In this document: positions 1 through 64,000 of the stretch, piece after piece
Layout of the letters: each line of letters opens with the position of its first letter
Position numbering within the stretch: the stretch's first letter is position 1
DNA from: Staphylococcus phage S6
Length of the DNA stretch: 64,000 nt
Sequence record: LC680885.1
Reading direction: 5' to 3' (one strand)
Made by a program: the position numbers and the translations under genes
Notes under the pieces: generated by a model
Database searches by the model: none
What the model was told of the DNA's origin: nothing
The model's input: the letters and a program-made list of their open reading frames with translations, nothing else

Positions 1-96
1 TTTTTTATGAGAAGTAAGAGAGAATGTAGTACCATTGAAGCTATGATAATAAGTAGTGGAGGGAAAGTTCTTAGTCATAAAAAGCTCTAATCCTTT

Positions 97-1446
97 ATGA
101 ACATTTCTTTATTCTTAGATAAAGGGATGATAACAATGAATAAAGGAAGAACAATACCAAAAGAAGTTTTTGTTGAAAGGTTAAATAATTTAGATGACAT
201 TGATAAGTATGAATTCCTTATAGAAGATTATAAAGGAGTTACTAAGAAATATACTTTTAAACATACAGAATGTGATCATGAATTTCAAATGACCGGAAAA
301 AACTTTTTAAATGGACAAAGATGTCCAAAATGTGCTCAAAATAAAAGAAACCAATCAAATGTCTTGGAAGATGAAAAAATAATCAATAGGGTTAAAGATT
401 TAAATTTTGATATTATTAAATATAATGGTAAGACTCTTAAAAATGATTTTATGTGTAAAAAATGTAATTATGAATTTAATTGCACCTTTAAATTCCTTTT
501 CTCACAAAAAGAGTGTCCTTACTGTGGACTAAAAAAGGTTGATAAAATCAATAAGAATATCGATAGCTTACAAAGAAAGCTAGATGAAAAAGGATATACT
601 TTAGATATTATACCAGAGTATTTTAATTATACTAAAAAATCTAAATTCAAATGTAGAAATTGTAATGAGTACCTATTAGAATATTATAATAATATTAAAA
701 ATTTAAATAAACCTCAGAATTGTAAATGTTTCGTAAAGAAACGATTAAACATGCTTCCAAGTTATAAGAAGAAATTAGAAAAATATGATAGTGATTACAA
801 AATCTTTGATGAGACTTATATAAACTCTAAAACGCCATGTAAATTTAAACATTTAACTTGTGGTACTGAATTCCAAAAAAGACCGGCTGACTTCTTTTCA
901 AATAGTCAAAAATGTCCTAAATGCGTTATGATTAATAAGAATAAGTATACAGATAAACAAGTTGAGAATATATTGTCTGATACTATGTTTGAAATTACCG
1001 GAGAATATTTTGGAAGTAAAGAAAAAACTGAGTTTAAATGTATGAATTGTGGACATGATTTCACATCAACTCTGATGTCTATATTAAATGGGAAAAAATG
1101 CGGTAAATGTGATTCTAGAGAAAGTTTAGGAGAATCTAGAATCAACAAATTCCTAGTTGACAACAATATAGATTTTGAAAGAGAAAAGTCATTTGATGGT
1201 TTAGAGTATAAATCTAAATTGAGATTTGATTTCTATGTAAAAGACAAAAACCTTCTTATAGAATTTGATGGAGCACAACATTTTGGTCCTATTGAAATAT
1301 TTGGTGGGGAAGATAGATTTAACGAAGATCAAATAAGAGACAATTTAAAAAATAAATACTGCCAAGATAATAACATTGATCTCCTTAGAATCCCTTATAC
1401 AGATATAAGAAATATTGATAAAATATTAGAGCAGAAATTTTTATGA
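97..1446 (+). CDS. Homing-endonuclease-like protein: five tandem zinc ribbons (H/C-x2-C...CPKC) plus a C-terminal Vsr/DUF559-like PD-(D/E)xK nuclease (RFDFYV...LIEFDGAQH)
   Basis: Five repeated CxxC...CxxC modules are visible in the translation. The C-terminal R.DF..IEFDG.QH pattern is typical of the DUF559/Vsr-like fold. The ORF is free-standing and has no SD. Confidence 0.6.
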   Translation: MNISLFLDKGMITMNKGRTIPKEVFVERLNNLDDIDKYEFLIEDYKGVTKKYTFKHTECDHEFQMTGKNFLNGQRCPKCAQNKRNQSNVLEDEKIINRVKDLNFDIIKYNGKTLKNDFMCKKCNYEFNCTFKFLFSQKECPYCGLKKVDKINKNIDSLQRKLDEKGYTLDIIPEYFNYTKKSKFKCRNCNEYLLEYYNNIKNLNKPQNCKCFVKKRLNMLPSYKKKLEKYDSDYKIFDETYINSKTPCKFKHLTCGTEFQKRPADFFSNSQKCPKCVMINKNKYTDKQVENILSDTMFEITGEYFGSKEKTEFKCMNCGHDFTSTLMSILNGKKCGKCDSRESLGESRINKFLVDNNIDFEREKSFDGLEYKSKLRFDFYVKDKNLLIEFDGAQHFGPIEIFGGEDRFNEDQIRDNLKNKYCQDNNIDLLRIPYTDIRNIDKILEQKFL

Positions 1447-1585
1447 TGGAAAGCCGTATGAGGCGAAAGTCTCACGTACGGTTTGGTGCAGGGGAAAAGA
1501 GGTACGTTTAGTATACTCTTACCTATTGCAATAACAATTACTTTCGAAGAAGAATGCATACAGTTTAGATGCTTCAACTAGATCA
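1447..1585 (+). ncRNA. GC-rich structured RNA segment, candidate 3' core (P7-P9-like) of a group I intron
   Basis: Hairpin ccgtatgag-gcgaaagt-ctca(cg)tacgg with a GNRA-type loop, followed by ggtgcaggggaaaagaggtacg. Local GC is well above the window average. Confidence 0.4.
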
Positions 1586-1894
1586 ATGAAGACAGGTCAA
1601 TTAACTTCATCTGACAAAGTGGCAAGTGTATCAAATATGGAAGCTTCTGCATTGAAAGCTATTGGAGCTCAAGATATCTTAAGAGAATTGATGGGTCCAC
1701 GTTCAGACTCTATGAATGCTAAGCAAGAATTAAATAAAAACATCTCTATGTATGGATATTCTCGTTTAGAGGATTTACCAGATGATCTTTCTGATAAGAC
1801 TACATTAAATACTACTTTCTATTATTTACTTGGTGCTGGTATAGAATCTGATTTACTTAAAGACACTAGACCTGATTATGATCAAGAAGAATAA
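1535..1894 (+). CDS. Exon-like ORF (open from 1535, first ATG at 1586) with no ribosome-binding site; putative downstream exon of an intron-split gene
   Basis: No AGGAG within 20 nt of ATG 1586, unlike almost every other gene here. The reading frame stays open upstream to 1535, into the structured segment. Confidence 0.35.
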   Translation, partial: QLLSKKNAYSLDASTRSMKTGQLTSSDKVASVSNMEASALKAIGAQDILRELMGPRSDSMNAKQELNKNISMYGYSRLEDLPDDLSDKTTLNTTFYYLLGAGIESDLLKDTRPDYDQEE

Positions 1895-1900
1895 TAAATA

Positions 1901-1910
1901 TATATTATAA
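1901..1910 (+). promoter_or_regulatory. TATATTATAA motif (candidate phage-RNAP promoter core)
   Basis: Exact 10-mer in an intergenic region, followed by a hairpin and then SD+ATG. Confidence 0.35.
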
Positions 1911-1914
1911 AAAT

Positions 1915-1951
1915 GAGGTAATGACATTAGCTTGTCATTACCTCTAATATA
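1915..1951 (+). repeat. Conserved hairpin element, copy 1 (gaggtaatgaca-ttagct-tgtcattacctc-taatata)
   Basis: 12 bp perfect stem with a conserved 3' flank. Confidence 0.7.
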
Positions 1952-1978
1952 TTTAAATAATAGGAGAGTGTTTTGGAT

Positions 1979-2407
1979 ATGGAAAAAGTTATAGAAAATA
2001 CGGTAAAAGAATTAAGAGAATTGGCAGTAAAAGAAATAGAGTTTTTTGGTGAACCTGAAATAAACGTATTTCATATTAATGGATATACACTTATAAGCTT
2101 AAGTAGAGATTTTTATCTTTTCACATCAGTTAAAGATGATAATAAAGAGATTTTAAACGCATTATTAAAAGATGATTTATTTAATTATTTTGATGAATAT
2201 GATAATAAATTTGGATTTTTCGTATATTATGAAACTGTTGTAGATAAAAAGACAAATAAAAAAGGAGAATGGAAGAATCTCAAACACTTAATAGATACTT
2301 TTGAATGGGAAAATGGAGACCTTTTAGAATTTGTAAAGGAAGAAAATTTATCAGTGAATGAGTCGTTAAAGAAAAAAGAATTAAGAGAATCTACAGAAGA
2401 ATTATAA
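1979..2407 (+). CDS. Hypothetical acidic protein
   Basis: SD taggagagtg 9 nt upstream of ATG 1979. The ORF track starts at TTG 1973. Confidence 0.6.
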   Translation: MEKVIENTVKELRELAVKEIEFFGEPEINVFHINGYTLISLSRDFYLFTSVKDDNKEILNALLKDDLFNYFDEYDNKFGFFVYYETVVDKKTNKKGEWKNLKHLIDTFEWENGDLLEFVKEENLSVNESLKKKELRESTEEL

Positions 2408-2475
2408 AATTGAGTAGAACATATAAGTATCCTTAAGTTCATACAATTTATATGAATTTAGAAAGGAGTAACTAT

Positions 2476-2625
2476 ATGATTACTTGGTTAATAGCTATAC
2501 TAGTAGTTTTATTAATACTAGGTATTATATTCCGTGGACTGTTAGCAGTAATACCACCTATGGGATGGTCTGGAATTGTAGTTGCAATCTTAGTTATATT
2601 AGTAGTATTTTACCTATTCAGGTAG
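2476..2625 (+). CDS. Small hydrophobic peptide (49 aa, 2 TM), not in the ORF track
   Basis: SD gaaaggag 7 nt upstream of ATG 2476. Translation MITWLIAILVVLLILGIIFRGLLAVIPPMGWSGIVVAILVILVVFYLFR. It ends right at a conserved hairpin. Confidence 0.5.
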   Translation: MITWLIAILVVLLILGIIFRGLLAVIPPMGWSGIVVAILVILVVFYLFR

Positions 2626-2630
2626 ATAAA

Positions 2631-2668
2631 GAGGTAATGGCATATTATATGTCATTACCTCTAATATA
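2631..2668 (+). repeat. Conserved hairpin element, copy 2 (stem with a G·U-compatible substitution)
   Basis: gaggtaatggcat-attat-atgtcattacctc-taatata. Confidence 0.7.
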
Positions 2669-2761
2669 TCGCAATTAAAGTATTTTCAAGCATATATTAT
2701 TTAAATGAGATAATGATTATACCAATCATTATCTTTTAATAAAAAACGGGAGGTATAAGGT

Positions 2762-3052
2762 ATGAAAGAATTAACAAGTTCAGTAGAAAAAGCAGCAGGT
2801 ACAAGTTGGAGTGCGTTAGTAACACATCAAGTTTTTATAGGGTTAGGTTTAGTTTTATTAAGTTTAATCGTATTTGCTATTTTGTATTATGCATTTAAAA
2901 AATTAAATGTCATGAATAACTTATCACCTATCATTGTATTGGTAGTTATTTTAGTTATTGGAATTGATTTGGCTTTATTCGGATACGGTTTAATGCATAT
3001 ATTTAATCCAGGATATTATGCATTACAAGAAATTAAAGAAGTCATTAAATAA
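2762..3052 (+). CDS. Small membrane protein (2-3 TM)
   Basis: SD gggagg upstream. Hydrophobic segments are present. A terminator follows at 3075. Confidence 0.6.
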   Translation: MKELTSSVEKAAGTSWSALVTHQVFIGLGLVLLSLIVFAILYYAFKKLNVMNNLSPIIVLVVILVIGIDLALFGYGLMHIFNPGYYALQEIKEVIK

Positions 3053-3074
3053 ATGATTTCAATGAATCAATACA

Positions 3075-3120
3075 ATAATAGATAATAATTAAAAAAGTTA
3101 TTATCTATTATTATTTTTAA
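3075..3120 (+). terminator. Rho-independent terminator
   Basis: 15 bp stem aataatagataataa/ttattatctattatt followed by attttt. Confidence 0.6.
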
Positions 3121-3140
3121 ACTAGGAGAGTGAAATTGAT

Positions 3141-3488
3141 ATGAATAAAGATTATGAAAAAGTAAAGCTAAATTCTATAAATGAAATATTGGGAGGAGTG
3201 GATATTGAATCTTCTTTATATAGATTTTGGGAAATATATAGCAAGAAATATGATGAATATGTTTATTTAGTTTTTGAAGACATAGATTATGAAAATAATT
3301 ATAACAATACAGTTAATATTAAAGGGATATTTAGAATTGACACTTCTGATAAATCTTTATTATTTGAAGATGAATTTACATTCAATAATGTATTGGTAAC
3401 GGATTCAGCTGAGGATTTTGGTATTAGAGTAGATAACTATGCATATGATGATCTAATAAAACATCTAGAGGAAAATAAAATTATTTAA
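3141..3488 (+). CDS. Hypothetical protein
   Basis: SD ggagagtg followed by ATG. Confidence 0.6.
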   Translation: MNKDYEKVKLNSINEILGGVDIESSLYRFWEIYSKKYDEYVYLVFEDIDYENNYNNTVNIKGIFRIDTSDKSLLFEDEFTFNNVLVTDSAEDFGIRVDNYAYDDLIKHLEENKII

Positions 3489-3509
3489 AATTATAGGAGA
3501 TGAATAGAT

Positions 3510-3797
3510 ATGAGAAAAGAATTAAGTGATTATATTAATAAGGAAAAATTGGATGCATTAAGTATATCTTTACAAGGAGATGATTTTGATTCTTTAGAAC
3601 CAAAAGCTAAAGAAGAAGTATTTGAAAAATACTTAAAATTAGAAAAATTACATGTAGAATTTAGATATGAAGAATCATTAAGTAAAATTGCAGAATCTTT
3701 GAAAGATATTTCACGTAAAGAAAATAATTCAGATTCAAGTAATGTAGATAAAGACGCTATTTTATCAGCTTTAAAGAATTTTGCACGTAAAATTTAA
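3510..3797 (+). CDS. Hypothetical protein, paralog of 3817..4074
   Basis: SD ggagatg. Shares a D-x-L-x-A-I/L-S-x-x-L motif with the next ORF. Confidence 0.55.
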   Translation: MRKELSDYINKEKLDALSISLQGDDFDSLEPKAKEEVFEKYLKLEKLHVEFRYEESLSKIAESLKDISRKENNSDSSNVDKDAILSALKNFARKI

Positions 3798-3816
3798 ATA
3801 GAGAGTAGGTAAAACA

Positions 3817-4074
3817 TTGGATGAAATAAGACAAATAGAAAAATATGTAGATGTAGAAAAATTAAATGCAATAAGTAATTATCTCTTTAGAAGCGATTTT
3901 GAAAGTTCTAGATTAGGAGAAGTTCAAAGAAAAGAAGTTTTAGAAGTTTATATGGTAATGGATAAAAATGACATTCAACATTATTTAGCTAAGAAAATTG
4001 AAGAAAATGGAGATAAACTTTGTAATTCTCTAAGTGAATTTGAAGAATTAATAAAAAGGATAAAGGGGATGTAA
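3817..4074 (+). CDS. Hypothetical protein, paralog of 3510..3797
   Basis: TTG start in the track. Similar N-terminal motif (EKLNAISNYLFRSDFES vs EKLDALSISLQGDDFDS). Confidence 0.45.
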   Translation: MDEIRQIEKYVDVEKLNAISNYLFRSDFESSRLGEVQRKEVLEVYMVMDKNDIQHYLAKKIEENGDKLCNSLSEFEELIKRIKGM

Positions 4075-4080
4075 ATTAAA

Positions 4081-4455
4081 ATGAAAAAATTAATGATTTT
4101 AGGTCTAACAATATTTTTAACAGTTATTTTAGCAGCATGTAGTGGTGAAGAAAAGAACCCTAGTGAAGAAACAGCAAAAGGAGATAGTTATAAATTAATA
4201 TATTACGAAATTTTAAATAATGGAGATAGTGATTATCCTAGAGTGGAAATTGCTTATGAAAATAGAATTAAAGAAGTTCAATCCGAATCTATTGATATCG
4301 ATAATTTAATTGAGCATGTCTCAAAAGATCCAAAAGAAAAACCTAAATTAGTTATTGACGGTGATGAGTATCATGTATATAGACAACCTTACATGACTTA
4401 TAATCAAGAAGATATTGAAGGTGAAGTAGAAAGTAAAGAGGAAGTGAAAAAATAA
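4081..4455 (+). CDS. Lipoprotein
   Basis: Signal peptide ending in the lipobox LAAC|SG. Confidence 0.65.
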   Translation: MKKLMILGLTIFLTVILAACSGEEKNPSEETAKGDSYKLIYYEILNNGDSDYPRVEIAYENRIKEVQSESIDIDNLIEHVSKDPKEKPKLVIDGDEYHVYRQPYMTYNQEDIEGEVESKEEVKK

Positions 4456-5051
4456 TGAAAAAGTTTTCTATGATCCTAGTATCAATAATTACATTATTAG
4501 CATTCGTTAGTCAAGATGCATTAGCTATTGGAAGTTCAACTTCCAGTAGTTCTTCATCTTCTTCATCAGTCAGCTCATCTGCATCGAGATCATCAACTTC
4601 ATCAAGTATGAGTTCTTCATCATCAGCAAGTAGATCAGCTATGCAAAGTAGTATGAATGCTCAAAATAATGCTAACAGTGCAAGTAGAAATAGTTCATTG
4701 AACAGTAGTATGAGTAGAAATAATTCATCATTTTCATTAACTAACCCAAATAGTATGTATAATAGAAATAATCAAATGAATTCATATAATTCACAGCTTA
4801 GACAAAGTAATTATATGAATAATATGTTGATGTACTATTTATTATTTAATGGTATTAATAATCAAAATAACTTAAAGAAACAGAAATCAATTTTAATGAA
4901 TCAAATGAATAAAGATCAAAAGTTATATACAGTGACAATTAAAACTAAAGATAATAAAAAGCAATTGTTAACTGTCACTAAAAAGGATTATGATAAAATT
5001 AAAGAAGGAGATACTGTTAAATATTCTAATAATAAATTAGAAATAAAATAA
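4455..5051 (+). CDS. Secreted low-complexity Ser/Asn/Met-rich protein
   Basis: Signal peptide MKKFSMILVSIITLLAFVSQDALA, followed by a poly-Ser stretch and an N/Q/M-rich region. Start overlaps the upstream stop (ATAATGA). Confidence 0.6.
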   Translation: MKKFSMILVSIITLLAFVSQDALAIGSSTSSSSSSSSSVSSSASRSSTSSSMSSSSSASRSAMQSSMNAQNNANSASRNSSLNSSMSRNNSSFSLTNPNSMYNRNNQMNSYNSQLRQSNYMNNMLMYYLLFNGINNQNNLKKQKSILMNQMNKDQKLYTVTIKTKDNKKQLLTVTKKDYDKIKEGDTVKYSNNKLEIK

Positions 5052-5069
5052 TAAAAGGGAGATTATATT

Positions 5070-5441
5070 ATGAAAAAATTTGGAGAAGTATTTAGCAAAA
5101 AAGAAGCAGCAAAATTATTAATTGAATTAAATAAAAATGCATGGTATCCATCAGAGCCAGGTAGTGCGTTTAGTAGTCTTCTTGTTGATGGGAAAACACT
5201 ATCAAGATACAATTTAGATTTTGAAAAAGAATTCCATGATATGTTCTATTATGATACAGAATCTAATGCTATGGAAGAGGATGAAGACTATATCACTATC
5301 CCTGAAGTTAGTGATGATGTTATTGATTTTAATGCGGTATATGACATCTTGAAAGATCAGGATTTAATAAGCGGAGTAATTAATTTAAATTCGATTATTG
5401 GCAAAAGAATTAATGAATCATTTTGGAGAGTACATGGATAG
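5070..5441 (+). CDS. Hypothetical protein
   Basis: SD aagggag followed by ATG. Confidence 0.6.
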   Translation: MKKFGEVFSKKEAAKLLIELNKNAWYPSEPGSAFSSLLVDGKTLSRYNLDFEKEFHDMFYYDTESNAMEEDEDYITIPEVSDDVIDFNAVYDILKDQDLISGVINLNSIIGKRINESFWRVHG

Positions 5442-5473
5442 AAATAAAAATAATAATAGGAGATGAATTGGAA

Positions 5474-6250
5474 ATGGCAGAAAAAATTCTAAATTTAAAA
5501 ATAGTAGTAAGTAATGATTTAAAAGATGTATATGATACAAAATTATCTGGAGGAGGTTATAAAAATAATGAAATAATGGTATCAGAAAATGATATTTTAA
5601 AAATAAAATTAGATATTAAAGATGAACAAGGCAAAGAATTAAAATTAGAAGACATAAATCACTTAATAAGAGTTGGATCTAATGTTAAAAATATTAAAAG
5701 ACTTTTTGATAGAGTTTATAAAATAGATGAATTTTTTGAAAAAGATGGGAAATACTATTTATATAAAATAAAAGAAAATATGGACACTCAATGTTTAATG
5801 TTTAGCGTATACAATTTGGATTCAGAAATTGATGAAGACGTTTTAATGGACATCTTTATTTATAATGATAGTTTTCATAAGTCAGTATTAGGTGTAGTTA
5901 ACAGATATATTGAAAATAAAAAAGATGAAGATATAGTTAAAAAATTTGTATCTGATATCAGAAGTGATTTTGATGAAAAAGAAATTGAATATACAATAGA
6001 AAATATTGACGATTTACTTTTTAGTAGCAATGTTTTTGATTTATTAAATTACGTACATGAAAATAGTCATACTGACGAAGTTATTGATTGTTTTTCAAGC
6101 GAAATTCAAAAATCTTTAAGTGAATCAGTAAATGCTGAAAGTCGTGATGAAGATTATACTTTTGCTGAAGGCATAAATAATATTTTTGGAATTGCAGGGT
6201 TTTCTCTAACAAATGGTAAAGTTTTTAAATTTAATTACTTAAGTGTATAA
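5474..6250 (+). CDS. Hypothetical acidic protein
   Basis: SD taggagatgaattggaaATG. The track's 5423 TTG start lies inside the upstream gene and is probably wrong. Confidence 0.55.
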   Translation: MAEKILNLKIVVSNDLKDVYDTKLSGGGYKNNEIMVSENDILKIKLDIKDEQGKELKLEDINHLIRVGSNVKNIKRLFDRVYKIDEFFEKDGKYYLYKIKENMDTQCLMFSVYNLDSEIDEDVLMDIFIYNDSFHKSVLGVVNRYIENKKDEDIVKKFVSDIRSDFDEKEIEYTIENIDDLLFSSNVFDLLNYVHENSHTDEVIDCFSSEIQKSLSESVNAESRDEDYTFAEGINNIFGIAGFSLTNGKVFKFNYLSV

Positions 6251-6276
6251 TATTAATATTAGGAGATGAATTAGAT

Positions 6277-7371
6277 ATGGAAAATAACAAAAATGAATTA
6301 ATTAGCAGAGAGAATATTTCACCAGAAGTTTTTAAAAAGGTTGATGAAATTAATATACTTGATAAGAAATCTATTATTGAGTATGGACATGAAGTACAAG
6401 ATAAGTTATCTAAAGAATCAGATAAAGTATTAAAGAATATTAAAGAAAATGATTCTAATGAAAAGATTAATAAAGTATTAGATGATATGTTAGATGTATT
6501 TAACTCATATGATCCACAAAAGATTGATGAAAATATGAAACAAGAAGAAAAAGGTTTCATGGATAAAATTAAATCTATGTTTAATAAAGGTAAAGAAAAC
6601 TTAATCGGTAAAGAATTATCTAAAGTTGATTCAGCTTCAAATAATATGACTTTCATTGAAAGACAATTAAAAGAAAGTAGTTCTTCAGTTGATACTGCAA
6701 ATAAAAATTTAGATAATTTAATTCAATCTAATAAAGATTATTATGAGAACTTAAGTGAATATATTGAAGCAGCTAAATATAAGAAATTAGAGTTAACAGA
6801 TGAAATTCAAAAAGATACTGATGAAGTTAGAAATATTGAAGATGTTGGTGAAAAACAAAATCAAATTCAATTAGTATCTGATAAAGAACAAGGTTTAGAT
6901 AATCTTGATAAACGTATTTATGACTTAAGTACATCATTAGCTTTAGCAGAACAAAATGTATTTGAATTAGAAATGATTAAGAATATCAATTATAGTCTTA
7001 AAGAAAATATTAATAACTCTTTAGTAAATAGTATCCCTATCTGGAAATCTCAATTAACTAAAGCAGTAGTATTGATTCAACAACAACAATCAATTAAAAC
7101 TAATAAAGCTATTAGAGAAGCAACTTCTGATATTTTATTAAGTAACTCTAATATTCTTAAAGATAACGCAGTTCAGATGTATAATGAATCTAATAAATCA
7201 TTTATTGATATTGATGTTCTTAAACAAACTCAAAGTAATATGATTGAAATGACAGAAGATTTAAAACGTATGTCTGAAGAAGCTTATAATGAAAGATTAC
7301 GTGGATATGAAGAACTTAAAGAAATTAAGGAAGATAAAAAAGAATTAGAAAACAAGAAAATAGAAATGTAA
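6277..7371 (+). CDS. Coiled-coil protein, possibly TelA-like (low confidence)
   Basis: SD aggagatgaattagatATG. Long helical and coiled-coil composition. Confidence 0.5.
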   Translation: MENNKNELISRENISPEVFKKVDEINILDKKSIIEYGHEVQDKLSKESDKVLKNIKENDSNEKINKVLDDMLDVFNSYDPQKIDENMKQEEKGFMDKIKSMFNKGKENLIGKELSKVDSASNNMTFIERQLKESSSSVDTANKNLDNLIQSNKDYYENLSEYIEAAKYKKLELTDEIQKDTDEVRNIEDVGEKQNQIQLVSDKEQGLDNLDKRIYDLSTSLALAEQNVFELEMIKNINYSLKENINNSLVNSIPIWKSQLTKAVVLIQQQQSIKTNKAIREATSDILLSNSNILKDNAVQMYNESNKSFIDIDVLKQTQSNMIEMTEDLKRMSEEAYNERLRGYEELKEIKEDKKELENKKIEM

Positions 7372-7387
7372 GAAGGTGTATTATTAC

Positions 7388-8551
7388 ATGTTAGATATTT
7401 TAATCTATTCATTTTCTGGTTTCGCCATTGTAGGGGGCTCTGCAATGGCGATTTATAATGGAAATAAGTTAGTTAAAAAGAAAAAAAGAGTCTCACAAAA
7501 TGAATTAAAACTTAAAGATACAGAAGAATTAATTGATCTCAATGAAACTAAAATAATGGAAAAATTAAATGATTCTTATAAATTAGAAAATGCTTTTGAC
7601 TGTAAGGAAAGATACTACGCTTTACATTATCTATTGAGTCATCCAGAAATGGAATTCTATAAAGAAATAGCCACTCATGTTTATTCAGCTGTTTTAAATG
7701 AAAAAACTAATATTGGAGCTGAATATACTAAAGATTTATTTATTGAAGGGAAATCCTATGATAAAAGATTAGACTTATTGACATTCTCTTTAGTATACAA
7801 AAAAGATAGTAAATTTGAAATTAACAAAGAAAATGGAATTATGGAAGAGTTTAAAGATTTACTTGACACTAATATAGAAGATTTAGAGATGCTAGAAAGA
7901 GAAGGTTTTATATATACGAAAGATGACTCAGGCATATTTTATAAATATTTATTTTTCGGGACTAAAATACTAATCGGTTTAGTTAATTTACATGGTGATT
8001 ATTATATAACTATTATAGATGAAAAAGAAAACGTTTATATTAAAGATATGAAACTTGGTGAAGAGTTGGATGCTTTACAATATTTTGACGGAAGAAGGTT
8101 TTTGTATCATCCATTAGATTTCTTTATATTAGAAGATGGCGAATTACAACTATTAGATCCATATTCATATAATTTAGAACATGTTAACAATAAAAAAATA
8201 ATATTTGATCCTAAGTCTTATGATTCAGAACCTATAGGGAATAAGCGTATAAACTTATATCATGAAGACATAGAATTTAAAAAAGTTCCTTTTAACACTG
8301 AAGGATTATTAAATTATTTAAATAATGATGTTAAAATAGAAAATGATGATTTTATTTATCTTAAAGGAAACAAAGTGGAAAGAAATATAGATAAGAATCA
8401 TTGGTCGAATTTAATAGAAACTAATTATATGATGAATTATAGAGATAAAAAGAAATTCATGAAAAATATTCATAATAAATTAGTAGAAGAAAAAAGAATG
8501 AAAGATATTGAAGAATATAAAAGTTACTCTGAAATAGGGAGAAAGGAGTGA
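7388..8551 (+). CDS. Hypothetical protein
   Basis: SD gaaggtg. The track starts at GTG 7376; ATG 7388 is more likely. Confidence 0.5.
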   Translation: MLDILIYSFSGFAIVGGSAMAIYNGNKLVKKKKRVSQNELKLKDTEELIDLNETKIMEKLNDSYKLENAFDCKERYYALHYLLSHPEMEFYKEIATHVYSAVLNEKTNIGAEYTKDLFIEGKSYDKRLDLLTFSLVYKKDSKFEINKENGIMEEFKDLLDTNIEDLEMLEREGFIYTKDDSGIFYKYLFFGTKILIGLVNLHGDYYITIIDEKENVYIKDMKLGEELDALQYFDGRRFLYHPLDFFILEDGELQLLDPYSYNLEHVNNKKIIFDPKSYDSEPIGNKRINLYHEDIEFKKVPFNTEGLLNYLNNDVKIENDDFIYLKGNKVERNIDKNHWSNLIETNYMMNYRDKKKFMKNIHNKLVEEKRMKDIEEYKSYSEIGRKE

Positions 8552-8558
8552 AGATTCT

Positions 8559-9395
8559 TTGAGTAAAGATTTTTTCTCTCATAATAATGTAAATTATAAA
8601 AAAGATTTAGATAAACAACTTGATGATGATTTAGATAAAATTTACGGTCAACAATCTATGGATACCAATCCTTATGGTCATGTAGGGTTTGTTGATAAGG
8701 ATGTTAGGGAAGCTAAAGAGAAACTTGATAAGCTTAATGATGATTTGAGGCTTAAAGGAAACAGTGCAATGATTGATAGTGATTTAATTCTAAAGGGAAT
8801 TGATAAACGTAAAACTTTAGAAAGGGAAAAATTGAATAGTGTTTATGACAGTATATATGATCTTGGTTCCATAGTTCCTGTAAGTCATAGTTACTATAGA
8901 CAGCTGGATGAGATTAATAAACGTAATACTAATATAAAAAATAACTCTCGTAATTATATTAAAAAAGATTTAGATGAAGAAGCATTGAATAGAAGACAAT
9001 ATAGAAATATGTGGAATAAACCTGTAATGACTTATGAACAAAAATTAATGAATAGATTAGATGAAATAAGAAGTAAGAAAATAACTAATAAAAATAAAGA
9101 AAGATATACTGTTGAAGTTTCAGCTATAATGTATATAACAAGTTGTAAATTTATTCCTGAATTCACTAAAGATGATATAATGAATGCTTATTTTGATGTA
9201 AAAGAAATGATGAACAAAAAAGATAAAATCTTAGGAAATGGTGAAAGTGTAAAAAATTTCACTTTAATATTTGCTAAAGCTATATGGTTTTTAAGAGGAA
9301 ATATTAAAGAAAAGAGTATAATAACAAATCATTCAGCACATGCAATTAATACTAATTTTTTAATAAAAGATTTATATGATCTTAGAGTATTTTAA
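8559..9395 (+). CDS. Hypothetical protein (TTG start)
   Basis: SD gaaaggag 10 nt upstream of TTG 8559. There is no nearby in-frame ATG. Confidence 0.5.
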   Translation: MSKDFFSHNNVNYKKDLDKQLDDDLDKIYGQQSMDTNPYGHVGFVDKDVREAKEKLDKLNDDLRLKGNSAMIDSDLILKGIDKRKTLEREKLNSVYDSIYDLGSIVPVSHSYYRQLDEINKRNTNIKNNSRNYIKKDLDEEALNRRQYRNMWNKPVMTYEQKLMNRLDEIRSKKITNKNKERYTVEVSAIMYITSCKFIPEFTKDDIMNAYFDVKEMMNKKDKILGNGESVKNFTLIFAKAIWFLRGNIKEKSIITNHSAHAINTNFLIKDLYDLRVF

Positions 9396-9414
9396 TTAGG
9401 AGAGTGAAAAAGAT

Positions 9415-9804
9415 ATGGGAAGTTTAATAGGTTTAATTGTGCTAATAGTAAATTCACTATTAGCATCAATTTTTATTTTTAGTAACTTAGGAAAAATGGG
9501 TAAATTTAAAAACAGTTCATGGGTTCCAATTGAAAGAGAGATAAAAAATAGAATGAAATTCTTAATGGCTATTAATTTTATTCTATTTCTATCATCATTA
9601 ATATTATTATTTAAAAATATTATATCGGCTCAAGTATCATTATTATCAATAATTATATTTGGAGGGGTATTTATATTCTTTTTATTTAAATTGATGAGAG
9701 ACAATCAGTATTTTAGTAAGAGTAATAAATTTTATAATACAGTTTATATGATGAGTTTATTTTTATTAACAATAGATGTTTTATTATCATTTTATAATCT
9801 ATAA
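9415..9804 (+). CDS. Membrane protein (4 TM)
   Basis: SD ttaggagagtg. Hydrophobic throughout. Confidence 0.6.
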   Translation: MGSLIGLIVLIVNSLLASIFIFSNLGKMGKFKNSSWVPIEREIKNRMKFLMAINFILFLSSLILLFKNIISAQVSLLSIIIFGGVFIFFLFKLMRDNQYFSKSNKFYNTVYMMSLFLLTIDVLLSFYNL

Positions 9805-9837
9805 AAGATTAAAGAAATATATAAGTTAAATAAAGAT

Positions 9838-9875
9838 GAGGTAATGACAAATTATATGTCATTACCTCTAATATA
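9838..9875 (+). repeat. Conserved hairpin element, copy 3
   Basis: gaggtaatgaca-aattata-tgtcattacctc-taatata. Confidence 0.7.
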
Positions 9876-9893
9876 CTATAAGGAGAGTTTAAA

Positions 9894-10985
9894 ATGAAAA
9901 AATCATTAATAACAGCATCATTATTAAGTACGGTACTACTGTTGGGAGCATGCGGAAACGAAGGATCATCATCAGAGAATAAAGGGTCAAACTTAAAACC
10001 AGAAAAGCAAGAAGAAATTTATTCTAAAGAAGCAAAATTATTAGGTAAAGCAATAAGTAATGAAGATGCTATGGATGATTCTACAAATAAAGTTTCAGAT
10101 GATTTTAAGAAATCTTTAGACAGATATGAAGATAAAACTAAAAATTTAGATAGCGTAGATACTCAAGTTGGTGATTTAACTTTAAGAGTTGGAAAATCTA
10201 TTGAAATCATGAGTGAACGCATGTATGAATTAGATAAGTTCAATAAAGATAATCCAGATAAAGAAATGGAATACAATCTAGCTCTTGTTGATGTTGGAAT
10301 TAATACCGCTCAATCTCTAGAAAGTATAAATGAAGATTATGAATCAATCGATGTATCATATAAAAATGAAATTATCGGTAAGAAAGCTAATGAAGAAGTA
10401 ACTGATGTTTTATCAACTTTCCCAGCATATGAACTTGATGAATTGATAGATGATTATGGAACTGGTATTGTTGGAAATGATGAAACAGATCTAACACAAG
10501 AACAACAAAAAGTATTATCAGACACTAAATATCGAGATGAACTTAAAAAAGAAGTAATGACTCAAGAAGAACCAGACGCTTCTAAAAATGAATATAATGA
10601 ATCTGTGAATATGTTTAATAAATTTGCACCAGAATTCCTTCATTATAAAGAAGTAGATGAAATGGTATCTTCAACAGAAAATAACAATATGATGGATATC
10701 AGAAATGCTGTTGTAAGTGCTAATACAGATGCCGGAGTAGATAGTTATGAAGATATGGAAGAAGATGCTGAATCATTAGAAGATGATACTGAGAGTATCG
10801 AAGATGAAGAAAGATCAGATGACGAAGGATATGATATTGATGGCTGGTCTGCAGAATCTTATAATGAATTAGTAGATGAATATAACACTCTTACTGATGG
10901 TGAAAAAATGGATCACGTAGATGAAGATGTATCTAATATTGAATATGAACAATTAGAAGAGAGAGTTGCAAAATTAGAAGAATAA
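9894..10985 (+). CDS. Acidic lipoprotein
   Basis: Lipobox LLGAC|GN. Very acidic C-terminal half. SD aaggagag. Confidence 0.65.
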   Translation: MKKSLITASLLSTVLLLGACGNEGSSSENKGSNLKPEKQEEIYSKEAKLLGKAISNEDAMDDSTNKVSDDFKKSLDRYEDKTKNLDSVDTQVGDLTLRVGKSIEIMSERMYELDKFNKDNPDKEMEYNLALVDVGINTAQSLESINEDYESIDVSYKNEIIGKKANEEVTDVLSTFPAYELDELIDDYGTGIVGNDETDLTQEQQKVLSDTKYRDELKKEVMTQEEPDASKNEYNESVNMFNKFAPEFLHYKEVDEMVSSTENNNMMDIRNAVVSANTDAGVDSYEDMEEDAESLEDDTESIEDEERSDDEGYDIDGWSAESYNELVDEYNTLTDGEKMDHVDEDVSNIEYEQLEERVAKLEE

Positions 10986-10998
10986 CGGAGGAAATTAA

Positions 10999-12405
10999 AT
11001 GAAGAGAATCTTTAAAAGTTTAACTCTTTATATATTTTTATTTATTTTAGCTTCTTTAACCTTATTTTTAGGATTTAAAGAAGCTATTAATTATATCATA
11101 TTGGGATTATTAACTTTCTTATTAATCCTTTCTTTTTACTTTTTATTAAGTTATGCATATAATTTAATTATATCATTATTTGGATATAAGAAATTAAAAA
11201 GAGATTATGATATTATAGCACCTAAAACTAGATTTTTAATAATGGTAGCTGCTCATAATGAAGAGACTGTTATTAGAGAAACTATTAAAAATCTTAAAAA
11301 GATTAATTATGACAAAAGCATGTTTGATATCTGTATAGTTTCAGATAATTCTACAGATAATACAACAAATATTGCTTTAGAAGAAAATGTTACTGTTGTG
11401 GATACGATTAAAGGAAGATTTAAAAGAGAAGGCGTTGGAAAACCAGCAGGATTACAATATGCATTAAGAGAATTAGGATTTGAAAGTATAAAAAATAAAT
11501 ACGATTTAGTAATGGTATTGGATGCAGATAATTTTGTTAGCCCTAATATATTAAGAGAAGTAAATTCTCAATATATCGCTAAAAATAAACCTGAAGCAAT
11601 TCAAGTCTATTTAGATAGTAAAAATTATGATAGTATGATGTCTTTAGCATATAGTGCAGTATTTTGGACTAATAATAAATTTATTCAAGCGGCTAAATAT
11701 AGATTAGGTTTACCGAATTCAATCGGAGGAACAGGTTTCTCAGTTAGATCAGATTATCTTATTGATAGTGGAGGATTTAACTATGAATCATTAACAGAGG
11801 ATTTAGAAATGGAAGTTGAAATAGTTAGCAATGGTGGAAGAGTTTTATGGAATGATTTTGCGTCTATTTATGATGAAAAACCAGAAGGATTGAAAGTTTC
11901 TATGGTCCAACGTTTGAGATGGGCTAAGGGTCATTTTTACGTAGGATATAAAAATTTCTTTCCATTATTAAAATTATTCGCAAAGACATTTAATATTAAA
12001 TATATAGATAAAATAGTTTTCCTTATGACAATGGGAAGAAGTTTACATTTAGCATTAATGTTATTAGTTATATCATTGCAAGGGTTATATTTATATTTAA
12101 ATAATAAAACAGAAATTATCATAAATAATTTCCATTATCCAACTGTATTACAATTATTAAATGATAATTTCTTATTTTTAGGAATTTTTAATGCTATTCT
12201 ATTAAGTTACAGTTTCTTATTTTTACCATTATATTCTATATATAATAAAATAAAGAGTAAAAATATAATTAAGAATGCAATATCATTTTTATATTATGTG
12301 GTAACTGATTTTATAGTTCAAACTCAAGCAATATTTGTTTGGAAAGAACAAAAGAACTGGGTAAGAACTCCTCATGATAAAAATAAAATAAAAACAGACA
12401 AATAA
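10999..12405 (+). CDS. Processive family-2 glycosyltransferase (polysaccharide-synthase-like), membrane-integrated
   Basis: N-terminal TM segments, VAAHNEE, the DxD motif VLDADN, the Q(R/Q)xRW motif VQRLRWAKG, and 4-5 C-terminal TM segments. Confidence 0.7.
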   Translation: MKRIFKSLTLYIFLFILASLTLFLGFKEAINYIILGLLTFLLILSFYFLLSYAYNLIISLFGYKKLKRDYDIIAPKTRFLIMVAAHNEETVIRETIKNLKKINYDKSMFDICIVSDNSTDNTTNIALEENVTVVDTIKGRFKREGVGKPAGLQYALRELGFESIKNKYDLVMVLDADNFVSPNILREVNSQYIAKNKPEAIQVYLDSKNYDSMMSLAYSAVFWTNNKFIQAAKYRLGLPNSIGGTGFSVRSDYLIDSGGFNYESLTEDLEMEVEIVSNGGRVLWNDFASIYDEKPEGLKVSMVQRLRWAKGHFYVGYKNFFPLLKLFAKTFNIKYIDKIVFLMTMGRSLHLALMLLVISLQGLYLYLNNKTEIIINNFHYPTVLQLLNDNFLFLGIFNAILLSYSFLFLPLYSIYNKIKSKNIIKNAISFLYYVVTDFIVQTQAIFVWKEQKNWVRTPHDKNKIKTDK

Positions 12406-12444
12406 TATTGAATGTGAATAAATAAATTAAAGGAGATATCTATT

Positions 12445-13053
12445 ATGCATATTAAAAAATTTAATGATTCACAATTACATTTTATATCTAAAATGATTGA
12501 CAAGGGTTACAATAATAAAACTATTCTTACACTATTCAAAAAAGAGTTCAATGTAGAAACAATATCTGCATATGTAACACAAGTTCGTAGAGGTCAACAA
12601 GGAAAGAATATTAGCCAAAACTATAAATTTGCTATTGATGGCAACTATCCAACTTATTATGAATGGGTAGAATATTTAATTGATAATGATATCTATTATG
12701 GAACTAAATTTGAAGAATTTGGAAATTATATTAAAACTAAAATTGAAGAAGACGATTTATTCTTAATTACTAAAAGTAATACATTTAAATTGATTGCGTA
12801 TTTACAAGAAACTGATAACGGATTTAAAATAGTAAAATCAATAGATGATAAAGTAATTGATGAAAAATTTACACATGATGTTGAAATTAAAGTTAATAAT
12901 ATGTATAAAGTAAATCTAGAAAATAAAAATTCTTATATACTTTTAAATATTGACATTTCAGATAAATATATGGTACTAATGTATATACTTTTATATTCAA
13001 TTAAAGGCATGGATTCTATAATAAATTATCATTTATATAACGACAAAAATTAA
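12445..13053 (+). CDS. Putative DNA-binding protein; N-terminal HTH-like domain paralogous to 35436..36068
   Basis: QLHFISKMIDKGYNNKTILTLFKKEF...VTQVRRGQQ parallels QVHYIAELIDKGHGNTYILKELKAKF...ITHIRRGEH. Confidence 0.5.
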   Translation: MHIKKFNDSQLHFISKMIDKGYNNKTILTLFKKEFNVETISAYVTQVRRGQQGKNISQNYKFAIDGNYPTYYEWVEYLIDNDIYYGTKFEEFGNYIKTKIEEDDLFLITKSNTFKLIAYLQETDNGFKIVKSIDDKVIDEKFTHDVEIKVNNMYKVNLENKNSYILLNIDISDKYMVLMYILLYSIKGMDSIINYHLYNDKN

Positions 13054-13068
13054 TTAAGGAGAGATTGA

Positions 13069-13386
13069 ATGTTTTCAATAACTATAATATTAATGATAGC
13101 ACTATTAGTAGTGCTATCATGTTATACTCATAAATTAAATAAAGAGAATAAAGATGTAGATTTAACCGAAAATATGCCTAGATATGCTATGGCAAACAGA
13201 AATGCTAAATTAATCTATATTAAAGCAGATTCTAAAAGTTATTTAAACTATCAGATTAACGAATTCAAAAATAATAAAAGATTCAAAGATTATGGTTACG
13301 AAATTGATAAAGTTGATTGGAATGGAAATATTGTTCATGAGAGTAGAGATAGTGACCTCAAATTGATTAAAGATCGGAGAAGATGA
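13069..13386 (+). CDS. Small protein with an N-terminal TM segment
   Basis: SD aaggagag. N-terminal hydrophobic helix. Confidence 0.55.
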   Translation: MFSITIILMIALLVVLSCYTHKLNKENKDVDLTENMPRYAMANRNAKLIYIKADSKSYLNYQINEFKNNKRFKDYGYEIDKVDWNGNIVHESRDSDLKLIKDRRR

Positions 13387-13931
13387 TTATGGCCTTAATG
13401 GTAATCACATTGACGCTCATTATAATTGTGCTTATTGCAATTATTCTTTTTCAAGCTAGTCAAATAAAAAATATTAATAAAAATAATGATAGATATTTTG
13501 ACGAAAACGAGTTTTATAATAGTCAAGATATTTTTGGATTTAACAAAAAAGGAATTATGGGTTTTTTAAATATGTCTTTTGCATTGGTTTCAGAATATGA
13601 TAAAGAAGAAAGATTGTATGCGGGTCATTACTTGTTAAAAAATATGAATGCGAAATTCTTGATATTTGATTCTAATCATGTAATATATAAAGAAGTAACT
13701 TCAAAAGAACTACTGTTAGAAAAAGATAAAAGAGAATATCTTTTTTCAAAACAAATAGAAAGACCTAAATTTTATGATCATTGGTCTAATTTAATTCAAA
13801 CTAATAAAAAACTTAACGCTAAGAACTTGAAAAAATTAACGAATGAATACGACAATATTCTAAAACAAAAATTTGACCTAGAACAAATTAATGAATTTAA
13901 AGATTATATGGAAGGAAGAATTACTTTATGA
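13383..13931 (+). CDS. Membrane-anchored protein
   Basis: Leader aaagatcggagaag. N-terminal TM segment. Start overlaps the upstream gene. Confidence 0.55.
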   Translation: MIMALMVITLTLIIIVLIAIILFQASQIKNINKNNDRYFDENEFYNSQDIFGFNKKGIMGFLNMSFALVSEYDKEERLYAGHYLLKNMNAKFLIFDSNHVIYKEVTSKELLLEKDKREYLFSKQIERPKFYDHWSNLIQTNKKLNAKNLKKLTNEYDNILKQKFDLEQINEFKDYMEGRITL

Positions 13932-14068
13932 CAGTATTAATAATATTATCCATAATGACTTTTTTAGTTGTAGCATTTGGCATTATTGAGAAAGATGTTG
14001 ATATCCTTGCAACTGGAGCTTTAATTGCATGTTTGGCATTGTTTTACGTAGCTTTTGGGATAATCTAA
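13928..14068 (+). CDS. Small hydrophobic peptide (46 aa, 2 TM), not in the track
   Basis: ATGA overlap with the upstream stop. Translation MTVLIILSIMTFLVVAFGIIEKDVDILATGALIACLALFYVAFGII. Confidence 0.4.
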   Translation: MTVLIILSIMTFLVVAFGIIEKDVDILATGALIACLALFYVAFGII

Positions 14069-14098
14069 AAAGAAAATAAAAAGATCGGAGAAATAATT

Positions 14099-14272
14099 AT
14101 GATTATAGCACCTATTTTATTGATAATATCTGTTTTTTTAATAATAGCTTCATTAATATCTTTTGTTATAACAGTTATAAATTTTAATGAAGGAATAGTC
14201 TCTTTAATAATTGCAGTTGCAGGAGGCATATTTTTCTTATTATCTTGTGCATTTGGAATAATGGGTTTATAA
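14099..14272 (+). CDS. Small hydrophobic peptide (57 aa, 2 TM), not in the track
   Basis: Conserved leader aaagatcggagaaataattATG. Confidence 0.45.
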   Translation: MIIAPILLIISVFLIIASLISFVITVINFNEGIVSLIIAVAGGIFFLLSCAFGIMGL

Positions 14273-14296
14273 AATTAAAGATCGGAGAAAATAATT

Positions 14297-14488
14297 ATGG
14301 GTACATTTTTGGGAATATCACTCTTAGTGGCTTTTGGATTAACTTTAATCTTCTTTTTATTAACAGCTATATTTGATGATGTTGAAACATTATTAATGAT
14401 AGATATTATCTTAGGTATAATAACTGTAGTACTATTTATAGCCTTAGGTATATTTGCTATACTTGACCAAAGTCAATTTTACTATTAA
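14297..14488 (+). CDS. Small hydrophobic peptide (63 aa, 2 TM)
   Basis: Conserved leader aaagatcggagaaaataattATG. Confidence 0.55.
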   Translation: MGTFLGISLLVAFGLTLIFFLLTAIFDDVETLLMIDIILGIITVVLFIALGIFAILDQSQFYY

Positions 14489-14517
14489 GAATAAATATTA
14501 AGAGAGGATGATTAGAT

Positions 14518-14787
14518 GTGAATTTATTTAATTTATTTAAAAAAGAAGATAAAAGATTAGCATTAATAAGAAATAAATTTGATGAAGAAAAAATTACTGC
14601 AGTAATCAGAAAAGAAGGTAATAAAATTGAAGTGGAATATTTATTATTTAATGATGAAAATTGCATGATGAGACCTTCTTATTATTCTGAAGAAGATCGT
14701 TTAGAAGTAGAAAACAAAATAAAAGCTGTTATGGCATATTATGGTTATTTAGACAATGACTTTATTATGTATGCAGATGTAATTTAA
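14518..14787 (+). CDS. Hypothetical protein (GTG start)
   Basis: SD agagaggatg followed by GTG 14518. Confidence 0.45.
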   Translation: MNLFNLFKKEDKRLALIRNKFDEEKITAVIRKEGNKIEVEYLLFNDENCMMRPSYYSEEDRLEVENKIKAVMAYYGYLDNDFIMYADVI

Positions 14788-14812
14788 TTATATTAAAAGA
14801 GGTGTTTAAGTA

Positions 14813-14896
14813 ATGATAACGACATACATTATATTTTCAATTTTAGTACTAGGATTAGTTAATATTATTTCATACAAAAAATCAAAAGCAAAATAA
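14813..14896 (+). CDS. Tiny hydrophobic peptide (27 aa)
   Basis: SD aaagaggtg followed by ATG 14813. One TM segment. Confidence 0.3.
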   Translation: MITTYIIFSILVLGLVNIISYKKSKAK

Positions 14897-14906
14897 ATTA
14901 AAAATT

Positions 14907-14958
14907 GGAACTAACCTTTCTATATGAGAGGTTAGTTCCTCATATTTGATTTTTTTTA
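14907..14958 (+). terminator. Rho-independent terminator
   Basis: Stem ggaactaacct/aggttagttcc followed by catatttgatttttttt. Confidence 0.7.
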
Positions 14959-15017
14959 GAAATAATTGCGTTATTTATTATTTCAATTAATTTATTTAGA
15001 AGGAGAGATACATTATA

Positions 15018-15191
15018 TTGATAATTAAAATACTGTTTTTGATATTTTTAGTATTGGGCAATATTTTATTTTTAAATTCATTATTTACAATTATCTTTAA
15101 TGAGTTTGATACATATAAGAGAGAATTAATAATGAATCTTATATCACTGCTATCAATTTTTACTGCATTATGGTTATACTCATTAATTTAA
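15018..15191 (+). CDS. Small hydrophobic peptide (TTG start)
   Basis: SD aggagag 10 nt upstream of TTG 15018. Two TM segments. Confidence 0.3.
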   Translation: MIIKILFLIFLVLGNILFLNSLFTIIFNEFDTYKRELIMNLISLLSIFTALWLYSLI

Positions 15192-15250
15192 ATCAACTAG
15201 AAAAATTTTAATGTTTTTAAGGAAAATTTCTAGCTTTTTTATAAAAAATT

Positions 15251-15259
15251 TGTTATAAT
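15251..15259 (+). promoter_or_regulatory. Extended -10-like element TGtTATAAT upstream of the recombinase gene
   Basis: tgttataat lies 45 nt upstream of ATG 15305. The TATATTATAA motif is absent here. Confidence 0.3.
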
Positions 15260-15304
15260 AAATAACGTTATAGTATTAAATAATTTTTGGAGAGTGAATG
15301 TTAA

Positions 15305-16606
15305 ATGTCAAAATTAACTAGCAAAATTAATGATTTGATTAAATCAAACCCATCAGTGTACGGTAAAGAAGATAATTACACGCCTATGTATGAATCAGGA
15401 GTTGACTTATTGGACTATAGAAATGGTTTCTTAAATACTGTTACAGATGATGAACGTATTGGATTAATGGGCGGTAAAGTAACTACATTTATTGGTGGAT
15501 CAGGTTCAGGTAAAACAACACTTGCTATTCAAGCAGCAGCAAAAATTGTTGAAAAATATGAGAACTCAAGTGTTATTCATTATGACTTTGAAGATGCAAC
15601 TACTGATGAACGTATTTATCAAGTAACAGGTTGGTCTAAAGAAATGAAACAAGAAAAATACACTAAATTAAATAAAAAGATTAGTTTAGATTCAGTAGAT
15701 CAATTAATTCGTGGTATCCGTGATACTAAATTAGAAAATGAAGAAGAATTCACTATCCATACAGACAAAATTGATCCAGAAACTGGAGAAAAAGTTTCAT
15801 TCATGGCTCCAACAGTAGTTATCATTGACTCTGTTGCTACAATGGCTTCTAAAGAAATTGATGATAAAGATGGTGAAGGTGGACAAATGAATGCCACTAA
15901 ACAAGCTAAAGATAATACAACATTCATTAAACGTATTATTGGTTCATCTACATTAAATTCAGCTAATATTATGCTTATTTTAATTAATCATATTACAACT
16001 AAAATTGATATCAATCCATATGCAGCTACACCTAAAGAATTAAACTATCTTAAACAAGGTGAAGCATTACCAGGTGGTAAAGCAATCAACTATATGGCGA
16101 ATAACATGTTTAAGATTAGTCCATCACAGGCTTTAGATCCAGAAGGAAATTCTAATCAAGCTAAATATGGAATTAAAGGTTTTATCAATACAGTTGAAGT
16201 TATTAAATCACGTTCAAATGCAGCTGGTGCTAAATTTGATTTAATCTTTGAACAAAAGAATGGCTTTAATAATGCTTTATCAAATCTATTGTTCTTACAA
16301 AGTGAAAAAATGCTTAAAGGTAATCCAAGAGCTTATCGTATTGATGGTTATGATGATGTTAGCTTTACACTTAAAACATTTATGGATAAATATGAGAGTA
16401 ATAAAGATTTTAAAGAATACTTTGATAACTATGTTAAAGGTATCTATAAAGAAAAATTCTTAGCTAATATTGAACATGAATCTAGTTTAGATAATGAAGA
16501 ATTAGAATTAGTTGAATTAGTTAATAAAGATGAAGATATTTGGTTAGGTTCAGACGGTAATTATTATGATTCTGATAAAAATGCTATAGAAGTATCTAAA
16601 GATTAA
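15305..16606 (+). CDS. RecA-family recombinase (RecA/UvsX-like)
   Basis: Walker A GGSGSGKTTLAIQAAAK. IIDSVATMASKEIDDKDGE resembles RecA VVDSVAAL...EGEMGD. LILINHIT resembles RecA IFINQIR. Confidence 0.8.
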   Translation: MSKLTSKINDLIKSNPSVYGKEDNYTPMYESGVDLLDYRNGFLNTVTDDERIGLMGGKVTTFIGGSGSGKTTLAIQAAAKIVEKYENSSVIHYDFEDATTDERIYQVTGWSKEMKQEKYTKLNKKISLDSVDQLIRGIRDTKLENEEEFTIHTDKIDPETGEKVSFMAPTVVIIDSVATMASKEIDDKDGEGGQMNATKQAKDNTTFIKRIIGSSTLNSANIMLILINHITTKIDINPYAATPKELNYLKQGEALPGGKAINYMANNMFKISPSQALDPEGNSNQAKYGIKGFINTVEVIKSRSNAAGAKFDLIFEQKNGFNNALSNLLFLQSEKMLKGNPRAYRIDGYDDVSFTLKTFMDKYESNKDFKEYFDNYVKGIYKEKFLANIEHESSLDNEELELVELVNKDEDIWLGSDGNYYDSDKNAIEVSKD

Positions 16607-16612
16607 TTTTTA

Positions 16613-16670
16613 AAAGGGATAATTCCAATGAAGATAATATACTTCATTGGAACCCTTTAATTCAAATTTT
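16613..16670 (+). terminator. Hairpin after the recombinase gene
   Basis: aaagggataattccaatgaag...cttcattggaaccctttaa. The T-run is weak. Confidence 0.4.
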
Positions 16671-16680
16671 GGTTCAAATA

Positions 16681-16690
16681 TATATTATAA
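16681..16690 (+). promoter_or_regulatory. TATATTATAA motif upstream of the RNAP beta-C gene
   Basis: Exact 10-mer, then hairpin tgtagaatat...atattctaca, then SD. Confidence 0.35.
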
Positions 16691-16758
16691 GATTGTAGAA
16701 TATTAAGAGCATGATATTCTACAAATATATTCATTATTATAGGAGAGTGTATTAAGAT

Positions 16759-18900
16759 ATGACAAAAGACAAAACACAAAGAATGGTAGAAATTGAAGAT
16801 AAGCGAAGTCATGAGTTTTTATCAGAACCTCTATTAATGCCTAACGTTAATAGAACTAATGGTAACAGATCACAAATGTTTACATCTCACATTGGTCAAT
16901 GTATTCAATTAACTGGAGCTGAACCACCTTTAATTCAAACTGGTTTTGAAAATCAAGTAGGTAAATATTCAACTGGATACAAGAAAGCTAATAGAGATTT
17001 TGAAGTTATTTATAAATTTGAAAAGAATAAGTACGTTAATTACTATTTAATTAAGTACAAAGATAATGATGAATATGATGTAATTATTAGAGAAGAAGCT
17101 AATCACTTAGCTGAGAAGTTCGGAAATAAATATAATAATGATGAAATTGATAAACTAAAAGTTGGAGATACTGTTAGTAAAGAAACTGTATTATTTAAAG
17201 ATCAAAACTATGATGAAGATAATAATTTCCAATATGGTGCTAATGCAACTTCTGTATTCTTACCATTCAAAGGTATGACGAATGAGGACGGAATTGTAGT
17301 ATCAGAATCATTAGCAGAGAAAATGTCAAGTTATTTTGTAAATGTAATCAATATCACTATCAATACAAACGATATTCCTTTAAATTTATATGGAAATGAA
17401 GATGAGTATAAATCATTTCCAGATGTAGGTGAAGAAGTTCAAAATGGAGTATTGTGTGCAACTCGTAGATTGAATTACGATGAGATTATTCATAAATTTA
17501 AAAATGAAATGCTTACTAAAACATTAGAAGATGATAATGCTTATAAAGTTCACGGTAAAGTTATTGATATTGATGTACTTAATAATGAAGATATTGAAAA
17601 ATTAGAAAATCAAAAATATTCAGAGCAATTTGTCAAGTATATTAAAGAATTAAGACACTTTTATAAAACATTTGTAACTGTTACAGATGATATTGTACGT
17701 AAAAAGAAATTTAGTAATGACTTAATTAGAATTCATAATAAATTTAAAGGTTATATTGATGATAACGCTAAATTAGTTTATGACAATAATCAATTTGATA
17801 AAATTATCTTTAGAGTTAAAGTTTTAGAAAAGAAACCTTTAGTTCATGGATCGAAAATCACCACACGCTATGGGGGTAAAGGAGTCGTAGCTGAAATTGT
17901 ACCTGATGATCAAATGCCAATGATCACAGAGTTCGATGGAGAAGACTTCACTAAAGATTCTACTAAAACACCAATTAGTAAACGAGTAGATTTAATCCAT
18001 AATAATATGGGTATCATTAACCGTGGAAATCCATCAGCTTTAATTGAGTTAGAATTAAATCATGTATCAAATGTAATAAGACATCGTATAAGTAAATTAG
18101 ATGATGTTAATCAACAGAAAGAATATCTATTAGGATATATTAAAGATGTAGATAAAATTTCATACGATAATTATGTTAAATTATTTAATCAATTAGATTT
18201 ATCTGAAACTAAAGAAGCTATTAATGAAATTATTAAAGAAGGTATTGTATTACATCAAGCACCATTCTTTGGCAATATTGATTCAGAACAATTAAGATAC
18301 GTATTTAATAAATATAATATTAAGAAAAATAGATTAAATATAAGTAATAGAACATTCATGGTTGGAGATTTATATCACTTAAAACTTAAACATGAACCGT
18401 CTGGTAAATTAAGTGCAAAATCTCTTGACTTTAACAATTACAGTGGAATTCCTACTAGAACTCCAGATAGTAAAAAGTATCTATCAAGAATTAATAATAA
18501 TCCACTTAGAATTGGCGAGATGGAAACATCTAATATGATGATCGGTGGATCTATTAAAGCAATCAATCAATTAACGAATATGTATTCAAATAACCCAGAT
18601 ATGCGTAAACGTTTATTAGTTGAATTGTATACAGGTAATCCATTTAAGATCAATACAGAGAGTATACAAAAACGAACTCAAAATAATAATACTAAAGTAC
18701 TTAATGCTTACTTTAGTCCATTGAATGTTAGTATGACATTTGATGAACCTGAAGAAGATGAATTACTAGATATCATGGATTTAAATGAAGACCAATTAGA
18801 ATTCTTAATGGAAAAATACGAAAATTTAGATGATATCAATGATTTAACACCTCAAGAAATAAATGGTTTAGTTAAAGAAATTATTGAAGAAAGTAAATAA
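16759..18900 (+). CDS. Multisubunit RNA polymerase beta subunit, C-terminal fragment (split beta)
   Basis: NRTNGNRSQMFTSHIGQ resembles NRALMGANMQRQ. TRYGGKGVVAEIVPDDQMP resembles GRHGNKGVxSxIxPxEDMP. LRIGEMETSNMMIGGS resembles GQRFGEMEVWALEAYGA. Confidence 0.8.
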   Translation: MTKDKTQRMVEIEDKRSHEFLSEPLLMPNVNRTNGNRSQMFTSHIGQCIQLTGAEPPLIQTGFENQVGKYSTGYKKANRDFEVIYKFEKNKYVNYYLIKYKDNDEYDVIIREEANHLAEKFGNKYNNDEIDKLKVGDTVSKETVLFKDQNYDEDNNFQYGANATSVFLPFKGMTNEDGIVVSESLAEKMSSYFVNVINITINTNDIPLNLYGNEDEYKSFPDVGEEVQNGVLCATRRLNYDEIIHKFKNEMLTKTLEDDNAYKVHGKVIDIDVLNNEDIEKLENQKYSEQFVKYIKELRHFYKTFVTVTDDIVRKKKFSNDLIRIHNKFKGYIDDNAKLVYDNNQFDKIIFRVKVLEKKPLVHGSKITTRYGGKGVVAEIVPDDQMPMITEFDGEDFTKDSTKTPISKRVDLIHNNMGIINRGNPSALIELELNHVSNVIRHRISKLDDVNQQKEYLLGYIKDVDKISYDNYVKLFNQLDLSETKEAINEIIKEGIVLHQAPFFGNIDSEQLRYVFNKYNIKKNRLNISNRTFMVGDLYHLKLKHEPSGKLSAKSLDFNNYSGIPTRTPDSKKYLSRINNNPLRIGEMETSNMMIGGSIKAINQLTNMYSNNPDMRKRLLVELYTGNPFKINTESIQKRTQNNNTKVLNAYFSPLNVSMTFDEPEEDELLDIMDLNEDQLEFLMEKYENLDDINDLTPQEINGLVKEIIEESK

Positions 18901-18907
18901 ATAAATG

Positions 18908-18947
18908 GGAGTAATGATCATTATTTTGATCATTACTCCTATATTTA
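18908..18947 (+). terminator. Terminator hairpin
   Basis: Stem ggagtaatgatca/tgatcattactcc followed by tatattt. Confidence 0.5.
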
Positions 18948-18953
18948 AAGGAT

Positions 18954-19508
18954 GTGTTTAAAATTTATCCTGATTACGATGAATTTTTAAAGAAAGAGTT
19001 AGATCGCTTTGGAATTGATACAGATAGCATAGCTTATCATTCTGATCTTAATTACAATTATTGTAAAGAGAAATTAGAATCAATTGAAAAGGAAGATAAA
19101 GAAATGGAATTTAATTATTTGAATTTAGAAGATATATCTTTAAATAAAGAAGAGACAAGTGGAGTTATGACTATAAGAGAATTAGTAAATACTATTGATC
19201 ACTTGATATATACAGAAAATGAAGTTACACCTCTATACTACTTCTTTATGGATAAAATCGATTCACTTCCTATGATTAATATGATTACTTATAAAAAGGC
19301 AGCTAACACATTCTATGAAGAGTATAAAAGATATAACACTGGAAATCATTCAGCTTATATAAATATTAAAGGAGAATGGAAACAGTTATCATTTAATCAA
19401 TTTAAAGAATCTTTAAAAGAAGTTTTATTATCTTCACATAAAGAAAGCAATGTTGATAAATTATTTAAAGAGTTAAATAATTTAACTGTAAAAGATAATT
19501 TTTCATAA
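18954..19508 (+). CDS. Hypothetical protein (GTG start)
   Basis: aaagga followed by GTG 18954. Confidence 0.45.
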   Translation: MFKIYPDYDEFLKKELDRFGIDTDSIAYHSDLNYNYCKEKLESIEKEDKEMEFNYLNLEDISLNKEETSGVMTIRELVNTIDHLIYTENEVTPLYYFFMDKIDSLPMINMITYKKAANTFYEEYKRYNTGNHSAYINIKGEWKQLSFNQFKESLKEVLLSSHKESNVDKLFKELNNLTVKDNFS

Positions 19509-19538
19509 TTATTCTTAGATCAAAATTAGTAATAAGTA

Positions 19539-19548
19539 TATATTATAA
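19539..19548 (+). promoter_or_regulatory. TATATTATAA motif
   Basis: Exact 10-mer, then hairpin. Confidence 0.35.
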
Positions 19549-19551
19549 ATA

Positions 19552-19600
19552 TGAGACAATGTTCATTAACTTGATCATTGTCTCATATATTGTTTTATTT
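19552..19600 (+). terminator. Hairpin plus T-run (terminator-like) immediately downstream of a TATATTATAA motif
   Basis: Stem tgagacaatg/cattgtctca followed by tatattgttttattttttat. Confidence 0.5.
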
Positions 19601-19629
19601 TTTATAAAAATAAGGAGATGAATTGGATA

Positions 19630-21507
19630 ATGGAAAATAATACATTAAATTCGTATATAAAGGATAATTTTAAATATTTTAAAGATGATAAATTAGAAAT
19701 TGATAAAATATTTAAATTTAAAGATGATAAGACTAAAGAAAAATTTGAAATGTTTTTTAATGGAGTTATATATACATTGAAAAATTTAAGTTATAGTGAA
19801 GTATCTAAAATGTATAATGAAACAATTAAAGAGAAAAGTAATGTTCAAGGTAAAGCTGAAAGTTATATAAATTATTTAAATAATGAATTGAAAAATAGAG
19901 GACTAGATGAAGAAACTAAAAAACTTTATAAAGATTTATTAATGACTTTAAAAGCTGATTTGAAAAGATATAATGCTAATTTAGATGACAGCATTATAAA
20001 TAAATTATTCAAAAATAAGAATATATCAATATCTTATTATAGTTTAATAGTACCTTATAATATTGCTAACGAAATTGAATTTAATAAAAACTATTATAGT
20101 TTTCTTGGATTAGATGATTTCACTAAATTCATAATCTTTCCATATTATCAACTTCTATATTTATCTAAAGGTAATCTAAAAAATATTCATATAAAGAATA
20201 CAGACATAAATCTTCATAGTTACTTTATTGATATAATAAAGAAGTATATTAGAAATTTAATAGATAATAAAGATTTAGATACATTAAAAGAATTATTAGA
20301 CGTATTAACAAATGAGCACGAATATTTAAGATCTCTAAGACATACCGACTATAGAAAAGGTAATGGAAAAAATTTATTAGAGTTACTAATAGAAATGAAT
20401 TTTAATGAATTTAAGGAAATATTATATGAAATGATATATATTATAATGAATAATAACTTGAAAAAAGAATTAAAATCAGAAATGAATTATGATATATACA
20501 AGCATAGTATACTTTTAGTAAGTTTAATGAATAATGAGGTAGAAGAACATAGACAAACTAAATTTAATAGTAAATTTTTAATAGAGAGTAATAATACAAT
20601 TAGAGCAACTGCTATTTCAGATTCATACGGTAAAAATGAGTACTACCAAAATAACTTATTAGGTCACTATATTAATGATCTATATGTAGATAAAAATAAA
20701 ATAAATAAATTTAAAAGAGTTAATAAAGTTAGAAGTTTTAAATCTTTTATTTATTTAACTAACCAAAGATGTATTATCGGTGGTGAGAAATATTATAAAT
20801 ACTTGTATAAATATTTATTTGATCCAAGTAATTTAACTAGAGAAGAGTTTGAAGTATCTACATTATTAATTAAATTAATAACTTGTAAATCTAGTAATCA
20901 ATTAAAGAAAGTTATGGAAAATGCTAAAACTGACTCTGTATTAAATAATATTTTATTTGAAAATGAAATTAGTGATATAATTAAAATTGGTATACAGATG
21001 AATATTAATACTATATTCAATAAAAAAGGTTTAAGTAAAATTAATACAGTTGATTTAACTGTAGGAAATATTGTAAATCCTTTGTTATATAATAAAGCAA
21101 ATGATTATGAAGAACAAACAGAAATCATTGATTCAGTATTTAAAAATTTTACTTATGATATAGATATCAATTTTGATAAATATTATTATAAAGATTTAAA
21201 TGAATATTTTGAAAATAAATTAAATTTAGGTCTTCTAAAAGAATCAAATATAGATATTAGTATTAATATTAATTATAATAAAATTGCAAAAACTATTGTA
21301 AATAATATTAAAGATAAGCTTAGAGGAAAATATCATTTTGAAAGGAATGAATTTATTATTACTTACGATAAGATGAATATTACTCGTTTAACCACTACAG
21401 AATTTTGTAATGGTTTATGTGAATATTTAAGTAAATACTTCCCAGAAGAAGCTAAAAAGTTAAATAAGAGTTTTAGAGCTGAAATTGTAAATACAATGTT
21501 TAGATAA
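19630..21507 (+). CDS. Hypothetical large protein (~625 aa)
   Basis: SD ggagatgaattggataATG. The track start 19618 uses the ATG inside the SD motif. Confidence 0.55.
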   Translation: MENNTLNSYIKDNFKYFKDDKLEIDKIFKFKDDKTKEKFEMFFNGVIYTLKNLSYSEVSKMYNETIKEKSNVQGKAESYINYLNNELKNRGLDEETKKLYKDLLMTLKADLKRYNANLDDSIINKLFKNKNISISYYSLIVPYNIANEIEFNKNYYSFLGLDDFTKFIIFPYYQLLYLSKGNLKNIHIKNTDINLHSYFIDIIKKYIRNLIDNKDLDTLKELLDVLTNEHEYLRSLRHTDYRKGNGKNLLELLIEMNFNEFKEILYEMIYIIMNNNLKKELKSEMNYDIYKHSILLVSLMNNEVEEHRQTKFNSKFLIESNNTIRATAISDSYGKNEYYQNNLLGHYINDLYVDKNKINKFKRVNKVRSFKSFIYLTNQRCIIGGEKYYKYLYKYLFDPSNLTREEFEVSTLLIKLITCKSSNQLKKVMENAKTDSVLNNILFENEISDIIKIGIQMNINTIFNKKGLSKINTVDLTVGNIVNPLLYNKANDYEEQTEIIDSVFKNFTYDIDINFDKYYYKDLNEYFENKLNLGLLKESNIDISININYNKIAKTIVNNIKDKLRGKYHFERNEFIITYDKMNITRLTTTEFCNGLCEYLSKYFPEEAKKLNKSFRAEIVNTMFR

Positions 21508-21523
21508 AAAGGAGAAATTAAAG

Positions 21524-22078
21524 ATGGATGTTAAAAAAACGTTTAATGCAGATATTATGGAGACAGATAGAAGAATTTTCTATAACATTATTAACGTAGA
21601 AATGTCTCTTAGTGATAAAAGAAAAATGTATAATAAAGTCAATGATGAAAATGAGGTTTTAACATATGTATTTGATAGTTACACAGATTACGTATTGATG
21701 GAAAATGAAGGTATAATGACTATGGCAAAAGATTTAAATGATTTCATTAAACATTCTATTTTCGATTACCATTTTTCCTCTTTAATAAAACAATTTTTAC
21801 CTTCGACCAACTTCCGGAATTTTGGAGATTTTGTCCTTATGTTAGAAAGAGAATTATTTGCACCTAATCAAGAAACTTTAAGTCAATTCTCTTCAAAAGA
21901 TGATATAATTTATGTGTACTATAATACTACTCTAAATAAAATAATTATTGTTGATCACATTATGTACTTAAAAGCACTAATGGAGTACGTTAAAGAAGAA
22001 AAAGATTTCTATGAAGATTTATATATAGAATTTGAAAAAGAAGTTAAAAAATATTTAGTTGAAAATAACTTTAAATAG
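21524..22078 (+). CDS. Hypothetical protein
   Basis: SD aaaggagaaattaaagATG. Confidence 0.6.
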   Translation: MDVKKTFNADIMETDRRIFYNIINVEMSLSDKRKMYNKVNDENEVLTYVFDSYTDYVLMENEGIMTMAKDLNDFIKHSIFDYHFSSLIKQFLPSTNFRNFGDFVLMLERELFAPNQETLSQFSSKDDIIYVYYNTTLNKIIIVDHIMYLKALMEYVKEEKDFYEDLYIEFEKEVKKYLVENNFK

Positions 22079-22095
22079 AGGAGAGATAATATTTA

Positions 22096-22836
22096 ATGAA
22101 TGAATATGGTAAAATTAATAAAAAAGTTTTTAATATAGATCGTAGCAACTTTGAAGTAGTTTTAATGGACTACATGGATACTAAACAGATGAAAAATAAT
22201 TACAATAGAAATATAACCGATCAAGAAAAAATTGATCGGTTAATACCTTTAATTAAACAACAAGAAAATGAACAAGATGAGGGTAGAATATTTGAAAATG
22301 CTAGAAGATATGAACTTCTTTTAGCTAAAACATTTGAATACTCTCTTAATGGAAAATTAGAATTATACAAATTAAAAGAAGTATTAAATTATTACGAAGA
22401 AAAAAATCTTTTTAATATAGTATATCCAAATTTTAAATACACTTTTAATGTAGTTTCACCCAGTAAAGAGTATTCCTTATTGTCTTTAAAAACTAAAATA
22501 TTTTTAATTATAGAAACTATTATAGACTTTATTAAAAATGATTATGTAGAAGATAATCTTTCTATTAAGTTAATTTTAAATTCAGAAGAAATAATGATTG
22601 ATACACTTGATTTAAACGAAAAATCATTGTATAATATCTTTAATCTATCAAGTAAATATACAAATGAATTATTATCTTATAATGGAGATTATTTGTTCTC
22701 ACATGATCAAATAAAACGTATAGAAAATATAAATAATATTTTATTTAACGATATATACAAAGATAAAGATAAAGAAATTTTAGAATTTTTATCTAAGAAA
22801 GTAAAAAATAAATACATTTCAAAATATTTTAAATAA
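22096..22836 (+). CDS. Hypothetical protein
   Basis: SD gaggagag. Confidence 0.6.
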   Translation: MNEYGKINKKVFNIDRSNFEVVLMDYMDTKQMKNNYNRNITDQEKIDRLIPLIKQQENEQDEGRIFENARRYELLLAKTFEYSLNGKLELYKLKEVLNYYEEKNLFNIVYPNFKYTFNVVSPSKEYSLLSLKTKIFLIIETIIDFIKNDYVEDNLSIKLILNSEEIMIDTLDLNEKSLYNIFNLSSKYTNELLSYNGDYLFSHDQIKRIENINNILFNDIYKDKDKEILEFLSKKVKNKYISKYFK

Positions 22837-22853
22837 ACAGGAGTGAATAGGAT

Positions 22854-24023
22854 ATGTCAAATTTAACTATGCAAGAAAAAGACTTAATTATGATTGAAAA
22901 TAAGTATAATAGATTTTTAGATAAAAAGGAAAAGATAATGAATAAAGAAACAGACTTTATTAAAATTGCATTTGAAGAATTAATGGACTTCATTGTACAT
23001 TTTGGTCATAATAAATTCTTTAAATCAGACACAATATTTTATAGATATTATGATGGAATGTTAGAGAATTATAAAATAGAATTAAATAAAATATCTAAAG
23101 TGGAAGATGATTTAGTACTAACGTATTTAAATAAAATTATTAATGATACTGATAAAGTTGAATTCTATAATAACATGAAGAAAATTTCAGAAAGTTATAG
23201 TAAAGAAAAATTAATCGTATCTATATCATATATAAAAGCTTTGGACTTCTATATACACATGATGCGAAATGAAGAATTAATGAGTGATATGGGATCTCTT
23301 ACAGTTCATCCTTACGATTTTAATAAACGATTAATAAGTGAATATAAAAAAGATAATATATTTTGGAAAAAACTAAGTGATGAAGAAAAGTCAAATGCAA
23401 TTCAAATGTCTAATATATATTTTGAAGGTATTGAAAATAAAGAAATTGGTAGATTTACCACTGAACATATAAACAGTGAAAAAGAAGGAACTGCATTTAA
23501 TTTTAATATAAATACATTTCATAAATTCTTTGATCAATTTGTATCTTTGGATATAGCTTATACGGATGGTTTAATATTTAATTTAATGATGAATAGTAAT
23601 ATCAATAAATATTATGAGAGATACTATAAAGAAATAGATCATGATATCTTCAATGCTAGTTATATTTCTGATAAATATGAATATGAAAACTTAGAAAAAG
23701 ATAAATTTTTAAAAACTTTAAATCGTATAGATATGTTTTATGATATAAATGTACCTTTATATATTTATAATAGTGAAGAACCATCAAATAAAAAATACTA
23801 TAATTATCTAACTGCTATGAAGTCTTTTGCTTTAAATGATTTGGTTAATCGTTATTATGATTCTTATGAATATATAGAATATTTTAGCGAAGTTAATGTC
23901 AATGATTCTTTCACGTTAGATATGTTAAGTGACGATGATGAAAGTGAATCAAATTATTTTGAAGAATTGTTTAAAAAAATAAAGAAAGAAAATGAAGAAA
24001 GACAATGGTTACAAGCTTTTTAA
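22854..24023 (+). CDS. Hypothetical protein
   Basis: SD acaggagtgaataggatATG. Confidence 0.6.
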   Translation: MSNLTMQEKDLIMIENKYNRFLDKKEKIMNKETDFIKIAFEELMDFIVHFGHNKFFKSDTIFYRYYDGMLENYKIELNKISKVEDDLVLTYLNKIINDTDKVEFYNNMKKISESYSKEKLIVSISYIKALDFYIHMMRNEELMSDMGSLTVHPYDFNKRLISEYKKDNIFWKKLSDEEKSNAIQMSNIYFEGIENKEIGRFTTEHINSEKEGTAFNFNINTFHKFFDQFVSLDIAYTDGLIFNLMMNSNINKYYERYYKEIDHDIFNASYISDKYEYENLEKDKFLKTLNRIDMFYDINVPLYIYNSEEPSNKKYYNYLTAMKSFALNDLVNRYYDSYEYIEYFSEVNVNDSFTLDMLSDDDESESNYFEELFKKIKKENEERQWLQAF

Positions 24024-24056
24024 AAATGAATTAAAAAGATAGAGAGGAGAAAATTT

Positions 24057-24242
24057 ATGACATTTTTAATTGGTATCTTAACTATTATTTTAATTTGTTT
24101 AGTGATAATAGGAGTGTTTTTATTTGTATCAGGTCTGATAAGTTTGTTACTTTCAACAAGTAATTTTGAAGAAGATATAATAACAACGAGTATATCAGGT
24201 TTATTTGCCATCATATTCTTTCTTATACTGTCATCGTTCTAA
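24057..24242 (+). CDS. Small membrane peptide, paralog of 24277..24504
   Basis: SD gagaggag. MTFLIGILTIILICLVIIGVFLFVSG parallels MFALLGILAIIFLLLIFIGLPLFVMG. Confidence 0.5.
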   Translation: MTFLIGILTIILICLVIIGVFLFVSGLISLLLSTSNFEEDIITTSISGLFAIIFFLILSSF

Positions 24243-24276
24243 CAAAAATATTTTTTAATAAAAAGGAGAGAAAATT

Positions 24277-24504
24277 ATGTTTGCTTTATTAGGAATATTA
24301 GCAATAATATTTTTATTATTAATATTTATAGGTTTACCTTTATTTGTCATGGGAGTAGCTTGCATATTTATGTCACTTTATGAAATCTTTGTGGAAAAAG
24401 AAAAAGATATTGATATGCTACTGACATCAACTTATATAACTCTCGGTTCATCAATGGCATTAGGTTTAGCTATCTTTATATCATTTTGTGTTGAAAACAT
24501 GTAA
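24277..24504 (+). CDS. Small membrane peptide, paralog of 24057..24242
   Basis: SD aaaaggagag. Confidence 0.5.
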   Translation: MFALLGILAIIFLLLIFIGLPLFVMGVACIFMSLYEIFVEKEKDIDMLLTSTYITLGSSMALGLAIFISFCVENM

Positions 24505-24531
24505 TCATTTAAAATAAAAAGGAGAAATATT

Positions 24532-26523
24532 ATGTTAAAATTTAATGAAATTAATGAAAGTAATTTAGATGACGTACAAAAATATTTAGAGGAGCAATCT
24601 TATGTATATTATAATACATCAGATCAACCAGAATTAACTGATGAAGAATTTGACAAACTATTAAGAGAATACGAAAAGTTCCGTCCATTTAATGGCGGAG
24701 CTTTACCTTCTAAAGGTAAAAAATTAGTAGATGTTTCACATGAATATCCTGAATTAGTAGGAACAGTTTCTAAGGTTAATTCAGTTGAAGAATTAGCTGA
24801 ATGGATTGAAGAAAAAGGACTAATTAATAGAGAATTATTAATTACACAGAAATATGATGGTAATTCAGTATTAGTTATTTTAACTACTAAAGGAGATTAT
24901 TTAGTAACTAAATCAGCATTAACTAGAGGTAAAGATGGTAAAGGTGCTGACTTAACTGACTTCTTCAGTCATATTAAAATTAAAAAATCAGATGTCGATA
25001 TTAATGCAGTTGATTTATCTGAAGACGATATTGATATCGCTATTAAGTGTGAAGCAGTAATGAGTTATAGTAACTTTAATAAGATTGATGAAGAGTATGC
25101 TAACCCTAGATCAATCGTTGCAGGATTATTAAACTCAGATGATGGATATAAGAAACGTAAGTTAATTAATTTATTACCATTGAGAATTAATATTAGTAAT
25201 AAAGAATTAACTCGACAAGAAGAATTAAATTTAATTTCAGCAATTACTAGTCATAGTACTGTATTTGATCAGCTTGATCCACAGTATAATTTTGTTATGG
25301 AAGATGAACACGATTATAAAGACTTTAATGAATTATATCATCAGATAGCTGATGAAAGAGAGTATTATGAATACATGATTGATGGATTAGTTATTGAAGC
25401 TCTTGATGAAGATGATAGAAATCGTTTAGGTAGATTAAATGATCGTAATAAGTTTGATGTAGCATTGAAATTCCCATATATGACTAAAAAGACTAATGTT
25501 ATTGATATTGAATTTGATGTATCTGAAAATGGTACAGGTAGATATACACCTGTAGTTAGATTTGAACCTATTTATTTTAATGGTGCTAAATGTGAAAGAG
25601 TTTCTATTTCTAACTATAAACGTTTTAAAGAACTTCAATTAGTTAAAGGACAAGAAGTTATTATTGAATATCGTAATGATGTTTTGAGTTATTTAACTCC
25701 ATCTCCTACTAACGAAATTACTGGAGAACCTATACCGTTCATTAAAGAGTGTGTATACTGTGGTGAAGAACTTGAAGTTAATGAAAATGAAACATTTGTA
25801 TCATGTATTAATAACGATTGTGAATGTAGAGTATTAGGTATTATTAACAACTATGTAGATAAAATGAGTATTAAAGGAATTGAATATTCTACTATTAATA
25901 AGCTTTATAAAGGTAACAAACTACCTAACGGAATCCAAAGTTTATATGAAATTGATAAAAACGATATTATGCAAGTAGATACTTTTAAAGAAAAATCAGC
26001 TCAGAATATTATTAATACAATTCATAAAAATAAAGAATATTATGACTATGATGTATTAGGTTCATTAGGATTAAATGGAGTTGGAAGAACTACATTTAAA
26101 TTAGTTACTAAAGTCTATGATCCACAAGAAATAGATTATACAGATTTAAGTATTAAAGATTTAACTTCTATTAAAGGAATCGCTGATATTACTGCTGAGA
26201 TTATTATTAATGGTTATAAACAGAATAAAGATTTAATTGAATTCTTATTTAATGAATTGGATGTTAAATCACTTAAAAAAGAAATGGAAGCTAATAAAGA
26301 TGATTCAGTTGAGCCAATGAATATTGTATTTAGTGGATTTAGAGATGCTGAATTTAAAGAACAGTTAGAACTTAAAGGTCATAAAGTAACTTCATCAGTT
26401 TCAGGTAAGACTGATTTATTAGTTACTCCAGATCCAAATTCAGGTTCATCTAAGATTAATAAAGCTAAAGAAAAAGGTATCAAGATCATTGATATTGAAA
26501 GTTCTAAAGGTGAGTTGTTATAA
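24532..26523 (+). CDS. ligA: NAD-dependent DNA ligase (LigA type)
   Basis: Adenylation motif KYDG (ITQKYDGNSV). Cys4 zinc finger CVYCGEEL...CINNDCEC. C-terminal BRCT (IVFSGFRD...KTDLLV). Confidence 0.85.
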   Translation: MLKFNEINESNLDDVQKYLEEQSYVYYNTSDQPELTDEEFDKLLREYEKFRPFNGGALPSKGKKLVDVSHEYPELVGTVSKVNSVEELAEWIEEKGLINRELLITQKYDGNSVLVILTTKGDYLVTKSALTRGKDGKGADLTDFFSHIKIKKSDVDINAVDLSEDDIDIAIKCEAVMSYSNFNKIDEEYANPRSIVAGLLNSDDGYKKRKLINLLPLRINISNKELTRQEELNLISAITSHSTVFDQLDPQYNFVMEDEHDYKDFNELYHQIADEREYYEYMIDGLVIEALDEDDRNRLGRLNDRNKFDVALKFPYMTKKTNVIDIEFDVSENGTGRYTPVVRFEPIYFNGAKCERVSISNYKRFKELQLVKGQEVIIEYRNDVLSYLTPSPTNEITGEPIPFIKECVYCGEELEVNENETFVSCINNDCECRVLGIINNYVDKMSIKGIEYSTINKLYKGNKLPNGIQSLYEIDKNDIMQVDTFKEKSAQNIINTIHKNKEYYDYDVLGSLGLNGVGRTTFKLVTKVYDPQEIDYTDLSIKDLTSIKGIADITAEIIINGYKQNKDLIEFLFNELDVKSLKKEMEANKDDSVEPMNIVFSGFRDAEFKEQLELKGHKVTSSVSGKTDLLVTPDPNSGSSKINKAKEKGIKIIDIESSKGELL

Positions 26524-26970
26524 ATGAAATATTATAAGGTTAATTATAATGGTATATTGAAAATATTGAATCTAGATGATTTTGAAGATGATAGAATTAT
26601 TGAAACACTTAGTAATATTGAGTTATATTTAAAAGAAGATGAAGAAATTAGATTATTGGATTTATTTAAAAAGCCAACTATAGCAATGGACACTCGAATT
26701 ACAAAAGAAAGAGATAACCTTTATATGAATGGTCATCTCTTTTTAGAAGTTGAGAATGCATCATGTAAACTATGGAGTTACCATATTAATTTAAATGGTG
26801 ACGAAACATTAAATGAAATATATGAAAGGATATATAACGGATACGATAAAATTTTCTCTTTTAATAAAATGAGAGAAGATGGTCTATTATTTTTATATGA
26901 ATATGAACATTATACAGAAATATCTGAAAAAGAATATAAAGAAAATAAGGTTAAAGAAAATTTTAAATAA
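26524..26970 (+). CDS. YK-tail family member A1 (MKYY... ...SEKEYKENKVKENFK)
   Basis: Conserved N-terminus MKYYK.N..GI and C-terminal tail shared with 13 other ORFs. Confidence 0.6.
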   Translation: MKYYKVNYNGILKILNLDDFEDDRIIETLSNIELYLKEDEEIRLLDLFKKPTIAMDTRITKERDNLYMNGHLFLEVENASCKLWSYHINLNGDETLNEIYERIYNGYDKIFSFNKMREDGLLFLYEYEHYTEISEKEYKENKVKENFK

Positions 26971-26988
26971 AAAAGGAGATTTTAAATT

Positions 26989-27441
26989 ATGAAATATTAT
27001 ATTTTAACACAACAGGGGATTGCTGAAGTTTTAGGTATTGATAGTGAATCGGTTTATTGCTATAGAAATTTATTTAGAGATGATGAATTATATTTAAAAG
27101 AAGATGAAGAAATTAAATTTTCAGAAATTATTACTAATCAAACACCGGATATAGAATACAAAGTTGTTGGAACAAATAAAGATACCGTAACAGTGATAGC
27201 TTATATGGAAATAGATTTAGGTGAAGGAGATTATCATCAAATTGGATCTTGCAGAATGAAATTAGATAAAGATAGAACTCTAGAAGAAGTATACAATATT
27301 GTATATGAGAAAATGTCCAATAGAACTTTTTCATTCAATAAAGCTAAAGAAATGGGTATATCTTTATATGAAGAGAGTGATTATGAAGAAGTATCTAAAA
27401 AAGAATATAAAAAATACAAAGTAGAGAATAATTTTAAATAA
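26989..27441 (+). CDS. YK-tail family member A2
   Basis: SD aaaaggagattttaaattATG. C-terminal tail SKKEYKKYKVENNFK. Confidence 0.6.
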   Translation: MKYYILTQQGIAEVLGIDSESVYCYRNLFRDDELYLKEDEEIKFSEIITNQTPDIEYKVVGTNKDTVTVIAYMEIDLGEGDYHQIGSCRMKLDKDRTLEEVYNIVYEKMSNRTFSFNKAKEMGISLYEESDYEEVSKKEYKKYKVENNFK

Positions 27442-27461
27442 TGGAATGAGTTGTTATTGTT

Positions 27462-27941
27462 ATGGAAAAATATTATAGATTAACTTTAGAGGGTGTTAGT
27501 TTTATTTTAAATGATTGTGAAGAAAACGATATAGTTAAATCAACTTATAATGAAGATGAAAATTATGTACATTTAGAATCTTTATTAAATGTAGGAATGC
27601 CTTATGAAACTATATATTTTAAAGATAGACATAAAATAGTATTTAAAGAAAATGAAAATATATTCAAGACATTGATAAATTCAATTAAAAATAAATATTA
27701 TGACTTTGATGATAAAAATATGGAATTTCAAGTAGGCATTGGTGATGATGAAATAAAGGTCAAATCACCGATGCCAGTATTTTCTAAAGTGAATATATTT
27801 AATTTTAAAGTTAATAAAGAAATGGACATTATTGATTTTATGGACAATTATAAAATTAATGTATTAATTAAAGATAAGCATTACATTGAAATTACTGAAA
27901 AAGAATATAAAAATATTATAATTAAAAATACATTTAAATAA
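27462..27941 (+). CDS. YK-tail family member A3
   Basis: Tail TEKEYKNIIIKNTFK. Confidence 0.55.
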   Translation: MEKYYRLTLEGVSFILNDCEENDIVKSTYNEDENYVHLESLLNVGMPYETIYFKDRHKIVFKENENIFKTLINSIKNKYYDFDDKNMEFQVGIGDDEIKVKSPMPVFSKVNIFNFKVNKEMDIIDFMDNYKINVLIKDKHYIEITEKEYKNIIIKNTFK

Positions 27942-27957
27942 TAAGGAGATTTTATAA

Positions 27958-28416
27958 TTGAAATATTATGAATTTAATAAAAAAGGAATTATTAAAATAT
28001 TAGGATTAGATACAGCTTATTTAAGAGAAGATGAAGATATTTTTAGAGAAGGAAATCTTTATTTAAAAGAAAATGAATCAATAAAAATAAAAGATATTAT
28101 AACAAATAAAAAAGATATGAAATTTAATTGCAGTCTTTATGAAGGATCTGAAGATAGCTCATTAATGAAAGCTAATTTAACTTTCAGACATGGGTCAGGG
28201 CAACTTTTATTGAATATTGAATATATTGATTTAAAAGAAATAAAAGATCACACTGTTGAAGAAGTTTACAAATACGCTAAAGATTTAGTTTTAAATAAAA
28301 CATTTTCTTTTAATAAAGCTGAAGAGCTTGGTATATGTTTATATGAAGGAAAAGAATATGAAGAAATTACTGAGGAAGAATATAAAAAATACAAAGTAGA
28401 AAATACTTTTAAATAA
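27958..28416 (+). CDS. YK-tail family member A4 (TTG start)
   Basis: aaggagattttataaTTG. Tail TEEEYKKYKVENTFK. Confidence 0.55.
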   Translation: MKYYEFNKKGIIKILGLDTAYLREDEDIFREGNLYLKENESIKIKDIITNKKDMKFNCSLYEGSEDSSLMKANLTFRHGSGQLLLNIEYIDLKEIKDHTVEEVYKYAKDLVLNKTFSFNKAEELGICLYEGKEYEEITEEEYKKYKVENTFK

Positions 28417-28436
28417 TGAAATGAGGTGTTATTGTT

Positions 28437-28886
28437 ATGGACAAATATTATAAATTAACAGCGGAAGGTATATTTGATGTTTTCAAATTAGATAAAAAAC
28501 ACATTATATTCCCAGAAGATAAAAATACAATAATAGATTTCAGATCAAAGGAAGAACGTATAGAGAAAATTAATGAACTTATATACTTTAAAGATAATCA
28601 AGAAATAACAATAAACTCATTATCTAATTTAACAGACAATATCGTAATAGATAAATCAGGTTCTAAATATACATTTAACCATTTAATAGAAATATCATTC
28701 ACTACTTTTAGTCATAAAAAAAGATATAACAAAACAATCAATGTACCGAATGTATTTAAAGGAACTGTAAGAGAAAATAGTAGTAGAAGTGCCTTAGATA
28801 TACCGATAGATATCAACAATATTGATAAAATAGAATTAACATTTAAAGAATATAAAGATCTAGTAATAAAAGAAACTTTTAAATAA
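28437..28886 (+). CDS. YK-tail family member A5
   Basis: Tail TFKEYKDLVIKETFK. Confidence 0.55.
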   Translation: MDKYYKLTAEGIFDVFKLDKKHIIFPEDKNTIIDFRSKEERIEKINELIYFKDNQEITINSLSNLTDNIVIDKSGSKYTFNHLIEISFTTFSHKKRYNKTINVPNVFKGTVRENSSRSALDIPIDINNIDKIELTFKEYKDLVIKETFK

Positions 28887-28902
28887 TAAGGAGATTTTAT
28901 AA

Positions 28903-29352
28903 TTGAAATATTATAAATTAAATAAGGATGGTTATATTAAATTTTTAGGGTTAGATGTTTTGCCTGGACTTAAAACCTCAATTGTTGAAAAAGAAATAAA
29001 AAATAAAAACTTCATTGTCAAATATTGCAATGGAGCAGATTTTTGTTTTACATTAGATGAAATTAATAAAATGAAAAACAAAGATATTTACCCTAAACTT
29101 GGATTTGAAAGTCTAACTGAAAAAGTTAATCATGAAATAGAAAATAATCCAATAGTATTTGTTAATAGAAAATATGAAGATGCTAAAGCTTTAATTCATG
29201 TAGATTTAATTATTAATAATGAAGAAACTACATTAATGACTATGCCAAGATTTAATATTAATTTTTTAAATCATAATTTGTATATGGAACACTTTGATGA
29301 AATAACAGAGAAACAGTATAAAAATATTATGGTAAAAGATTCATTTAAGTAA
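28903..29352 (+). CDS. YK-tail family member A6 (TTG start)
   Basis: Tail TEKQYKNIMVKDSFK. Confidence 0.55.
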   Translation: MKYYKLNKDGYIKFLGLDVLPGLKTSIVEKEIKNKNFIVKYCNGADFCFTLDEINKMKNKDIYPKLGFESLTEKVNHEIENNPIVFVNRKYEDAKALIHVDLIINNEETTLMTMPRFNINFLNHNLYMEHFDEITEKQYKNIMVKDSFK

Positions 29353-29367
29353 AACTCAATTTAAATA

Positions 29368-29377
29368 TATATTATAA
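29368..29377 (+). promoter_or_regulatory. TATATTATAA motif
   Basis: Exact 10-mer, then hairpin gaaagatgtat...atacatctttc. Confidence 0.35.
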
Positions 29378-29446
29378 AATTGTGAAAGATGTATGATACT
29401 TATACATCTTTCTAAAATATTTATTTAAAGAGAGGTGAAAAAGATA

Positions 29447-29863
29447 ATGAGTTCTAATTTTGATTATTATATATTGCAATCGAGTATTTCAGAAGCTAGA
29501 AAAAGGATTAAGAATAATCTAGATGTAAATGGATATATGGTTATAAGACAAATATTTTTCAGTCATTTAGATTATAAAGATTATTATAATATGTATCATA
29601 AAGTAAATAATGTAGAAGATTATTACAATGATATTATATTAGAAAGTATTAAGGATATTATATTTGATGAAGAAGGTAAACTTAATGAAGAAGTAGCATT
29701 TAGTTTAATTAGAGGTTCTAATTCGAATATATGTGCTTTAATTAAAGATAATAAAGGCAATTACAAAATTTATAAAAAAGATAAATATGTAATTAAAGCT
29801 ATAGAAGATTTATTATCTGAGAAAGATTATAAAAGAATATTGGTTAAAAATACTTTTAAATAA
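29447..29863 (+). CDS. YK-tail family member A7 (divergent N-terminus)
   Basis: SD agaggtga followed by ATG 29447. Tail SEKDYKRILVKNTFK. The track starts at GTG 29435. Confidence 0.5.
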   Translation: MSSNFDYYILQSSISEARKRIKNNLDVNGYMVIRQIFFSHLDYKDYYNMYHKVNNVEDYYNDIILESIKDIIFDEEGKLNEEVAFSLIRGSNSNICALIKDNKGNYKIYKKDKYVIKAIEDLLSEKDYKRILVKNTFK

Positions 29864-29929
29864 TTTGAAAGTGAATGCAACTTACTTTTATTATATTACA
29901 AGTGAGAGTTGGTGATTTTATTGATAAAA

Positions 29930-30574
29930 ATGCATTTAATAAACTTTCAAAAAAGGTCTATGAATAGTTATAAGAAGAATTTAAACACAATTGTACTTTT
30001 CATAGATTATGATAAAAATATTTTCAACCAAATTAATAATCAATTAGTTATAGATGTATTAGGTAATGATACTATAAGATTAAATAATGCTAATTATTCA
30101 TTAATGTTAGATGAGAAGATTTTTAGTTCTGAAAGGACAACAATTGATTTCTATAATAAAATAGTAAATAATGATATATTAAATATTATTAAAGAAAATA
30201 TATCTAATGTAGATAATTATTCTAAATTAAAAGAAATCAATAATATGACTGATAGTGAATTTAATGATATTATTAATAAAGATAATTTATTTAAATGTCA
30301 AAATAAATACTTCAGTATGAATAAAATACCTTATATAGAAAAAGAAATACCTGAAAGTTTTTATCTAGATCATTTTAAAGAGATTAATTTAGATTTTATA
30401 TTTGAGAAGCTTTTTGAAGAGAATAGAGAAGATGAAGAAAAATTAAAGTACGTTTATACTTTAGCTGAATTATTTCTAACACTCAAACAAGGTAAGAATA
30501 TATTTTATAATTATAATAAAGAGGTAGATAAGAAATATTATAGATCTATATTTATAAATTCTTTATTTAATTAA
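29930..30574 (+). CDS. Hypothetical protein
   Basis: The start is uncertain. The track uses 29909; ATG 29930 is also possible. SD is weak. Confidence 0.4.
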   Translation: MHLINFQKRSMNSYKKNLNTIVLFIDYDKNIFNQINNQLVIDVLGNDTIRLNNANYSLMLDEKIFSSERTTIDFYNKIVNNDILNIIKENISNVDNYSKLKEINNMTDSEFNDIINKDNLFKCQNKYFSMNKIPYIEKEIPESFYLDHFKEINLDFIFEKLFEENREDEEKLKYVYTLAELFLTLKQGKNIFYNYNKEVDKKYYRSIFINSLFN

Positions 30575-30599
30575 TATGATAAGAAAGGAGAGAAATAAT

Positions 30600-30893
30600 A
30601 TGAAGAAAATATACGGATTTAAAATAAAATATAATAAAAAAGTGGTAGATACTTTCACTTTTGAAAGTTTTGAAGAAGCTATGAATAAACTAGAATTATC
30701 ATTATTAGAAATTTATGACTCAGAAGATTTTACAACTATGCAATTAATTTTAAACACATATGACATTGAAGAAATTAATGAAGATAGTTTTAAAGATAAA
30801 TTAAGACTAAATCATCTTAATCACATTAAGAATTTTAGTATTGAATTGTTTTCTAAATATATTAACAATAATAAGGAAGAAGGAATTGCGTAA
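30600..30893 (+). CDS. Hypothetical protein
   Basis: SD aaaggagag followed by ATG 30600. The track start 30576 lies upstream of the SD. Confidence 0.5.
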   Translation: MKKIYGFKIKYNKKVVDTFTFESFEEAMNKLELSLLEIYDSEDFTTMQLILNTYDIEEINEDSFKDKLRLNHLNHIKNFSIELFSKYINNNKEEGIA

Positions 30894-31108
30894 TGTTCGA
30901 GGAAAGTAAAGTACCATTTTCATTTATTTATAAAGAAACTAAATACTTCTTACACAGAAGAAATATTAAGAATTTCCCTAATGGAGATTCTGAATTCTTA
31001 TTGTATGGAGATGAAAATGGGAAGTCATTCATAATAGAAGAAAGTAAATTAGAAAACTTAATTGAACAACATGAAGTTGAAGTATCTTACGAAGAAGATA
31101 TTATTTAA
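30893..31108 (+). CDS. Hypothetical small protein
   Basis: ATG overlaps the upstream stop (gcgtaATG). Confidence 0.45.
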   Translation: MFEESKVPFSFIYKETKYFLHRRNIKNFPNGDSEFLLYGDENGKSFIIEESKLENLIEQHEVEVSYEEDII

Positions 31109-31112
31109 ATAT

Positions 31113-31123
31113 ATATTATTAAA
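31113..31123 (+). promoter_or_regulatory. TATATTATtAA variant motif
   Basis: Precedes conserved hairpin copy 4. Confidence 0.3.
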
Positions 31124-31125
31124 TT

Positions 31126-31163
31126 GAGGTAATGACATACAATTTGTCATTACCTCTAATATA
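31126..31163 (+). repeat. Conserved hairpin element, copy 4
   Basis: gaggtaatgaca-tacaatt-tgtcattacctc-taatata. Confidence 0.7.
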
Positions 31164-31189
31164 TTAAACAATCAAAGGAGAAAACGATC

Positions 31190-31573
31190 ATGAAGAAATT
31201 TTTAGTATTACCATTATTATTCGTTTTATTATTAACAGGGTGCTCTCAAGCTGATAAAGTTAGTCAGAATATGTCTGAAGAGTCAGATAATTTTAATGTA
31301 GTTAGAAAAGTAACTGTCATTAATGCAATTAAAAATGACATAATATTCCAAATGTCTGGACGTATGTCTATTAAAGCAGATAATGAGGATAACCAATTAG
31401 AAATAGTTGTAGAAAATGAAGATGGCAAATATCAGAAACATATCATTGGTTTATCTGATAATGTTTCATATACTGTTGAAGATGTTACAACTAAAAATGT
31501 AAGTAAATATCAATATGAAATTAATTATAATCCTAAAATGTGGATCCCTGCAAAACCAGATTATAAAGATTAA
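31190..31573 (+). CDS. Lipoprotein
   Basis: Lipobox LLLTGC|SQ. SD aaaggagaaaacgatcATG. Confidence 0.65.
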   Translation: MKKFLVLPLLFVLLLTGCSQADKVSQNMSEESDNFNVVRKVTVINAIKNDIIFQMSGRMSIKADNEDNQLEIVVENEDGKYQKHIIGLSDNVSYTVEDVTTKNVSKYQYEINYNPKMWIPAKPDYKD

Positions 31574-31598
31574 TATAATAGAATGGAGAGTATGATTT

Positions 31599-31895
31599 AT
31601 GTCTAAGAAAAAGAAATTAGAAAAAAGACTTAATGTAAGAATTAATCAAGAACAAAAGAAAGCTATTTTAAAACGTGAAGATATCGATAGAATGGATTTT
31701 GAGTTCATTACATTAGATAAAGAGAAACATGATGAAGAAGAAAAATTTGATATCAAAGTAAAATCTAACGATAAGTTTTCTCTAATTATCATTATTAAAT
31801 TCTTTTCTAAATTGTTGAATTTTAGTATTAAAAGAGATAAGAAAAAAGAAGATATAAAAGACGGTAATGAAGATTCTAATTTAGATAAAGAATAA
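31599..31895 (+). CDS. Small basic/acidic Lys/Glu-rich protein
   Basis: SD aatggagag. Confidence 0.5.
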   Translation: MSKKKKLEKRLNVRINQEQKKAILKREDIDRMDFEFITLDKEKHDEEEKFDIKVKSNDKFSLIIIIKFFSKLLNFSIKRDKKKEDIKDGNEDSNLDKE

Positions 31896-31902
31896 TAAAA
31901 AT

Positions 31903-31948
31903 GCCATAATACACTTAAATTGTGTATTATGGCAAATTATTTATTTTT
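31903..31948. terminator. Bidirectional terminator between convergent genes
   Basis: Stem gccataatacac/gtgtattatggc, flanked by a T-run on the plus strand (aaattatttattttt) and an A/T-run on the minus strand. Confidence 0.65.
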
Positions 31949-32243
31949 CAGGTTTAAAACGGTCTTTAAGTCTAGGATATAGACGTAGATGCGCTTTACG
32001 AGTAGGATCTGTAACAACAATTTGATTTGTTCTAGGATTTCTACGTTTACGCATATCTTCAGGTTTAACTTCAAGGACACCAATTTCAGGGATAATAGTT
32101 TTAGTTTGATCAGCATCATTTGCAGATTCAACAATTATTTCTATCATCTCATTATAAGCATCAACTAGTTCTCTTTGTGTTAATCCAGTACGTCTAGACC
32201 ATTCTCTAAAGAAGTGTTTTTGATCTTGAATTTGATTTAGCAT
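31941..32243 (-). CDS. HU/IHF-family DNA-binding protein (histone-like; TF1-like)
   Basis: GLTQRELVDAYNEMIEII...IPEIGVLEVKPEDMRKRRNPRTNQIVVTDPTRKAHLRLYPRLKD matches the HU beta-arm region (R-x-G-R-N-P-x-T). This is the only minus-strand gene within the plus-strand block. Confidence 0.75.
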   Translation of the reverse strand: MLNQIQDQKHFFREWSRRTGLTQRELVDAYNEMIEIIVESANDADQTKTIIPEIGVLEVKPEDMRKRRNPRTNQIVVTDPTRKAHLRLYPRLKDRFKPEK

Positions 32244-32325
32244 TTTATTAGTTCCTTTCCATATAATATATTTTTAATTTTTTTAGAAAATTGTTAATAT
32301 TTTACTAGCTTTTTTCTAAATTTTA

Positions 32326-32334
32326 TGATATAAT
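32326..32334 (+). promoter_or_regulatory. Extended -10-like element TGaTATAAT upstream of the RNAP beta-N/beta'-N operon
   Basis: tatgatataat lies ~100 nt upstream of TTG 32435, in a divergent intergenic region. No TATATTATAA motif on the plus strand here. Confidence 0.3.
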
Positions 32335-32434
32335 ATTGTTATGGAATTTCATAGTTGTAAAAAAATAATTTTTTGCAATAACTTAAATTTTTATATGGTT
32401 TCGAATTTTTAATTATAAGGAGAGTCAGATATCG

Positions 32435-34057
32435 TTGGGTAATTATTTAAGAAAAATTACGAAGAATATACAAGATGAGGTCAGTACAAAAGAGTCATTT
32501 AATGAGGATGTAATATACTTTAGGGAGAATGAAAACCTAGAAGATATTATATCTGATATTTACAAATCAGTAGAATTTATTAAAGGCGTAAAATTCATTG
32601 ATTGTAAAGTTGTTCCTCCAAGTGAAGTTTATGAGTACAATCAAATGACAGACAAACAATTTAAAGCAAGAGATTTTAGAAAAATCAACGTAGAAGAATC
32701 AAAACTATTAGAAGTTCAAATTACTGTAGAATTTGAATCAGCTGAAGGGGAAAAAGAATTATACACACATAAATTAGATTTCCCTGAACTTATAGAAGGT
32801 CAGTATTATTATATTAATGATAATAAGTTCTTCCCTATCTTACAATTAGCTGATACTGAATTCTATAAACCTAAAGCAAGTACAGTAGTAATGAAAAACT
32901 TATTACAACCATTATCAGTAAATGGTTCTAAAAAAGATGAACTTATTGATGATGATAAGAAAATGCCTAAGAAGTTAAGAGGTAGAACATTATACTTAGA
33001 AGTATTTAATAAAAATAAACCTGTTCCAGCATTTTTATTCTTTATTGCTAAAATGGGTCTAGATGAAACATTTGAATTCTTAGATATTAAAGAATATTGT
33101 GAATTAGTAGATACCAACGATGAAAAAGATGATGAACACTACTATTTTAGAATTAATAATAAAATAACTATTCAAGTTGATAAAGAATGGTTAGATCAAG
33201 ACGATAGATATAGAACTTCTATGGTCTTATGTATTAAAGATTTATTTAAAGGTATGAGAGCAGGATTAGATAAAGTATATGATAAAGAATTCTGGCTTAA
33301 GAATTTAGGATCTGTATTTAGTGGTTCTACTAACGTTGACACTAAAATTGAAAAATCTAATTCTATGATTTTATCATTTGATAGAATTTTAGATAGTCGT
33401 ACTAAAAATATTTCTAGATTAGATCCAGAAGATAAAGAATCAACTTATCATGTAGTTAAATACATGTTTAAAAACTTTGATAATCTTAATTTATTAGATA
33501 ATACAGATTTAGCTAATAAACGTTTAAGAGTATTAGAATACTTAACTTATCCACTGAATAGAAAGAACTCTGATACATCTTATCGTATGATTAATTTCAC
33601 AGATAAGAAACGTACAATTAAAAATCTTAAAGGATTATTCTCAGGTGTACCTCGTGATTTCTTATTAAAAACTATAGGAACATCTGAAGGAATTAGATAT
33701 TCCAATGCAGTTAATACAATTGACTTATTTACTAGAATTCTTAAAATGACTAAAGCAGGTCCACAAACTGCTGTTGATACTAGTAAACCATCTATTAGAA
33801 CTATTAATATCAATAATACTTATTTCGGTAGAATTGATTTAATAGCAACATCTTCAAACAATCCAGGTATTACACGTACATTAACACCATTCTGTGAGGT
33901 TAAAGATCCTGGTGAGAATGGTTCATTCTATTTTGAAAATAAACCTAACATCAGAGAAAATATTGACACAGATAATTTAGATAAACTAGAGAAAGAATCT
34001 GAAGACAATGAAGTTGTATTAGATATTAAAGAAATTGTAGAAGAGGATGACGAATAA
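32435..34057 (+). CDS. Multisubunit RNA polymerase beta subunit, N-terminal fragment (split beta)
   Basis: [25 protein letters not shown] resembles beta [46 protein letters not shown] resembles [31 protein letters not shown] resembles [20 protein letters not shown]. TTG start with SD aaggagag. Confidence 0.7.
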   Translation: [540 protein letters not shown]

Positions 34058-35367
34058 TGGCTAGATTTTTACTTAAGAATAAAGACTTATCAAAATTACC
34101 AGTAGTAACAAATCATGAATCAATTGATAAGAAAGGTGATTTCACTGAAGACGGTATCTTCAGTGAGAAAATCTTTGGACCTGATTCAGATGTAGATAAT
34201 ATTACAAATGAAGCTATAGTTTATTTAGGTAATAACTATATTATTACACCTTTAGGATATGACAGAATTAAAAAATTAATAGGTAGAAAAAGATTTGCTG
34301 AAATTATTAGTTCTGAAAAACCTATTGATGAAAATGGTAATGTAATTGAACCAGAAGATGACCATAATTCATATATTGGTTTAGTTGAATTTAGAAAGAA
34401 CTTCTTAAAGATTCTTAAAGAAGAAGTTAAACGTGATAAACGTAAAACTAAAGATTACAATAGAGTTGTTCAATGGTATTTAAATGGAACATTATTCCAA
34501 AATTATGTAACTGTATTTAGTCCTAAATTAAGACCGGCTACAGTTAATAAAGCAACTAAGACATTTAGACATTCAGAAATTAATAAAGAATTTAATTTAT
34601 TAATTGCTCATAGTAATAGTCTTAAAGAATTAGATGAACATTATACAGATGATTCAGTTGAACTACAAAAGTTAAACCTACTTAATAAAATTCAAGATGA
34701 CAACATGAATATCTATGATCGTATTATCAATGAAAACATTAAAGGTAAAATGGGTACTATTCGTAAATTAATTATGGGTAGTCGTGTAGGATATTCAGCT
34801 CGTTCAGTAATTGTTCCAGCTCCTGATTTAAAATTAAATGAAATTAGAATGAATTATACAATCTTCTTAGAAATATACAAACCACTATTAGCTAATTTAA
34901 TGTATGTAACGGAAAATATTCCATTACCTAAAGCAGAAGAAATATTAGGTAGAGCTTTAGATAACTTTAATCCTAAAGTATATAAATATATGAAAGAATT
35001 AGTTAACAAAACTGAAGGTGGAATGAGAGTAATTTTGAACCGAAATCCATCTATCTCAGAATCATCAGTTCAAATATTAAAAATTAAAGATATCATTAGT
35101 GATATTGACTCAGCTGTAGTAGGTATTAGTAATAATATACTTGCAGGTATGGGTGCTGACTATGATGGAGACACATTGAATATTATAGCTCTCTTCTCAG
35201 AAGAGCAATATGATATGTTAAAAGTACAAGATCCAGTCAATCAATTAATATCATATAATGATGGTCTATTTAATAGAACTTATTCACTTAATAAAGACTC
35301 ACAGATTGCAGTTTATTTATTAAATAATCCTAAATCAAAAGATGTAAGTATAAAAGCTAGTAAATAG
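34057..35367 (+). CDS. Multisubunit RNA polymerase beta' subunit, N-terminal fragment (up to ~70 aa past the catalytic DFDGD)
   Basis: DGIFSEKIFGP resembles beta' DGLFCARIFGP. GSRVGYSARSVI resembles GKRVDYSGRSVI. GADYDGDTLNI resembles NADFDGDQM. ATG overlaps the upstream stop (translational coupling). Confidence 0.8.
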   Translation: MARFLLKNKDLSKLPVVTNHESIDKKGDFTEDGIFSEKIFGPDSDVDNITNEAIVYLGNNYIITPLGYDRIKKLIGRKRFAEIISSEKPIDENGNVIEPEDDHNSYIGLVEFRKNFLKILKEEVKRDKRKTKDYNRVVQWYLNGTLFQNYVTVFSPKLRPATVNKATKTFRHSEINKEFNLLIAHSNSLKELDEHYTDDSVELQKLNLLNKIQDDNMNIYDRIINENIKGKMGTIRKLIMGSRVGYSARSVIVPAPDLKLNEIRMNYTIFLEIYKPLLANLMYVTENIPLPKAEEILGRALDNFNPKVYKYMKELVNKTEGGMRVILNRNPSISESSVQILKIKDIISDIDSAVVGISNNILAGMGADYDGDTLNIIALFSEEQYDMLKVQDPVNQLISYNDGLFNRTYSLNKDSQIAVYLLNNPKSKDVSIKASK

Positions 35368-35374
35368 ATTTTTT

Positions 35375-35410
35375 AGAATAACGGTCTTATCAGATCGTTA
35401 TTCTTATTAA
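35375..35410 (+). terminator. Terminator hairpin after beta'-N
   Basis: gaataacggtc...gatcgttattc followed by ttattaaat. Confidence 0.45.
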
Positions 35411-35435
35411 ATAAATATGACTGGAGACATTGACC

Positions 35436-36068
35436 ATGAACAAAAGACAAAGAAAGAAATTAGAGAAGAAAAAATTAGAAGAACAAAGTAACGAAAAAAT
35501 TATAGATTTGCCAAAATTAAAAGAAGAAAAGGATGAAGTTAAAATGAATAAAGAAGTTAAAAGAGAAGGATCTTACAAGAAATTAACTAAGGAACAAGTA
35601 CATTATATTGCAGAATTAATTGACAAAGGACACGGAAACACTTATATTTTAAAAGAACTTAAAGCTAAGTTTGGTATTGACCGTAAATCACATTCAATCA
35701 CACATATTAGACGTGGTGAACATCCTACATTTAAAGCACTTACAGATGACAATTATCACTTTGCTGAAGTGGGATATCCTACATTTAATGAATACAAAAA
35801 GATTTTACGTGGAGAAGTTAAACCTAAAAGTAAAACACGTGTAAAAGCTGAAGAAAAGGTTAATAAAGTAAAAGAATCACCAGTAGTAGAAAAAGTATCT
35901 AATGTTACAGAAGAAAAAGTAGAACAAGTAAAAGAAAAAATGAGTAATATTCAAAAAGATAAAGAAACTGGTAAAGAATATCGTGATAAAGAAAGTATTC
36001 ATAAAGCAGGTAAACCTCAAGAAACTATCTTTGATAAGATTATCAAACGTGTTTTAAATATTTTATAA
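35436..36068 (+). CDS. Basic DNA-binding-like protein; HTH-like domain paralogous to 12445..13053
   Basis: Lys-rich N- and C-termini around a shared central domain. The track start is TTG 35430. Confidence 0.5.
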   Translation: MNKRQRKKLEKKKLEEQSNEKIIDLPKLKEEKDEVKMNKEVKREGSYKKLTKEQVHYIAELIDKGHGNTYILKELKAKFGIDRKSHSITHIRRGEHPTFKALTDDNYHFAEVGYPTFNEYKKILRGEVKPKSKTRVKAEEKVNKVKESPVVEKVSNVTEEKVEQVKEKMSNIQKDKETGKEYRDKESIHKAGKPQETIFDKIIKRVLNIL

Positions 36069-36086
36069 TAGAAAAGATGATAAGAA

Positions 36087-37139
36087 ATGTCCAAATATGA
36101 TTTAACTTTATATCATCATTTAAAACAAGAAGTAAAACCATGTAGATTAACAACTTCACAGGATGAGACAATGATACGTTGTCCTTTCTGTGGAGATTCT
36201 AAAAAGTCTAAAAGTTCAACACATTTATATATACAAAATAGAACTCCATTTAAATATTTCTGTCAAAGATGTAATGCTTCTGGAGTTATGAGTAATAAAG
36301 TTTTAGCTATGTTAAATAGTGGTAATGTAGAAATAAATAGTTATATTAACAATCAATATAATGAATATATTTCTAATATGAATAAAAAATATGGCAAATC
36401 TTTTATCAATAGAAATACAAAAGAATTAAAATACTACCCAAATAAATATACCGATTTAGAAATAAGCAAGATTAATTATATTAATGAAAGATTGGGTATT
36501 AACATAGATGAGAAGGATATTGAATTATATAAGATTATTTTAAATATAGAAGATTTTTATAAGAATAATGAATTTGATATAGATAATCAATATCAAATAA
36601 ATAATCTTAATAATAATTATTTTAGTTATATGTTGAACGATAAGAACACTATTAATTGTAGATTAATGAATAGTGACACATTTGGGGCTAATGGGAAGAA
36701 ACATTTTAAACAAAAAATATTTAAGAATTTAGCTGATGAAAGTACTAGATTTTATTCAATTAAGAATGAATTAAGATTGGATAGAAGAGTATATAATATT
36801 CATATAGCTGAAGGATTCTTTGATATATTGGGGATATTTAATCATGTGTATAATAAAGAAATAAATGACAATGATATATTTATAGCTAATAACGGAAAAG
36901 GTTATAAATTTGTATTAAATTATCTAAATAGTTTAGGTATACTTAATATGAATATAAATATTTATTCCGATAGAGATGTTAAAATTACTGATTATCGCAG
37001 TAAGAGAATGCTCGGTAATTCGCTACCAGTAATTTTAAATGATGCTAATATATATTATAATGAATTTGAAGATGAGAAAGATTTTGGGGTAACAAAAGAT
37101 AAAATAAAATTATCAGAACCAATTAAGTTTAATCAATAA
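36087..37139 (+). CDS. DnaG-like DNA primase (zinc ribbon + TOPRIM)
   Basis: Zinc ribbon CPFCGDS...CQRC. TOPRIM-like EGFFD (HIAEGFFDILG) and DxD (YSDRDVKITD). Confidence 0.5.
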   Translation: MSKYDLTLYHHLKQEVKPCRLTTSQDETMIRCPFCGDSKKSKSSTHLYIQNRTPFKYFCQRCNASGVMSNKVLAMLNSGNVEINSYINNQYNEYISNMNKKYGKSFINRNTKELKYYPNKYTDLEISKINYINERLGINIDEKDIELYKIILNIEDFYKNNEFDIDNQYQINNLNNNYFSYMLNDKNTINCRLMNSDTFGANGKKHFKQKIFKNLADESTRFYSIKNELRLDRRVYNIHIAEGFFDILGIFNHVYNKEINDNDIFIANNGKGYKFVLNYLNSLGILNMNINIYSDRDVKITDYRSKRMLGNSLPVILNDANIYYNEFEDEKDFGVTKDKIKLSEPIKFNQ

Positions 37140-37146
37140 ATAAATT

Positions 37147-37156
37147 TATATTATAA
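37147..37156 (+). promoter_or_regulatory. TATATTATAA motif
   Basis: Precedes conserved hairpin copy 5. Confidence 0.35.
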
Positions 37157-37160
37157 AAGT

Positions 37161-37196
37161 GAGGTAATGGATATTATATTCATTACCTCTAATATT
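37161..37196 (+). repeat. Conserved hairpin element, copy 5 (G·U-compatible substitution)
   Basis: gaggtaatgga-tattata-ttcattacctc-taatatt. Confidence 0.7.
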
Positions 37197-37222
37197 ATTT
37201 ACACTAGGAGAGTGAATTGGAT

Positions 37223-37723
37223 ATGGCAAAAGAAATTTTTAGTTCAGAAGATATTTTTAAGGATTTAACAGATTTTCACACAGAAAGTAGATTAGAGGAA
37301 TTTAGTCACAAGAATATTTTAACATCTTTATTAGAAAATGCAGATAGTAAAAATAATTTAGAAAAAATAATATTGATTCTATCTATAAATATTAATTCAT
37401 CTTTAAAAAATTTAAATTCTATTGAAGATGAAATGATAGATGTTTTTAGTAAAGAAATAGATATTAAGAAAGATAAAGATAATATTGATTTGCTATTAAA
37501 AAATCTTAGAAATGTTAAAGATAATTCAAGTATGGAAGACATTAAAGAATATTTAGTATTAGAAGTATCTTTAGATGAGGTTATTGATAAAATTAATGAA
37601 GATGATTTTTATAATGAAGAAGTAAAAGATTTATATCTTAAATTCTATAATAATCTTTCTATTTTAATTATATCTTTTAAATTGTTAACATTCTATAATG
37701 GTTTTAATAATGTAGTATCTTAA
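37223..37723 (+). CDS. Hypothetical protein
   Basis: SD taggagagtgaattggatATG. The track start is TTG 37217. Confidence 0.55.
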   Translation: MAKEIFSSEDIFKDLTDFHTESRLEEFSHKNILTSLLENADSKNNLEKIILILSININSSLKNLNSIEDEMIDVFSKEIDIKKDKDNIDLLLKNLRNVKDNSSMEDIKEYLVLEVSLDEVIDKINEDDFYNEEVKDLYLKFYNNLSILIISFKLLTFYNGFNNVVS

Positions 37724-37752
37724 TTAAATTTAATATAAGGAGAATGATTAGA

Positions 37753-38373
37753 ATGAGAGATAAATTTTTATTATTTGAAAATGATGATAATAGCATATAT
37801 ATGCTATTATCAAATTTTAAATTCAATAAAGAAATTAAAATAGATTATACACATGATATAAAAAATATCGATGATGTTCCTAAGTATTTTAATAAAGGAA
37901 TAAAGAGATTTAAAATGAGATATGACTTTCATTCAGGCCATATTATTAGACAAGATGAATTTTACAACTACATGGATAATTTAGATGCTGATTTTAAAAA
38001 TTCAAATGCTAAAGCTTTAGAGAAAATAACTTTCTCTAATCTTATTAGTGATGATAAAATCAATATAGTATATACAGGTAAGAAAGATGATAATAATAAA
38101 ATTGTAAAAACTAATATTTACTTTATTGTCCCTGTTAGTATTGCTTCTGAAGAAATAAATTCAAATCTAATATCTTTAGATATTACAGCTATGAATAAAA
38201 GATTAAATGATGTTTATAAATCTGAAACAACTAATCAGAAACTATTAGGAATAAAACCTAGTGTTACAAATATCAATATTATTGATAGACAAAATAAAAT
38301 TATTAATGAATACTTTAGAGATATAGGAGTAGATTATAACTTTATTAATGATTTTAGTAAATCAGAAGAATAA
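37753..38373 (+). CDS. Hypothetical protein
   Basis: SD aaggagaatgattagaATG. The track start 37744 uses an ATG inside the SD region. Confidence 0.5.
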   Translation: MRDKFLLFENDDNSIYMLLSNFKFNKEIKIDYTHDIKNIDDVPKYFNKGIKRFKMRYDFHSGHIIRQDEFYNYMDNLDADFKNSNAKALEKITFSNLISDDKINIVYTGKKDDNNKIVKTNIYFIVPVSIASEEINSNLISLDITAMNKRLNDVYKSETTNQKLLGIKPSVTNINIIDRQNKIINEYFRDIGVDYNFINDFSKSEE

Positions 38374-38387
38374 AGGAGGATATATTT

Positions 38388-39119
38388 ATGATTGAAGAAG
38401 CTTTTAAATTGAATTTCATAAGTCTAATATTAAATATACCTTACTTTTTAATATCAATTTACTTATTTTATTATTTTTATACTTACAAGAAAATTAAAAA
38501 TAATAAAGATGATATATACGATGTAGCACCAGTAGCTTTTACAAGTTATTTGAGTATAATAATTATAATTATACTCAAATTATCTACTAATAGTTTATCT
38601 CAATATGGTAATTTGATATATCATCCTTTTAAAATATTTACTTTAATTATAGTAGGTTTGATGATGTATGTTGTACTGGATGCTTCATTATTTATATTTG
38701 ATAAGATGAAAAGCTCATTAAAGATATTCATTGTATTGAATATCTTTTTAATTGCATTATTAATATCTGATTCATTATTGTTTAATATGATTATTATGAT
38801 AGTTATATCAATTCTATTAATTTTGACTTCATTATACTTTACAGTTGATCATTTAGATAGTAAAGATAAATATGTAAAAATAACTTTTTGCACATTCTTT
38901 ACTTTATTCCCTCTATTTTTATCACTGTTAGTTATAAATATGGATGTAATTAAATTTAACTTAATAGATGTTAATACTAATAATAAAATTGATAATATGC
39001 ATTTAGTTATAATTGTGCAAATAATTTTACTAATATGGAACTTAGTAGTAATGATATTCAAAATATTTAATATCAATATATACACCGTTATATCAGAAGT
39101 ATTTAAAAGAAATAAATGA
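38388..39119 (+). CDS. Polytopic membrane protein (~6 TM)
   Basis: SD aaaggagg. Hydrophobic throughout. Confidence 0.6.
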   Translation: MIEEAFKLNFISLILNIPYFLISIYLFYYFYTYKKIKNNKDDIYDVAPVAFTSYLSIIIIIILKLSTNSLSQYGNLIYHPFKIFTLIIVGLMMYVVLDASLFIFDKMKSSLKIFIVLNIFLIALLISDSLLFNMIIMIVISILLILTSLYFTVDHLDSKDKYVKITFCTFFTLFPLFLSLLVINMDVIKFNLIDVNTNNKIDNMHLVIIVQIILLIWNLVVMIFKIFNINIYTVISEVFKRNK

Positions 39120-39123
39120 ATAT

Positions 39124-39176
39124 TAGGATAATGATCAAATTAATGGTCATTATCCTAATATTATTTTCTTTTTTTT
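39124..39176 (+). terminator. Rho-independent terminator
   Basis: Stem taggataatgatca/tggtcattatccta (one G·U) followed by atattattttcttttttttg. Confidence 0.7.
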
Positions 39177-39198
39177 GTAACTACTATTATTTTAGATA

Positions 39199-39208
39199 TA
39201 TATTATAA
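39199..39208 (+). promoter_or_regulatory. TATATTATAA motif
   Basis: Followed by ttATGAAGggagg; no intervening hairpin. Confidence 0.35.
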
Positions 39209-39230
39209 TTATGAAGGGAGGAATATAATA

Positions 39231-39476
39231 ATGATATTTAATATTCTAATAGCAATTGCATATGAGATGCTTGTTTCTTTAGGTTTAGGTGTTTCAGCTT
39301 TTTATATATCTTTATTTTTATTAAGATATATAAAAAATAATATTATCAAGAAAGAAATTAAAAATGAAAATAGAAAGTTATTTTATTTTTCATTATTAAT
39401 AGTTATAATATTTATGTCAATAAAATCATACGTTGATATAAAATTAAGTATTATAGAACAAATATTGAAAATGTAA
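39231..39476 (+). CDS. Small membrane protein
   Basis: SD gaagggagg. Two TM segments. Confidence 0.55.
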   Translation: MIFNILIAIAYEMLVSLGLGVSAFYISLFLLRYIKNNIIKKEIKNENRKLFYFSLLIVIIFMSIKSYVDIKLSIIEQILKM

Positions 39477-39503
39477 AAAGCGTAACATAAGATATTTTAA
39501 TTA

Positions 39504-39513
39504 TATATTATAA
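39504..39513 (+). promoter_or_regulatory. TATATTATAA motif inside the repeated AAAGCGTAAC module
   Basis: aaaagcgtaacataagatattttaattatatattataattatgaag. Confidence 0.35.
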
Positions 39514-39570
39514 TTATGAAGATATAATAATATTAATTATATCTTTAATAAAAATAAAGGAGAAATTAAA

Positions 39571-39849
39571 ATGACAGAATTTGAAAATGAAATTAAAGTA
39601 TCAAAAGAGGAGAAGAAGATTAAAAGATTTATTGATCAAGGTATTGATAATTTATCTGATACTGTGGGAGAGAATATTGAAGGTATTCCATTATCTTTAA
39701 CTGATTATTTTCCTAAAATAAAGAAATTAATTATTAAATTAATTGATCGAGAAGAAAGTGATGAAATTAAAATGACAAATGAATTAGGTGAAGTATTTAA
39801 ATTTAATAGAACTTCACACGATATTTATTTAACATCAACTAAATTTTAA
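39571..39849 (+). CDS. Hypothetical small protein
   Basis: SD aaaggagaaattaaaATG. Confidence 0.55.
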   Translation: MTEFENEIKVSKEEKKIKRFIDQGIDNLSDTVGENIEGIPLSLTDYFPKIKKLIIKLIDREESDEIKMTNELGEVFKFNRTSHDIYLTSTKF

Positions 39850-39895
39850 TGAAAACTTTCTATGATCCAACAATAAAATTAAAGGTGTGGTATGT

Positions 39896-40519
39896 ATGAT
39901 TAAAGTCAATGAGCTATTAACAGAAGTTAAGGAAATAAAAACAAATGACAGTTATACGAAATTAATAAATGAGTATAGGGATATTATTAATGAAGAATAT
40001 ATATCTTATAAACCGTTAAAAGATTATTACAATTTTATTATATATTATCTAGAGAAATCTAGAAATCAAGCATTGGAATCTAACAACTTTAATGAATCCA
40101 ATTTAAATATCAAATTATTAATAGAAGATCTAATGATATTAAAAGATATTGTTAAATCTAATATTTTTGATACTAAAGAAGTAATCAGATCTACTGGGTT
40201 TAAATTAACAAATGGTAGTACATTTGATAGAGTTATCAAATACATTAAAGATAAACTAGATGAATTAATTATAGAAATAAATTCAAATAATTATAAATAT
40301 CAAAATATCTATTTCTATCTACCTGAACTAAATAATCTATTGCATAATACAATTCATATAGAACGTGTTTTAGATAAATATAAGAATAATGTAGATATTA
40401 TTAATATAAATAAATATAATTTATTTGAAATGATGCCTTGTAATGATATTATGGATAAAGATGAATTTTATATAATGGTTAATCATTTATATGATTTAGG
40501 TGTTTTAGAAAAAGCGTAA
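39896..40519 (+). CDS. Hypothetical protein
   Basis: The track starts at GTG 39887; ATG 39896 is also possible. SD-like aaaggtgtgg. Confidence 0.5.
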   Translation: MIKVNELLTEVKEIKTNDSYTKLINEYRDIINEEYISYKPLKDYYNFIIYYLEKSRNQALESNNFNESNLNIKLLIEDLMILKDIVKSNIFDTKEVIRSTGFKLTNGSTFDRVIKYIKDKLDELIIEINSNNYKYQNIYFYLPELNNLLHNTIHIERVLDKYKNNVDIININKYNLFEMMPCNDIMDKDEFYIMVNHLYDLGVLEKA

Positions 40520-40537
40520 CATGTAATAAAATAAGTA

Positions 40538-40547
40538 TATATTATAA
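40538..40547 (+). promoter_or_regulatory. TATATTATAA motif inside the repeated AAAGCGTAAC module
   Basis: Same module as at 39.5 kb. Confidence 0.35.
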
Positions 40548-40606
40548 TTATGAAGAAAGATAAAGTATTAATATCTTTCTAAATAAATCAAATGGAGGAA
40601 TTTAAA

Positions 40607-40777
40607 ATGAAAAAGAATTTATTATTAAAATCAGCAGTGGGATTTGGGTTAGGTATTGTATTAGGTGTAGTAAGTAATAAAATTGATGAAATGGTTATGC
40701 AAAAGGAAATGGAAAAGCAAATCTTTAAAAGAGCTTCAGAAATAACTTTTGAACATCCATTCAATAATCTAAAATAA
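40607..40777 (+). CDS. Small membrane peptide, paralog of 41305..41409 and 42033..42227
   Basis: aaATGGAGGaatttaaaATG: the track start 40592 is the ATG inside the SD. KSAVGFGLGIVLGVV. Confidence 0.5.
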   Translation: MKKNLLLKSAVGFGLGIVLGVVSNKIDEMVMQKEMEKQIFKRASEITFEHPFNNLK

Positions 40778-40858
40778 AGGAGGAAAGAGGATAATTGTTT
40801 TAAAGACCTAATGGACAAGGATCAAGTTCATTAGGTCTATAATTTTCTATGATCCAAA
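40770..40858 (+). repeat. ~88 bp direct repeat, copy 1 (identical to 41402..41489)
   Basis: ctaaaataaaggaggaaagaggataattgttttaaagacctaatggacaaggatcaagttcattaggtctataattttctatgatccaa. Confidence 0.8.
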
Positions 40859-40880
40859 AAATAAAAAGGAGCTAAAATCA

Positions 40881-41195
40881 ATGAATAACAAAACTAAATT
40901 AGCAGAATTAAGAAAAGAATTAAAAATCGTATATTCGGATATACAATTGAGCAAAACAAGTACTATAGAAGAAAGACTTCACAAGAAAAAGGAAAGACTA
41001 ATTAAAGAAATTAATGAAATATTAGAAAAAGATCAAAATGTTTTCGATAGAGAAAAACATATAGCAAGAGTTAAAGATCAGAATAACGATAACATTCACA
41101 AGGGATCAGATGAATTTTCTAAGGCAGGTAGACTCCATAGAAAATATCAGAAGCAAGATAAACACAACATTTTCAATAATCCAGTACAAGATTAA
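40881..41195 (+). CDS. Small basic protein, paralog of 41704..42009 (shared ...KAGRLH...)
   Basis: SD aaaaggagc. Conserved FSKAGRLHRKYQ vs YAKAGRLHQSFQ. Confidence 0.55.
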   Translation: MNNKTKLAELRKELKIVYSDIQLSKTSTIEERLHKKKERLIKEINEILEKDQNVFDREKHIARVKDQNNDNIHKGSDEFSKAGRLHRKYQKQDKHNIFNNPVQD

Positions 41196-41237
41196 AAAGT
41201 TGAATTTGAAAAAGCGTAACGTAAGATATTTTAATTA

Positions 41238-41247
41238 TATATTATAA
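41238..41247 (+). promoter_or_regulatory. TATATTATAA motif inside the repeated AAAGCGTAAC module
   Basis: Same module. Confidence 0.35.
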
Positions 41248-41304
41248 TAATGAAGAAAGAGATTATCATTAACTCTTTCTAATAAATTAAAAGGAGAAAT
41301 TATT

Positions 41305-41409
41305 ATGAAAAACTTAGTATTGAAATTAGTAGCAGGATTTGGATTAGGAATTGTGATGGCAGTTGTTTTAGACAAGATTGAAGAAATGACGTTCTCTAAT
41401 TTAAAATAA
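41305..41409 (+). CDS. Tiny membrane peptide (34 aa), not in the track
   Basis: SD aaaaggagaaattattATG. LVAGFGLGIVMAVV. It ends ...SNLK, inside the 88-bp direct repeat. Confidence 0.4.
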   Translation: MKNLVLKLVAGFGLGIVMAVVLDKIEEMTFSNLK

Positions 41410-41489
41410 AGGAGGAAAGAGGATAATTGTTTTAAAGACCTAATGGACAAGGATCAAGTTCATTAGGTCTATAATTTTCTATGATCCAA
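41402..41489 (+). repeat. ~88 bp direct repeat, copy 2
   Basis: Identical to copy 1. Includes the last codons (...NLK*) of a small TM-peptide gene, a strong SD, a 10 bp-stem hairpin and the TTTCTATGATCCA motif. Confidence 0.8.
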
Positions 41490-41521
41490 ACTAAAACTAA
41501 AAATAAAAAGGAGAAATTAAA

Positions 41522-41698
41522 ATGTTAGAATTAAATGGAATTGAATTTGTAAATGAAAAGGAAATTAAAGAAGAGGAATTATTATTTAATTATTCAGATG
41601 AAGCAAGATATCCATCTGAACAGGCTTATAGAGAAGTAGATTTAATCATTGAGAGCTTCGACAATACAGCTTTCGGATTAAGAAAATGGGGAGTGTAA
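41522..41698 (+). CDS. Small acidic protein (58 aa), not in the track
   Basis: SD aaaaaggagaaattaaaATG. Confidence 0.4.
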   Translation: MLELNGIEFVNEKEIKEEELLFNYSDEARYPSEQAYREVDLIIESFDNTAFGLRKWGV

Positions 41699-41703
41699 TT
41701 AAA

Positions 41704-42009
41704 ATGGTCAGAGAAGAAAAAATCAAACAAATGAAACAAGAATTACAAGCAATTTTAGACAAAGAAATTAGGTTTAATGGTAAACCAATTTCAAATAAAC
41801 AATTTGAGAGAAAATTAGAACTAATGAAACAAATAGAAAAGTTAAAATTTGACATTAGATCAGAAAGATATCTGAGAAATGTCAAAAAGAATAAAATCAC
41901 TGAGTTTAAGGGTAAAAGTGATTATGCGAAAGCAGGAAGACTACATCAATCTTTCCAAAGTAAAGAAGAGCATAAAATATGGAAAGAAGATTTATTAGTA
42001 ATTCAATAA
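41704..42009 (+). CDS. Small basic protein, paralog of 40881..41195
   Basis: The track start 41686 lies inside the upstream ORF. ATG 41704 follows aaaatggggagtg. Confidence 0.5.
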   Translation: MVREEKIKQMKQELQAILDKEIRFNGKPISNKQFERKLELMKQIEKLKFDIRSERYLRNVKKNKITEFKGKSDYAKAGRLHQSFQSKEEHKIWKEDLLVIQ

Positions 42010-42032
42010 TATATTAAATGGAGGAATTTAAA

Positions 42033-42227
42033 ATGAAAAAGATTATTAAATTAAAAACTGAGTATGCATTAATTTTAGGAATGTTAGTTGGGCTATTATT
42101 AGGATTATTAACTATGAATTTCTTTTTAGCGTTAGATATTATGTTCATGACAACTTTAGCATTTGTAGGTATGAATCATTATATCGGTGAAAAAAGAATG
42201 AATAATAGAAAAGGGGAAGTAAATTAA
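42033..42227 (+). CDS. Small membrane peptide (paralog family)
   Basis: aaATGGAGGaatttaaaATG. The track start 42018 is the ATG in the SD. Confidence 0.5.
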   Translation: MKKIIKLKTEYALILGMLVGLLLGLLTMNFFLALDIMFMTTLAFVGMNHYIGEKRMNNRKGEVN

Positions 42228-42228
42228 T

Positions 42229-42423
42229 ATGCAGAATAAAATTAAGATAAAACCATGGATAGTATTTTGGACCGTATTTATTATTGGATTTATAGTTGGA
42301 GAAATTCTAGGTTATGTAGAAGGTAAATCATTGTTTGTAGGTATCGTATCAGCATTTATTTGTTTAGGAATTAATTATATGGTTGGAGAAATTAGAAGAG
42401 ATATTATTAGAAATAGAAAATAA
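42229..42423 (+). CDS. Small membrane peptide
   Basis: taatATG overlaps the upstream stop. Two TM segments. Confidence 0.5.
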   Translation: MQNKIKIKPWIVFWTVFIIGFIVGEILGYVEGKSLFVGIVSAFICLGINYMVGEIRRDIIRNRK

Positions 42424-42456
42424 AAATTAATTAAATTATAAGGAGTTGAATTGGAT

Positions 42457-42564
42457 ATGTTATTAGAAAACTTCATTACAATTATCGTGTTACTTGGCTT
42501 AATGAAATTTACAGGTTGTTTCAAATTTATGAAAGAAATCTGGTCTAACAAAGGTAACAAATAG
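42457..42564 (+). CDS. Tiny hydrophobic peptide (35 aa), not in the track
   Basis: SD aaggagttgaattggatATG. Confidence 0.35.
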   Translation: MLLENFITIIVLLGLMKFTGCFKFMKEIWSNKGNK

Positions 42565-42641
42565 CAATAAAAGAGTGGATTATTTTCTATGATCCACTCT
42601 ACATATTTAAATTAAAAAAAAAACGAAAAGAGGAAATTAAA

Positions 42642-43148
42642 ATGAAAAAATTATTAATGACATTAGCATCAATCGCTTTAATCGCAGTTATCGGAGCAGC
42701 AGGGATATTTGGTTATAGTAGTTTTAAAAGCTTAACAGTCAATAAAGAAGATAGTAAGACTGAAGAAGTATCTAAAAAGAAAGAAGACAAAAAAGAAAAG
42801 AAAGAACAAGAAGAATCAGATAATGTAGAAGTAAATCAACAACAAGATCAAACTCAAGAAGTAAATAATAATGAACGACAAAATCAAACTACAGAAGATA
42901 ATAATACAAATGTACAACAAAATCAACAACAAGAACCAGTAGTTGAAGAGAAAACTCAAGTAACAGATAATGAAGGTAATAATATAGATGATATGGATTC
43001 AGAAGAATTTATTTCTAAATATACGGAAGGAATGGATGAAGAAGAAGCTCAAACAGTAAAAGACATGGCTGAAGAAGATTCAGGATATGAAGATTTCTTA
43101 CGTGGACAAGTAGAAGCTAGACAAAACGGACAAGGCGGAAATTACTAA
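42642..43148 (+). CDS. Membrane-anchored Q/N/E-rich protein, paralog 1 of 3
   Basis: MKKLLMTLASIALIAVIGAAGIFGYSSFK signal anchor, then a low-complexity acidic/Q-rich region. Confidence 0.6.
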   Translation: MKKLLMTLASIALIAVIGAAGIFGYSSFKSLTVNKEDSKTEEVSKKKEDKKEKKEQEESDNVEVNQQQDQTQEVNNNERQNQTTEDNNTNVQQNQQQEPVVEEKTQVTDNEGNNIDDMDSEEFISKYTEGMDEEEAQTVKDMAEEDSGYEDFLRGQVEARQNGQGGNY

Positions 43149-43171
43149 TAAGAAGAAAAGAGTGAAATGAA

Positions 43172-43639
43172 ATGAAAAAAATCTTAAGTATTTTAACAGC
43201 GATAGCTTTAATCACAGTTATCGGAGCAGCAGGAGTATTCGGCTATAGTAGTTTTAAAGAATTAAATAATAGTAAAGATAGTCATAAAGTTGAAACAAGT
43301 AAAAAACAAAAAGAATCAGATGATAAAAATAACACTCAACAACAAGAACAAAATACATCAAAAGAAAACAACAATATCCAACAACAATCAAATGAAGATA
43401 GCCTAACAGAAAATATGGATGAAGAATATAAAAAACAACAGGAAATGTATGAAAGGCAATCAAAAGATGAAGCTCCAGAACCGGATTCTATAATTGGCAA
43501 CCCACCAAAAAATTATGAAACTCCAGAAAAAGATAAAATAACTATAAGTGAGTTAAGAGAAGTTTTAGGCGATGATATTGATGAAAGTAAAATTGATGAA
43601 GCAAAAGCGTCTGGCGAATATATTAATGATGAAGAATAA
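43172..43639 (+). CDS. Membrane-anchored Q/N/E-rich protein, paralog 2 of 3
   Basis: MKKILSILTAIALITVIGAAGVFGYSSFK. Confidence 0.6.
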   Translation: MKKILSILTAIALITVIGAAGVFGYSSFKELNNSKDSHKVETSKKQKESDDKNNTQQQEQNTSKENNNIQQQSNEDSLTENMDEEYKKQQEMYERQSKDEAPEPDSIIGNPPKNYETPEKDKITISELREVLGDDIDESKIDEAKASGEYINDEE

Positions 43640-43670
43640 AAAATAAATAAAAAGAATAGAGGAAAATAAA

Positions 43671-44147
43671 ATGAAAAAATTATTAGTATCATTATCAATC
43701 TTAGCAGTAATTGTAGTATTAGTAGCGGCAGGTGTGTTTGGATATTCAAAATATAAAGAAGTAGAAATGAAACAACAGAATTTAGAAACACAATTAGAAG
43801 AAAAAAATTCCAATGAGCAAACTAATGAAAACGATCAACAACAAGAACAAGCAAATACAAATGAATCTCAAAATCAAGAAAATAGTTCAACAAAAAACAA
43901 TAACGACAATAAACAAAAAGTATCTAGAGACAATGTATTTGACTATGCTTTAGCTGCAGTAAATGAAGTAGGTGACGCTGATTTAATGAAATTCCAAGAA
44001 CCTTCTTACAGTGATGGTGTATGGACAATTGACACTAATAATAAATCTGGTTCAGGATCTAATACTATAAAAGTATACGATGATGGCTGGGTACAGATAT
44101 ATGATGGATCTGGTGAAATAGCTCATGAAACAAAAATAGAACTATAA
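43671..44147 (+). CDS. Membrane-anchored Q/N/E-rich protein, paralog 3 of 3
   Basis: MKKLLVSLSILAVIVVLVAAGVFGYSKYK. Confidence 0.6.
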   Translation: MKKLLVSLSILAVIVVLVAAGVFGYSKYKEVEMKQQNLETQLEEKNSNEQTNENDQQQEQANTNESQNQENSSTKNNNDNKQKVSRDNVFDYALAAVNEVGDADLMKFQEPSYSDGVWTIDTNNKSGSGSNTIKVYDDGWVQIYDGSGEIAHETKIEL

Positions 44148-44167
44148 TTATTAAGGAGTGTTGATGA

Positions 44168-44413
44168 ATGATTAAAACAGAAACAAAAAATGAACATTTA
44201 TTTTTCAAATTTATTTCAGAATTAGGACTAACTAACGTGTATGATAACTTTATTGTAAGTGTTCCTTCAGGTCCTAAATTCATCAGATTAAATGAATTTG
44301 ATGAGGTAGAAGTGTATGAAAAATGCAATGAAAACCTAATCAAAGTAGTCAATATAGATACTAAATTTGATGATGTATTTTCGTTATTTTTCAAAATAAC
44401 GAAAGGAATTTAA
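44168..44413 (+). CDS. Hypothetical small protein
   Basis: SD taaggagtg. Confidence 0.55.
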   Translation: MIKTETKNEHLFFKFISELGLTNVYDNFIVSVPSGPKFIRLNEFDEVEVYEKCNENLIKVVNIDTKFDDVFSLFFKITKGI

Positions 44414-44421
44414 AATATTAT

Positions 44422-44472
44422 AGTCATGAATCTATTCAAGTAGATTCATGACTATTAATTATATATTTTTTT
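44422..44472 (+). terminator. Rho-independent terminator
   Basis: Stem agtcatgaatcta/tagattcatgact followed by attaattatatattttttt. Confidence 0.6.
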
Positions 44473-44491
44473 ATAAATATAAGAAAGAGAG

Positions 44492-45193
44492 ATGACATTA
44501 ATTGTGTATGAAATTTCAGTAGCTCTAATGTTTTTAATCATAATATATTTTTCATTCAATACAATATATAAAACATTAGTAAGTGCGTATAACGAAAAAT
44601 TAAAAGGAAAATTCTTTTCCACAACGTTTTTGATATCTAGTTTATTATTTCCAATAATGATTATTGTATTTTACAATATAGATGGAATAGATATTGAAAT
44701 AGAATATGTTTTATTTTATTTTATACTATTAATAATTAACTTTGTATTAAATAAATTTCTTAAAGTTCATGATATTATAGTATATACGTCATTATTCTAT
44801 TCTTTATTTATAATGAATTATCATTATGAAATAGCTAACGACTTATATTTTGCTATATTTATTATAATAATAAATTTAACAATTCCATTAATTAAAATTT
44901 ATTTTCAATTAATGGAAATTGTAATTCAAACTGATGGAGAATATAAAGATATAGATATTAAAAAGAATATATTAAGACAGAATTTAAAAATAGTTAATTT
45001 AAATGATAACAATGCAAAATTTTCATTAGATGATTTTCTTGAAAGTAAATTTAATAATGATGAAGAATCAATAAGTGAATTCTTAGATAAAATGATTGAA
45101 AAAATATATTCTGAAAAAATAAATATAAAGTTGTATTGTTATCATATATTAATGGCATTATTAACTATATACTTTTTATTATCTCAAATTTAA
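44492..45193 (+). CDS. Membrane protein
   Basis: SD aagaaagagag followed by ATG. Multiple TM segments in the N-terminal two thirds. Confidence 0.55.
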   Translation: MTLIVYEISVALMFLIIIYFSFNTIYKTLVSAYNEKLKGKFFSTTFLISSLLFPIMIIVFYNIDGIDIEIEYVLFYFILLIINFVLNKFLKVHDIIVYTSLFYSLFIMNYHYEIANDLYFAIFIIIINLTIPLIKIYFQLMEIVIQTDGEYKDIDIKKNILRQNLKIVNLNDNNAKFSLDDFLESKFNNDEESISEFLDKMIEKIYSEKINIKLYCYHILMALLTIYFLLSQI

Positions 45194-45196
45194 ATA

Positions 45197-45206
45197 TATA
45201 TTATAA
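45197..45206 (+). promoter_or_regulatory. TATATTATAA motif
   Basis: Then hairpin gagattaataa...ttattaatctc. Confidence 0.35.
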
Positions 45207-45263
45207 AAATGAGATTAATAATTTATTATTAATCTCAAATAAAAATTAAAGGTGGAAATAATT

Positions 45264-45782
45264 ATGACACAAGAATTTTATGCAATCGTACAGTTTCAAA
45301 CTAATAGAAAATTTCAAGGAAAAGAGTATATTTATAAAGTACCTAAAAGACTTATTAAAAATGAAGATGAATTAGGATTAGAAAAATTTGCAATTGTATC
45401 TAATTTCAATCATAAAGATAGTAATTCAGTTCTAAGTCTTGCAGAAGATATTGCTAACGCTATTAGACCGGTAAAAATTAATAAAATCATGAATGAAGAT
45501 GAATTTATTGAATCAGAATATGTTGAAGATGCAGATGATTTAAATTATAGAAAAACCGATCAAGATGAAAGAGTTGAGTACAAATACTTATTATCTTTTA
45601 TCAAAGATGATGTTTATGATTATATTGAAGATATTGAGAAAGAAAAGGAAAAAGAAAAAATTGAAAAATTAATGAGACTAAGATTACAGAAGTTAGAAAA
45701 GAAAAAATCGTTTGACAATATTGTTGCGAGTTATGATGATAAAGAATTAAATGAATTATTTAATCGTTTTAAAGAATTATAA
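45264..45782 (+). CDS. Hypothetical protein
   Basis: aaaGGTGGAaataattATG. The track's GTG 45252 lies inside the SD. Confidence 0.5.
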   Translation: MTQEFYAIVQFQTNRKFQGKEYIYKVPKRLIKNEDELGLEKFAIVSNFNHKDSNSVLSLAEDIANAIRPVKINKIMNEDEFIESEYVEDADDLNYRKTDQDERVEYKYLLSFIKDDVYDYIEDIEKEKEKEKIEKLMRLRLQKLEKKKSFDNIVASYDDKELNELFNRFKEL

Positions 45783-45854
45783 ATATAATATCCCAATGAG
45801 ATGAATTATTCTCATTGGGATTATTTAATTACTTAATTAGGAGATGAAAAGGAT

Positions 45855-46685
45855 ATGTATAACAATAAAAATTTTATGTCAAGTTTAAATTTAAACGAAA
45901 CAAAGTTGAGTGAATTTATAGATAAAGAAGATATAAATTCTGATGTGTCTAAGAAAGTGTATTATGAGAAAGTTATTGATTTGTACATGGATCAAATATT
46001 TAATGTAGATAATGAATTCTTAAAAAGTCTAATTGACTTTGATGATTTAAAATATACTAAAGATGAATTAGATTATATAATATATGAAGAAATGGGAGTA
46101 AATAGAAATAATAAAAAAGACTTATCTTTAATTCTTAATAGAGTATATGAATCTTATAAAGAATCTAAATCAGATAAAAATTATTATTTAATGAAATATT
46201 TATTACCGTTTACTCTATATAATGATAGAATTTTTAATAAAAACTTTTATTTACATTTTGGAGCTAATAGATTTTTTAAAAATGAATTTATAGATGCAAT
46301 TACTGATACTTTTATGTATATTAGAGATAATAATATAGAATGTGAAGTTATAGAATTATTATTTAACGATATACTCACTAAATTATATGTGCACAGTAAT
46401 GAAGTAGTATCTAGAATTTTAGTTAGAATAGCTAAAAAAGACGCTAGTTTATTATTTACCGATGATACTATATTTAATATACTATATTCTTTATATTCAC
46501 ATCAAACTATTAAGAAAATAAAAAGAAATATAAGTATAGAAAGTATCGAAAAAATTATTAAAATGAATAGATATACTTATATTGAAAGAATTGAAAAAGC
46601 TATAGGAAGACAATTATCTTTTTATGATAATCCAAACGGTAAAGAAATAAAGAATATGATAAAAGAATTTAAAAATAATAAATAG
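45855..46685 (+). CDS. Hypothetical protein
   Basis: SD aggagatgaaaaggatATG. Confidence 0.6.
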   Translation: MYNNKNFMSSLNLNETKLSEFIDKEDINSDVSKKVYYEKVIDLYMDQIFNVDNEFLKSLIDFDDLKYTKDELDYIIYEEMGVNRNNKKDLSLILNRVYESYKESKSDKNYYLMKYLLPFTLYNDRIFNKNFYLHFGANRFFKNEFIDAITDTFMYIRDNNIECEVIELLFNDILTKLYVHSNEVVSRILVRIAKKDASLLFTDDTIFNILYSLYSHQTIKKIKRNISIESIEKIIKMNRYTYIERIEKAIGRQLSFYDNPNGKEIKNMIKEFKNNK

Positions 46686-46700
46686 GGAGTTGAAACGGAT

Positions 46701-47201
46701 ATGTTAAAAAATAAAAATATTGAAATTAACCAAGATATTATTAATCAAGAATTAATGAAAACAAAATATATGGAAGAGGCGATGTTAAAAGTGTTAAATC
46801 AAGACCTAGTAATCAATTTAAGATTTTTAAAAGATAATCTACTAACTGGATGGGAATTTGAAAATAATACAGCTGAATTTAAAGAAATAGAAAAATTCTA
46901 TGATCCGTCACTAAAAATAAGATTAATTTTTAAAGTTAATAATGAAAAAGAAATCAAGTATACAATTAATGAAGATGTTCAAGATATTTTAGAAAACTTT
47001 ATGATTAAAAAATCAAATGACGAAAGAGCTTGTGAAATTATTAAATCTGTTATTGAGTATGAATTCTTTAAGAAAGAAAATAAAAAGGGTCATGAACTTG
47101 ATATGAATACAATAGATTTATTAATGGGTAAAGTTAATGAATTAAAAATTAAGTACAATATCAGTAATAAACAAGCTAAGAAATTATATATAGCATTTTA
47201 A
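46701..47201 (+). CDS. Hypothetical protein
   Basis: SD gggagttgaaacggatATG. Confidence 0.6.
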   Translation: MLKNKNIEINQDIINQELMKTKYMEEAMLKVLNQDLVINLRFLKDNLLTGWEFENNTAEFKEIEKFYDPSLKIRLIFKVNNEKEIKYTINEDVQDILENFMIKKSNDERACEIIKSVIEYEFFKKENKKGHELDMNTIDLLMGKVNELKIKYNISNKQAKKLYIAF

Positions 47202-47226
47202 AATATAACTAAAGAGAGGTAATTTC

Positions 47227-47853
47227 ATGAGAAAAACAGTAAATCTATTTGATTGGTATATCTATAAAAATGGAGAATATACATTGATTCCTTACTTCTT
47301 CAGATTAGCTTCAGGATTATTAATATTAATTGTATTCTCATCTTTAACTGTAATTAATATTAAATTATCTTTTATATCATTAATGGTAACAATTCCAACA
47401 TTTTTGATAATTAATCTATTAATTTATTTATATTTTAATAAAAATTGTCTTAGAGAATATGGAGAAATAAATAAATCTTTTAAAGTGAAAGATAAATATT
47501 ATTCTTTTTGGTATATTGAATTAAATGAAGATAATGAGGTTTTTAAAGAAGCTTTTAATAATTTTAAAAATGAACACGAATGGATTATAGAAGAAGAAAA
47601 TATAAAAAATCTATCAGAAATACTGTCACAAAAATTTTTTATAAAAGACACTAAAATAGTAGAGACTGTAGCGAGAGAAAAAAGAAAACATTGGAAGAAC
47701 AATATTGACACTAATAGACTGATAACTTATAGAGAGTTTCTTAAATATAGAAAGAATAAAAAGAAATTTGAAGAGTCTAAGAAGTTAGAAAAGGAAATAA
47801 AAGAGTTTCAAGATTATTACAATTTAAACACTAAAGGAGAAATTAAAAAATGA
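47227..47853 (+). CDS. Membrane-anchored protein
   Basis: SD aaagagaggtaatttcATG. TM segments in the N-terminal half. Confidence 0.55.
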   Translation: MRKTVNLFDWYIYKNGEYTLIPYFFRLASGLLILIVFSSLTVINIKLSFISLMVTIPTFLIINLLIYLYFNKNCLREYGEINKSFKVKDKYYSFWYIELNEDNEVFKEAFNNFKNEHEWIIEEENIKNLSEILSQKFFIKDTKIVETVAREKRKHWKNNIDTNRLITYREFLKYRKNKKKFEESKKLEKEIKEFQDYYNLNTKGEIKK

Positions 47854-48314
47854 ATACTAAAATAATCGCAGCATTTCCGGGTACAGGTAAATCTTACATC
47901 AAAAATAATATCTCATTCTTAAAAACATCTGATTCAGATTCAACTAGTTTTTCATGGATAATTAAAGATGGAGAAAAAGTTAGAAATCCTAAATTTCCAA
48001 CGAATTATATTAGTTATATTAAGGATCTCTATTATAAAAATGTAATGGATTATATTTTCGTATCAACTCATAAAGAAGTTATCCAAGAGTTGATTGATAA
48101 TAATTTAGAATTTGTAGTAGCTTATCCAAAACGTTCAGATAAAGAATTATATTTAAAGAGATACAAAGAAAGAGGTTCAGATAGTAAATTTATTGAGCTT
48201 CTTGATAATATGTTTGATAGTTTTATAGATGATATAGAGAATAGAGTTCCTGAAGAAAACAGAATTGAACTTAATCATAATGAATATTTAGCTAACGTAT
48301 TAGATAAAATTTAA
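47850..48314 (+). CDS. P-loop NTPase/kinase-like protein
   Basis: Walker A IIAAFPGTGKSY near the N-terminus. ATGA overlap with the upstream gene. Confidence 0.4.
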   Translation: MNTKIIAAFPGTGKSYIKNNISFLKTSDSDSTSFSWIIKDGEKVRNPKFPTNYISYIKDLYYKNVMDYIFVSTHKEVIQELIDNNLEFVVAYPKRSDKELYLKRYKERGSDSKFIELLDNMFDSFIDDIENRVPEENRIELNHNEYLANVLDKI

Positions 48315-48331
48315 ATAAGGAGAAATTAAAA

Positions 48332-48790
48332 ATGAGATACTTTAAAGGTATAGTAGCAGGAAAAGACTTTTTCTTAAAAGCAGATAATGAAGAAAATGCC
48401 ATTAAGGAATTAGCATCAAAAGAAATTAATTCTATAGGATCTTTTACAATGTTAAGTAATGAAAAACAGAAATACCTAATAATTTTCTTTAATGAAGATG
48501 AAGATAAATTTGTTGTTGGAAATGGATTAGAATCATATATATCATTAGACAGTCTTAAATCTGAATTAGAATCTAAAGATTTAGAATGTTATTATTTAGA
48601 TTTAGGTAATACAGATAATATCGAGATAAACGGTATTATAAAAAATCAAGAATACACATTAACAGAAATAATAATGGAAAGTATTAAATTAACTATGAAT
48701 GATTTTTATCAACAAGTTATAAATTCTGTATTAACTGAATTAACTGAAAAAGAATACAAAAATTCAATAGTTGTTAAAAATTTTAAATAA
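48332..48790 (+). CDS. YK-tail family member B1
   Basis: Tail TEKEYKNSIVVKNFK. Confidence 0.55.
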   Translation: MRYFKGIVAGKDFFLKADNEENAIKELASKEINSIGSFTMLSNEKQKYLIIFFNEDEDKFVVGNGLESYISLDSLKSELESKDLECYYLDLGNTDNIEINGIIKNQEYTLTEIIMESIKLTMNDFYQQVINSVLTELTEKEYKNSIVVKNFK

Positions 48791-48809
48791 CTAGGAAGGA
48801 ATAAAAATA

Positions 48810-49280
48810 GTGAGAAATAAAAAAAGAAGCATAGATAGTTTGATAAATAATAATCTAGAATTACCAATTGAGATTACTGAAAATTATATAAATAATTTTA
48901 TATACAAATCATTAACTGCTATAAATAAGAAAAAAGAAATAAAACCAAATCAAACTTATATAATTAATCATAAGAATGAATTATTTAATAAAGCAGATAA
49001 TTTCATAAATTGTATTTTAGAATTATTAAAAGGTGATGTGGGTACTTTAATAGATAAAAAAGATTTAAAGTTAAAAAGAAATGTAAAGAAAGACAATATA
49101 AGTAATTGTCTTACAATATATACTATTGTAGAAACTTTAACTTACAATAATTCTATAACAATGATGATGGTAAAAAATGTAAATAATACCAATAAGGAAG
49201 TAACTGGTGAACTAATATTTGATATTAATATAAGTGATAAATTAGGTAAAGATAATTACAATGAAAATATTTATATTTAA
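48810..49280 (+). CDS. Hypothetical protein (GTG start)
   Basis: ggaaggaataaaaataGTG. Confidence 0.4.
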   Translation: MRNKKRSIDSLINNNLELPIEITENYINNFIYKSLTAINKKKEIKPNQTYIINHKNELFNKADNFINCILELLKGDVGTLIDKKDLKLKRNVKKDNISNCLTIYTIVETLTYNNSITMMMVKNVNNTNKEVTGELIFDINISDKLGKDNYNENIYI

Positions 49281-49294
49281 TTACTATTTAAATA

Positions 49295-49306
49295 TATATT
49301 ATATAA
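49295..49306 (+). promoter_or_regulatory. TATATTATaTAA variant motif
   Basis: Intergenic; ~25 nt upstream of the SD. Confidence 0.3.
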
Positions 49307-49341
49307 ATGAAGTTAATTAAAATACAGGAGATGAATTGGAT

Positions 49342-49683
49342 ATGTTAAACGATACTAAAAAGATTTTAGACAGAATATACGACAAAATAAATGGTGATTT
49401 AATTGTTATTTCAGAGTGTAAAGATCTATTTGATAAGGAATTAAATTACACTTTAACTGAAGGTAATGAAGAAACAACAAATCTTGATTATTTGGCAGAT
49501 TCTTTAATTGTAGTTGCTTCAGATATATTTACTTTAAAAGAAGTACTTAATATTGACGAAGAAACTATTAATAATGAACTATTAGCAGAATTTAAACTAA
49601 GCTATAGAATGATACAAAATTTTCATATGAAATTAGAATTAAATAGTTATAAATTAAAAAAGATTAAAACCTCGGTTGAATAA
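49342..49683 (+). CDS. Hypothetical protein
   Basis: SD ggagatgaattggatATG. The track start is TTG 49336. Confidence 0.55.
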   Translation: MLNDTKKILDRIYDKINGDLIVISECKDLFDKELNYTLTEGNEETTNLDYLADSLIVVASDIFTLKEVLNIDEETINNELLAEFKLSYRMIQNFHMKLELNSYKLKKIKTSVE

Positions 49684-49702
49684 ATATAGGAGATGATTAG
49701 GA

Positions 49703-50188
49703 ATGAATTATTTAAAGAATGAAAAAGGGGAGGTCTTTCCAGTCAATGAAGAAGGAATGGAGAATATTATATTCTTTCTTCTAGACTACTCACAGAAAAA
49801 TGATTATAACACAATGAATTTGATTAAAGAGATAAATGATCACGTGATGAAAGGCGAAAATATAAGTAATAAATTTATTAATGAAAAGACAAAAGAAACG
49901 ATATTAACATTAGGTAAAGTAAAAGGTAATTTAACTAATGAATTAGCTAGAAGTGGTTATATAGTTAATTTCTCTAGAAATAAAATATCACTATCGATAT
50001 ATGTAAAAAATAATAGTTTTAAATTAGTAAGAATTTCAGATCATAATATTAATAAAAAAATAAATAAAAAAGGTGTAATCAGTAATAGATTTGACGGACA
50101 ATTAGTATGTAAAAATAATCTAGTTAAATCTTCTGATTTGAAAAAGCATGGAATTGATATTAATGAAGGAATATATTATTTAGAATAG
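49703..50188 (+). CDS. Hypothetical protein
   Basis: SD taggagatgattaggaATG. Confidence 0.55.
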   Translation: MNYLKNEKGEVFPVNEEGMENIIFFLLDYSQKNDYNTMNLIKEINDHVMKGENISNKFINEKTKETILTLGKVKGNLTNELARSGYIVNFSRNKISLSIYVKNNSFKLVRISDHNINKKINKKGVISNRFDGQLVCKNNLVKSSDLKKHGIDINEGIYYLE

Positions 50189-50201
50189 GATGAAACTATA
50201 T

Positions 50202-50483
50202 ATGAAAAAGATAATAATGTTTTTAGGTATTTTGTTACTAACAACGGTATTGGTCGGTTGTGGAGAAAGTGTTGATTCAAAAGATAAAAAAGATTCAATC
50301 AAAACAGTAACTATTTATAGTAAAGACGGTAAAGTATTACATCAATATGAAGGAAAAGTTAGTGCTGAGAGAGTAACGGATAACAAATTTACTAAAATTG
50401 ATATAGACGGTAAGAAATTAAGAGTTGTAAATGCAGATGTAGTTATTGAAGAGAAAGGTATTGAGAAATTTGAAACAAAATAA
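50202..50483 (+). CDS. Lipoprotein
   Basis: Lipobox VLVGC|GES. The track start 50190 lies in the SD region (aggATGaaactatatATG). Confidence 0.6.
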   Translation: MKKIIMFLGILLLTTVLVGCGESVDSKDKKDSIKTVTIYSKDGKVLHQYEGKVSAERVTDNKFTKIDIDGKKLRVVNADVVIEEKGIEKFETK

Positions 50484-50494
50484 AGATTAAGTAT

Positions 50495-50504
50495 ATATTA
50501 TAAT
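50495..50504 (+). promoter_or_regulatory. TATATTATAA motif
   Basis: tatattataattatgaagaaagatatt..atatctttc hairpin. Confidence 0.35.
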
Positions 50505-50560
50505 TATGAAGAAAGATATTATCATATATCTTTCTAATAAAATTAATGGAGGAATTTGTT

Positions 50561-50857
50561 ATGGCAAAATTAAATGAAGAAGTATTAAGAGACTTTCAAG
50601 TAAAAACTGAAATTGATGGAGAATTTGAAGTAATGGAATCTGATGAGCTTGGTGTTGATGAAGCTTATGAAATTGAATTAATTAAAGAATTGGGATTAGA
50701 TGTCGATTCAAGTGTATTCTCTTATGCAATATCAGAAAAAGATGATGAAGAAAATACGTATACTTTAGAATATAGTCATGAAGGCGTTCTATTAACTATT
50801 CATGATATCGATTTTGAAAATGGTATTCATGATACTATTTATAAAAATGTAATTTAA
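50561..50857 (+). CDS. Small acidic protein
   Basis: aATGGAGGaatttgttATG. The track start 50546 is the ATG in the SD. Confidence 0.5.
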   Translation: MAKLNEEVLRDFQVKTEIDGEFEVMESDELGVDEAYEIELIKELGLDVDSSVFSYAISEKDDEENTYTLEYSHEGVLLTIHDIDFENGIHDTIYKNVI

Positions 50858-50867
50858 TGATTTAAGT

Positions 50868-50917
50868 ATAGCTGATATCTTTAACGGATATCAGCTATAT
50901 TATTTTTATTTTTTTAC
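50868..50917 (+). terminator. Rho-independent terminator
   Basis: Stem atagctgatatc/gatatcagctat followed by attatttttatttttttac. Confidence 0.75.
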
Positions 50918-50940
50918 TTAAAGGAGATGAAAAGGATAAT

Positions 50941-51552
50941 ATGAATTATTTTGAATTGGAATATACAGGTTTAATTAATAATAATAAATTAGATAATCTA
51001 GTTCTACACAAACAAGAAAATGAAGAAATTGAATCGGGTGTTTTAAATATGGTTTTATTTAAATTGTATCTAAAAGAATTCTATAATGATAATATGGATG
51101 ATAATGATTTATGTAAGAAACTAAAAATGGAAATAAGAAGTATTCATAGTTATAATAATTCAGAAATTTATATTAATGAAGACTTTGCTGAAATATATGA
51201 TGGTATTAATCCGAATAATAATATTAAATCAGGAAAAATAAATAAAGATTATGAATATTTATTTAAATTTATTAAAGATAATATAAATGAAAAAGATTTA
51301 AATAATATACATGTGATTAAATTTACAACATTTGAAATAGAGAAATATAAACCTGTTGTGATTTTTATAAACTCAGATAAACTTAGAATTAAGACCAATA
51401 AATCAATTAGTAGATATACATCAACAAATGAATTTGTATTCTATAATATTTCAAGCGAAAGTTTATATACATTAATGAAAAATACAAATAGAATAAGAAA
51501 TATAACGGAAAAAGAATATAAAAAAGAATTAGTTAAAAGGAGTTTTTTATAA
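50941..51552 (+). CDS. YK-tail family member B2
   Basis: Tail TEKEYKKELVKRSFL. Confidence 0.55.
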   Translation: MNYFELEYTGLINNNKLDNLVLHKQENEEIESGVLNMVLFKLYLKEFYNDNMDDNDLCKKLKMEIRSIHSYNNSEIYINEDFAEIYDGINPNNNIKSGKINKDYEYLFKFIKDNINEKDLNNIHVIKFTTFEIEKYKPVVIFINSDKLRIKTNKSISRYTSTNEFVFYNISSESLYTLMKNTNRIRNITEKEYKKELVKRSFL

Positions 51553-52100
51553 TGTATGAAGTTAATAAAAAATTTAAATATGCTAAAAGAGATAAAGAAT
51601 TCACATTATTCCACCATAAATCAAAAGAAAAAATAACTGATTCATTTATAATTAATAATTATATTTCATATGTATTATATCAATGCTACGAAAGAACACC
51701 AGGAAATGCAGAAGTTTGGTTGGAAATTAATGATATAAATAATATAAAAGGTGATTTCTTATTTAAATTTATGTTTGACAACAGACCTTCTTTTGGTTCT
51801 AATTATTTTCCTAAGTGTAAATTAAATATACAAGATAACAGTGATAATAATATTGTAACTATTGAATTTAGTGATAAATATAAAAGACATAATTTTATTC
51901 TAGAAGAAATATCTAAATTTAATAATGTTCATATTAATTTTTATGAAGAAGTATTATTTACTAATGAAGATGAAGAATTCAAGTTATTAAAGAATGTATT
52001 TAAAACTGATAACATTAAATATTACCAAAATAAAGATTTAATTAGTTATATTTCAGACAAAGAAGCTAGAAAAATTTTAGTAAAAGAAAACTTTAAATAG
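51552..52100 (+). CDS. YK-tail family member B3
   Basis: Tail SDKEARKILVKENFK. ATG overlaps the upstream stop. Confidence 0.55.
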   Translation: MYEVNKKFKYAKRDKEFTLFHHKSKEKITDSFIINNYISYVLYQCYERTPGNAEVWLEINDINNIKGDFLFKFMFDNRPSFGSNYFPKCKLNIQDNSDNNIVTIEFSDKYKRHNFILEEISKFNNVHINFYEEVLFTNEDEEFKLLKNVFKTDNIKYYQNKDLISYISDKEARKILVKENFK

Positions 52101-52116
52101 AATAGGGGCAAATAAA

Positions 52117-52650
52117 TTGAATAAATATTTTAAATTTAAATTAAATAATAAAAGTGATTACGATGTATTTAAATTTTCAGGAAATGAAGAAGAAATAAGC
52201 GATTCTAAAATTATAGAGTCTTATTTTGATTATATGTTTAATTATTATATAAATGAAGCAATACCTGACTCCAGTATGATTAATATTGCTGTATTTACTG
52301 AAGGTAAAAGAAAAAGATTATTGAGATTTACTATAGATAAACCACCAATTTATATAAAAGAGCCAGTTAGTACTTTATTTATGAATGAAAATGATGAAGA
52401 TAAACAAATTAATTTTAAAGAATTTAACGAAATTAAAAAATTTATACACGAAAAGATTATGGAATTGAATAAAGGTGAATTTTATATTTATATTGATTAT
52501 AATTTTGATTATTCTTATAGAATAGATTACGATGATGTATTTGATAAAATATTATTTAATAAAAATAATCTAAATCTTTATTCATCATTTATTAAAGAAA
52601 CAGATGAAAATGAATATAAAAATTATCTAGTAAGAGAGAATTTTAAATAA
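52117..52650 (+). CDS. YK-tail family member B4 (TTG start)
   Basis: Tail DENEYKNYLVRENFK. Confidence 0.5.
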   Translation: MNKYFKFKLNNKSDYDVFKFSGNEEEISDSKIIESYFDYMFNYYINEAIPDSSMINIAVFTEGKRKRLLRFTIDKPPIYIKEPVSTLFMNENDEDKQINFKEFNEIKKFIHEKIMELNKGEFYIYIDYNFDYSYRIDYDDVFDKILFNKNNLNLYSSFIKETDENEYKNYLVRENFK

Positions 52651-52667
52651 GGAAGTGAGACAGATAA

Positions 52668-53444
52668 ATGGAATATGTTATGATAAATAAATTATTAACA
52701 AAAAATGATTCATCTGAATTAAAAATAAACATGGTTAAACTATATAAAGAGGAAGAAGACTTTTTCAATTTCTTTTTAAACTTTATTATAGAATATAATT
52801 CATATTATATAGGAAATTATAAATACTTTTATAGTATAGATTCATTATCAGATTATAATTCAGATTATCAAATAAATGGAAATCCTTATGTGCCATTTGA
52901 GGAAGGGATAAAGGTAAATGAAGTCATTCATATTTATAAAAATAAATTATTTAGGAATATAAGTAAAGATATTGAAAATAGAATAACCGTACTTTATGTA
53001 GAAGACAAAGAAGACGATATTTCCTATTATATATTAATATCTAATTACTTTAATAAAAAATTTAAAAAAGAATATAAAGAAGAACTTCCCGATAAAGAAA
53101 AATTGTTAGCTAGACTTATAGTAAGATCCTTTCTAAATGAAAAAATTTTATTAGATTCACATTCAGAATTTTTAGTTATTAAAGATAAAGAAAAATTGAA
53201 TAATTTAATTAATAATTTAATGAAAAATCAAAAATACAAAATTTTAAATTTTGATTTCTTAAGTAATAGGGAATTAAAATATAATGGAGTAATATTTAAT
53301 ACAAATTTATATGATAATAAACTAATCCTGAAGTATTTAAAAGGAATAGACTACAAAGATATTATTAATAAAGATAAAGAAAAAATTACGTTTATAAATG
53401 AAAAAGGATATAAAAAACTAGCATTGAAAGAATCATTTAAATAA
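52668..53444 (+). CDS. YK-tail family member B5
   Basis: Tail NEKGYKKLALKESFK. Confidence 0.5.
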   Translation: MEYVMINKLLTKNDSSELKINMVKLYKEEEDFFNFFLNFIIEYNSYYIGNYKYFYSIDSLSDYNSDYQINGNPYVPFEEGIKVNEVIHIYKNKLFRNISKDIENRITVLYVEDKEDDISYYILISNYFNKKFKKEYKEELPDKEKLLARLIVRSFLNEKILLDSHSEFLVIKDKEKLNNLINNLMKNQKYKILNFDFLSNRELKYNGVIFNTNLYDNKLILKYLKGIDYKDIINKDKEKITFINEKGYKKLALKESFK

Positions 53445-53522
53445 ATAATAAATATTCTCATCCATTCATTATATAATAACTTTTAATTATATAATAATTT
53501 TTAGAATGGATGAGATGCTTTT

Positions 53523-54182
53523 ATGAGTAATTATTTATATCGTTTTAACAAAGAGAATGTAAATATCTTCTATCATAAAAGGACTAATAATGGTCATAAA
53601 ATGTTATTTAATAATAGTAATGATAAAGATAGATCTATATACTTAATAAATACTGATGAAGAAATCAATAATATGGAACTAGTATCTAAATATATTGCTG
53701 GAAAAGTATTTGAAATACTAAACCAAGAAAATATGAAAATAGTACATATGGATTTCTTTAATAGTAAATTAGAATTCTTTATAAGTAGATCATCCAAGAA
53801 TAAATATATAATGAATATGTATTTTAGTTTAAAAAGTTATAATGATCTAATAGAAAATGAAAAAGAATTTATAGATAGTGTTAATGAGCTTAATTTAGAC
53901 TTTTTAAAATCAGTTTCTTTAGATCAAGACAATAATCATGTATTAGATATGACATTAATATTTTTAATAGATAAAAATAAAATAGATGAATTTATTAAAA
54001 ATCTATTTTACATTAATTATGTAAAGATAATAGAATTTATAATAGATACTATATCAGTATATGCAGATGATTACAAGAAATTTAATGAAGAAATAAATAT
54101 TCTTTTGGATCATAGAAATTTTGTAGAGGAAATAACATATAAAGAATATAAAAAGATAATGACAAAAGAGATGTTTATTTAA
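53523..54182 (+). CDS. YK-tail family member B6
   Basis: Tail TYKEYKKIMTKEMFI. Confidence 0.5.
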   Translation: MSNYLYRFNKENVNIFYHKRTNNGHKMLFNNSNDKDRSIYLINTDEEINNMELVSKYIAGKVFEILNQENMKIVHMDFFNSKLEFFISRSSKNKYIMNMYFSLKSYNDLIENEKEFIDSVNELNLDFLKSVSLDQDNNHVLDMTLIFLIDKNKIDEFIKNLFYINYVKIIEFIIDTISVYADDYKKFNEEINILLDHRNFVEEITYKEYKKIMTKEMFI

Positions 54183-54195
54183 GGAGTAATTAACT

Positions 54196-54906
54196 ATGAA
54201 GATTTCAGCCAATAAAGAATTATTAGGAAAGAAAGTTATACCTTTAGGTTTTAAACAACTTAATAACTTATATAAAGATCATGATTATGTATATTTAAGA
54301 ATTCCTGAAATATTTAATGTATTTGATAAGTATCAATTTAAAGATGATAAATTTGTATATCTTAAAACAGAAATAAAACCCAGTACTATTGTAGATTTAA
54401 TAGATTCTTTATCAAGTGGTTTTAATTGGTTAATAAATGAATATATTTCTAATGATATACTAAATATACATTATATAAAGAAAAATTTATTAGACATTTC
54501 CAATAGTGAATATAAAACTCTAGAAGAAACAAGATCTCAGTTAGATTTAGAATTAGAATTCATAAGTAGTAATGAAAAACAAAGAAAGCAATCTAATATT
54601 TTAATAAAGGATATTCATAAAGAAATAAATTATATAAGGAATGAATACACAAAAGTATTCACTCTTAAGAAAAGTAAAACCAGAAATAATAAACCAATAA
54701 AAATAAAAATTAGAAATTTATATGATGAAGATCCAATATCTATATTAAAAATAATATTAGACTTAGGAGAAGAATATTGTATGAATAGTACTATATTTAA
54801 CGCATTTACTTATTCATTAATGTTAACAAATAATTTAGATTTCATAGACGAAAAAGAATTTCAGGATATAGTTAAGAAAGAGAAAGTGAAAAATACTTTC
54901 ATTTAA
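54196..54906 (+). CDS. YK-tail family member B7
   Basis: Tail EKEFQDIVKKEKVKNTFI. Confidence 0.5.
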   Translation: MKISANKELLGKKVIPLGFKQLNNLYKDHDYVYLRIPEIFNVFDKYQFKDDKFVYLKTEIKPSTIVDLIDSLSSGFNWLINEYISNDILNIHYIKKNLLDISNSEYKTLEETRSQLDLELEFISSNEKQRKQSNILIKDIHKEINYIRNEYTKVFTLKKSKTRNNKPIKIKIRNLYDEDPISILKIILDLGEEYCMNSTIFNAFTYSLMLTNNLDFIDEKEFQDIVKKEKVKNTFI

Positions 54907-54915
54907 AACATTATT

Positions 54916-54972
54916 CATATAGTTTGAGGAAATTTTCCTCAAACTATATGAATTATTTTATTTTTTTTTCTA
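54916..54972 (+). terminator. Rho-independent terminator
   Basis: Stem catatagtttgagga/tcctcaaactatatg followed by aattattttatttttttttc. Confidence 0.75.
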
Positions 54973-55103
54973 AAAATATAAACTAATTTATATTAATAAT
55001 TTTTATAATGTATCATTCACTTAGTCGCAAATATTTATTTATTTTAAGAACATAAATTTTATATCAAATAATATAGAATTTTTAAAAAGGAGAATTTAAT
55101 TTT

Positions 55104-55667
55104 ATGGAAAAATATGATAAATTAACTGAAGAATTAGAAGCTTTATATGAGCAATCTCAAGAAGAAGCTCTAGAAGAACAGTTCGAAAGCATTATCGAAT
55201 CAACTGATGAAGATAAAGCAGAAGAAGTTGAAGATAAAGATTCTAAAGAAGATTCAGACGAAGAAGAAACATCTGTTGAAGAACAATTTAACAGTATCTT
55301 AGAATCAGAAGATGAAGAATCTGATGAGGAAGAAGATGACGAAGATTCAGAAGAAGAACCGGTTGAAGAATCTGATGAGGAAGATTCAGAAGACGATTCA
55401 GAAGATGATGAAGATTCTTTAGAAGAAGAATTAAATCGTTTATTTGAAGAAAATGAAGACCCAGAAATGGATGTCGAAAAGCAAACTACAAAAGCTAATG
55501 ACATGAACTCAAAAAAATCATCTGACTCTACTGAACATCCTGAAGAAGATGTGAAAAAAATCACTTCAGAAGATGAAGACGAAGAAGAAGATGCTGAAGA
55601 TGACGAAGAAGAATCTACTAATGAAGATGAATCATTAGAAGAATCATTAGATCGTATCTTTGGTTAA
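55104..55667 (+). CDS. Extremely acidic Asp/Glu/Ser-rich protein with internal repeats
   Basis: SD aaaaggagaa. Repeats EEQF(E/N)SI(I/L)ES(T/E)DE... and runs of D/E. Confidence 0.6.
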   Translation: MEKYDKLTEELEALYEQSQEEALEEQFESIIESTDEDKAEEVEDKDSKEDSDEEETSVEEQFNSILESEDEESDEEEDDEDSEEEPVEESDEEDSEDDSEDDEDSLEEELNRLFEENEDPEMDVEKQTTKANDMNSKKSSDSTEHPEEDVKKITSEDEDEEEDAEDDEEESTNEDESLEESLDRIFG

Positions 55668-55688
55668 TTATTAATTAATCTTTAAAAT

Positions 55689-55737
55689 ATCCCCTAACCT
55701 TATTAATTTAAGGTTAGGGGATTAATATTGTATTTTT
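55689..55737. terminator. Bidirectional terminator at the strand-switch point
   Basis: GC-rich stem atcccctaacct/aggttaggggat followed by taatattgtatttttt. It lies between convergent genes. Confidence 0.75.
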
Positions 55738-56195
55738 TATCTGAAATAATTAGTATTATCAGTCATTTTTCTTCCAAAAGCATCTAGTCCATCTAATGGA
55801 TTAACTTTATCTCCAGTTGTTTTAAAATCATCTCCACCATAAGTGCCGCTAAAATTTGTATCTACGCCTTTAGATAATTCTTCACTCATTTTATTTAAGT
55901 GTCTTACTCTTTCAACTTTTCTCTGATAATAGTCTTCTGCTTCTTGTTGAGATTTTAATCTATTTTCATCAATAGTTTCGTTATCTTTTAATTTAGTTAC
56001 TGGAGTAAAACCATCCATAACTACATAAAATTTATCAATTTGATCCTGATAAATAAAAGGTATTTTAGTTTTTAAATGTAAAGTAGTTGGTTCATCTTCA
56101 TACTGTAATGTCTCATATTCAAGTATATTACCTTCTTTATCGACAGTGACAGATATATCCATCATAATTTCTTCTTTTTTCTTTTCTTCTGACAA
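55737..56195 (-). CDS. Hypothetical protein (start uncertain)
   Basis: Minus-strand ORF. Alternative start at the internal MMD. Confidence 0.45.
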   Translation of the reverse strand: MSEEKKKEEIMMDISVTVDKEGNILEYETLQYEDEPTTLHLKTKIPFIYQDQIDKFYVVMDGFTPVTKLKDNETIDENRLKSQQEAEDYYQRKVERVRHLNKMSEELSKGVDTNFSGTYGGDDFKTTGDKVNPLDGLDAFGRKMTDNTNYFR

Positions 56196-56219
56196 GTCTT
56201 TTCATCTCTCTTTCATATT

Positions 56220-59216
56220 TTAGTTTCTTCCATAAATATAAGAGTTTAGGAACCAAGCATTTCCTTTTTGACCTGGTTTAACACGAGCTCGTATAGCTAC
56301 TGAAGCTATAGATTGTTGTGGTATTCCTAAATCAACAATAATCTCTTTAAATTTAGTTTTAGTAACACTAGTAGAAGTGTCTTTAGGTATTGATACAGTT
56401 TTATCAAAAATTACACCATTCTGTTCGTTAAAAGAGTCTACTTTAATATCTATACCACATTGTGGAGTAGCATACCATATACCAATGTGTAACCATCTAG
56501 TTTCATGTTGACCGTATAATGTCATAGCACGTCTAAAGTAGCTACCTGTAGTCTTATCACTAAACATAAATGCATTACCGACATTTTTAAATCTAGGAGT
56601 ACCATTAGACATTAAATCTTGCACACCAGGTTCTGAACGTACATAAGCTGTAGTGAATCGTGGCATACCATTGTATACTAAATAACCACCATCAGGGCGT
56701 TTGATAGTGATACCGCCTTTAACTTCTCCCATAGCGTCTAACATAGTTTGAACAACTATATTTTTAGACATTAAATTAGTAATAGCAGCTTCTTTAATAG
56801 TAGCTCTACCATTAGAAATTATTACATCACCATCATTAATATCAACCATCTTAGATTTTAATTTAATACTATTAGGATCAATATCAAAAGAAGACAATTT
56901 ATCATTAGAAGAAGATGACATAGTAATACCATCAGCTAATAAAGATAATGCAGAACCCATTTTTTCTATTTTAGTTTTATCAGCATTGTAAGTTTCTTTA
57001 GTAACACTTAAAGCGATATTATTTTCTGTTTGACTAATTCTACTTTCCATATTAGTAATTCTAGCATTACTATCTTTAATAGATGGTTGCCAAGCAGTAG
57101 ATTTATTACCTTCTTCAACTTTTAATCCTTCAATATCAACAGACATTGGGAAAGTTCCATTTTTATTAATAATCATATTAATTAATGTGTCAACTGTAAA
57201 TGAATCATTAGGAATAAATACTACTTCTATTAATGTTAAAGCAGAAGTATCATCAAACGTAATATTACGTGAATCTTGACCTTTAGCAACACCATTAACA
57301 AAAGTATTAGTTATAGTTGAATTAGGTATACTAATATCAACATTAGTTAATGTACCAGTTTTCTTTTCTAAGTTAAAGCTTAATATGTGTTCACGTCTAT
57401 TTCTAACTTTATCTAATTTAAATTTAATACCTTGACCGTTAGCAGTTAAAGCTGCATTAAGTTCTCCGTATTCTAAATAATTAGTTTTAGTTAAAGTTAC
57501 AGAACCAATTGGTGTAATATTAGCAATGCTAATTAAGTTCATACCGCCAACTGTAATTTTACCGGCTTCTGTAACAGCATAACCATTAGAAATACTGTCA
57601 ATAGCTTTTTGAATAGCATCTTTAATATTCGATTGAGCTTCATTATATCTCAAGTAGTTAGTATTAAATTGAGCTATTTCTTCTTGAGTAGCTACACCGT
57701 CACTAATAGTATTAGTGATATCTTGTATTAGTATATTATATTTCTCATTAAATAAATCATATTTATTTTTTAAATCTGTTTTTACTGAATTAGCCATCAT
57801 TTTATTAGGATAAAGTGTATTAAAGATTTTATCTATTTCAGCTTTATCTTTATCAATAACATTTTTCTGTTTATCAATAGCAATTCTTTCAGCATTAGAT
57901 ATAATACCATCTTTGAAAGCTTCAGTAACTGTATCACCTAAACCTACAGCATTCTTTTCGATATTAGTTATTTTACCATTAATGGTTTTATTATAGTTTT
58001 CTAACATATTATCATAATCTTCAGGTGCAGATGTCCAGTCAGAAGACACACTACCTCGTTCAACTTTAACTCTAGCAATATCAAATGTACCACTTAATCC
58101 ATTAAGATCAGTGTCTACTCCAAGAAGTAATTTAGTATTATTTCTTCCAGTTAGTGTTTGTTTATATACGAATGAATATCTATGCCATTCTTCATCAATA
58201 TCTAAATACTTTTCAGCGATTGGTGTAGAATAATTACCAGAAGGATCAATGAAGTAACAATAATCAAGTCTATTAAATGTATCTGATCTAAAATCAAATG
58301 AAATAGTATAAGTCTCATTGTATTCTAGTTTAAAACCATTATAACTTTGAGCACCTACTTGACCTTCAATACCTTCAGTATTAATTGTAAAATAACTTTT
58401 ACCGTCACTATCTTGTCCAAAAGTTAAAGCATTTGGGTTTGATGAATTTAAAGCATCCGGTTTTAACAACCAATTACCTGAAACAGCTAAAGAATTTTCT
58501 AATAAGTTTTTACCACCAATAACAATACCGTCAATTTCAGATTTAGAAACTGTTTGTTCTATTAAGTCTGCAAATTGAGATATCTGACTTTCAAATTCAG
58601 TTACTTTATTATTAACCGTATCTATATCAGCTCTAGTAACTGTATCTTGTAGAACTCTAGCTGTTTGTTCTCTAAATGATTCTAATTTAGTAATACTATC
58701 ATTAATTTCATTAAGAGTATAATCAGTAGCTATACTCTTAATGGACTCTGCAGTTTGTTCTACTTTAGTACTTAAATATTGTATAGATGATTCATATTTA
58801 TTAACTTTAGACATTGCTATTGATAGGGACTCTTCATTAGATGAAACTCTTCCATTTAAAGAATCTAGATTACCTTTAATATCAGAATCCCATCCACCTT
58901 CAGCAACGCTATCAATATAGTCAATACTTAGTTTTTGGTATTTTCTTAATTCAGTTTTTAATGTATCAAGTGTAACATAGTTAGATAAATCTAAATCAAT
59001 ATCGTGACTACCATCTAAATTTCTTAATTTTTCTATTAAATTATCATTTTCTTTATCTAAAGAATCAATACTTGTATTTAAGACATTAATTCTATTTTTA
59101 TTATCTTCTGACAGATTTTTAATGCTATCTTGTTCTTGTAATAAAGAATTGAATTTCGATTTAATAGAATTTATTTCTTCATTTATTTGAAGAAGATTTT
59201 TTTCTTTATCTTCCAT
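56220..59216 (-). CDS. Large structural protein, tail-fibre-like (N-terminal coiled coil, 998 aa)
   Basis: SD ggtgaaatttaataATG on the minus strand. The long coiled-coil N-terminus and Gly/Thr/Asn-rich C-terminal part suggest a fibre. No definitive motif. Confidence 0.35.
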   Translation of the reverse strand: MEDKEKNLLQINEEINSIKSKFNSLLQEQDSIKNLSEDNKNRINVLNTSIDSLDKENDNLIEKLRNLDGSHDIDLDLSNYVTLDTLKTELRKYQKLSIDYIDSVAEGGWDSDIKGNLDSLNGRVSSNEESLSIAMSKVNKYESSIQYLSTKVEQTAESIKSIATDYTLNEINDSITKLESFREQTARVLQDTVTRADIDTVNNKVTEFESQISQFADLIEQTVSKSEIDGIVIGGKNLLENSLAVSGNWLLKPDALNSSNPNALTFGQDSDGKSYFTINTEGIEGQVGAQSYNGFKLEYNETYTISFDFRSDTFNRLDYCYFIDPSGNYSTPIAEKYLDIDEEWHRYSFVYKQTLTGRNNTKLLLGVDTDLNGLSGTFDIARVKVERGSVSSDWTSAPEDYDNMLENYNKTINGKITNIEKNAVGLGDTVTEAFKDGIISNAERIAIDKQKNVIDKDKAEIDKIFNTLYPNKMMANSVKTDLKNKYDLFNEKYNILIQDITNTISDGVATQEEIAQFNTNYLRYNEAQSNIKDAIQKAIDSISNGYAVTEAGKITVGGMNLISIANITPIGSVTLTKTNYLEYGELNAALTANGQGIKFKLDKVRNRREHILSFNLEKKTGTLTNVDISIPNSTITNTFVNGVAKGQDSRNITFDDTSALTLIEVVFIPNDSFTVDTLINMIINKNGTFPMSVDIEGLKVEEGNKSTAWQPSIKDSNARITNMESRISQTENNIALSVTKETYNADKTKIEKMGSALSLLADGITMSSSSNDKLSSFDIDPNSIKLKSKMVDINDGDVIISNGRATIKEAAITNLMSKNIVVQTMLDAMGEVKGGITIKRPDGGYLVYNGMPRFTTAYVRSEPGVQDLMSNGTPRFKNVGNAFMFSDKTTGSYFRRAMTLYGQHETRWLHIGIWYATPQCGIDIKVDSFNEQNGVIFDKTVSIPKDTSTSVTKTKFKEIIVDLGIPQQSIASVAIRARVKPGQKGNAWFLNSYIYGRN

Positions 59217-59278
59217 TATTAAATTTCACCAAACTTTCATTTTTATTTAAATAATAAGTTGATGTTTTATGATTTTAA

Positions 59279-59785
59279 TTAAACGAATAATGAAAGATTG
59301 ATTGCATTTGTATAAGGATCTGATAATTTATATACATAAATATTAGTAATCATTAAATCTTTCATTTCAATTTCATTATTTTTCATCAATTCATCTAACT
59401 CTGTATCTTCTTTAATAGAATCAAAAATAGCTGGGCCGATATACTTTAATACTTCTTTGTCTAATTTGTCAGCTACATCTTCTTCATATTCTCTTAAGTA
59501 AGCTTCATACTCATCATTATTTCCCTGAAAACTTTGTTTATTTTTAGCATGCAAATCTTCATCATCTAATTTAATAACAAATGTTGGTTTTTTAACATCA
59601 ATATGTTTTTCTGCCGCTTCAGATCTAAATTTAAAGTTTTCAGATTTATTAATAGTATCACGAATAATATCAACTGTATTCTCTAAATCGATATAGTTCA
59701 TAATGTTATTTCTAATTCTCATTATTAACTGCAAATCTCTAATATCTTTTTCTTCATTAACTAATACATCTTTATTATTTCTCAT
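59279..59785 (-). CDS. Hypothetical late protein
   Basis: SD aatggagaataaataaaaATG on the minus strand. Confidence 0.5.
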   Translation of the reverse strand: MRNNKDVLVNEEKDIRDLQLIMRIRNNIMNYIDLENTVDIIRDTINKSENFKFRSEAAEKHIDVKKPTFVIKLDDEDLHAKNKQSFQGNNDEYEAYLREYEEDVADKLDKEVLKYIGPAIFDSIKEDTELDELMKNNEIEMKDLMITNIYVYKLSDPYTNAINLSLFV

Positions 59786-59787
59786 TT

Positions 59788-60414
59788 TTATTTATTCTCC
59801 ATTCTTTTCTCTTTTATTTTTTCTATTAATGTTTTATACTTGTCTAATAATACTTTATCCATTCTACCTTTAGATTCTTCTAGATCATCTTTTACATATT
59901 TAATATGTATGAATGTTTTATCTTTAAAATCACTAGAATACTTCTTAAGAGAAGTTACTTTAAATATCTGAGCATCATCTTTCCAAAACATTTCATTCAT
60001 AACATCAAATGTAGTTTTTTGGAAATTATCAACATCAGGAGTATTTGTTCTCTTAATTAAACCTAAAAGTTTAAATAATATAAGTTTTATTGAATCAGTA
60101 TTATTACAAGGATTTCTTTCTGTAATTAATTCAAATTCAATAGGTTTTTCAAAATTATTTTTAATGATATCTTTTATAAAATCTTCTTTTAATTCTTCTT
60201 TCATTCTTTTCTTTAGTTCTTTTTTATATGTGTGTAAAGGATCATAAGTTCTCATTCCGCTTTTTCTATGTCTAAGATATTGATAAACTTCATGATCATC
60301 TATAGAAATAATAATTTCATTATCATTTACACTTTTATATTCAATATTACAATTTTTAACTTCTTCAATTTTATCTAATATCTTTTTAGGTACTTCTTTT
60401 TTCTTTTTAGGCAT
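59788..60414 (-). CDS. Hypothetical basic protein
   Basis: Minus-strand ORF with Lys-rich N-terminus MPKKKKEVPKK. Confidence 0.5.
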   Translation of the reverse strand: MPKKKKEVPKKILDKIEEVKNCNIEYKSVNDNEIIISIDDHEVYQYLRHRKSGMRTYDPLHTYKKELKKRMKEELKEDFIKDIIKNNFEKPIEFELITERNPCNNTDSIKLILFKLLGLIKRTNTPDVDNFQKTTFDVMNEMFWKDDAQIFKVTSLKKYSSDFKDKTFIHIKYVKDDLEESKGRMDKVLLDKYKTLIEKIKEKRMENK

Positions 60415-60479
60415 TTTTCATTCAATTCCTTTAGCAAAGTGTATATTTATAATAATAACGTTATATGTATATTAAAATT

Positions 60480-60524
60480 TTTTATAAAATAAACGGTAAC
60501 ATTCAATTTAATGAATGTTACCGT
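60480..60524 (-). terminator. Minus-strand terminator
   Basis: Stem acggtaacattca/tgaatgttaccgt. On the minus strand it is followed by ttattttataaaaaatttt. Confidence 0.6.
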
Positions 60525-60532
60525 AAAATATA

Positions 60533-61072
60533 TTAATTTGATTGATCTCCAGCAGATCCTCCACCTAAGATTTCAGGATTGTAATTAGCATCAGCTCTAA
60601 CATCTGATTCTATTAATTCTTCATCATCTTCAGTAGAAACTTGTTGTTCTAAACCTTCACTCTCAGGGATTTCTGGATCCTTTGACAAGTTTGTAGTTTC
60701 TTGGTTGCTCTCTTGCTCCAAAAAAGGTTTCACTGGAGGAAGAACCGTACCGTCATAGTCCATTGCTTGAAGAGATTTTTCATTATTTGTAGTAGGTCTA
60801 CTTTTAGCTAAGTTACGTTCAGAGTCAGCTATTCCTTCAGTAGTACTATCTACAAAACGACCAACTAAACTAGATATAACCCCTGCTAAAACTTGAACAA
60901 TACTTAAAACATTAGTTTCAGTGTCACCAGAAACTTCTCCGCCAAAAGCACGAATTAAGAAAATAACTACGTTGACTAATTGAACTAATAGGGCTGCTGT
61001 CCATGCTTTATTTTTAAATCTAACTAATACGTTAATCTGTTTATCTTTACCAATTTTTAAATTTTTTCCCAA
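60533..61072 (-). CDS. Holin-like membrane protein (TTG start)
   Basis: SD aaaaggagaaatattaaaTTG on the minus strand. Two TM segments (AWTAALLVQLVNVVIFLI; LSIVQVLAGVISSLVG) followed by a charged C-terminal tail. Confidence 0.35.
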   Translation of the reverse strand: MGKNLKIGKDKQINVLVRFKNKAWTAALLVQLVNVVIFLIRAFGGEVSGDTETNVLSIVQVLAGVISSLVGRFVDSTTEGIADSERNLAKSRPTTNNEKSLQAMDYDGTVLPPVKPFLEQESNQETTNLSKDPEIPESEGLEQQVSTEDDEELIESDVRADANYNPEILGGGSAGDQSN

Positions 61073-61111
61073 TTTAATATTTCTCCTTTTTATTAAAATA
61101 AATATTTAAAA

Positions 61112-61669
61112 CTATCCTCCAAATATTCTTCTAAGTATATCTAAGATTACTGAAGGAGCTAATATCAAAGACACTATATTGACAAATAAATTTCTTTTAA
61201 AAGTTTTATTTTCTTTTTCATCATTAGAACCGTCTTCAATCTTCTTAAACTCAATTTCAAAGTCTTCTATATTAAGTTTACTATCTAAACCCAATCTTAA
61301 ATCTTGTATATCACTAGTTATTTTTCTTTCAACTTGTTCAACATTTTGATTTAATTCTTGTTTAACAGATTGTATTTGTGATTCTAATTCATAATGTCTT
61401 CTTTTTCTTTCTTCTTCTTCAATTTTTCTATTTTCTCTATCTTCTTTCATTTCTTTTCTAATTTCTTCAGTATTTTTACCCATGCTTTCAAGTAATACTT
61501 CTACACGTACTAAAGTGTTACTTGTTTTTTGACTCTCGGATTTAACTTCATCTATTTTCTTATCAAACTTCTCTTCAATTTCTTCTTTAAGTGAATTATT
61601 TGACTTTAGTAATTCTAATTCAGTTATAGATTTACTATTTTCATACAATCTTCTTTTATCTTCTTCCAT
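61112..61669 (-). CDS. Coiled-coil protein with a C-terminal TM anchor
   Basis: A C-terminal TM segment (LFVNIVSLILAPSVILDILRRIFGG) preceded by a long charged coiled-coil region. Confidence 0.5.
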   Translation of the reverse strand: MEEDKRRLYENSKSITELELLKSNNSLKEEIEEKFDKKIDEVKSESQKTSNTLVRVEVLLESMGKNTEEIRKEMKEDRENRKIEEEERKRRHYELESQIQSVKQELNQNVEQVERKITSDIQDLRLGLDSKLNIEDFEIEFKKIEDGSNDEKENKTFKRNLFVNIVSLILAPSVILDILRRIFGG

Positions 61670-62150
61670 TTATAATAGATTCCATTCTCATTTCAAGAAT
61701 TGTAAATACTGCAAAGAAGAGATTTAGGAAAGAGATGATGATTTTTAATATTATAGTAGATTGCATACCAGCACTATCTAAAGATAGAATAGCGTATATT
61801 AAAAATAGAGCGAAGTTAATAAATGCACCTATAGTCATTAAAGGTTTTGTCATGAAATTATCCAAGAATAGGGAAGCGGCTAAAGCCAATCCTCCAATAA
61901 TTAAAAATACTCCATATGTTTTTAAATCCATAAAATGAGAAATAGCCACATAAATATCTGATGTTCTATAAGCTTCTCTTGTTCTAAAAACAAATTGAAA
62001 ACCATAAATTAAAGAATAAACAGCTAAGAAAATAGGAGTTATATAATATTTAAATTGCTTAAGAAAATAATATAATTTGATGACTAAACTATTTGCTTCT
62101 TCAACACTTAGATTATCTTCTCTATCATTATTTTTATTATCGTCCGTCAT
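61656..62150 (-). CDS. Membrane protein (4 TM)
   Basis: SD aggatgtgaaaaataactATG on the minus strand. Confidence 0.55.
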   Translation of the reverse strand: MTDDNKNNDREDNLSVEEANSLVIKLYYFLKQFKYYITPIFLAVYSLIYGFQFVFRTREAYRTSDIYVAISHFMDLKTYGVFLIIGGLALAASLFLDNFMTKPLMTIGAFINFALFLIYAILSLDSAGMQSTIILKIIISFLNLFFAVFTILEMRMESIINGRR

Positions 62151-62251
62151 AGTTATTTTTCACATCCTATTCTTTTATTATAAATCTTTATTATAAACCT
62201 TTGTTCCTTTAATAGTCTTGATGAGTCCTATAAATTTTCGAGCAAAATAAA

Positions 62252-62285
62252 GTCCCTAACACTCAAATAAGAATGTTAGGGACTG
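62252..62285 (-). terminator. Minus-strand terminator hairpin
   Basis: Stem agtccctaaca/tgttagggact. On the minus strand it is followed by ttattttgctcg. Confidence 0.45.
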
Positions 62286-62423
62286 TTTGAAGACTTTGCC
62301 AAAATTAAAAGAAAAAAGAATAAAGATAGACAAGAACAAAGAAATTGTATGAAAGATATTTATGTAAATAACTTTCATATAAATATGTTCTATTTTTCTT
62401 TATTCAATTGATGCTGATAAGAA

Positions 62424-62840
62424 TTACTGGTTAGGTAAAGATCCACCTTGAGCTGTTGAAGGGTTTTCAGGATCTTCTTCTTGAGGATCTACTTCTGTAG
62501 CTCGACCAACGCCTTGAACTTCAGAATCTTCAACTGAATCTTCAACCATATGTTCTTCATCAATAGGATCGATTTCTTCAACTAATTCTTCACTACTATT
62601 GTGGGTTCCGCTTGTATACCATGTTTGAGATCCTCTAAAATCATTAGCTGGATCATATGATGGATCCGTCACCCAATCACCATTATTAGAATTTTCTTCA
62701 TTGAAAGCAATTTCATTTAAAATTTCTTCAACTAATGCTTTTAACCCATTGCCTTCAGAAACTTCTTCTAATTCCAATACTCCTTTAGCAACTAAGGTTG
62801 CATGAAAAGTTACAATAAAAGATTTTTTACTAAATTCCAT
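62424..62840 (-). CDS. Hypothetical protein
   Basis: SD ataggaggaattttatattATG on the minus strand. Confidence 0.55.
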   Translation of the reverse strand: MEFSKKSFIVTFHATLVAKGVLELEEVSEGNGLKALVEEILNEIAFNEENSNNGDWVTDPSYDPANDFRGSQTWYTSGTHNSSEELVEEIDPIDEEHMVEDSVEDSEVQGVGRATEVDPQEEDPENPSTAQGGSLPNQ

Positions 62841-62855
62841 AATATAAAATTCCTC

Positions 62856-63224
62856 CTATTTTCTATTAGCCATTAAAGCAGCTAATCTCTCTTGAAGCTC
62901 ACGAATTTCTTTTTCTTCAGGAGTTTCTTCTGGTTCTTCTTTCTTATTAAAAGTTTCACCTGGTTTTTCAGCTAATCTAGGAGTAGCATTTTCATATTCT
63001 ATTTTTAATTTTTCCATCTGTTCACGAATATTATGGTCTACAATAAATATTACAGATTCTTTAGTTGAATCATTCATATTTCCTATAGAATAACCATAGA
63101 AATATCCTTCTTCATCTATATCTTGCATATTTATGATTAGCCAGAATCGACCATCAATTCTTTTTCCTCTTTCATCATACATATTTTTATGTGTTTCTAC
63201 AAATGCCAATAAGAAAACCTCCAC
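62856..63224 (-). CDS. Hypothetical protein (start uncertain: GTG 63224 or in-frame TTG 63209 after GGAGG)
   Basis: Minus-strand ORF. GGAGG overlaps the first codons. Confidence 0.4.
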   Translation of the reverse strand: MEVFLLAFVETHKNMYDERGKRIDGRFWLIINMQDIDEEGYFYGYSIGNMNDSTKESVIFIVDHNIREQMEKLKIEYENATPRLAEKPGETFNKKEEPEETPEEKEIRELQERLAALMANRK

Positions 63225-63270
63225 TATATTATTTTAATTTATAAATAATAGTTTAAAATAATATAGTTAG

Positions 63271-64000
63271 TTATCTCACATCACTTTCAAAATTACTTAA
63301 TGACATACGCACTATAGATATTTGACCTAATTGTGCACTTCCTGTAGAACCTGTTATAGAAAGCTGTATCAGTAAATATTTATTAAAATTATCAGGAACT
63401 CCTAAATCTATAGTTGCTATTCTTGTTGAAGTATCAACTTTAGAACTTCCTGTTACCCCTATTTCTTTATGCATTTTTATATCACTATTTGTTTTCCAAC
63501 CCATACCATCACTAAATGTAATATAAAGATTATTGCCTTCAGTTACTGTTGCCCTGTAAACAAATTTTAGATATCTTCTATTATGATGATAACTAAATAC
63601 ATTTAGTGTCGCTTTGTCTTTACCTGATGATTCATCTAATTGTGCATTATCGTAACCATATTTATAAATATCTCTATAAATATTATATGTTCCAGCTCTA
63701 GTATCGTCTAATACTATAGGTCTAAAGTTTTTTTCATTGGTAGCATGAGCAGATCCACTAACCCAGTTCCAAGTTCTAACTCCAGGCATAGTAGGCATAA
63801 AGTTAGTTTCAGATAAGAACATACCTTCAACCATTTGGTCAACACCGTTTTTTCTTATATTTAATCCAGTTGAATTTATTTCCACAAAATTATCAGTATC
63901 TAGAGCACTTTTTGATATTCTCAATACATCATTTGTAAATGAAAGATTGCCTTTATTATTATATATTTTAACTTTATCCGTATTTAGATCTATACTACTA
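63271..64000 (-). CDS. Structural protein, possibly tail fibre/receptor-binding C-terminal part; partial, continues past the window end
   Basis: The frame stays open upstream of the track's start at 63924 all the way to 64000. Confidence 0.4.
   Translation of the reverse strand, partial: SSIDLNTDKVKIYNNKGNLSFTNDVLRISKSALDTDNFVEINSTGLNIRKNGVDQMVEGMFLSETNFMPTMPGVRTWNWVSGSAHATNEKNFRPIVLDDTRAGTYNIYRDIYKYGYDNAQLDESSGKDKATLNVFSYHHNRRYLKFVYRATVTEGNNLYITFSDGMGWKTNSDIKMHKEIGVTGSSKVDTSTRIATIDLGVPDNFNKYLLIQLSITGSTGSAQLGQISIVRMSLSNFESDVR

Follow-up and report, generated by a model that had tools for sequence, protein, structure and literature searches.

Genes for three probable subunits of a split non-virion RNA polymerase in a Staphylococcus jumbo phage

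Three open reading frames of the window (the whole stretch of DNA analysed, 64 kb long) very probably encode three of the five polypeptides that make up the non-virion RNA polymerase (nvRNAP) of a Staphylococcus jumbo myophage related to AR9/PBS1, the DNA of which presumably contains uracil. All three align over their full length with chains of the solved AR9 nvRNAP (PDB 7S00/7S01/7UM0/7UM1), and the points at which beta and beta' are split are identical to those of AR9. The initial annotation, a reading of the sequence alone, had picked out the split RNA polymerase of a jumbo phage correctly: the three ORFs and their hallmark motifs were found where it had placed them, with similarity extending well beyond these short motifs, and the fragmented polymerase of phiKZ/AR9 type that it had proposed could be assigned specifically to the non-virion set, with gp089, gp105 and gp270 of AR9 as orthologues. 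The finding is correct but ordinary, as annotation and publications already cover the nvRNAP of the MarsHill-like group: Korn et al. (2021) described five non-virion and five virion RNAP subunit genes in MarsHill-like phages, and both sets are also given for phages of this group in the DC4 paper. The solved structures of AR9 and a genome paper on PALS_2 add to this established background.

Beta and beta' halves encoded in the window

16759-18900, plus strand: predicted C-terminal half of the nvRNAP beta subunit (beta-C, 713 aa), orthologue of AR9 gp089, uninterrupted
32435-34057, plus strand: predicted N-terminal half of the nvRNAP beta subunit (beta-N, 540 aa, TTG start), orthologue of AR9 gp105
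34057-35367, plus strand: predicted N-terminal half of the nvRNAP beta' subunit (beta'-N, 436 aa, with the catalytic DYDGD), orthologue of AR9 gp270

The profile search that the initial annotation had proposed returned two Pfam RNAP families and three PHROG RNAP families. Beta-C matched Rpb2_6 above the gathering cut-off (1.2e-9) and PHROG 3295 (2.5e-104). It exhibits 39% identity to AR9 gp089, which is annotated as a non-virion RNAP subunit, and aligns with chain 7S00_C from end to end (4.9e-143; query residues 13-665 to residues 10-652 of 665), while the match to the phiKZ chain 7OGP_C (1.4e-20) covers half of its length. The motifs GGKGV...DQMP and GEME are found in TTRYGGKGVVAEIVPDDQMPM and PLRIGEMETS, respectively. 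The Pfam scan of beta-N reported no match, and this protein is identified by its relationship to PHROG 2943 (3.1e-41) and to AR9 gp105 (33% identity; chain 7S00_c, 1.6e-73, query 18-518 to residues 13-493 of 496); its start at 32435 is also the one annotated in PALS_2 and MarsHill. Beta'-N matched Rpb1_2 above the gathering cut-off (3.2e-10), PHROG 2987 (8.2e-50), AR9 gp270 (38% identity) and chain 7S00_d (4.2e-69), the alignment running to the last residue of gp270, and it contains the catalytic motif GADYDGD within AGMGADYDGDTLNII. The TAATG overlap between the stop codon of beta-N and the start codon of beta'-N (...GACGAATAATG) was confirmed, and it probably couples the translation of the two genes.

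The beta subunit is present in the window as a whole, in the form of two polypeptides, and the split of beta' falls shortly past the catalytic DxDGD loop, its C-terminal half having a gene of its own. The earlier statement that neither subunit is complete therefore stands for beta', the second half of which is absent from the window, but not for beta. Likewise in agreement with the initial annotation, a Pfam scan of 27 ORFs of the window, chosen as neighbouring or large, identified no members of the alpha, omega or sigma families; for the DC4 genome, an automatic annotation "Sigma70 factor" at another site is mentioned in the DC4 paper. The polymerase had also been termed sigma-independent. 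The AR9 enzyme requires a subunit of its own, gp226, called sigma-like by Fraser et al. 2022 (PMC9209446), so that the term is valid with respect to the host sigma only.

AR9/PBS1 gp089, gp105 and gp270 are among the best matches of the three ORFs outside Staphylococcus phages, and they are labelled as non-virion RNAP subunits. Both sets of polymerase genes consist of split beta/beta' homologues, and the order of the phiKZ virion genes gp178/gp180, which we take to resemble that of the adjacent beta-N and beta'-N, could speak for the three ORFs being the virion-packaged set instead. We regard this as very improbable, since the best AR9 match of each ORF is both annotated and structurally solved as non-virion, comparison with the virion family (AR9 gp078, gp145, gp189 etc.) relates the three ORFs to nvRNAP subunits instead, the virion beta gene occupies a different locus, ending at position 1894, and the subunit detected in virions in the DC4 paper is a different one (UFVDC4_00067, 1417 aa). 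Hardly any weight can be given to the idea that the fragments are decaying remnants of once-complete rpoB/rpoC genes: it is true that no single gene holds a complete beta or beta', but the reading frames are uninterrupted and run end-to-end with functional AR9 subunits split at the same points, there is no damage to the catalytic motifs DxDGD, GxKG and GEME, and amino acid identity remains at 74-100% (mostly 81% or higher) across clades of Staphylococcus jumbo phages, while that of the neighbouring ORF 35430-36068 drops to 56-58% in the divergent clades.

It is just as improbable that the pieces are separated by introns or inteins and joined by splicing into full-length beta and beta', in spite of the four exons annotated for beta-C of MarsHill, the interrupted alleles of LY01, Machias and AH12, and the group II intron within the virion beta gene at the start of the window. 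On their common strand, beta-C precedes beta-N by 13.5 kb, which is the wrong order for cis-splicing, about 20 unrelated genes lie between them, Rfam identified no intron in or beside the three ORFs, and the AR9 halves are separate chains of the solved enzyme (7S00 c, C and d). The similarity to bacterial beta and beta', weak as it is, could suggest rpoB/rpoC cargo derived from the host and devoid of a polymerase role; the bacterial matches are, however, partial and of 1e-8 to 1e-13, against 1e-69 to 1e-143 for AR9, and the genes are conserved across phages of AR9, LPJP1, phiR1-37 and phiKZ type, which leaves next to no probability for such an origin.

The virion polymerase exon and the subunits encoded elsewhere

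1-1532, plus strand: 3' part of a putative group II intron (Rfam RF00029) in the virion RNAP beta gene, with the 5' end off the window
1533-1894, plus strand: 3'-terminal exon of the gene for the virion RNAP beta subunit, orthologous to AR9 gp078 and MarsHill gene 230

The initial annotation had considered that the C-terminal half of beta' might reside in the split gene at the start of the window. This proved incorrect: the exon encodes ...VSNMEASALKAIGA..., the equivalent of the GEMEVWALEAYGA region at the C-terminus of beta, matches PHROG 3233 "RNA polymerase beta subunit" (1.5e-14) and is homologous to exons of MarsHill and AR9. It is this exon, and not the three nvRNAP ORFs, that is assigned to the virion RNAP family. 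The preceding element appears from its sequence to be a group II intron, with GUGYG, D1-D4, D5/D6, AY and a precise junction all found between the copy in the window and the PALS_2 allele. The RF00029 match (66.4 bits, E 7e-11) ends exactly at the exon junction, which is fixed by the intron-less alleles of MarsHill and DC4, and domains V/VI are located at 1449-1532; the PALS_2 allele starts with GTGTG, ends with AT and matches RF02004 (D1-D4) at 45.5 bits (cut-off 34.5). ORF 97-1446 was considered as an RNAP fragment and ruled out, as it encodes a homing endonuclease inside the intron. It sits in an insertion of 1353 bp (84-1436) that is missing from the PALS_2 allele, which has no such ORF. 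A public gene collection, queried with the exact sequence of the endonuclease, returned no record. Worth flagging is this group II intron allele of the virion RNAP beta gene, into which a homing endonuclease has newly moved.

The two remaining nvRNAP subunits, beta'-C and the gp226-like fifth subunit, had been expected to lie outside the window, and this was borne out: tblastn searches of the window with AR9 gp154 and gp226 returned only noise (E above 0.9), and both genes were located in PALS_2, beta'-C (the gp154 orthologue) at 211500-213413, ~130 kb away, and the gp226-like gene at about 257.0-258.4 kb, ~175 kb away. Each of the nine records of related Staphylococcus jumbo phages contains an orthologue of beta'-C (33-35% identity to gp154) as well as the gp226-like subunit (PALS_2, DC4 and seven more; 29-31% identity over 87-90% of gp226); the presence of the fifth subunit is taken from near-identical genomes, the present one having been read over the 64 kb window. 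AR9 gp226 adjoins the AR9 primase gene, and ORF 35430-36068, between beta'-N and the primase gene, was evaluated as a diverged fifth subunit and rejected for lack of similarity to Pfam, PHROG or gp226. This fast-evolving ORF is found only in Staphylococcus jumbo phages and has a paralogue at 12445-13053. A gp226 tblastn fragment of 12-14 residues within beta'-N (35166-35217, E 5.3) is at the level of chance.

Promoters and the proposed transcription scheme

16623-16652, plus strand: terminator-like hairpin between the UvsX-like gene and the beta-C promoter
16676-16695, plus strand: predicted AR9-type early (virion-RNAP) promoter, AAATATATATTAT-(N6)-G, exact consensus match
31902-31934, strand not assigned: bidirectional terminator-like hairpin that parts the beta-N operon region from the nearest early promoter upstream, at 31107
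32305-32345, plus strand: conserved block CTAGCTTTTTTCTAAATTTTATGATATAATATTGTTATGG with TGnTATAAT, candidate promoter of the beta-N/beta'-N operon, without a match to the early consensus

The annotated AR9 promoters and Lavysh 2017 (PMC5312081) supplied the early consensus AAATATATATTAT-N6-G, which occurs more often in the window than expected (19 matches vs 7.7). One exact match is situated 64-83 nt 5' of the beta-C ATG, and the arrangement of a hairpin followed by a promoter is also seen before beta'-C in PALS_2, where the consensus carries one mismatch; in the same genome it is exact before the gp226-like gene. The search on the strand of the beta-N/beta'-N operon itself found no canonical early promoter for it, a point worth recording. 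A candidate is provided by the block at 32305-32345, which is kept in PALS_2, SA1 and AH12 while its flanks diverge; its role as a promoter is suggested by this conservation and by the TGnTATAAT it contains. A similar element is located at 15230-15259, upstream of the UvsX-like gene.

We speculate, with considerable doubt, that the beta-N/beta'-N/primase operon and the UvsX-like gene could share a separate conserved promoter class, CTAGCWTTTTT-N10-TGnTATAAT, distinct from the canonical early promoter of the virion RNAP. If so, the expression of two nvRNAP subunits would require the host polymerase or else a third class of phage promoters, not described so far, which would depart from the fully host-independent scheme of AR9. 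The element resembles an extended -10 promoter of the host sigma-A. The pattern TTTNTGNTATAAT is not enriched in the window, so that the sigma-A-like element is no general promoter class here; scans for generic sigma-70 promoters yielded counts equal to the shuffled expectation and are uninformative in DNA of 24% GC. Inspection by eye of the regions upstream of beta-C and beta-N revealed no AR9 late-promoter motif (AACA-N6-TA/G), and an AR9-like late promoter motif was not found in MarsHill either (Korn et al.).

By analogy with AR9, for which mechanism and timing are taken from PMC5312081, PMC5449584 and PMC9209446, the virion RNAP would enter the cell together with the injected DNA and transcribe the early promoters, including those of nvRNAP genes. 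Beta-N, beta-C, beta'-N and beta'-C would then form a crab-claw core devoid of alpha and omega, which the sigma-like fifth subunit resembling gp226, encoded elsewhere, might steer to late promoters through deoxyuridines of the template strand; the enzyme could subsequently transcribe the late genes, including those of virion proteins and of the virion-RNAP subunits, with no need for the host polymerase. Assembly, timing, rifampicin independence and recognition of deoxyuridine in the template strand are all extrapolated from a relative at 30-40% identity. Evidence for uracil in the DNA of MarsHill-like phages comes from Korn et al. The hairpin at 31902-31934, the absence of the early consensus at the beta-N/beta'-N operon and the lack of an AR9-like late motif in MarsHill were counted against an AR9-like scheme.

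Comparison with known systems

These genes recur in an identical arrangement in MarsHill, Madawaska, Machias, PALS_2, vB_SauM-UFV_DC4, SA1, LY01, AH12 and PB50. The identity of the three genes amounts to 99.4-100% for PALS_2 and DC4, 98-99% for MarsHill and Madawaska, and 74-94% for the others. Beta-C is uninterrupted in the window, PALS_2, DC4 and SA1, whereas it is interrupted in MarsHill, Madawaska, LY01, PB50, Machias and AH12. Several database labels are in error and could be mended: beta-N is entered as "hypothetical" for both PALS_2 and DC4, beta'-C of PALS_2 as "delta subunit", and a label in AH12 reads "bifunctional beta-beta'".

The closest relative outside Staphylococcus phages is the Listeria jumbo phage LPJP1 (37-46% identity), which shares the synteny of a ligase gene, small ORFs, a minus-strand ORF, beta-N and then beta'-N. 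In LPJP1, however, an ORF of 95 aa separates beta-N from beta'-N, hence their stop and start codons do not overlap. The nvRNAP of phiKZ (gp55, gp71/73, gp74, gp123, gp68; PDB 7OGP) also has a split beta/beta' core together with a fifth subunit, and it lacks alpha and omega and is independent of the host polymerase, as is presumed for the present enzyme (PMC5312081). It is much more distant, and phiKZ differs in its late promoter TATG, in DNA without uracil and in the formation of a phage nucleus.

Several differences set the system apart from AR9. There, about 140 kb separate gp105 from gp270, an intron that carries a homing endonuclease splits gp270, and short acidic C-terminal tails are missing from the subunits. 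In the window, beta-N is followed immediately by beta'-N, its stop codon overlapping the start codon of the latter, beta'-N is uninterrupted, the subunits carry such tails, and the beta-N operon is devoid of the AR9-type early consensus. The AR9/PBS1 nvRNAP (gp105, gp089, gp270, gp154, gp226; PDB 7S00, 7S01, 7UM0, 7UM1) has the same five-gene inventory as this phage group, common split points of beta and beta' and full-length identity of 33-39%. The same early consensus is found in the Staphylococcus group before beta-C, beta'-C (with one mismatch) and the specificity subunit, and both AR9 and, presumably, the Staphylococcus group have uracil DNA.

Identity of the split RNA polymerase genes

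The initial annotation had proposed three ORFs as fragments of a split RNA polymerase (RNAP). They were found at exactly the coordinates it gave, with all the motifs it quoted and with the stop codon of the second overlapping the start codon of the third in TAATG:

16759-18900, + strand, C-terminal part of beta (beta-C)
32435-34057, + strand, N-terminal part of beta (beta-N)
34057-35367, + strand, N-terminal part of beta' (beta'-N)

With Pfam, the matches passing the curated cut-offs were Rpb2 domain 6 for beta-C (1.2e-9) and Rpb1 domain 2 for beta'-N (3.2e-10), and beta-N had no match; PHROG RNAP families were matched by all three ORFs (beta-C, 2.5e-104; beta-N, 3.1e-41; beta'-N, 8.2e-50). 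In the search of solved structures, each ORF aligned over nearly its whole length to a single chain of the non-virion RNAP (nvRNAP) of Bacillus phage AR9 (beta-C: 7S00_C, 4.9e-143, residues 13-665; beta-N: 7S00_c, 1.6e-73, residues 18-518; beta'-N: 7S00_d, 4.2e-69, residues 21-424), and bacterial beta and beta' gave only partial matches (1e-8 to 1e-13). The relationship, as seen in the AR9 chain alignments and the Pfam and PHROG matches, thus extends well past the short motifs, and the observation of split RNAP genes is confirmed. AR9 encodes two split RNAPs; its top matches, g089 (beta-C), g105 (beta-N) and g270 (beta'-N), are each labelled 'non-virion RNAP subunit' in its record.

The relatives of the window are Staphylococcus jumbo myophages with genomes of 259-274 kb; no deposited record matches the window completely. 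Over 32000-36000 the identity is 99.8% to vB_SauM-UFV_DC4 (DC4), 99.5% to PALS_2, 93-97% to MarsHill, Madawaska and LY01, and 84-87% to SA1, PB50, AH12 and Machias; in MarsHill, a ribosome-binding site is annotated within the 3' end of beta-N. The intron content of the nvRNAP genes differs from strain to strain: the window, PALS_2, DC4 and SA1 have an unbroken beta-C, and in MarsHill (L008 21105-23759), Madawaska, LY01 and PB50 it lies in 3-4 pieces; LY01, Machias and AH12 have an interrupted beta'-N.

The split gene at the window start

The window is separated from PALS_2 by indels, among them a 1353-bp insertion at its start. The split gene there had been considered a possible site of a missing fragment. 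The gene is indeed split, but it encodes the beta subunit of the virion RNAP (vRNAP), not an nvRNAP piece:

1-1532, + strand, 3' portion of the group II intron
97-1446, + strand, homing endonuclease ORF, carried by the insertion 84-1436
1449-1532, + strand, group II intron domains V/VI (Rfam, 66.4 bits vs gathering score 40)
1533-1894, + strand, last exon of vRNAP beta (PHROG 3233 'RNA polymerase beta subunit', 1.5e-14)

In MarsHill, a two-exon 'viral RNA polymerase beta subunit', aligned to the AR9 virion RNAP subunit gp078, is annotated directly 3' of gyrA. The exon product contains ...VSNMEASALKAIGA..., the counterpart of the C-terminal GEMEVWALEAYGA region of beta, and the end of the domain V/VI match falls exactly at the point from which the window is homologous to the alleles of MarsHill and DC4, which lack the intron. 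In PALS_2 the gene carries a group II intron of 581 nt without an ORF (L001 2112-2692; 5' GTGTG, 3' AT), which also matches the D1-D4 model RF02004; in the window, 1353 bp (84-1436) replace 16 nt of it, located 13-28 nt upstream of domain V. Near-identical phages show three allele states: no intron (DC4, MarsHill), the intron without an ORF (PALS_2), and that intron plus the endonuclease insertion (window). The paper on DC4 reported no introns by Rfam, which fits the lack of this intron in DC4.

ORF 97-1446 combines CapR-like and treble-clef modules with a weak DUF2726-like C-terminus; domain searches revealed no reverse transcriptase in it. In the phage collection no relative of it exceeds 35% identity, and the gene collection has no record of the protein. 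The intron belongs to a known kind, since group II introns with such an endonuclease have been described in the virion RNAP genes of the jumbo phages AR9, PBS1 and LPJP1 (NAR 2025, PMC12350094).

Candidate promoters and gene neighborhood

The AR9 early consensus is AAATATATATTAT-(N6)-G (Lavysh 2017, PMC5312081), and the MEME motif reported for MarsHill agrees with it. With up to one mismatch allowed, the 13-mer has 19 matches in the window against 7.7 expected, a number reached by none of 100 shuffles. Exact sites are at 1896, 16676, 29363, 31107, 45192 and 49290, another 13 carry one mismatch, and the majority are on the + strand just 5' of ORFs. The elements and genes concerned here are:

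15230-15259, CTAGCTTTTTT-N10-TGnTATAAT, upstream of the UvsX-like gene
15305-16606, UvsX-like recombinase
16676-16695, + strand, exact early consensus, 64-83 nt before the beta-C start
24532-26523, NAD-dependent ligase
26524-29352 and 42642-44147, also 40881-42009, tandem arrays of ~150-aa paralogous ORFs
31941-32243, - strand, HU-like protein
32305-32345, conserved block CTAGCWTTTTTCTAARTTTTATGATATAATAWTGTTATG, upstream of the beta-N/beta'-N operon
36087-37139, primase
56220-59216, - strand, stretch past the strand switch at ~55.7 kb

A terminator-like hairpin precedes the consensus copy in front of beta-C. The beta-N/beta'-N operon is an exception: its own 5' region holds no early consensus on the + strand, and from the nearest early promoter farther upstream, at 31107, it is separated by a bidirectional terminator-like hairpin (31902-31934) and the divergent HU-like gene. 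The block at 32305-32345 is kept in SA1 and AH12 while its flanks diverge. The arrangement CTAGCTTTTTT-N10-TGnTATAAT is common to the upstream regions of this operon and the UvsX-like gene, and the candidate element looks more like an extended -10 promoter of host sigma-A than like the early consensus of the phage. No enrichment of the short TGnTATAAT pattern was seen in the window, and generic sigma-70 scans stayed at chance level.

The window has a GC content of ~24% and nearly all genes up to ~55.7 kb are on the + strand; there, GC skew sign and gene orientation both flip, and the minus strand beyond encodes a 998-aa tail-fibre-like protein, a RusA-like resolvase, a holin and others (via the MarsHill annotation). 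The ~150-aa paralogues share 33-47% identity, with essentially no family matches apart from one weak PHROG 'lipoprotein' match.

Remaining subunits and comparison with AR9

The scan of ORFs near the three genes turned up no alpha, omega or sigma families, and tblastn with AR9 gp154 (beta'-C) and gp226 (the promoter-specificity subunit) as queries gave no match in the window. All Staphylococcus jumbo phage records contain orthologues of both, located in PALS_2 as follows:

211500-213413, beta'-C, mislabelled 'delta subunit'
~257.0-258.4 kb, gp226-like gene, labelled 'hypothetical'

Since these copies lie ~130 kb and ~175 kb past beta'-N, the missing subunits are placed outside the window, as the initial annotation had supposed. 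In PALS_2 the early consensus stands in front of both genes, as an exact copy for the gp226-like gene and as a one-mismatch copy, preceded by a hairpin, for beta'-C. The ORF that separates beta'-N from the primase, 35430-36068, was considered as a relative of gp226 and rejected; it evolves fast and, like its paralogue 12445-13053 (38% identity), is specific to Staphylococcus jumbo phages. The paralogue appears to be missing from the corresponding position in the PALS_2 annotation. Public labels for the RNAP genes are inconsistent among the PALS_2 (MN091626), DC4 and AH12 records: PALS_2 beta-N (80507-82129) is called 'hypothetical protein', AH12 beta'-N is labelled 'bifunctional beta-beta'', and the 'omega', 'delta' and 'Sigma70' labels listed in the DC4 paper look like automatic misannotations.

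Apart from the window-start gene, the earlier interpretation is supported overall, with 'sigma-independent' applying to host sigma only: gp226 was termed sigma-like by Fraser et al. (PMC9209446). Gene content, motifs and promoter consensus are the observations made on the window phage itself; by analogy with AR9, we infer that an injected virion RNAP would transcribe early genes, including those for nvRNAP subunits, that the split beta and beta' polypeptides would assemble without alpha or omega, and that the gp226 subunit would recognize late promoters in the template strand, with deoxyuridine required. The nvRNAP would then transcribe late genes, and infection could go on with host RNAP blocked. 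Split RNAP genes are already known and published for the Staphylococcus jumbo phage group; in MarsHill and Madawaska the same genes are annotated as non-viral RNAP beta and beta-prime. The split points of the Staphylococcus phage proteins coincide with those of AR9, from which they differ in their short acidic tails.

Follow-up and report, generated by a model that had tools for sequence, protein, structure and literature searches.

In phage T4, internal proteins are directed into the prohead by a shared peptide and counter host defences (PMC3012670). The T-even internal proteins (IPI, IPII, IPIII and the variable ip locus) resemble the gene array described here, as in both cases small, otherwise unrelated, fast-evolving proteins of a variable locus have only a short terminal peptide in common. 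In both, this shared peptide also includes an I/L-x-E motif. However, the T4 signal is a peptide of about 10 residues at the N-terminus that is cut off, whereas the tail occupies some 20 residues at the C-terminus and is predicted to fold. T4 internal proteins are abundant in virions, whereas the array genes lie in early-type blocks and none of their products was seen in the shallow proteome of DC4 virions; there is no sequence similarity between the two groups. A T4-type capsid targeting sequence does not fit by position, since the shared element is C-terminal, though [IL]-[TS]-E precedes it.

Lineage-specific expansion is known from Bacillus phage G, which has about 35 zinc-ribbon genes (PMC7824862). 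That expansion and the tail family both comprise dozens of paralogs in one lineage that may act in regulation or conflict, but the phage G proteins have a recognisable whole-protein domain, whereas in the tail family the termini alone are recognisable and the fold has no known match. The SUKH/Imm immunity arrays of polymorphic toxin systems are likewise tandem sets of small, diverged paralogs (about 150 aa) in which cassettes are rapidly gained and lost by recombination at conserved ends. They occur in bacteria, beside toxin genes, whereas our array has no Pfam immunity match and no adjacent toxin gene. Membrane-targeting amphipathic helices of MinD and FtsA, SsrA- and MuA-type ClpX tags and the clamp-binding QLxLF peptide are short elements at the extreme C-terminus. 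Like the tail, they have hydrophobic residues flanked by lysines and are common to different proteins; the tail differs in having no LAA ending and no Q-L-x-L-F, in being longer and in being predicted to pack on its own protein.

We analysed a window of 64,000 nucleotides from Staphylococcus phage S6 (LC680885.1), a member of the Staphylococcus AR9-like jumbo phages, for which uracil in DNA has been reported or proposed. ORF calling recovered all seven plus-strand ORFs at 26524-29863 as genes, with the coordinates given in the original prediction. The array (W1 to W7) and its immediate surroundings are as follows.

26524..26970, plus strand: W1, 148 aa, array-A family, start MKYYKV, end ISEKEYKENKVKENFK (ORF; tail HMM match)
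26989..27441, plus strand: W2, 150 aa, array-A family, cassette variant (ORF; tail HMM match)
27462..27941, plus strand: W3, 159 aa, array-A family, preceded by a type B spacer (ORF)
27958..28416, plus strand: W4, 152 aa, array-A family, TTG start, the protein chosen for modelling (ORF; AlphaFold2)
28437..28886, plus strand: W5, 149 aa, array-A family (ORF; tail HMM match)
28903..29352, plus strand: W6, 149 aa, array-A family, TTG start (ORF; tail HMM match)
29368-29375, plus strand: AR9-type early-promoter-like motif TATATTAT upstream of W7 (consensus from the MarsHill paper)
29384-29412, plus strand: 13-bp stem-loop 3' of the TATATTAT motif, before W7 (fold -14.1 kcal/mol, z = -3.67)
29447..29863, plus strand: W7, 138 aa, ATG start, tail present, body without detectable relation to W1-W6
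29930..30574, plus strand: next gene, about 214 aa, degenerate tail ..KKYYRSIFINSLFN, a weak case found by eye

We found that all seven array proteins end in x[ST]x[KE][EQD]YKxxx[VI][KE]xxFK followed by the stop codon. To this pattern we added an HMM built only from 15 PALS_2 proteins of a different region. It matched 7/7 array proteins, all at the extreme C-terminus and with 11-21 bits (19-30 bits with the full tail HMM), and its sole other match in the window stops four residues short of the C-terminus. The common C-terminal tail proposed for the seven ORFs is real. A strict DNA pattern for the tail and its stop codon has 10 matches in the window, compared with 0.08 expected from shuffles. 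The module as a whole spans about 20 residues, h-x-E-[IL]-[TS]-E-K-E-[YFIV]-K-x-h-h-[VI]-K-x-x-F-K-COOH. Among 48 distinct tails, F at position -2 is present in 47/48, V/I at -6 in 44/48, K/R at -10 in 42/48, K at -13 in 40/48 and K/R at -1 in 38/48. A sliding-clamp-binding peptide (Q-L-[SD]-L-F or QxxLxxFF) was rejected, as the consensus of these 48 tails has no Q and no L-x-L-F. The description of the tail as positively charged was overstated: over 14 residues its net charge is 0 to +4, which makes it only weakly basic, and most family members are acidic overall (pI 4.6-5.3).

The family proved larger than the 14 members first counted, as the window holds at least 13 clear and about five weaker cases and PALS_2 about 30. 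In the complete PALS_2 genome the tail-ending ORFs (27-31) form two regions, all on the plus strand. The members of the window outside the array, together with their weaker counterparts, are listed below.

18954..19508, plus strand: weak tail case, 184 aa, end ..LTVKDNFS
21524..22078, plus strand: tail-bearing protein, 184 aa, end ..FEKEVKKYLVENNFK (tail HMM)
22096-22836: weak tail case, end ..NKYISKYFK
48332..48790, plus strand: tail-bearing protein, 152 aa, end ..LTEKEYKNSIVVKNFK (tail HMM)
50896: early-promoter-like motif of the second tail-gene cluster
50941..54906, plus strand: second tail-gene cluster, six genes of 177-258 aa (tail HMM), at 50941-51552, 51552-52100, 52117-52650, 52668-53444, 53523-54182 and 54196-54906, the last two with weaker tails ending FI

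The gene at 29930..30574 keeps its ending in Machias, SA1, PB50 and MarsHill, and its protein is absent from the tail-HMM matches. Broken or degenerate tails also occur in natural variants, namely the DC4_167 fusion, MarsHill_2 and W7-type copies ending ..ITNECEVLYFKRS; the module therefore seems dispensable in some members, unless those copies are decaying.

Next, we compared the bodies of the array proteins. By sequence comparison, W1-W6 are true paralogs, and W7 has only the tail in common with them. W1-W6 show the whole-length similarity, the MKYYKL..GI..L start and the predicted fold of the array-A subfamily, and W7 does not. The N-terminal motif M(K/D)KYY..GI..LGLD, which had been ascribed to all seven genes, accordingly holds for W1-W6, while W7 starts MSSNFDYY. 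With the tail removed, the W1, W2 and W4-W6 types formed one BLAST cluster, W3 was joined to the subfamily solely via its N-terminal motif, and the body-only HMM of array A gave E = 1e-20 to 1e-41. In the same tail-removed comparison, the W7 body formed a separate BLAST cluster with an hhalign probability of 0.2% against W1-W6; when tails were kept, they alone aligned. The gap between W6 and W7, which holds the promoter-like motif and the stem-loop, is 82 nt (94 nt up to ATG 29447). The W7 start is most likely ATG 29447, because the listed GTG 29435 lies inside its Shine-Dalgarno GAGAGGTG. Across the tail-bearing subfamilies, bodies stripped of their tails showed no link by BLAST, HMM or hhalign (profile versus profile). 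An N-terminal aromatic pair accompanies the tail (19/32 versus 26/167, p = 7e-7), and a natural mini-member of 91 aa keeps the terminal elements and nothing else.

The array evolves fast, as originally predicted, with ortholog dN/dS of 0.13-1.1 across its genes and 2 to 7 array copies in related phages. W1 is 98% identical to PALS2_076 (ortholog dN/dS 0.14) and W5 98% identical to PALS2_079 (0.34-0.38). The W6 ortholog gave 0.41-1.08, and W3 has an ortholog in MarsHill (dN/dS 0.19) and none in PALS_2. W2 is identical to BDE75746.1 of Staphylococcus phage S6, and no ortholog above 52% identity was found among 50,697 GenBank phage records.

The spacers alternate as described, in the order A/B/A/B/A and with a ribosome-binding site in each; type A is (T)AAGGAGATTTTA.. 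and type B is TGRAATGAGKTGTTATTGTT. The two-gene duplication read from this alternation is not recent, since W2 and W4 are 44% identical as proteins and DNA likeness is confined to the junctions. Only these junctions (3' end, spacer and next 5' end) stay 77-80% identical, over 145-193 nt. Two junction repeats were recovered by repeat search.

27319..27511, plus strand: W2 3' end, type B spacer and W3 5' end, 80% identical to 28294-28486 (W4/W5), repeat family D3
27867..28011, plus strand: W3 3' end, type A spacer and W4 5' end, 77% identical to 28812-28956 (W5/W6), repeat family D5

Mosaic breakpoints relative to PALS_2 and MarsHill fall inside the array junction repeats. The conserved gene ends (tail, ribosome-binding-site spacer and MKYY codons) may serve as points of homologous recombination, which would allow related phages to gain, lose, replace and fuse cassettes among them.

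To determine whether the tail is constrained as a peptide, we examined its codons. Across the tails of 13 paralogs, pS was 0.47 and pN 0.295; Val was encoded by GTT five times and GTA five times, and Thr/Ser used five different codons. The original prediction had named a DNA-level artefact as its own refutation, and the varying synonymous codons do not support it: the tail is conserved at the protein level. Identical tail residues had different codons in 21% of cases, compared with 33% expected from codon usage.

We then turned to predicted structure. The AlphaFold2 model of W4 reached pLDDT 81.8 and pTM 0.73, with strand 3-6, helices 8-14 and 19-24 and a hairpin of strands 34-37 and 41-43. 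The tail forms a strand (134-137) and a helix (139-150) at pLDDT 88-97, with low confidence for the final two residues (pLDDT ~50). In W1-W6, a three-stranded sheet appears to be inserted as the variable part. Independently made BFVD models superpose at TM 0.75-0.78 for paralogs with no more than 23-25% identity, and those of array A overall at TM 0.75-0.92. The fold of W1-W6 is confidently predicted to be alpha/beta and without a PDB counterpart: Foldseek gave no PDB match for W4 at E <= 0.001, and at the same threshold BFVD gave three matches only and none outside the family, to which the three were assigned by length and 23-97% identity. A second structure model was poor (pLDDT 58), yet it ends in the same strand and helix; all tail-bearing proteins may share a single architecture. 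The module is usually paired with an aromatic N-terminal strand (MKYYKL). Under ideal helix geometry, Y(-11), h(-8) and h(-7) lie on one face of the helix, which presumably packs on the protein's own body, and V(-6) and F(-2) would occupy the opposite, presumably exposed face, rimmed by lysines -13, -10, -5 and -1. A well-packed terminal helix could also be conserved for folding alone.

These results bear on the proposal that the tail is a shared interaction or targeting tag. The tail is the sole element common to bodies without detectable relation, which fits a shared interaction or targeting function; however, it is predicted to be part of the fold and not a free tag. By sequence, the tail does not match a ClpX/SsrA-type degradation signal, as it ends in F-K, which does not resemble SsrA/LAA signals, and is predicted to be helical (pLDDT 88-97). 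The N-terminus of W1-W6 gave no profile or fold match to a Xis/MerR winged helix (HTH_17).

We found that the superfamily, whose proteins are small (about 90-265 aa), is restricted, in the databases searched, to Staphylococcus AR9-like jumbo phages. For 35 members (10 from the window and 25 further ones from PALS_2), Pfam-A and PHROGs returned nothing above chance, and PDB sequences searched by profile yielded 0 matches at E <= 10. Bacillus phage AR9 has no tail in 246 kb, compared with 27-31 in PALS_2, and the tail DNA pattern found no phage and no multi-copy locus in IMG/VR. The whole-family profile gave 23 matches among 1.84 billion representatives, with lengths that fit the family, and 16/16 of those examined were family members. 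The family is undescribed in the databases and literature searched. No uracil-DNA glycosylase inhibitor (Ugi, p56, SAUGI) was among the fold-search matches; in published screens, too, these phages showed no inhibitor of a known type (PMC10303552).

The tail genes are grouped in co-directional blocks that follow the AR9-type early promoter motif. This context is consistent with the early expression that had been suggested, and from the short motif we infer early timing; overall, the AT-rich DNA has no excess of TATATTAT-type motifs (43 observed versus 41.7 expected). The 15 virion proteins detected in DC4 include none of UFVDC4_00167-00171, in a shallow proteome with only 26 peptides mapped.

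Several explanations of the shared tail were weighed. It may be a portable targeting signal that sends about 30 cargo proteins to one destination. This could be the prohead, where they would be packaged for injection as with the T4 capsid targeting sequence, the membrane, reached via an amphipathic helix with a rim of lysines, or a protease that removes early proteins at a set time. T4-type prohead proteases follow the site rule L/I-x-E, which the [IL]-[TS]-E before KEYK resembles, and these phages encode such a protease. Such a signal would also suit a tail that alone is common to undetectably related bodies of 92 to 265 aa, that stands at the very C-terminus with F as its penultimate residue and whose last two residues have low confidence in the W4 model, and the T-even internal proteins provide a precedent (PMC3012670). 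We nevertheless consider it fairly unlikely, as the tail is predicted to form part of the protein fold, the genes are found in early-promoter-type blocks and not with the structural genes, the array proteins are missing from the shallow DC4 virion proteome and the F-K ending is unlike the SsrA/LAA class. It is unlikely that the module is an address label giving about 10% of the proteome (about 30 effectors) one common fate, with capsid loading for co-injection, a membrane or other site, and timed destruction as possible fates. The tail could instead have no common function and be what stays most constrained of a single ancestral fold, kept for folding only, with neutral or weakly selected array expansion. 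The whole-length fold common to W1-W6, of which the tail is an integral part, the N-terminal strand that goes with the tail, as one architecture would predict, and the same strand-helix ending of the weak second model all speak for this. Yet the best conserved positions include four lysines and a glutamate, which are usually at the surface and would vary if folding were the only constraint, the bodies lack a profile-profile signal across their size range, and the stop is fixed one residue past F in 47/48 distinct tails, so that we regard this explanation as quite unlikely.

Two further proposals found less favour. If the proteins were small nucleic-acid-binding regulators, with a degenerate Xis/MerR-type winged helix at the N-terminus (MKYYKLTxxGIAEVLGIS...) and a lysine-rich tail touching DNA or RNA, the excisionase-like strand-helix-turn-helix start, the compatible element order of W4 and the conserved tail lysines would be accounted for. 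However, Pfam gave no helix-turn-helix match even at E = 1. The putative recognition helix is less conserved than any other part and W3 lacks it, most members have an acidic pI, and W7 and most other tail-bearing proteins have no such N-terminus, which makes this proposal improbable. Concerted evolution at the DNA level, in which gene conversion or recombination homogenises tail, spacer and start without selection on the peptide, would explain why the junctions are the most similar DNA of the array, why breakpoints between phages fall there and why codons at identical residues differ less than expected. It is largely refuted by the codon data, since fourfold-degenerate sites vary freely. Furthermore, dispersed single genes, and those of a second region about 100 kb away with different flanking DNA, show the same degree of tail conservation, and reading frame and stop position are always retained; we judge it highly improbable.

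We tentatively prefer, as close to an even prospect, a lineage-specific, fast-diversifying, probably early effector-like family with a common docking or scaffold module. The module would act both as a structural clasp and, with its free C-terminus, as a common docking surface for one partner, and the hypervariable bodies would supply specificity in a set of effector-like proteins that take over the host or counter its defences. The common partner and the biological role of the module are our inferences.

About one gene in 10 of these Staphylococcus jumbo phages belongs to the tail family, whose fold has no known relatives and whose terminal module is conserved far beyond the rest of the protein. 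Such a pattern usually means that many different proteins plug into one machinery. Finding the partner would explain a large share of the unannotated genes of phages considered for S. aureus therapy, and could reveal new host-takeover or anti-defence activities. If the address label were true, jumbo phages with reported or proposed uracil-DNA would have a C-terminal equivalent of the T4 capsid targeting sequence, and a module sufficient as a signal would offer a handle for foreign cargo delivery or for engineering protein turnover in these phages. The array itself is a clean natural example of cassette shuffling via conserved gene ends.

The region 26524-29863 is filled by seven + strand ORFs (W1-W7), and the shared tail that the original prediction had claimed for them is present: 7/7 end in x[ST]x[KE][EQD]YKxxx[VI][KE]xxFK followed by the stop codon. 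The common N-terminal start claimed with it is found in six genes, as M(E/D)KYY..G(I/V/Y), and is absent in W7, which probably begins MSSNFDYY. We placed the probable W7 start at ATG 29447 because GTG 29435 falls within the ribosome-binding site GAGAGGTG; the start is annotated identically in the related Staphylococcus jumbo phages PALS_2 and DC4. Every array spacer contains a Shine-Dalgarno sequence, and two spacer types do alternate as proposed, in the order A/B/A/B/A. The tail had further been described as positively charged, and a strongly basic character was rejected on computation of its charge.

We found that the tail, a C-terminal module of ~20 residues whose positions are numbered here from the C-terminus, extends well beyond the array. 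For the DNA pattern TAYAAR-N10-T-N10-TTYAARTAR, the window has 10 matches where 0.08 would be expected, and a tail HMM identified 13 clear tail genes there, namely the array's seven and those starting at 21524, 48332, 50941, 51552, 52117 and 52668. Weaker cases are the following.

Weaker tail cases in the window, by start coordinate
18954, tail HMM
22096, tail HMM
53523, tail HMM
54196, tail HMM
29930, by eye

The tail set first proposed was therefore correct for the seven array genes but too narrow, with at least 13 carriers in the window and ~30 in PALS_2. In the complete PALS_2 genome the ~30 ORFs with a terminal tail are all on the + strand and lie in two regions, 67-102 kb and 169-202 kb. 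An independent HMM, built only from 15 tails of the second PALS_2 region and without overlap with the window, recovered 7/7 array proteins, always at the extreme C-terminus; its sole further match in the window stops four residues short of a C-terminus. Over 48 distinct tails, position -11 is hydrophobic in all 48, and the most conserved residues are F(-2) (47/48), V/I(-6) (44/48), K/R(-10) (42/48), K(-13) (40/48), K/R(-1) (38/48) and E(-12) (35/48). A 629-aa protein at 19618-21507, annotated 'golgi autoantigen' in PALS_2, ends in ..KSFRAEIVNTMFR, which may be a degenerate tail on a much larger protein.

Next, we compared the proteins without their tails. When the last 22 residues were cut before BLAST, the W1, W2 and W4-W6 types formed one cluster and the W7-type proteins a separate one, W3 was a singleton linked to W1, W2 and W4-W6 only by its N-terminal motif, and the remaining tail proteins were all singletons. 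An HMM of the array A bodies alone matched no other tail-bearing protein, and hhalign between tail-less subfamily profiles gave probabilities <1%; with tails included, the alignment was confined to the tail (17-32 columns, P = 5.6e-5). These results indicate that the array consists of six paralogs and one gene that shares the module only. An N-terminal aromatic pair is associated with the tail (19/32 versus 26/167, p = 7e-7). Apart from this co-occurring pair, the ~30 proteins appear, from these comparisons, to have the tail alone in common.

We then examined the level at which the tail is maintained. Across the 16 tail codons of 13 paralogs, pS was 0.47 and pN 0.295; Val(-6) is encoded equally by GTT and GTA (five each), and Thr/Ser(-15) by five different codons. 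This synonymous variation indicates that the motif is kept as a peptide, so the constraint at protein level anticipated for the tail was upheld and an artefact of a DNA-level repeat was rejected. Pairs of identical residues use different codons in 21% of cases, compared with 33% expected from codon usage. Ortholog dN/dS was 0.13-0.19 for W1, W3 and W4, 0.34-0.38 for W5 and 0.41-1.08 for W6, ratios indicating that these five are real genes, some of them apparently relaxed or diversifying.

An AlphaFold2 model of W4, computed with an alignment of the window's 15 members, reached pLDDT 81.8 and pTM 0.73. The chain is predicted to run from an N-terminal strand through two helices and a hairpin to a long antiparallel sheet of three strands, followed by a helix, a strand and finally the tail, itself predicted as a strand at 134-137 (YEEI) and a helix at 139-150 with pLDDT 88-97, low confidence being limited to the last two residues. 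On an ideal helix, Y(-11) and the hydrophobic residues at -8 and -7 would share one face, with V(-6), F(-2) and the lysines at -13, -10, -5 and -1 on the opposite one. The only significant BFVD matches to the model were a 97% identical homolog and two paralogs (23-25% identity, TM 0.75-0.78). The fold is thus reproducible in independently built models, and as a prediction it is so far private to the family. P0025, a natural 91-aa array A mini-member found on five contigs of Logan assemblies, retains a strand and helix at the N-terminus and a helix, strand and tail at the C-terminus but not the central sheet, which marks the sheet as a variable insert within a conserved terminal core. The protein at 51552-52100 likewise ends in a strand and a helix in its model, which is too poor (pLDDT 58) to judge the W4 fold in other tail proteins.

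Neither Pfam nor PHROGs gave a match for 35 members, and a word-indexed protein search returned exclusively proteins of Staphylococcus jumbo phages. When 1.84 billion representative proteins were searched with a profile, an approach governed by whole-length similarity and blind to tail-only relatives, 23 matches of lengths fitting family members were obtained; the 16 inspected could be recognised as family proteins of Staphylococcus jumbo phages or of metagenomic contigs similar to them. In IMG/VR, two degenerate tail patterns gave 0 and 4 isolated matches, the four probably due to chance, and the scan revealed no multi-copy locus. An exact look-up of W2 in a contig index returned nothing. The Bacillus phage AR9 shares the order UvsX, RNA polymerase beta, ligase, HU, but its 246 kb contained no tail ORF under tests that give 27-31 in PALS_2. 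In AR9 (82205-84846), g104, the gene for the uracil-DNA glycosylase inhibitor Ugi, lies between an HU-like gene and the gene for the N-terminal beta subunit of the non-virion RNA polymerase; the slot matching this position (window 31941-32435) holds no gene. Known types of uracil-DNA glycosylase inhibitor were not found in Staphylococcus jumbo phages by a published search (PMC10303552), and we rejected the array as source of the missing inhibitor, as neither fold nor sequence supported it.

The phage belongs to the AR9/PBS1-like group, for which uracil in DNA has been reported or proposed; its genome is very AT-rich (GC ~24%) and encodes split multisubunit RNA polymerases, a UvsX-like recombinase and an NAD-dependent ligase. 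A 449-aa protein at 97-1446, with repeated Cys-x2-Cys...Cys-x2-Cys units and an end resembling DUF559/Vsr-type endonucleases, is probably a homing endonuclease. The extremely acidic, low-complexity 187-aa protein at 55104-55667, nearly all Asp, Glu and Ser, is encoded where + strand genes give way to - strand genes and the GC skew changes sign (~56 kb).

Over 88% of its length, the region 24500-30600 matches PALS_2 at 98.4%; its matches to eight further Staphylococcus jumbo phages are at 88-97%. The phages differ in how many family genes they have between the ligase gene and a conserved ~215-aa gene.

Family genes in the array, by phage
This window, 7
PALS_2, 6
PB50, 6
SA1, 6
MarsHill, 5
DC4, 5 (the first formed by two members fused in frame, the first tail having lost its end)
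Machias, 2

This spread of 2-7 copies suggests that loss of array A would be tolerated. The single gene PALS2_077 is replaced by W2 and W3 in the window, and W2 has no ortholog of >52% identity among 50,697 phage records. Its protein is the same as BDE75746.1 from Staphylococcus phage S6, which identifies the window as S6 or a phage nearly identical to it. Against PALS_2, near-identity ends after ATGAAATATTA of W2 and returns at the W4 start codon; in the MarsHill comparison, block edges fall 22 nt ahead of the W2 stop codon, 53 nt inside W4 and 41 nt ahead of the W5 stop codon. Long DNA repeats inside the array are limited to the junctions, at 77-80% identity. These breakpoints and repeats indicate that cassettes are exchanged by recombination at the conserved ends. 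The recent duplication previously read from the spacers was rejected on the comparison with PALS_2 and the identity of the repeats. In the DC4 fusion, UFVDC4_00167 (locus L002, 8024-8917), the first tail stops at ..EEYKKYK and continues through the ribosome-binding site (GELI) into MNYYKL, either a natural tail loss or a sequencing error. A second W7-type gene with a degenerate tail, ..AIEDITNECEVLYFKRS, comes first in the arrays of MarsHill (L016, 4557-4985) and SA1 (L014, 4559-4987), and the tail of MarsHill gene 2 is truncated (..VTEKEFNYRKF).

Taken from the MarsHill preprint, the AR9-type early promoter consensus TATATTAT has ~15 intergenic copies on the + strand of the window, each with a gene 30-80 nt further downstream.

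Intergenic TATATTAT motif sites in the window, + strand
1901, 2693, 16681, 19539, 29368, 31112, 37147, 39199
39504, 40538, 41238, 45197, 49295, 50494, 50896

Site 29368 lies between W6 and W7, with a 13-bp hairpin, and site 50896 ahead of the second tail-gene cluster; the nearest site upstream of W1-W6 is 19539, with none intervening. In PALS_2, most family genes lie ~0.1-9 kb downstream of a same-strand motif, and one at 15.7 kb. This arrangement suggests that the family may be transcribed early by the virion RNA polymerase. The bare octamer of TATATTAT is not enriched in window DNA, and a sigma-70 promoter scan (124 found, 137 expected) was uninformative in such AT-rich DNA. The intergenic copies share a longer pattern, (a)aTATATTAT-N4-6-TGAg, and most lie directly 5' of a 9-13 bp stem-loop. 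This hairpin could belong to the 5' end of early transcripts or could terminate the upstream unit. Within 39480-41260, sites 39504, 40538 and 41238 are preceded by AGCGTAACAT/G.. and followed by AATTATGAAG, which looks like a repeated intergenic unit ahead of small genes.

The strict C-terminal position and the conserved lysines of the tail argue for a common partner, and a free, disordered tag is made less likely by the high model confidence. The module would serve at once as a structural clasp and a common docking surface. A true targeting signal, for packaging, membrane or timed proteolysis, has a precedent in the T4 capsid targeting sequence (PMC3012670); the sole virion proteome of the phage group contains no family member, although that proteome is shallow, and we consider such a signal rather unlikely while giving it real weight. 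We also rejected an SsrA-like tag and a motif for clamp binding. Concerted evolution alone is poorly supported, as is a role as helix-turn-helix regulator, which we rejected on Pfam, fold search and charge. Together, the data fit best with a family of lineage-specific, rapidly diversifying, probably early effector-like proteins.

The array genes are deposited as hypothetical proteins, and the family goes unmentioned in the literature examined on PALS_2, DC4, MarsHill/Madawaska/Machias, S6 endolysins and glycosylase inhibitors and in a jumbo-phage comparative review. Expansions within one lineage, like variable early loci, are already known in kind. What is new is a strictly C-terminal module on ~10% of the phage proteome, together with a predicted fold without relatives. 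It is a real and sizeable feature that had gone undescribed.

Follow-up and report, generated by a model that had tools for sequence, protein, structure and literature searches.

The window, that is, the whole 64,000-nucleotide stretch of DNA analyzed here, belongs to a Staphylococcus jumbo phage of the MarsHill/PALS_2 type, a relative of AR9 and PBS1. Its bases 30500-35500 are 98.6-98.7% identical to PALS_2 and vB_SauM-UFV_DC4 and 82-97% identical to MarsHill, Madawaska, LY01, SA1, PB50, AH12, and Machias. In this segment, a gene of 100 codons plus stop on the minus strand (31941..32243) encodes a protein of the HU/IHF (DNABII) family. The Shine-Dalgarno sequence (SD) AAAGGA lies at 32253..32258 on the same strand, 9 nt before the ATG, and the RBS annotated in MarsHill is at the equivalent place. 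Further upstream, a conserved intergenic block (32305..32368) holds a predicted late promoter (32340..32328, minus strand), and at the other end of the gene a 13-bp hairpin (31902..31934) occupies the junction with the convergent gene.

The open reading frame and the sequence quoted for it in the original prediction were confirmed, as was its assignment to the HU family. The protein (100 aa, 12.0 kDa, pI 9.6, basic) matches Pfam family PF00216 (Bac_DNA_binding) over profile positions 4-89 of 90 with 37 bits (E 4e-9; gathering score 22.4 bits), and PHROG 379 'DNA binding protein' with E 3e-8. The closest solved relatives by sequence (phmmer) are bacterial HU proteins, with 5LVT at E 0.0046, and IHF-alpha comes next. 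The arm MRKRRNPRT aligns to AREGRNPQT of the Lactococcus HU protein 5LVT, including the R-N-P motif with the intercalating proline, and arm residues R67, R68, N69, and P70 are invariant across the clade. Only 11 homologs, all of them clade members, were found among 5.8 billion proteins, and for this reason the AF2 model is built on a shallow 10-sequence alignment and has low confidence (pLDDT 63.5). Even so, the predicted topology, with helices at 2-19 and 23-40, five strands, and a helix at 90-95, is that of HU (a1-a2-b-arm-a3). In the Foldseek comparison of the model with the PDB, ranks 1-36 are all HU, IHF, Hbb, or TF1 (best E 1.9e-3, TM about 0.5), and the Pfam and Foldseek evidence agree on the family.

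Disruption of the reading frame in related genomes was looked for, and the ORF proved intact in every one of the 9 phage genomes and 2 metagenomic relatives compared. Its dN/dS of 0.04-0.25, at dS of up to about 0.9, indicates purifying selection. The protein is 99-100% identical to MarsHill gp270 and PALS2_087, and gp270 (99% identical) is annotated as 'DNA-binding protein; HU family; HHpred 6N2L'. Because Pfam, the arm motif, the AF2 and Foldseek results, the intact ORF, and the MarsHill annotation all point in the same direction, the predicted membership in the HU/IHF family is secure, and it is already on record.

The description of the protein as TF1-like, in contrast, was not supported. 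SPO1 TF1 is likewise a phage-encoded HU-family protein from a Firmicute phage in which thymine is replaced; it is an abundant type II DNA-binding protein that prefers hmU-DNA. In the proposed alignment to HU and TF1, the HU half succeeded (5LVT, above), whereas TF1 (1WTU, 1EXE) is absent from the phmmer matches at E<=1. In Foldseek, TF1 takes ranks 26 and 36, beneath many bacterial HU and IHF chains. The window protein is thus no closer to TF1 than to ordinary HU/IHF, and the two are not specifically related. The phages also differ in that the SPO1 genome contains hmU and the genome considered here dU, and in that SPO1 relies on the host RNA polymerase with phage sigma factors and not on phage polymerases. 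With bacterial HU (Lactococcus lactis 5LVT, S. aureus 4QJN) the protein shares the fold, the R-N-P arm, the size, and the basic charge. It is, however, only about 20-26% identical to them and differs in its divergent arm tip, a 5-residue N-terminal extension, and the FFxEWS motif of the first helix. Nor is the gene a recent acquisition from the host, as S. aureus HU matches only at E 0.18 (phmmer).

The gene had been described as the only one on the minus strand in about 55 kb of plus-strand genes, and it is indeed the sole credible one. MarsHill has gp228-gp269 and gp001-gp042 annotated on the plus strand without exception, and gp270 alone on the minus strand; the PALS_2 annotation adds two tiny minus-strand ORFs of 73 and 59 aa, both doubtful. 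The same lone opposite-strand HU gene is present in all Staphylococcus relatives and in a relative from a Logan assembly (72% identical). It is also present in Listeria phage LPJP1 (34% identity), where it is again alone on its strand and divergent from the gene for the beta-N subunit of the non-virion RNA polymerase (nvRNAP). The HU gene of Bacillus phage BpSp (gp181), too, stands alone on the opposite strand, but it is not divergent from nvRNAP beta-N.

A close comparison is provided by AR9 and PBS1. AR9 g103, annotated as 'DNA binding protein HU', is opposite to its neighbors and lies between the ligase block and g104 (Ugi)/g105 (nvRNAP beta-N), so that the HU gene adjoins nvRNAP beta-N in AR9 and LPJP1 as it does in the window. 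The AR9/PBS1 protein is likewise of the HU family and of about 98-100 aa, and is encoded by a dU-DNA Bacillus jumbo phage. Its gene, too, is alone on the opposite strand within an early block, between the NAD-ligase and nvRNAP beta-N genes, with AACA-N6-TA before it and a long hairpin after it. The two loci differ in the gap separating HU from nvRNAP beta-N, where AR9 contains the Ugi gene g104 and an early promoter, both of them missing from the Staphylococcus phages. They also differ in the HU leader, which is 162 nt in AR9 and a predicted 86 nt here, and measured timing is available for AR9 only. Pairwise comparison of the window protein with AR9 g103 gives 22% identity (E 2e-9), and tblastn gave no AR9 match to it at E<1e-3. 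Since identity is only 22%, orthology is argued from family, synteny, and orientation, and the window HU gene is the positional counterpart of AR9 g103.

The original prediction credited the gene with a TATATTAT-type motif of its own, located some 35 nt ahead of the SD. This 8-mer is the core of the virion-RNAP early promoter, for which the AR9 consensus is AAATATATATTAT-N6-G(+1) (PMC5312081). In the window, 14 TATATTAT copies, all intergenic and all on the plus strand, share the longer consensus TTTAAATA-TATATTAT-N5-TG-A. An early-promoter matrix was built from these 14 clear early promoters, which score 24-32 bits (17-30 in leave-one-out); the next best window position scores 10. The 8-mer near the HU gene (32263..32270, minus strand) is part of rc-TATATTATAT at 32270..32261. 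It is not about 35 nt from the SD but abuts it (GGAAAGGAAC, 32260..32251), 27 nt from the ATG.

The copy at 32270..32263 matches the AR9/MarsHill early-promoter core in all 8 positions (PMC5312081; bioRxiv 10.1101/2020.12.14.422802), lies on the correct strand, and has an AT-rich upstream flank, so that it could in principle be taken for a promoter from which the injected virion RNAP transcribes HU early. Several observations argue against early transcription. The copy scores -3.4 bits on the early matrix and does not satisfy the extended consensus (A)AATA-TATATTAT-N5-TG(+1); in particular, the start-site TG, invariant in all 14 true sites, is missing. A transcript from this copy would begin within the SD and have a leader of 13 nt, compared with 27-65 nt elsewhere. 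In the six-genome alignment the motif is degraded to TATATTAA in LY01, TGAATTAT in SA1, and TAAATGAA in PB50 and AH12, and it is absent from the Logan relative L011. The window contains 43 copies of the bare 8-mer where 41.7 are expected, and the AR9 counterpart of the gene is hardly transcribed at 5 min. When the whole PALS_2 genome was scanned with a cutoff of 12 bits, 36 sites emerged, nearly all of them clear early sites, and no early promoter next to the HU gene. The TATATTAT copy is therefore judged a chance match and rejected as a promoter, and early expression of HU from it is highly improbable. The conserved signal upstream of the gene is instead a late-promoter motif.

This motif, AACAATATTATA at 32340..32329, reads AACA-N6-T(A/G) on the HU coding strand, upstream of the gene, and so has the form of the AR9 late consensus recognized by the non-virion RNAP, AACA-N6-T(A/G) (PMC5312081). 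The complete predicted late promoter, AACA-ATATTA-TA-T (AACAATATTATAT), spans 32340..32328 on the minus strand, with the predicted start at A 32329. In six Staphylococcus phage genomes and the Logan relative the element is invariant, and the sole change lies within N6. It is embedded in the block 32305..32368, whose plus strand reads CTAGCTTTTTTCTAAATTTTATGATATAATATTGTTATG and includes TGATATAAT at 32326..32334. This block is nearly invariant, with variable positions at 32344-32346. On the minus strand, 32343..32305 reads CATAACA(A/T)TATTATATCATAAAAyTyAGAAAAAAGCTAG and is constant in the same set of genomes save for the three marked positions. The near-invariance is maintained even though the neighboring ORF has a dS of about 0.8, with synonymous sites about half saturated. 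AACA-N6-TA also occurs upstream of HU in LPJP1 (59-nt leader), in BpSp (51 nt), and in AR9, at the mapped start site.

AACA-N6-TA is a weak motif in DNA of 76% A+T. As a control, the whole PALS_2 genome was assembled and the motif was counted in intergenic DNA upstream of genes, where 35 copies have the same orientation as the gene and 6 the opposite one. The sites are mostly 22-55 nt from the start codon, and the genes behind them are mostly structural and lysis genes (tail fiber, tape measure, lysin, and other large late-type genes). A T follows TA in 25 of 26 PALS_2 late sites, and A or T occupies position -2 in 24 of the 26; the HU site has both of these extras. Its late-matrix score of 7.2 bits falls in the lower half of the scores of the training sites and ranks 114th among 537,424 positions. 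The published MEME search missed the late motif in the Staphylococcus clade (bioRxiv 10.1101/2020.12.14.422802); judged from these sequences, the AR9-type late consensus AACA-N6-TA-T is clearly used there. From the conservation of the motif, its counterparts in other phages, the strand bias in PALS_2, and the clade-specific extras, we conclude that, as in AR9, transcription of HU most probably starts at a late promoter used by the non-virion RNAP.

The predicted 5' leader of the HU mRNA (32244..32329, minus strand) is 86 nt long, longer than the usual 22-55 nt. A structured RNA in this leader was considered and rejected: the fold z-score is -0.68, and Rfam gave no credible match to the leader, only a sub-threshold mir-450 match that falls on the hairpin and is due to chance. 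A second AACA-N6-TA at 32295..32284 (41-nt leader) was rejected as the main promoter, being non-conserved, with C at -2, A after TA, and a score of -5.1 bits; in the PALS_2 subclade it may provide an additional start. On the plus strand, the degenerate early-promoter candidate TATAATAT-N5-TG at 32329 was also discarded, as it scores -2.3 bits and is changed at a core position in SA1 and L011.

Since the block also reads as a perfect extended -10 element on the plus strand, conservation alone does not prove which strand is in use. TGATATAAT at 32326..32334(+) is the reverse complement of part of the AACA-N6-TA block on the HU strand. The original prediction saw in it an extended -10 facing the RNAP operon. 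The sequence is indeed present, and it is invariant in the relatives, but the block is more naturally read as a late promoter on the other strand, and the TGNTATAAT element is unenriched. Under the host-promoter view, the block 32305-32368 is, alone or additionally, an extended -10 for host sigma-A that drives the nvRNAP beta-N/beta' operon, and its conservation then says nothing about HU. TGATATAAT is a perfect TGnTATAAT that is invariant in all relatives, and the nvRNAP operon is without a recognizable early promoter (the best candidate scores -2.3 bits, and there is none within PALS_2 79173-85219), whereas the corresponding gap of AR9 contains the early promoter P104.

Several points speak against a sigma-A promoter. 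The window contains 17 copies of TGNTATAAT against 14.2 expected, most of them inside genes; as both TGNTATAAT and TATATTAT occur at chance frequency, bare copies of either are no evidence in themselves. The -35 region (TAGCTT) is poor. Early transcription in AR9 needs only virion-injected factors and is assigned to the virion RNAP (PMC5312081). The AACA is also invariant, although a sigma-A promoter has no need of it, and AACA-N6-TA recurs upstream of HU in LPJP1, BpSp, and AR9, where its reverse complement is no -10. Use of the block by host sigma-A is in our opinion unlikely, while retaining some weight. The invariant block may also be two-faced, with a late nvRNAP promoter on one strand and, on the opposite one, an extended -10 of the host type that serves the nvRNAP genes.

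The bidirectional terminator of the original prediction corresponds to a real hairpin at the convergent junction. The 13-bp structure at 31902..31934, supported by fold energy, a terminator scan, and covariation, has dG of -21 and -22.9 kcal/mol (z -6.3 and -6.4) and contains 5 G-C pairs. The terminator scan flags it on both strands, with 2 terminators found against 0.3 expected. Across 8 genomes the pairing is complete (100%); 3 pairs show compensatory changes and none is broken. On the minus strand the hairpin is followed directly by TTTTTATTATT (tail UUUUUAUUAUU, a U run), and on the plus strand the tail starts with AAA. Because the U run is immediate on the minus strand and is preceded by three A's on the plus strand, the hairpin looks like a strong predicted terminator for the HU mRNA and a weaker one for the convergent early operon. 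Comparable long hairpins directly follow the HU stop codon in AR9 and LPJP1, and the MarsHill annotation includes a terminator at the HU locus.

The wider picture drawn by the original prediction, a jumbo phage with its own RNA polymerase and possibly modified DNA, agrees with what is on record. Staphylococcus jumbo phages of the MarsHill/PALS_2 group have virion and non-virion multisubunit RNA polymerases, dU was measured in the DNA of phage S6, and the DNA of relatives behaves like that of AR9 and S6 (bioRxiv 10.1101/2020.12.14.422802; PMC10638138). A check for genes of dUMP and hmdUMP biosynthesis had been proposed; it revealed a dCMP deaminase (PALS2_255), but a dUMP hydroxymethylase was not found in these phages. 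Because the deaminase is present, the hydroxymethylase was not found, and S6 has been shown to contain dU, the phage DNA is very probably non-canonical, with dU rather than hmU.

Expression data are available for AR9. There, g103 is listed among the non-early start sites (Table S3), with the upstream sequence ...gtAACAaatataTA and a leader of 162 nt; the mapped start is preceded by AACAaatataTA (PMC5312081). Its FPKM values are 26.9, 7522, and 52105 at 5, 20, and 40 min (PMC5312081 Table S4); at 40 min only two protein-coding mRNAs are more abundant, and the level is about 14 times that of the major head gene (PMC5312081). By analogy, expression of the HU gene in the Staphylococcus phage most likely begins late in infection, at a late promoter of the phage itself. 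Here, late timing is taken from the AR9 data and the motif, and the architectural role from the protein family and the abundance in AR9.

The late start and the mRNA level of AR9 g103 make an abundant late DNA-architectural protein the best reading. We consider it probable that the locus is a late, self-contained HU cassette encoding a dimeric DNA-bending protein with an abundant architectural role late in infection. The cassette consists of a predicted late promoter, a predicted 86-nt leader with an SD, a 100-codon ORF, and a hairpin, set on the opposite strand within a long early plus-strand block. The promoter AACAATATTATAT, with its start at 32329, would be read by the non-virion RNA polymerase. 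Owing to the opposite strand and the hairpin, the early transcripts of the injected virion RNAP would not include the HU gene, and HU would therefore be made only once the non-virion RNAP exists. If AR9 is a guide, the protein would then be produced in very large amounts. As an HU-type dimer with little sequence preference, it would coat, bend, or compact newly replicated dU-DNA late in infection, which could support late transcription, condensation, or packaging.

Other roles can be envisaged for a protein of this kind. It could be mainly an internal virion protein that is packaged in association with the dU genome and delivered into the cell along with it, protecting or organizing the incoming DNA. 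The AR9 transcript, late and very abundant, on a par with structural genes, is compatible with packaging, and so is the fact that the Staphylococcus and Listeria dU phages are without a known Ung inhibitor (PMC10303552). A viral parallel is offered by pA104R of African swine fever virus, which is described as an HU-like, late-expressed structural protein (PMC12882912); the likeness is by description only, and pA104R belongs to a eukaryotic virus and represents an unrelated acquisition. Against packaging, HU is not among the 15 proteins detected in DC4 virions, albeit in a very shallow proteome, and AR9 g103 is not labeled 'virion protein' in the record, as many other AR9 genes are. A mainly virion-borne function is accordingly rather improbable.

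Members of the DNABII family do have site-specific accessory roles, and IHF subunits are among both the structural and the sequence matches of the window protein, so an IHF-like factor acting at specific sites (for example, an origin of replication, a pac site, or a site of recombination), and not as a general coat, has to be weighed as well. A transcript at 14 times the level of the major head gene in AR9 at 40 min is more in keeping with a stoichiometric than with a catalytic role, however, and a homodimer is expected because only one such gene was found. A site-specific role is less probable again than packaging. Lower still we place the idea of a dedicated uracil-DNA chromatin protein, which would coat dU-DNA abundantly late in infection and protect it against the uracil-DNA glycosylase and AP endonucleases of the host, or serve as a cofactor; in the latter variant HU may help the non-virion RNAP to open or read its template-strand, uracil-dependent promoters. 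Shielding, although doubtful, matters because of the missing Ung inhibitor in the Staphylococcus and Listeria phages and because the Ugi gene of AR9 adjoins HU. In the literature we found no functional study of HU from AR9, PBS1, or the Staphylococcus jumbo phages. The preferred reading thus remains the late architectural protein.

HU homologs are common in phages. The finding of an HU gene here is ordinary and largely known, the gene being labeled already in MarsHill and AR9. The 'DNA-binding protein' of MarsHill (gp270), Madawaska, Machias, and PB50 is 87-99% identical and lies at the equivalent locus; there is no substantive difference from the window, and no promoter or temporal class is annotated in those phages. 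The observation behind the original prediction is real in its main parts, and its regulatory reading is wrong.

In summary, the added value is regulatory and lies in tying a conserved orientation to a cassette of late promoter, leader, ORF, and terminator. Recovery of the late-promoter consensus in the Staphylococcus clade and the conserved late cassette are modest additions. The odd orientation of the HU gene emerges as a conserved feature of AR9-like dU-DNA jumbo phages from three host genera. If the protein were specialized for uracil-DNA, this would bear on how such phages organize and protect their non-canonical DNA.

The late promoters recognised by the non-virion RNA polymerase (nvRNAP) of Bacillus phage AR9 have the form AACA-N6-T(A/G). 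In the whole genome of the relative PALS_2, AACA-N6-T[AG] lies upstream of genes on the same strand in 35 cases vs 6 in the opposite orientation. The sites are mostly located 22-55 nt from the start codon, mostly precede structural and lysis genes, and carry a T after the TA in 25 of 26 cases. Taken together, the orientation bias, spacing, gene classes and this additional T indicate that an AR9-type late promoter, AACA-N4-WW-TA-T, is used in the Staphylococcus clade, where it was missed by a published MEME search.

The late-promoter block is also kept at the HU locus of a more distant relative, a contig of Logan assembly SRR25936516, which encodes a 72% identical HU homologue (L011 5001-5294). 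This protein retains the RNP proline and lacks the second arm proline (TDPT replaced by TEDT); the terminator hairpin downstream of the gene has accumulated three compensatory pair changes. On the minus strand, the 7-nt loop (31915-31921) of the terminator hairpin reads AATTTAA in the window and LY01 and TTAAATT in PALS_2 and MarsHill, and is thus inverted between identical stems. This arrangement suggests loop inversion or hairpin-mediated recombination at the terminator.

All 14 clear early promoters of the window are on the plus strand (1901, 2693, 16681, 19539, 29368, 31112, 37147, 39199, 39504, 40538, 41238, 45197, 49295, and 50494) and conform to one consensus, TTTAAATA-TATATTAT-N5-TG-A. 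The five at 39199, 39504, 40538, 41238, and 50494, surrounded by very small ORFs, also have the leader start TATTATAATTATGAAGAAAGA in common, and look like copies of a duplicated promoter-leader cassette. At two further places in the window, small paralogous ORFs are arranged in tandem, with pairwise BLASTP E-values as low as 1e-24. One array, shortly upstream of the HU region (26524-29352), comprises six ORFs of about 150 aa; the other, at 42642-44147, comprises three of about 160 aa.

Three small minus-strand ORFs are situated in gaps between plus-strand genes, at about 24020-24214, 40588-40818, and 41235-41450. All three are probably spurious, because one of them overlaps the strong plus-strand early promoter at 41238. 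In the PALS_2 annotation, this block includes two small ORFs on the minus strand, PALS2_072 and PALS2_110, one of which appears to be the counterpart of the ORF at about 24020-24214; both are absent from the MarsHill annotation.

The gap between HU and the nvRNAP beta-N gene differs from that of AR9 in two respects. In AR9 it holds Ugi (g104; L004 3338-3592), the gene for an inhibitor of uracil-DNA glycosylase, whereas in the Staphylococcus and Listeria relatives it contains no gene (window 32244-32434); these relatives lack any known Ung inhibitor (PMC10303552). The equivalent AR9 gap also contains early promoter P104, unlike that of the window. For the nvRNAP beta-N/beta'-N operon, no virion-RNAP early promoter of its own is recognisable in window 32244-32434 and 32435-35367 or in PALS_2 79173-85219, the top early-matrix score in the operon region being -2.3 bits vs 24-32 for true sites. 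The closest early promoter, at 31112, is upstream of the hairpin. Expression of the operon may proceed via read-through of the hairpin or from a host-type promoter (TGATATAAT).
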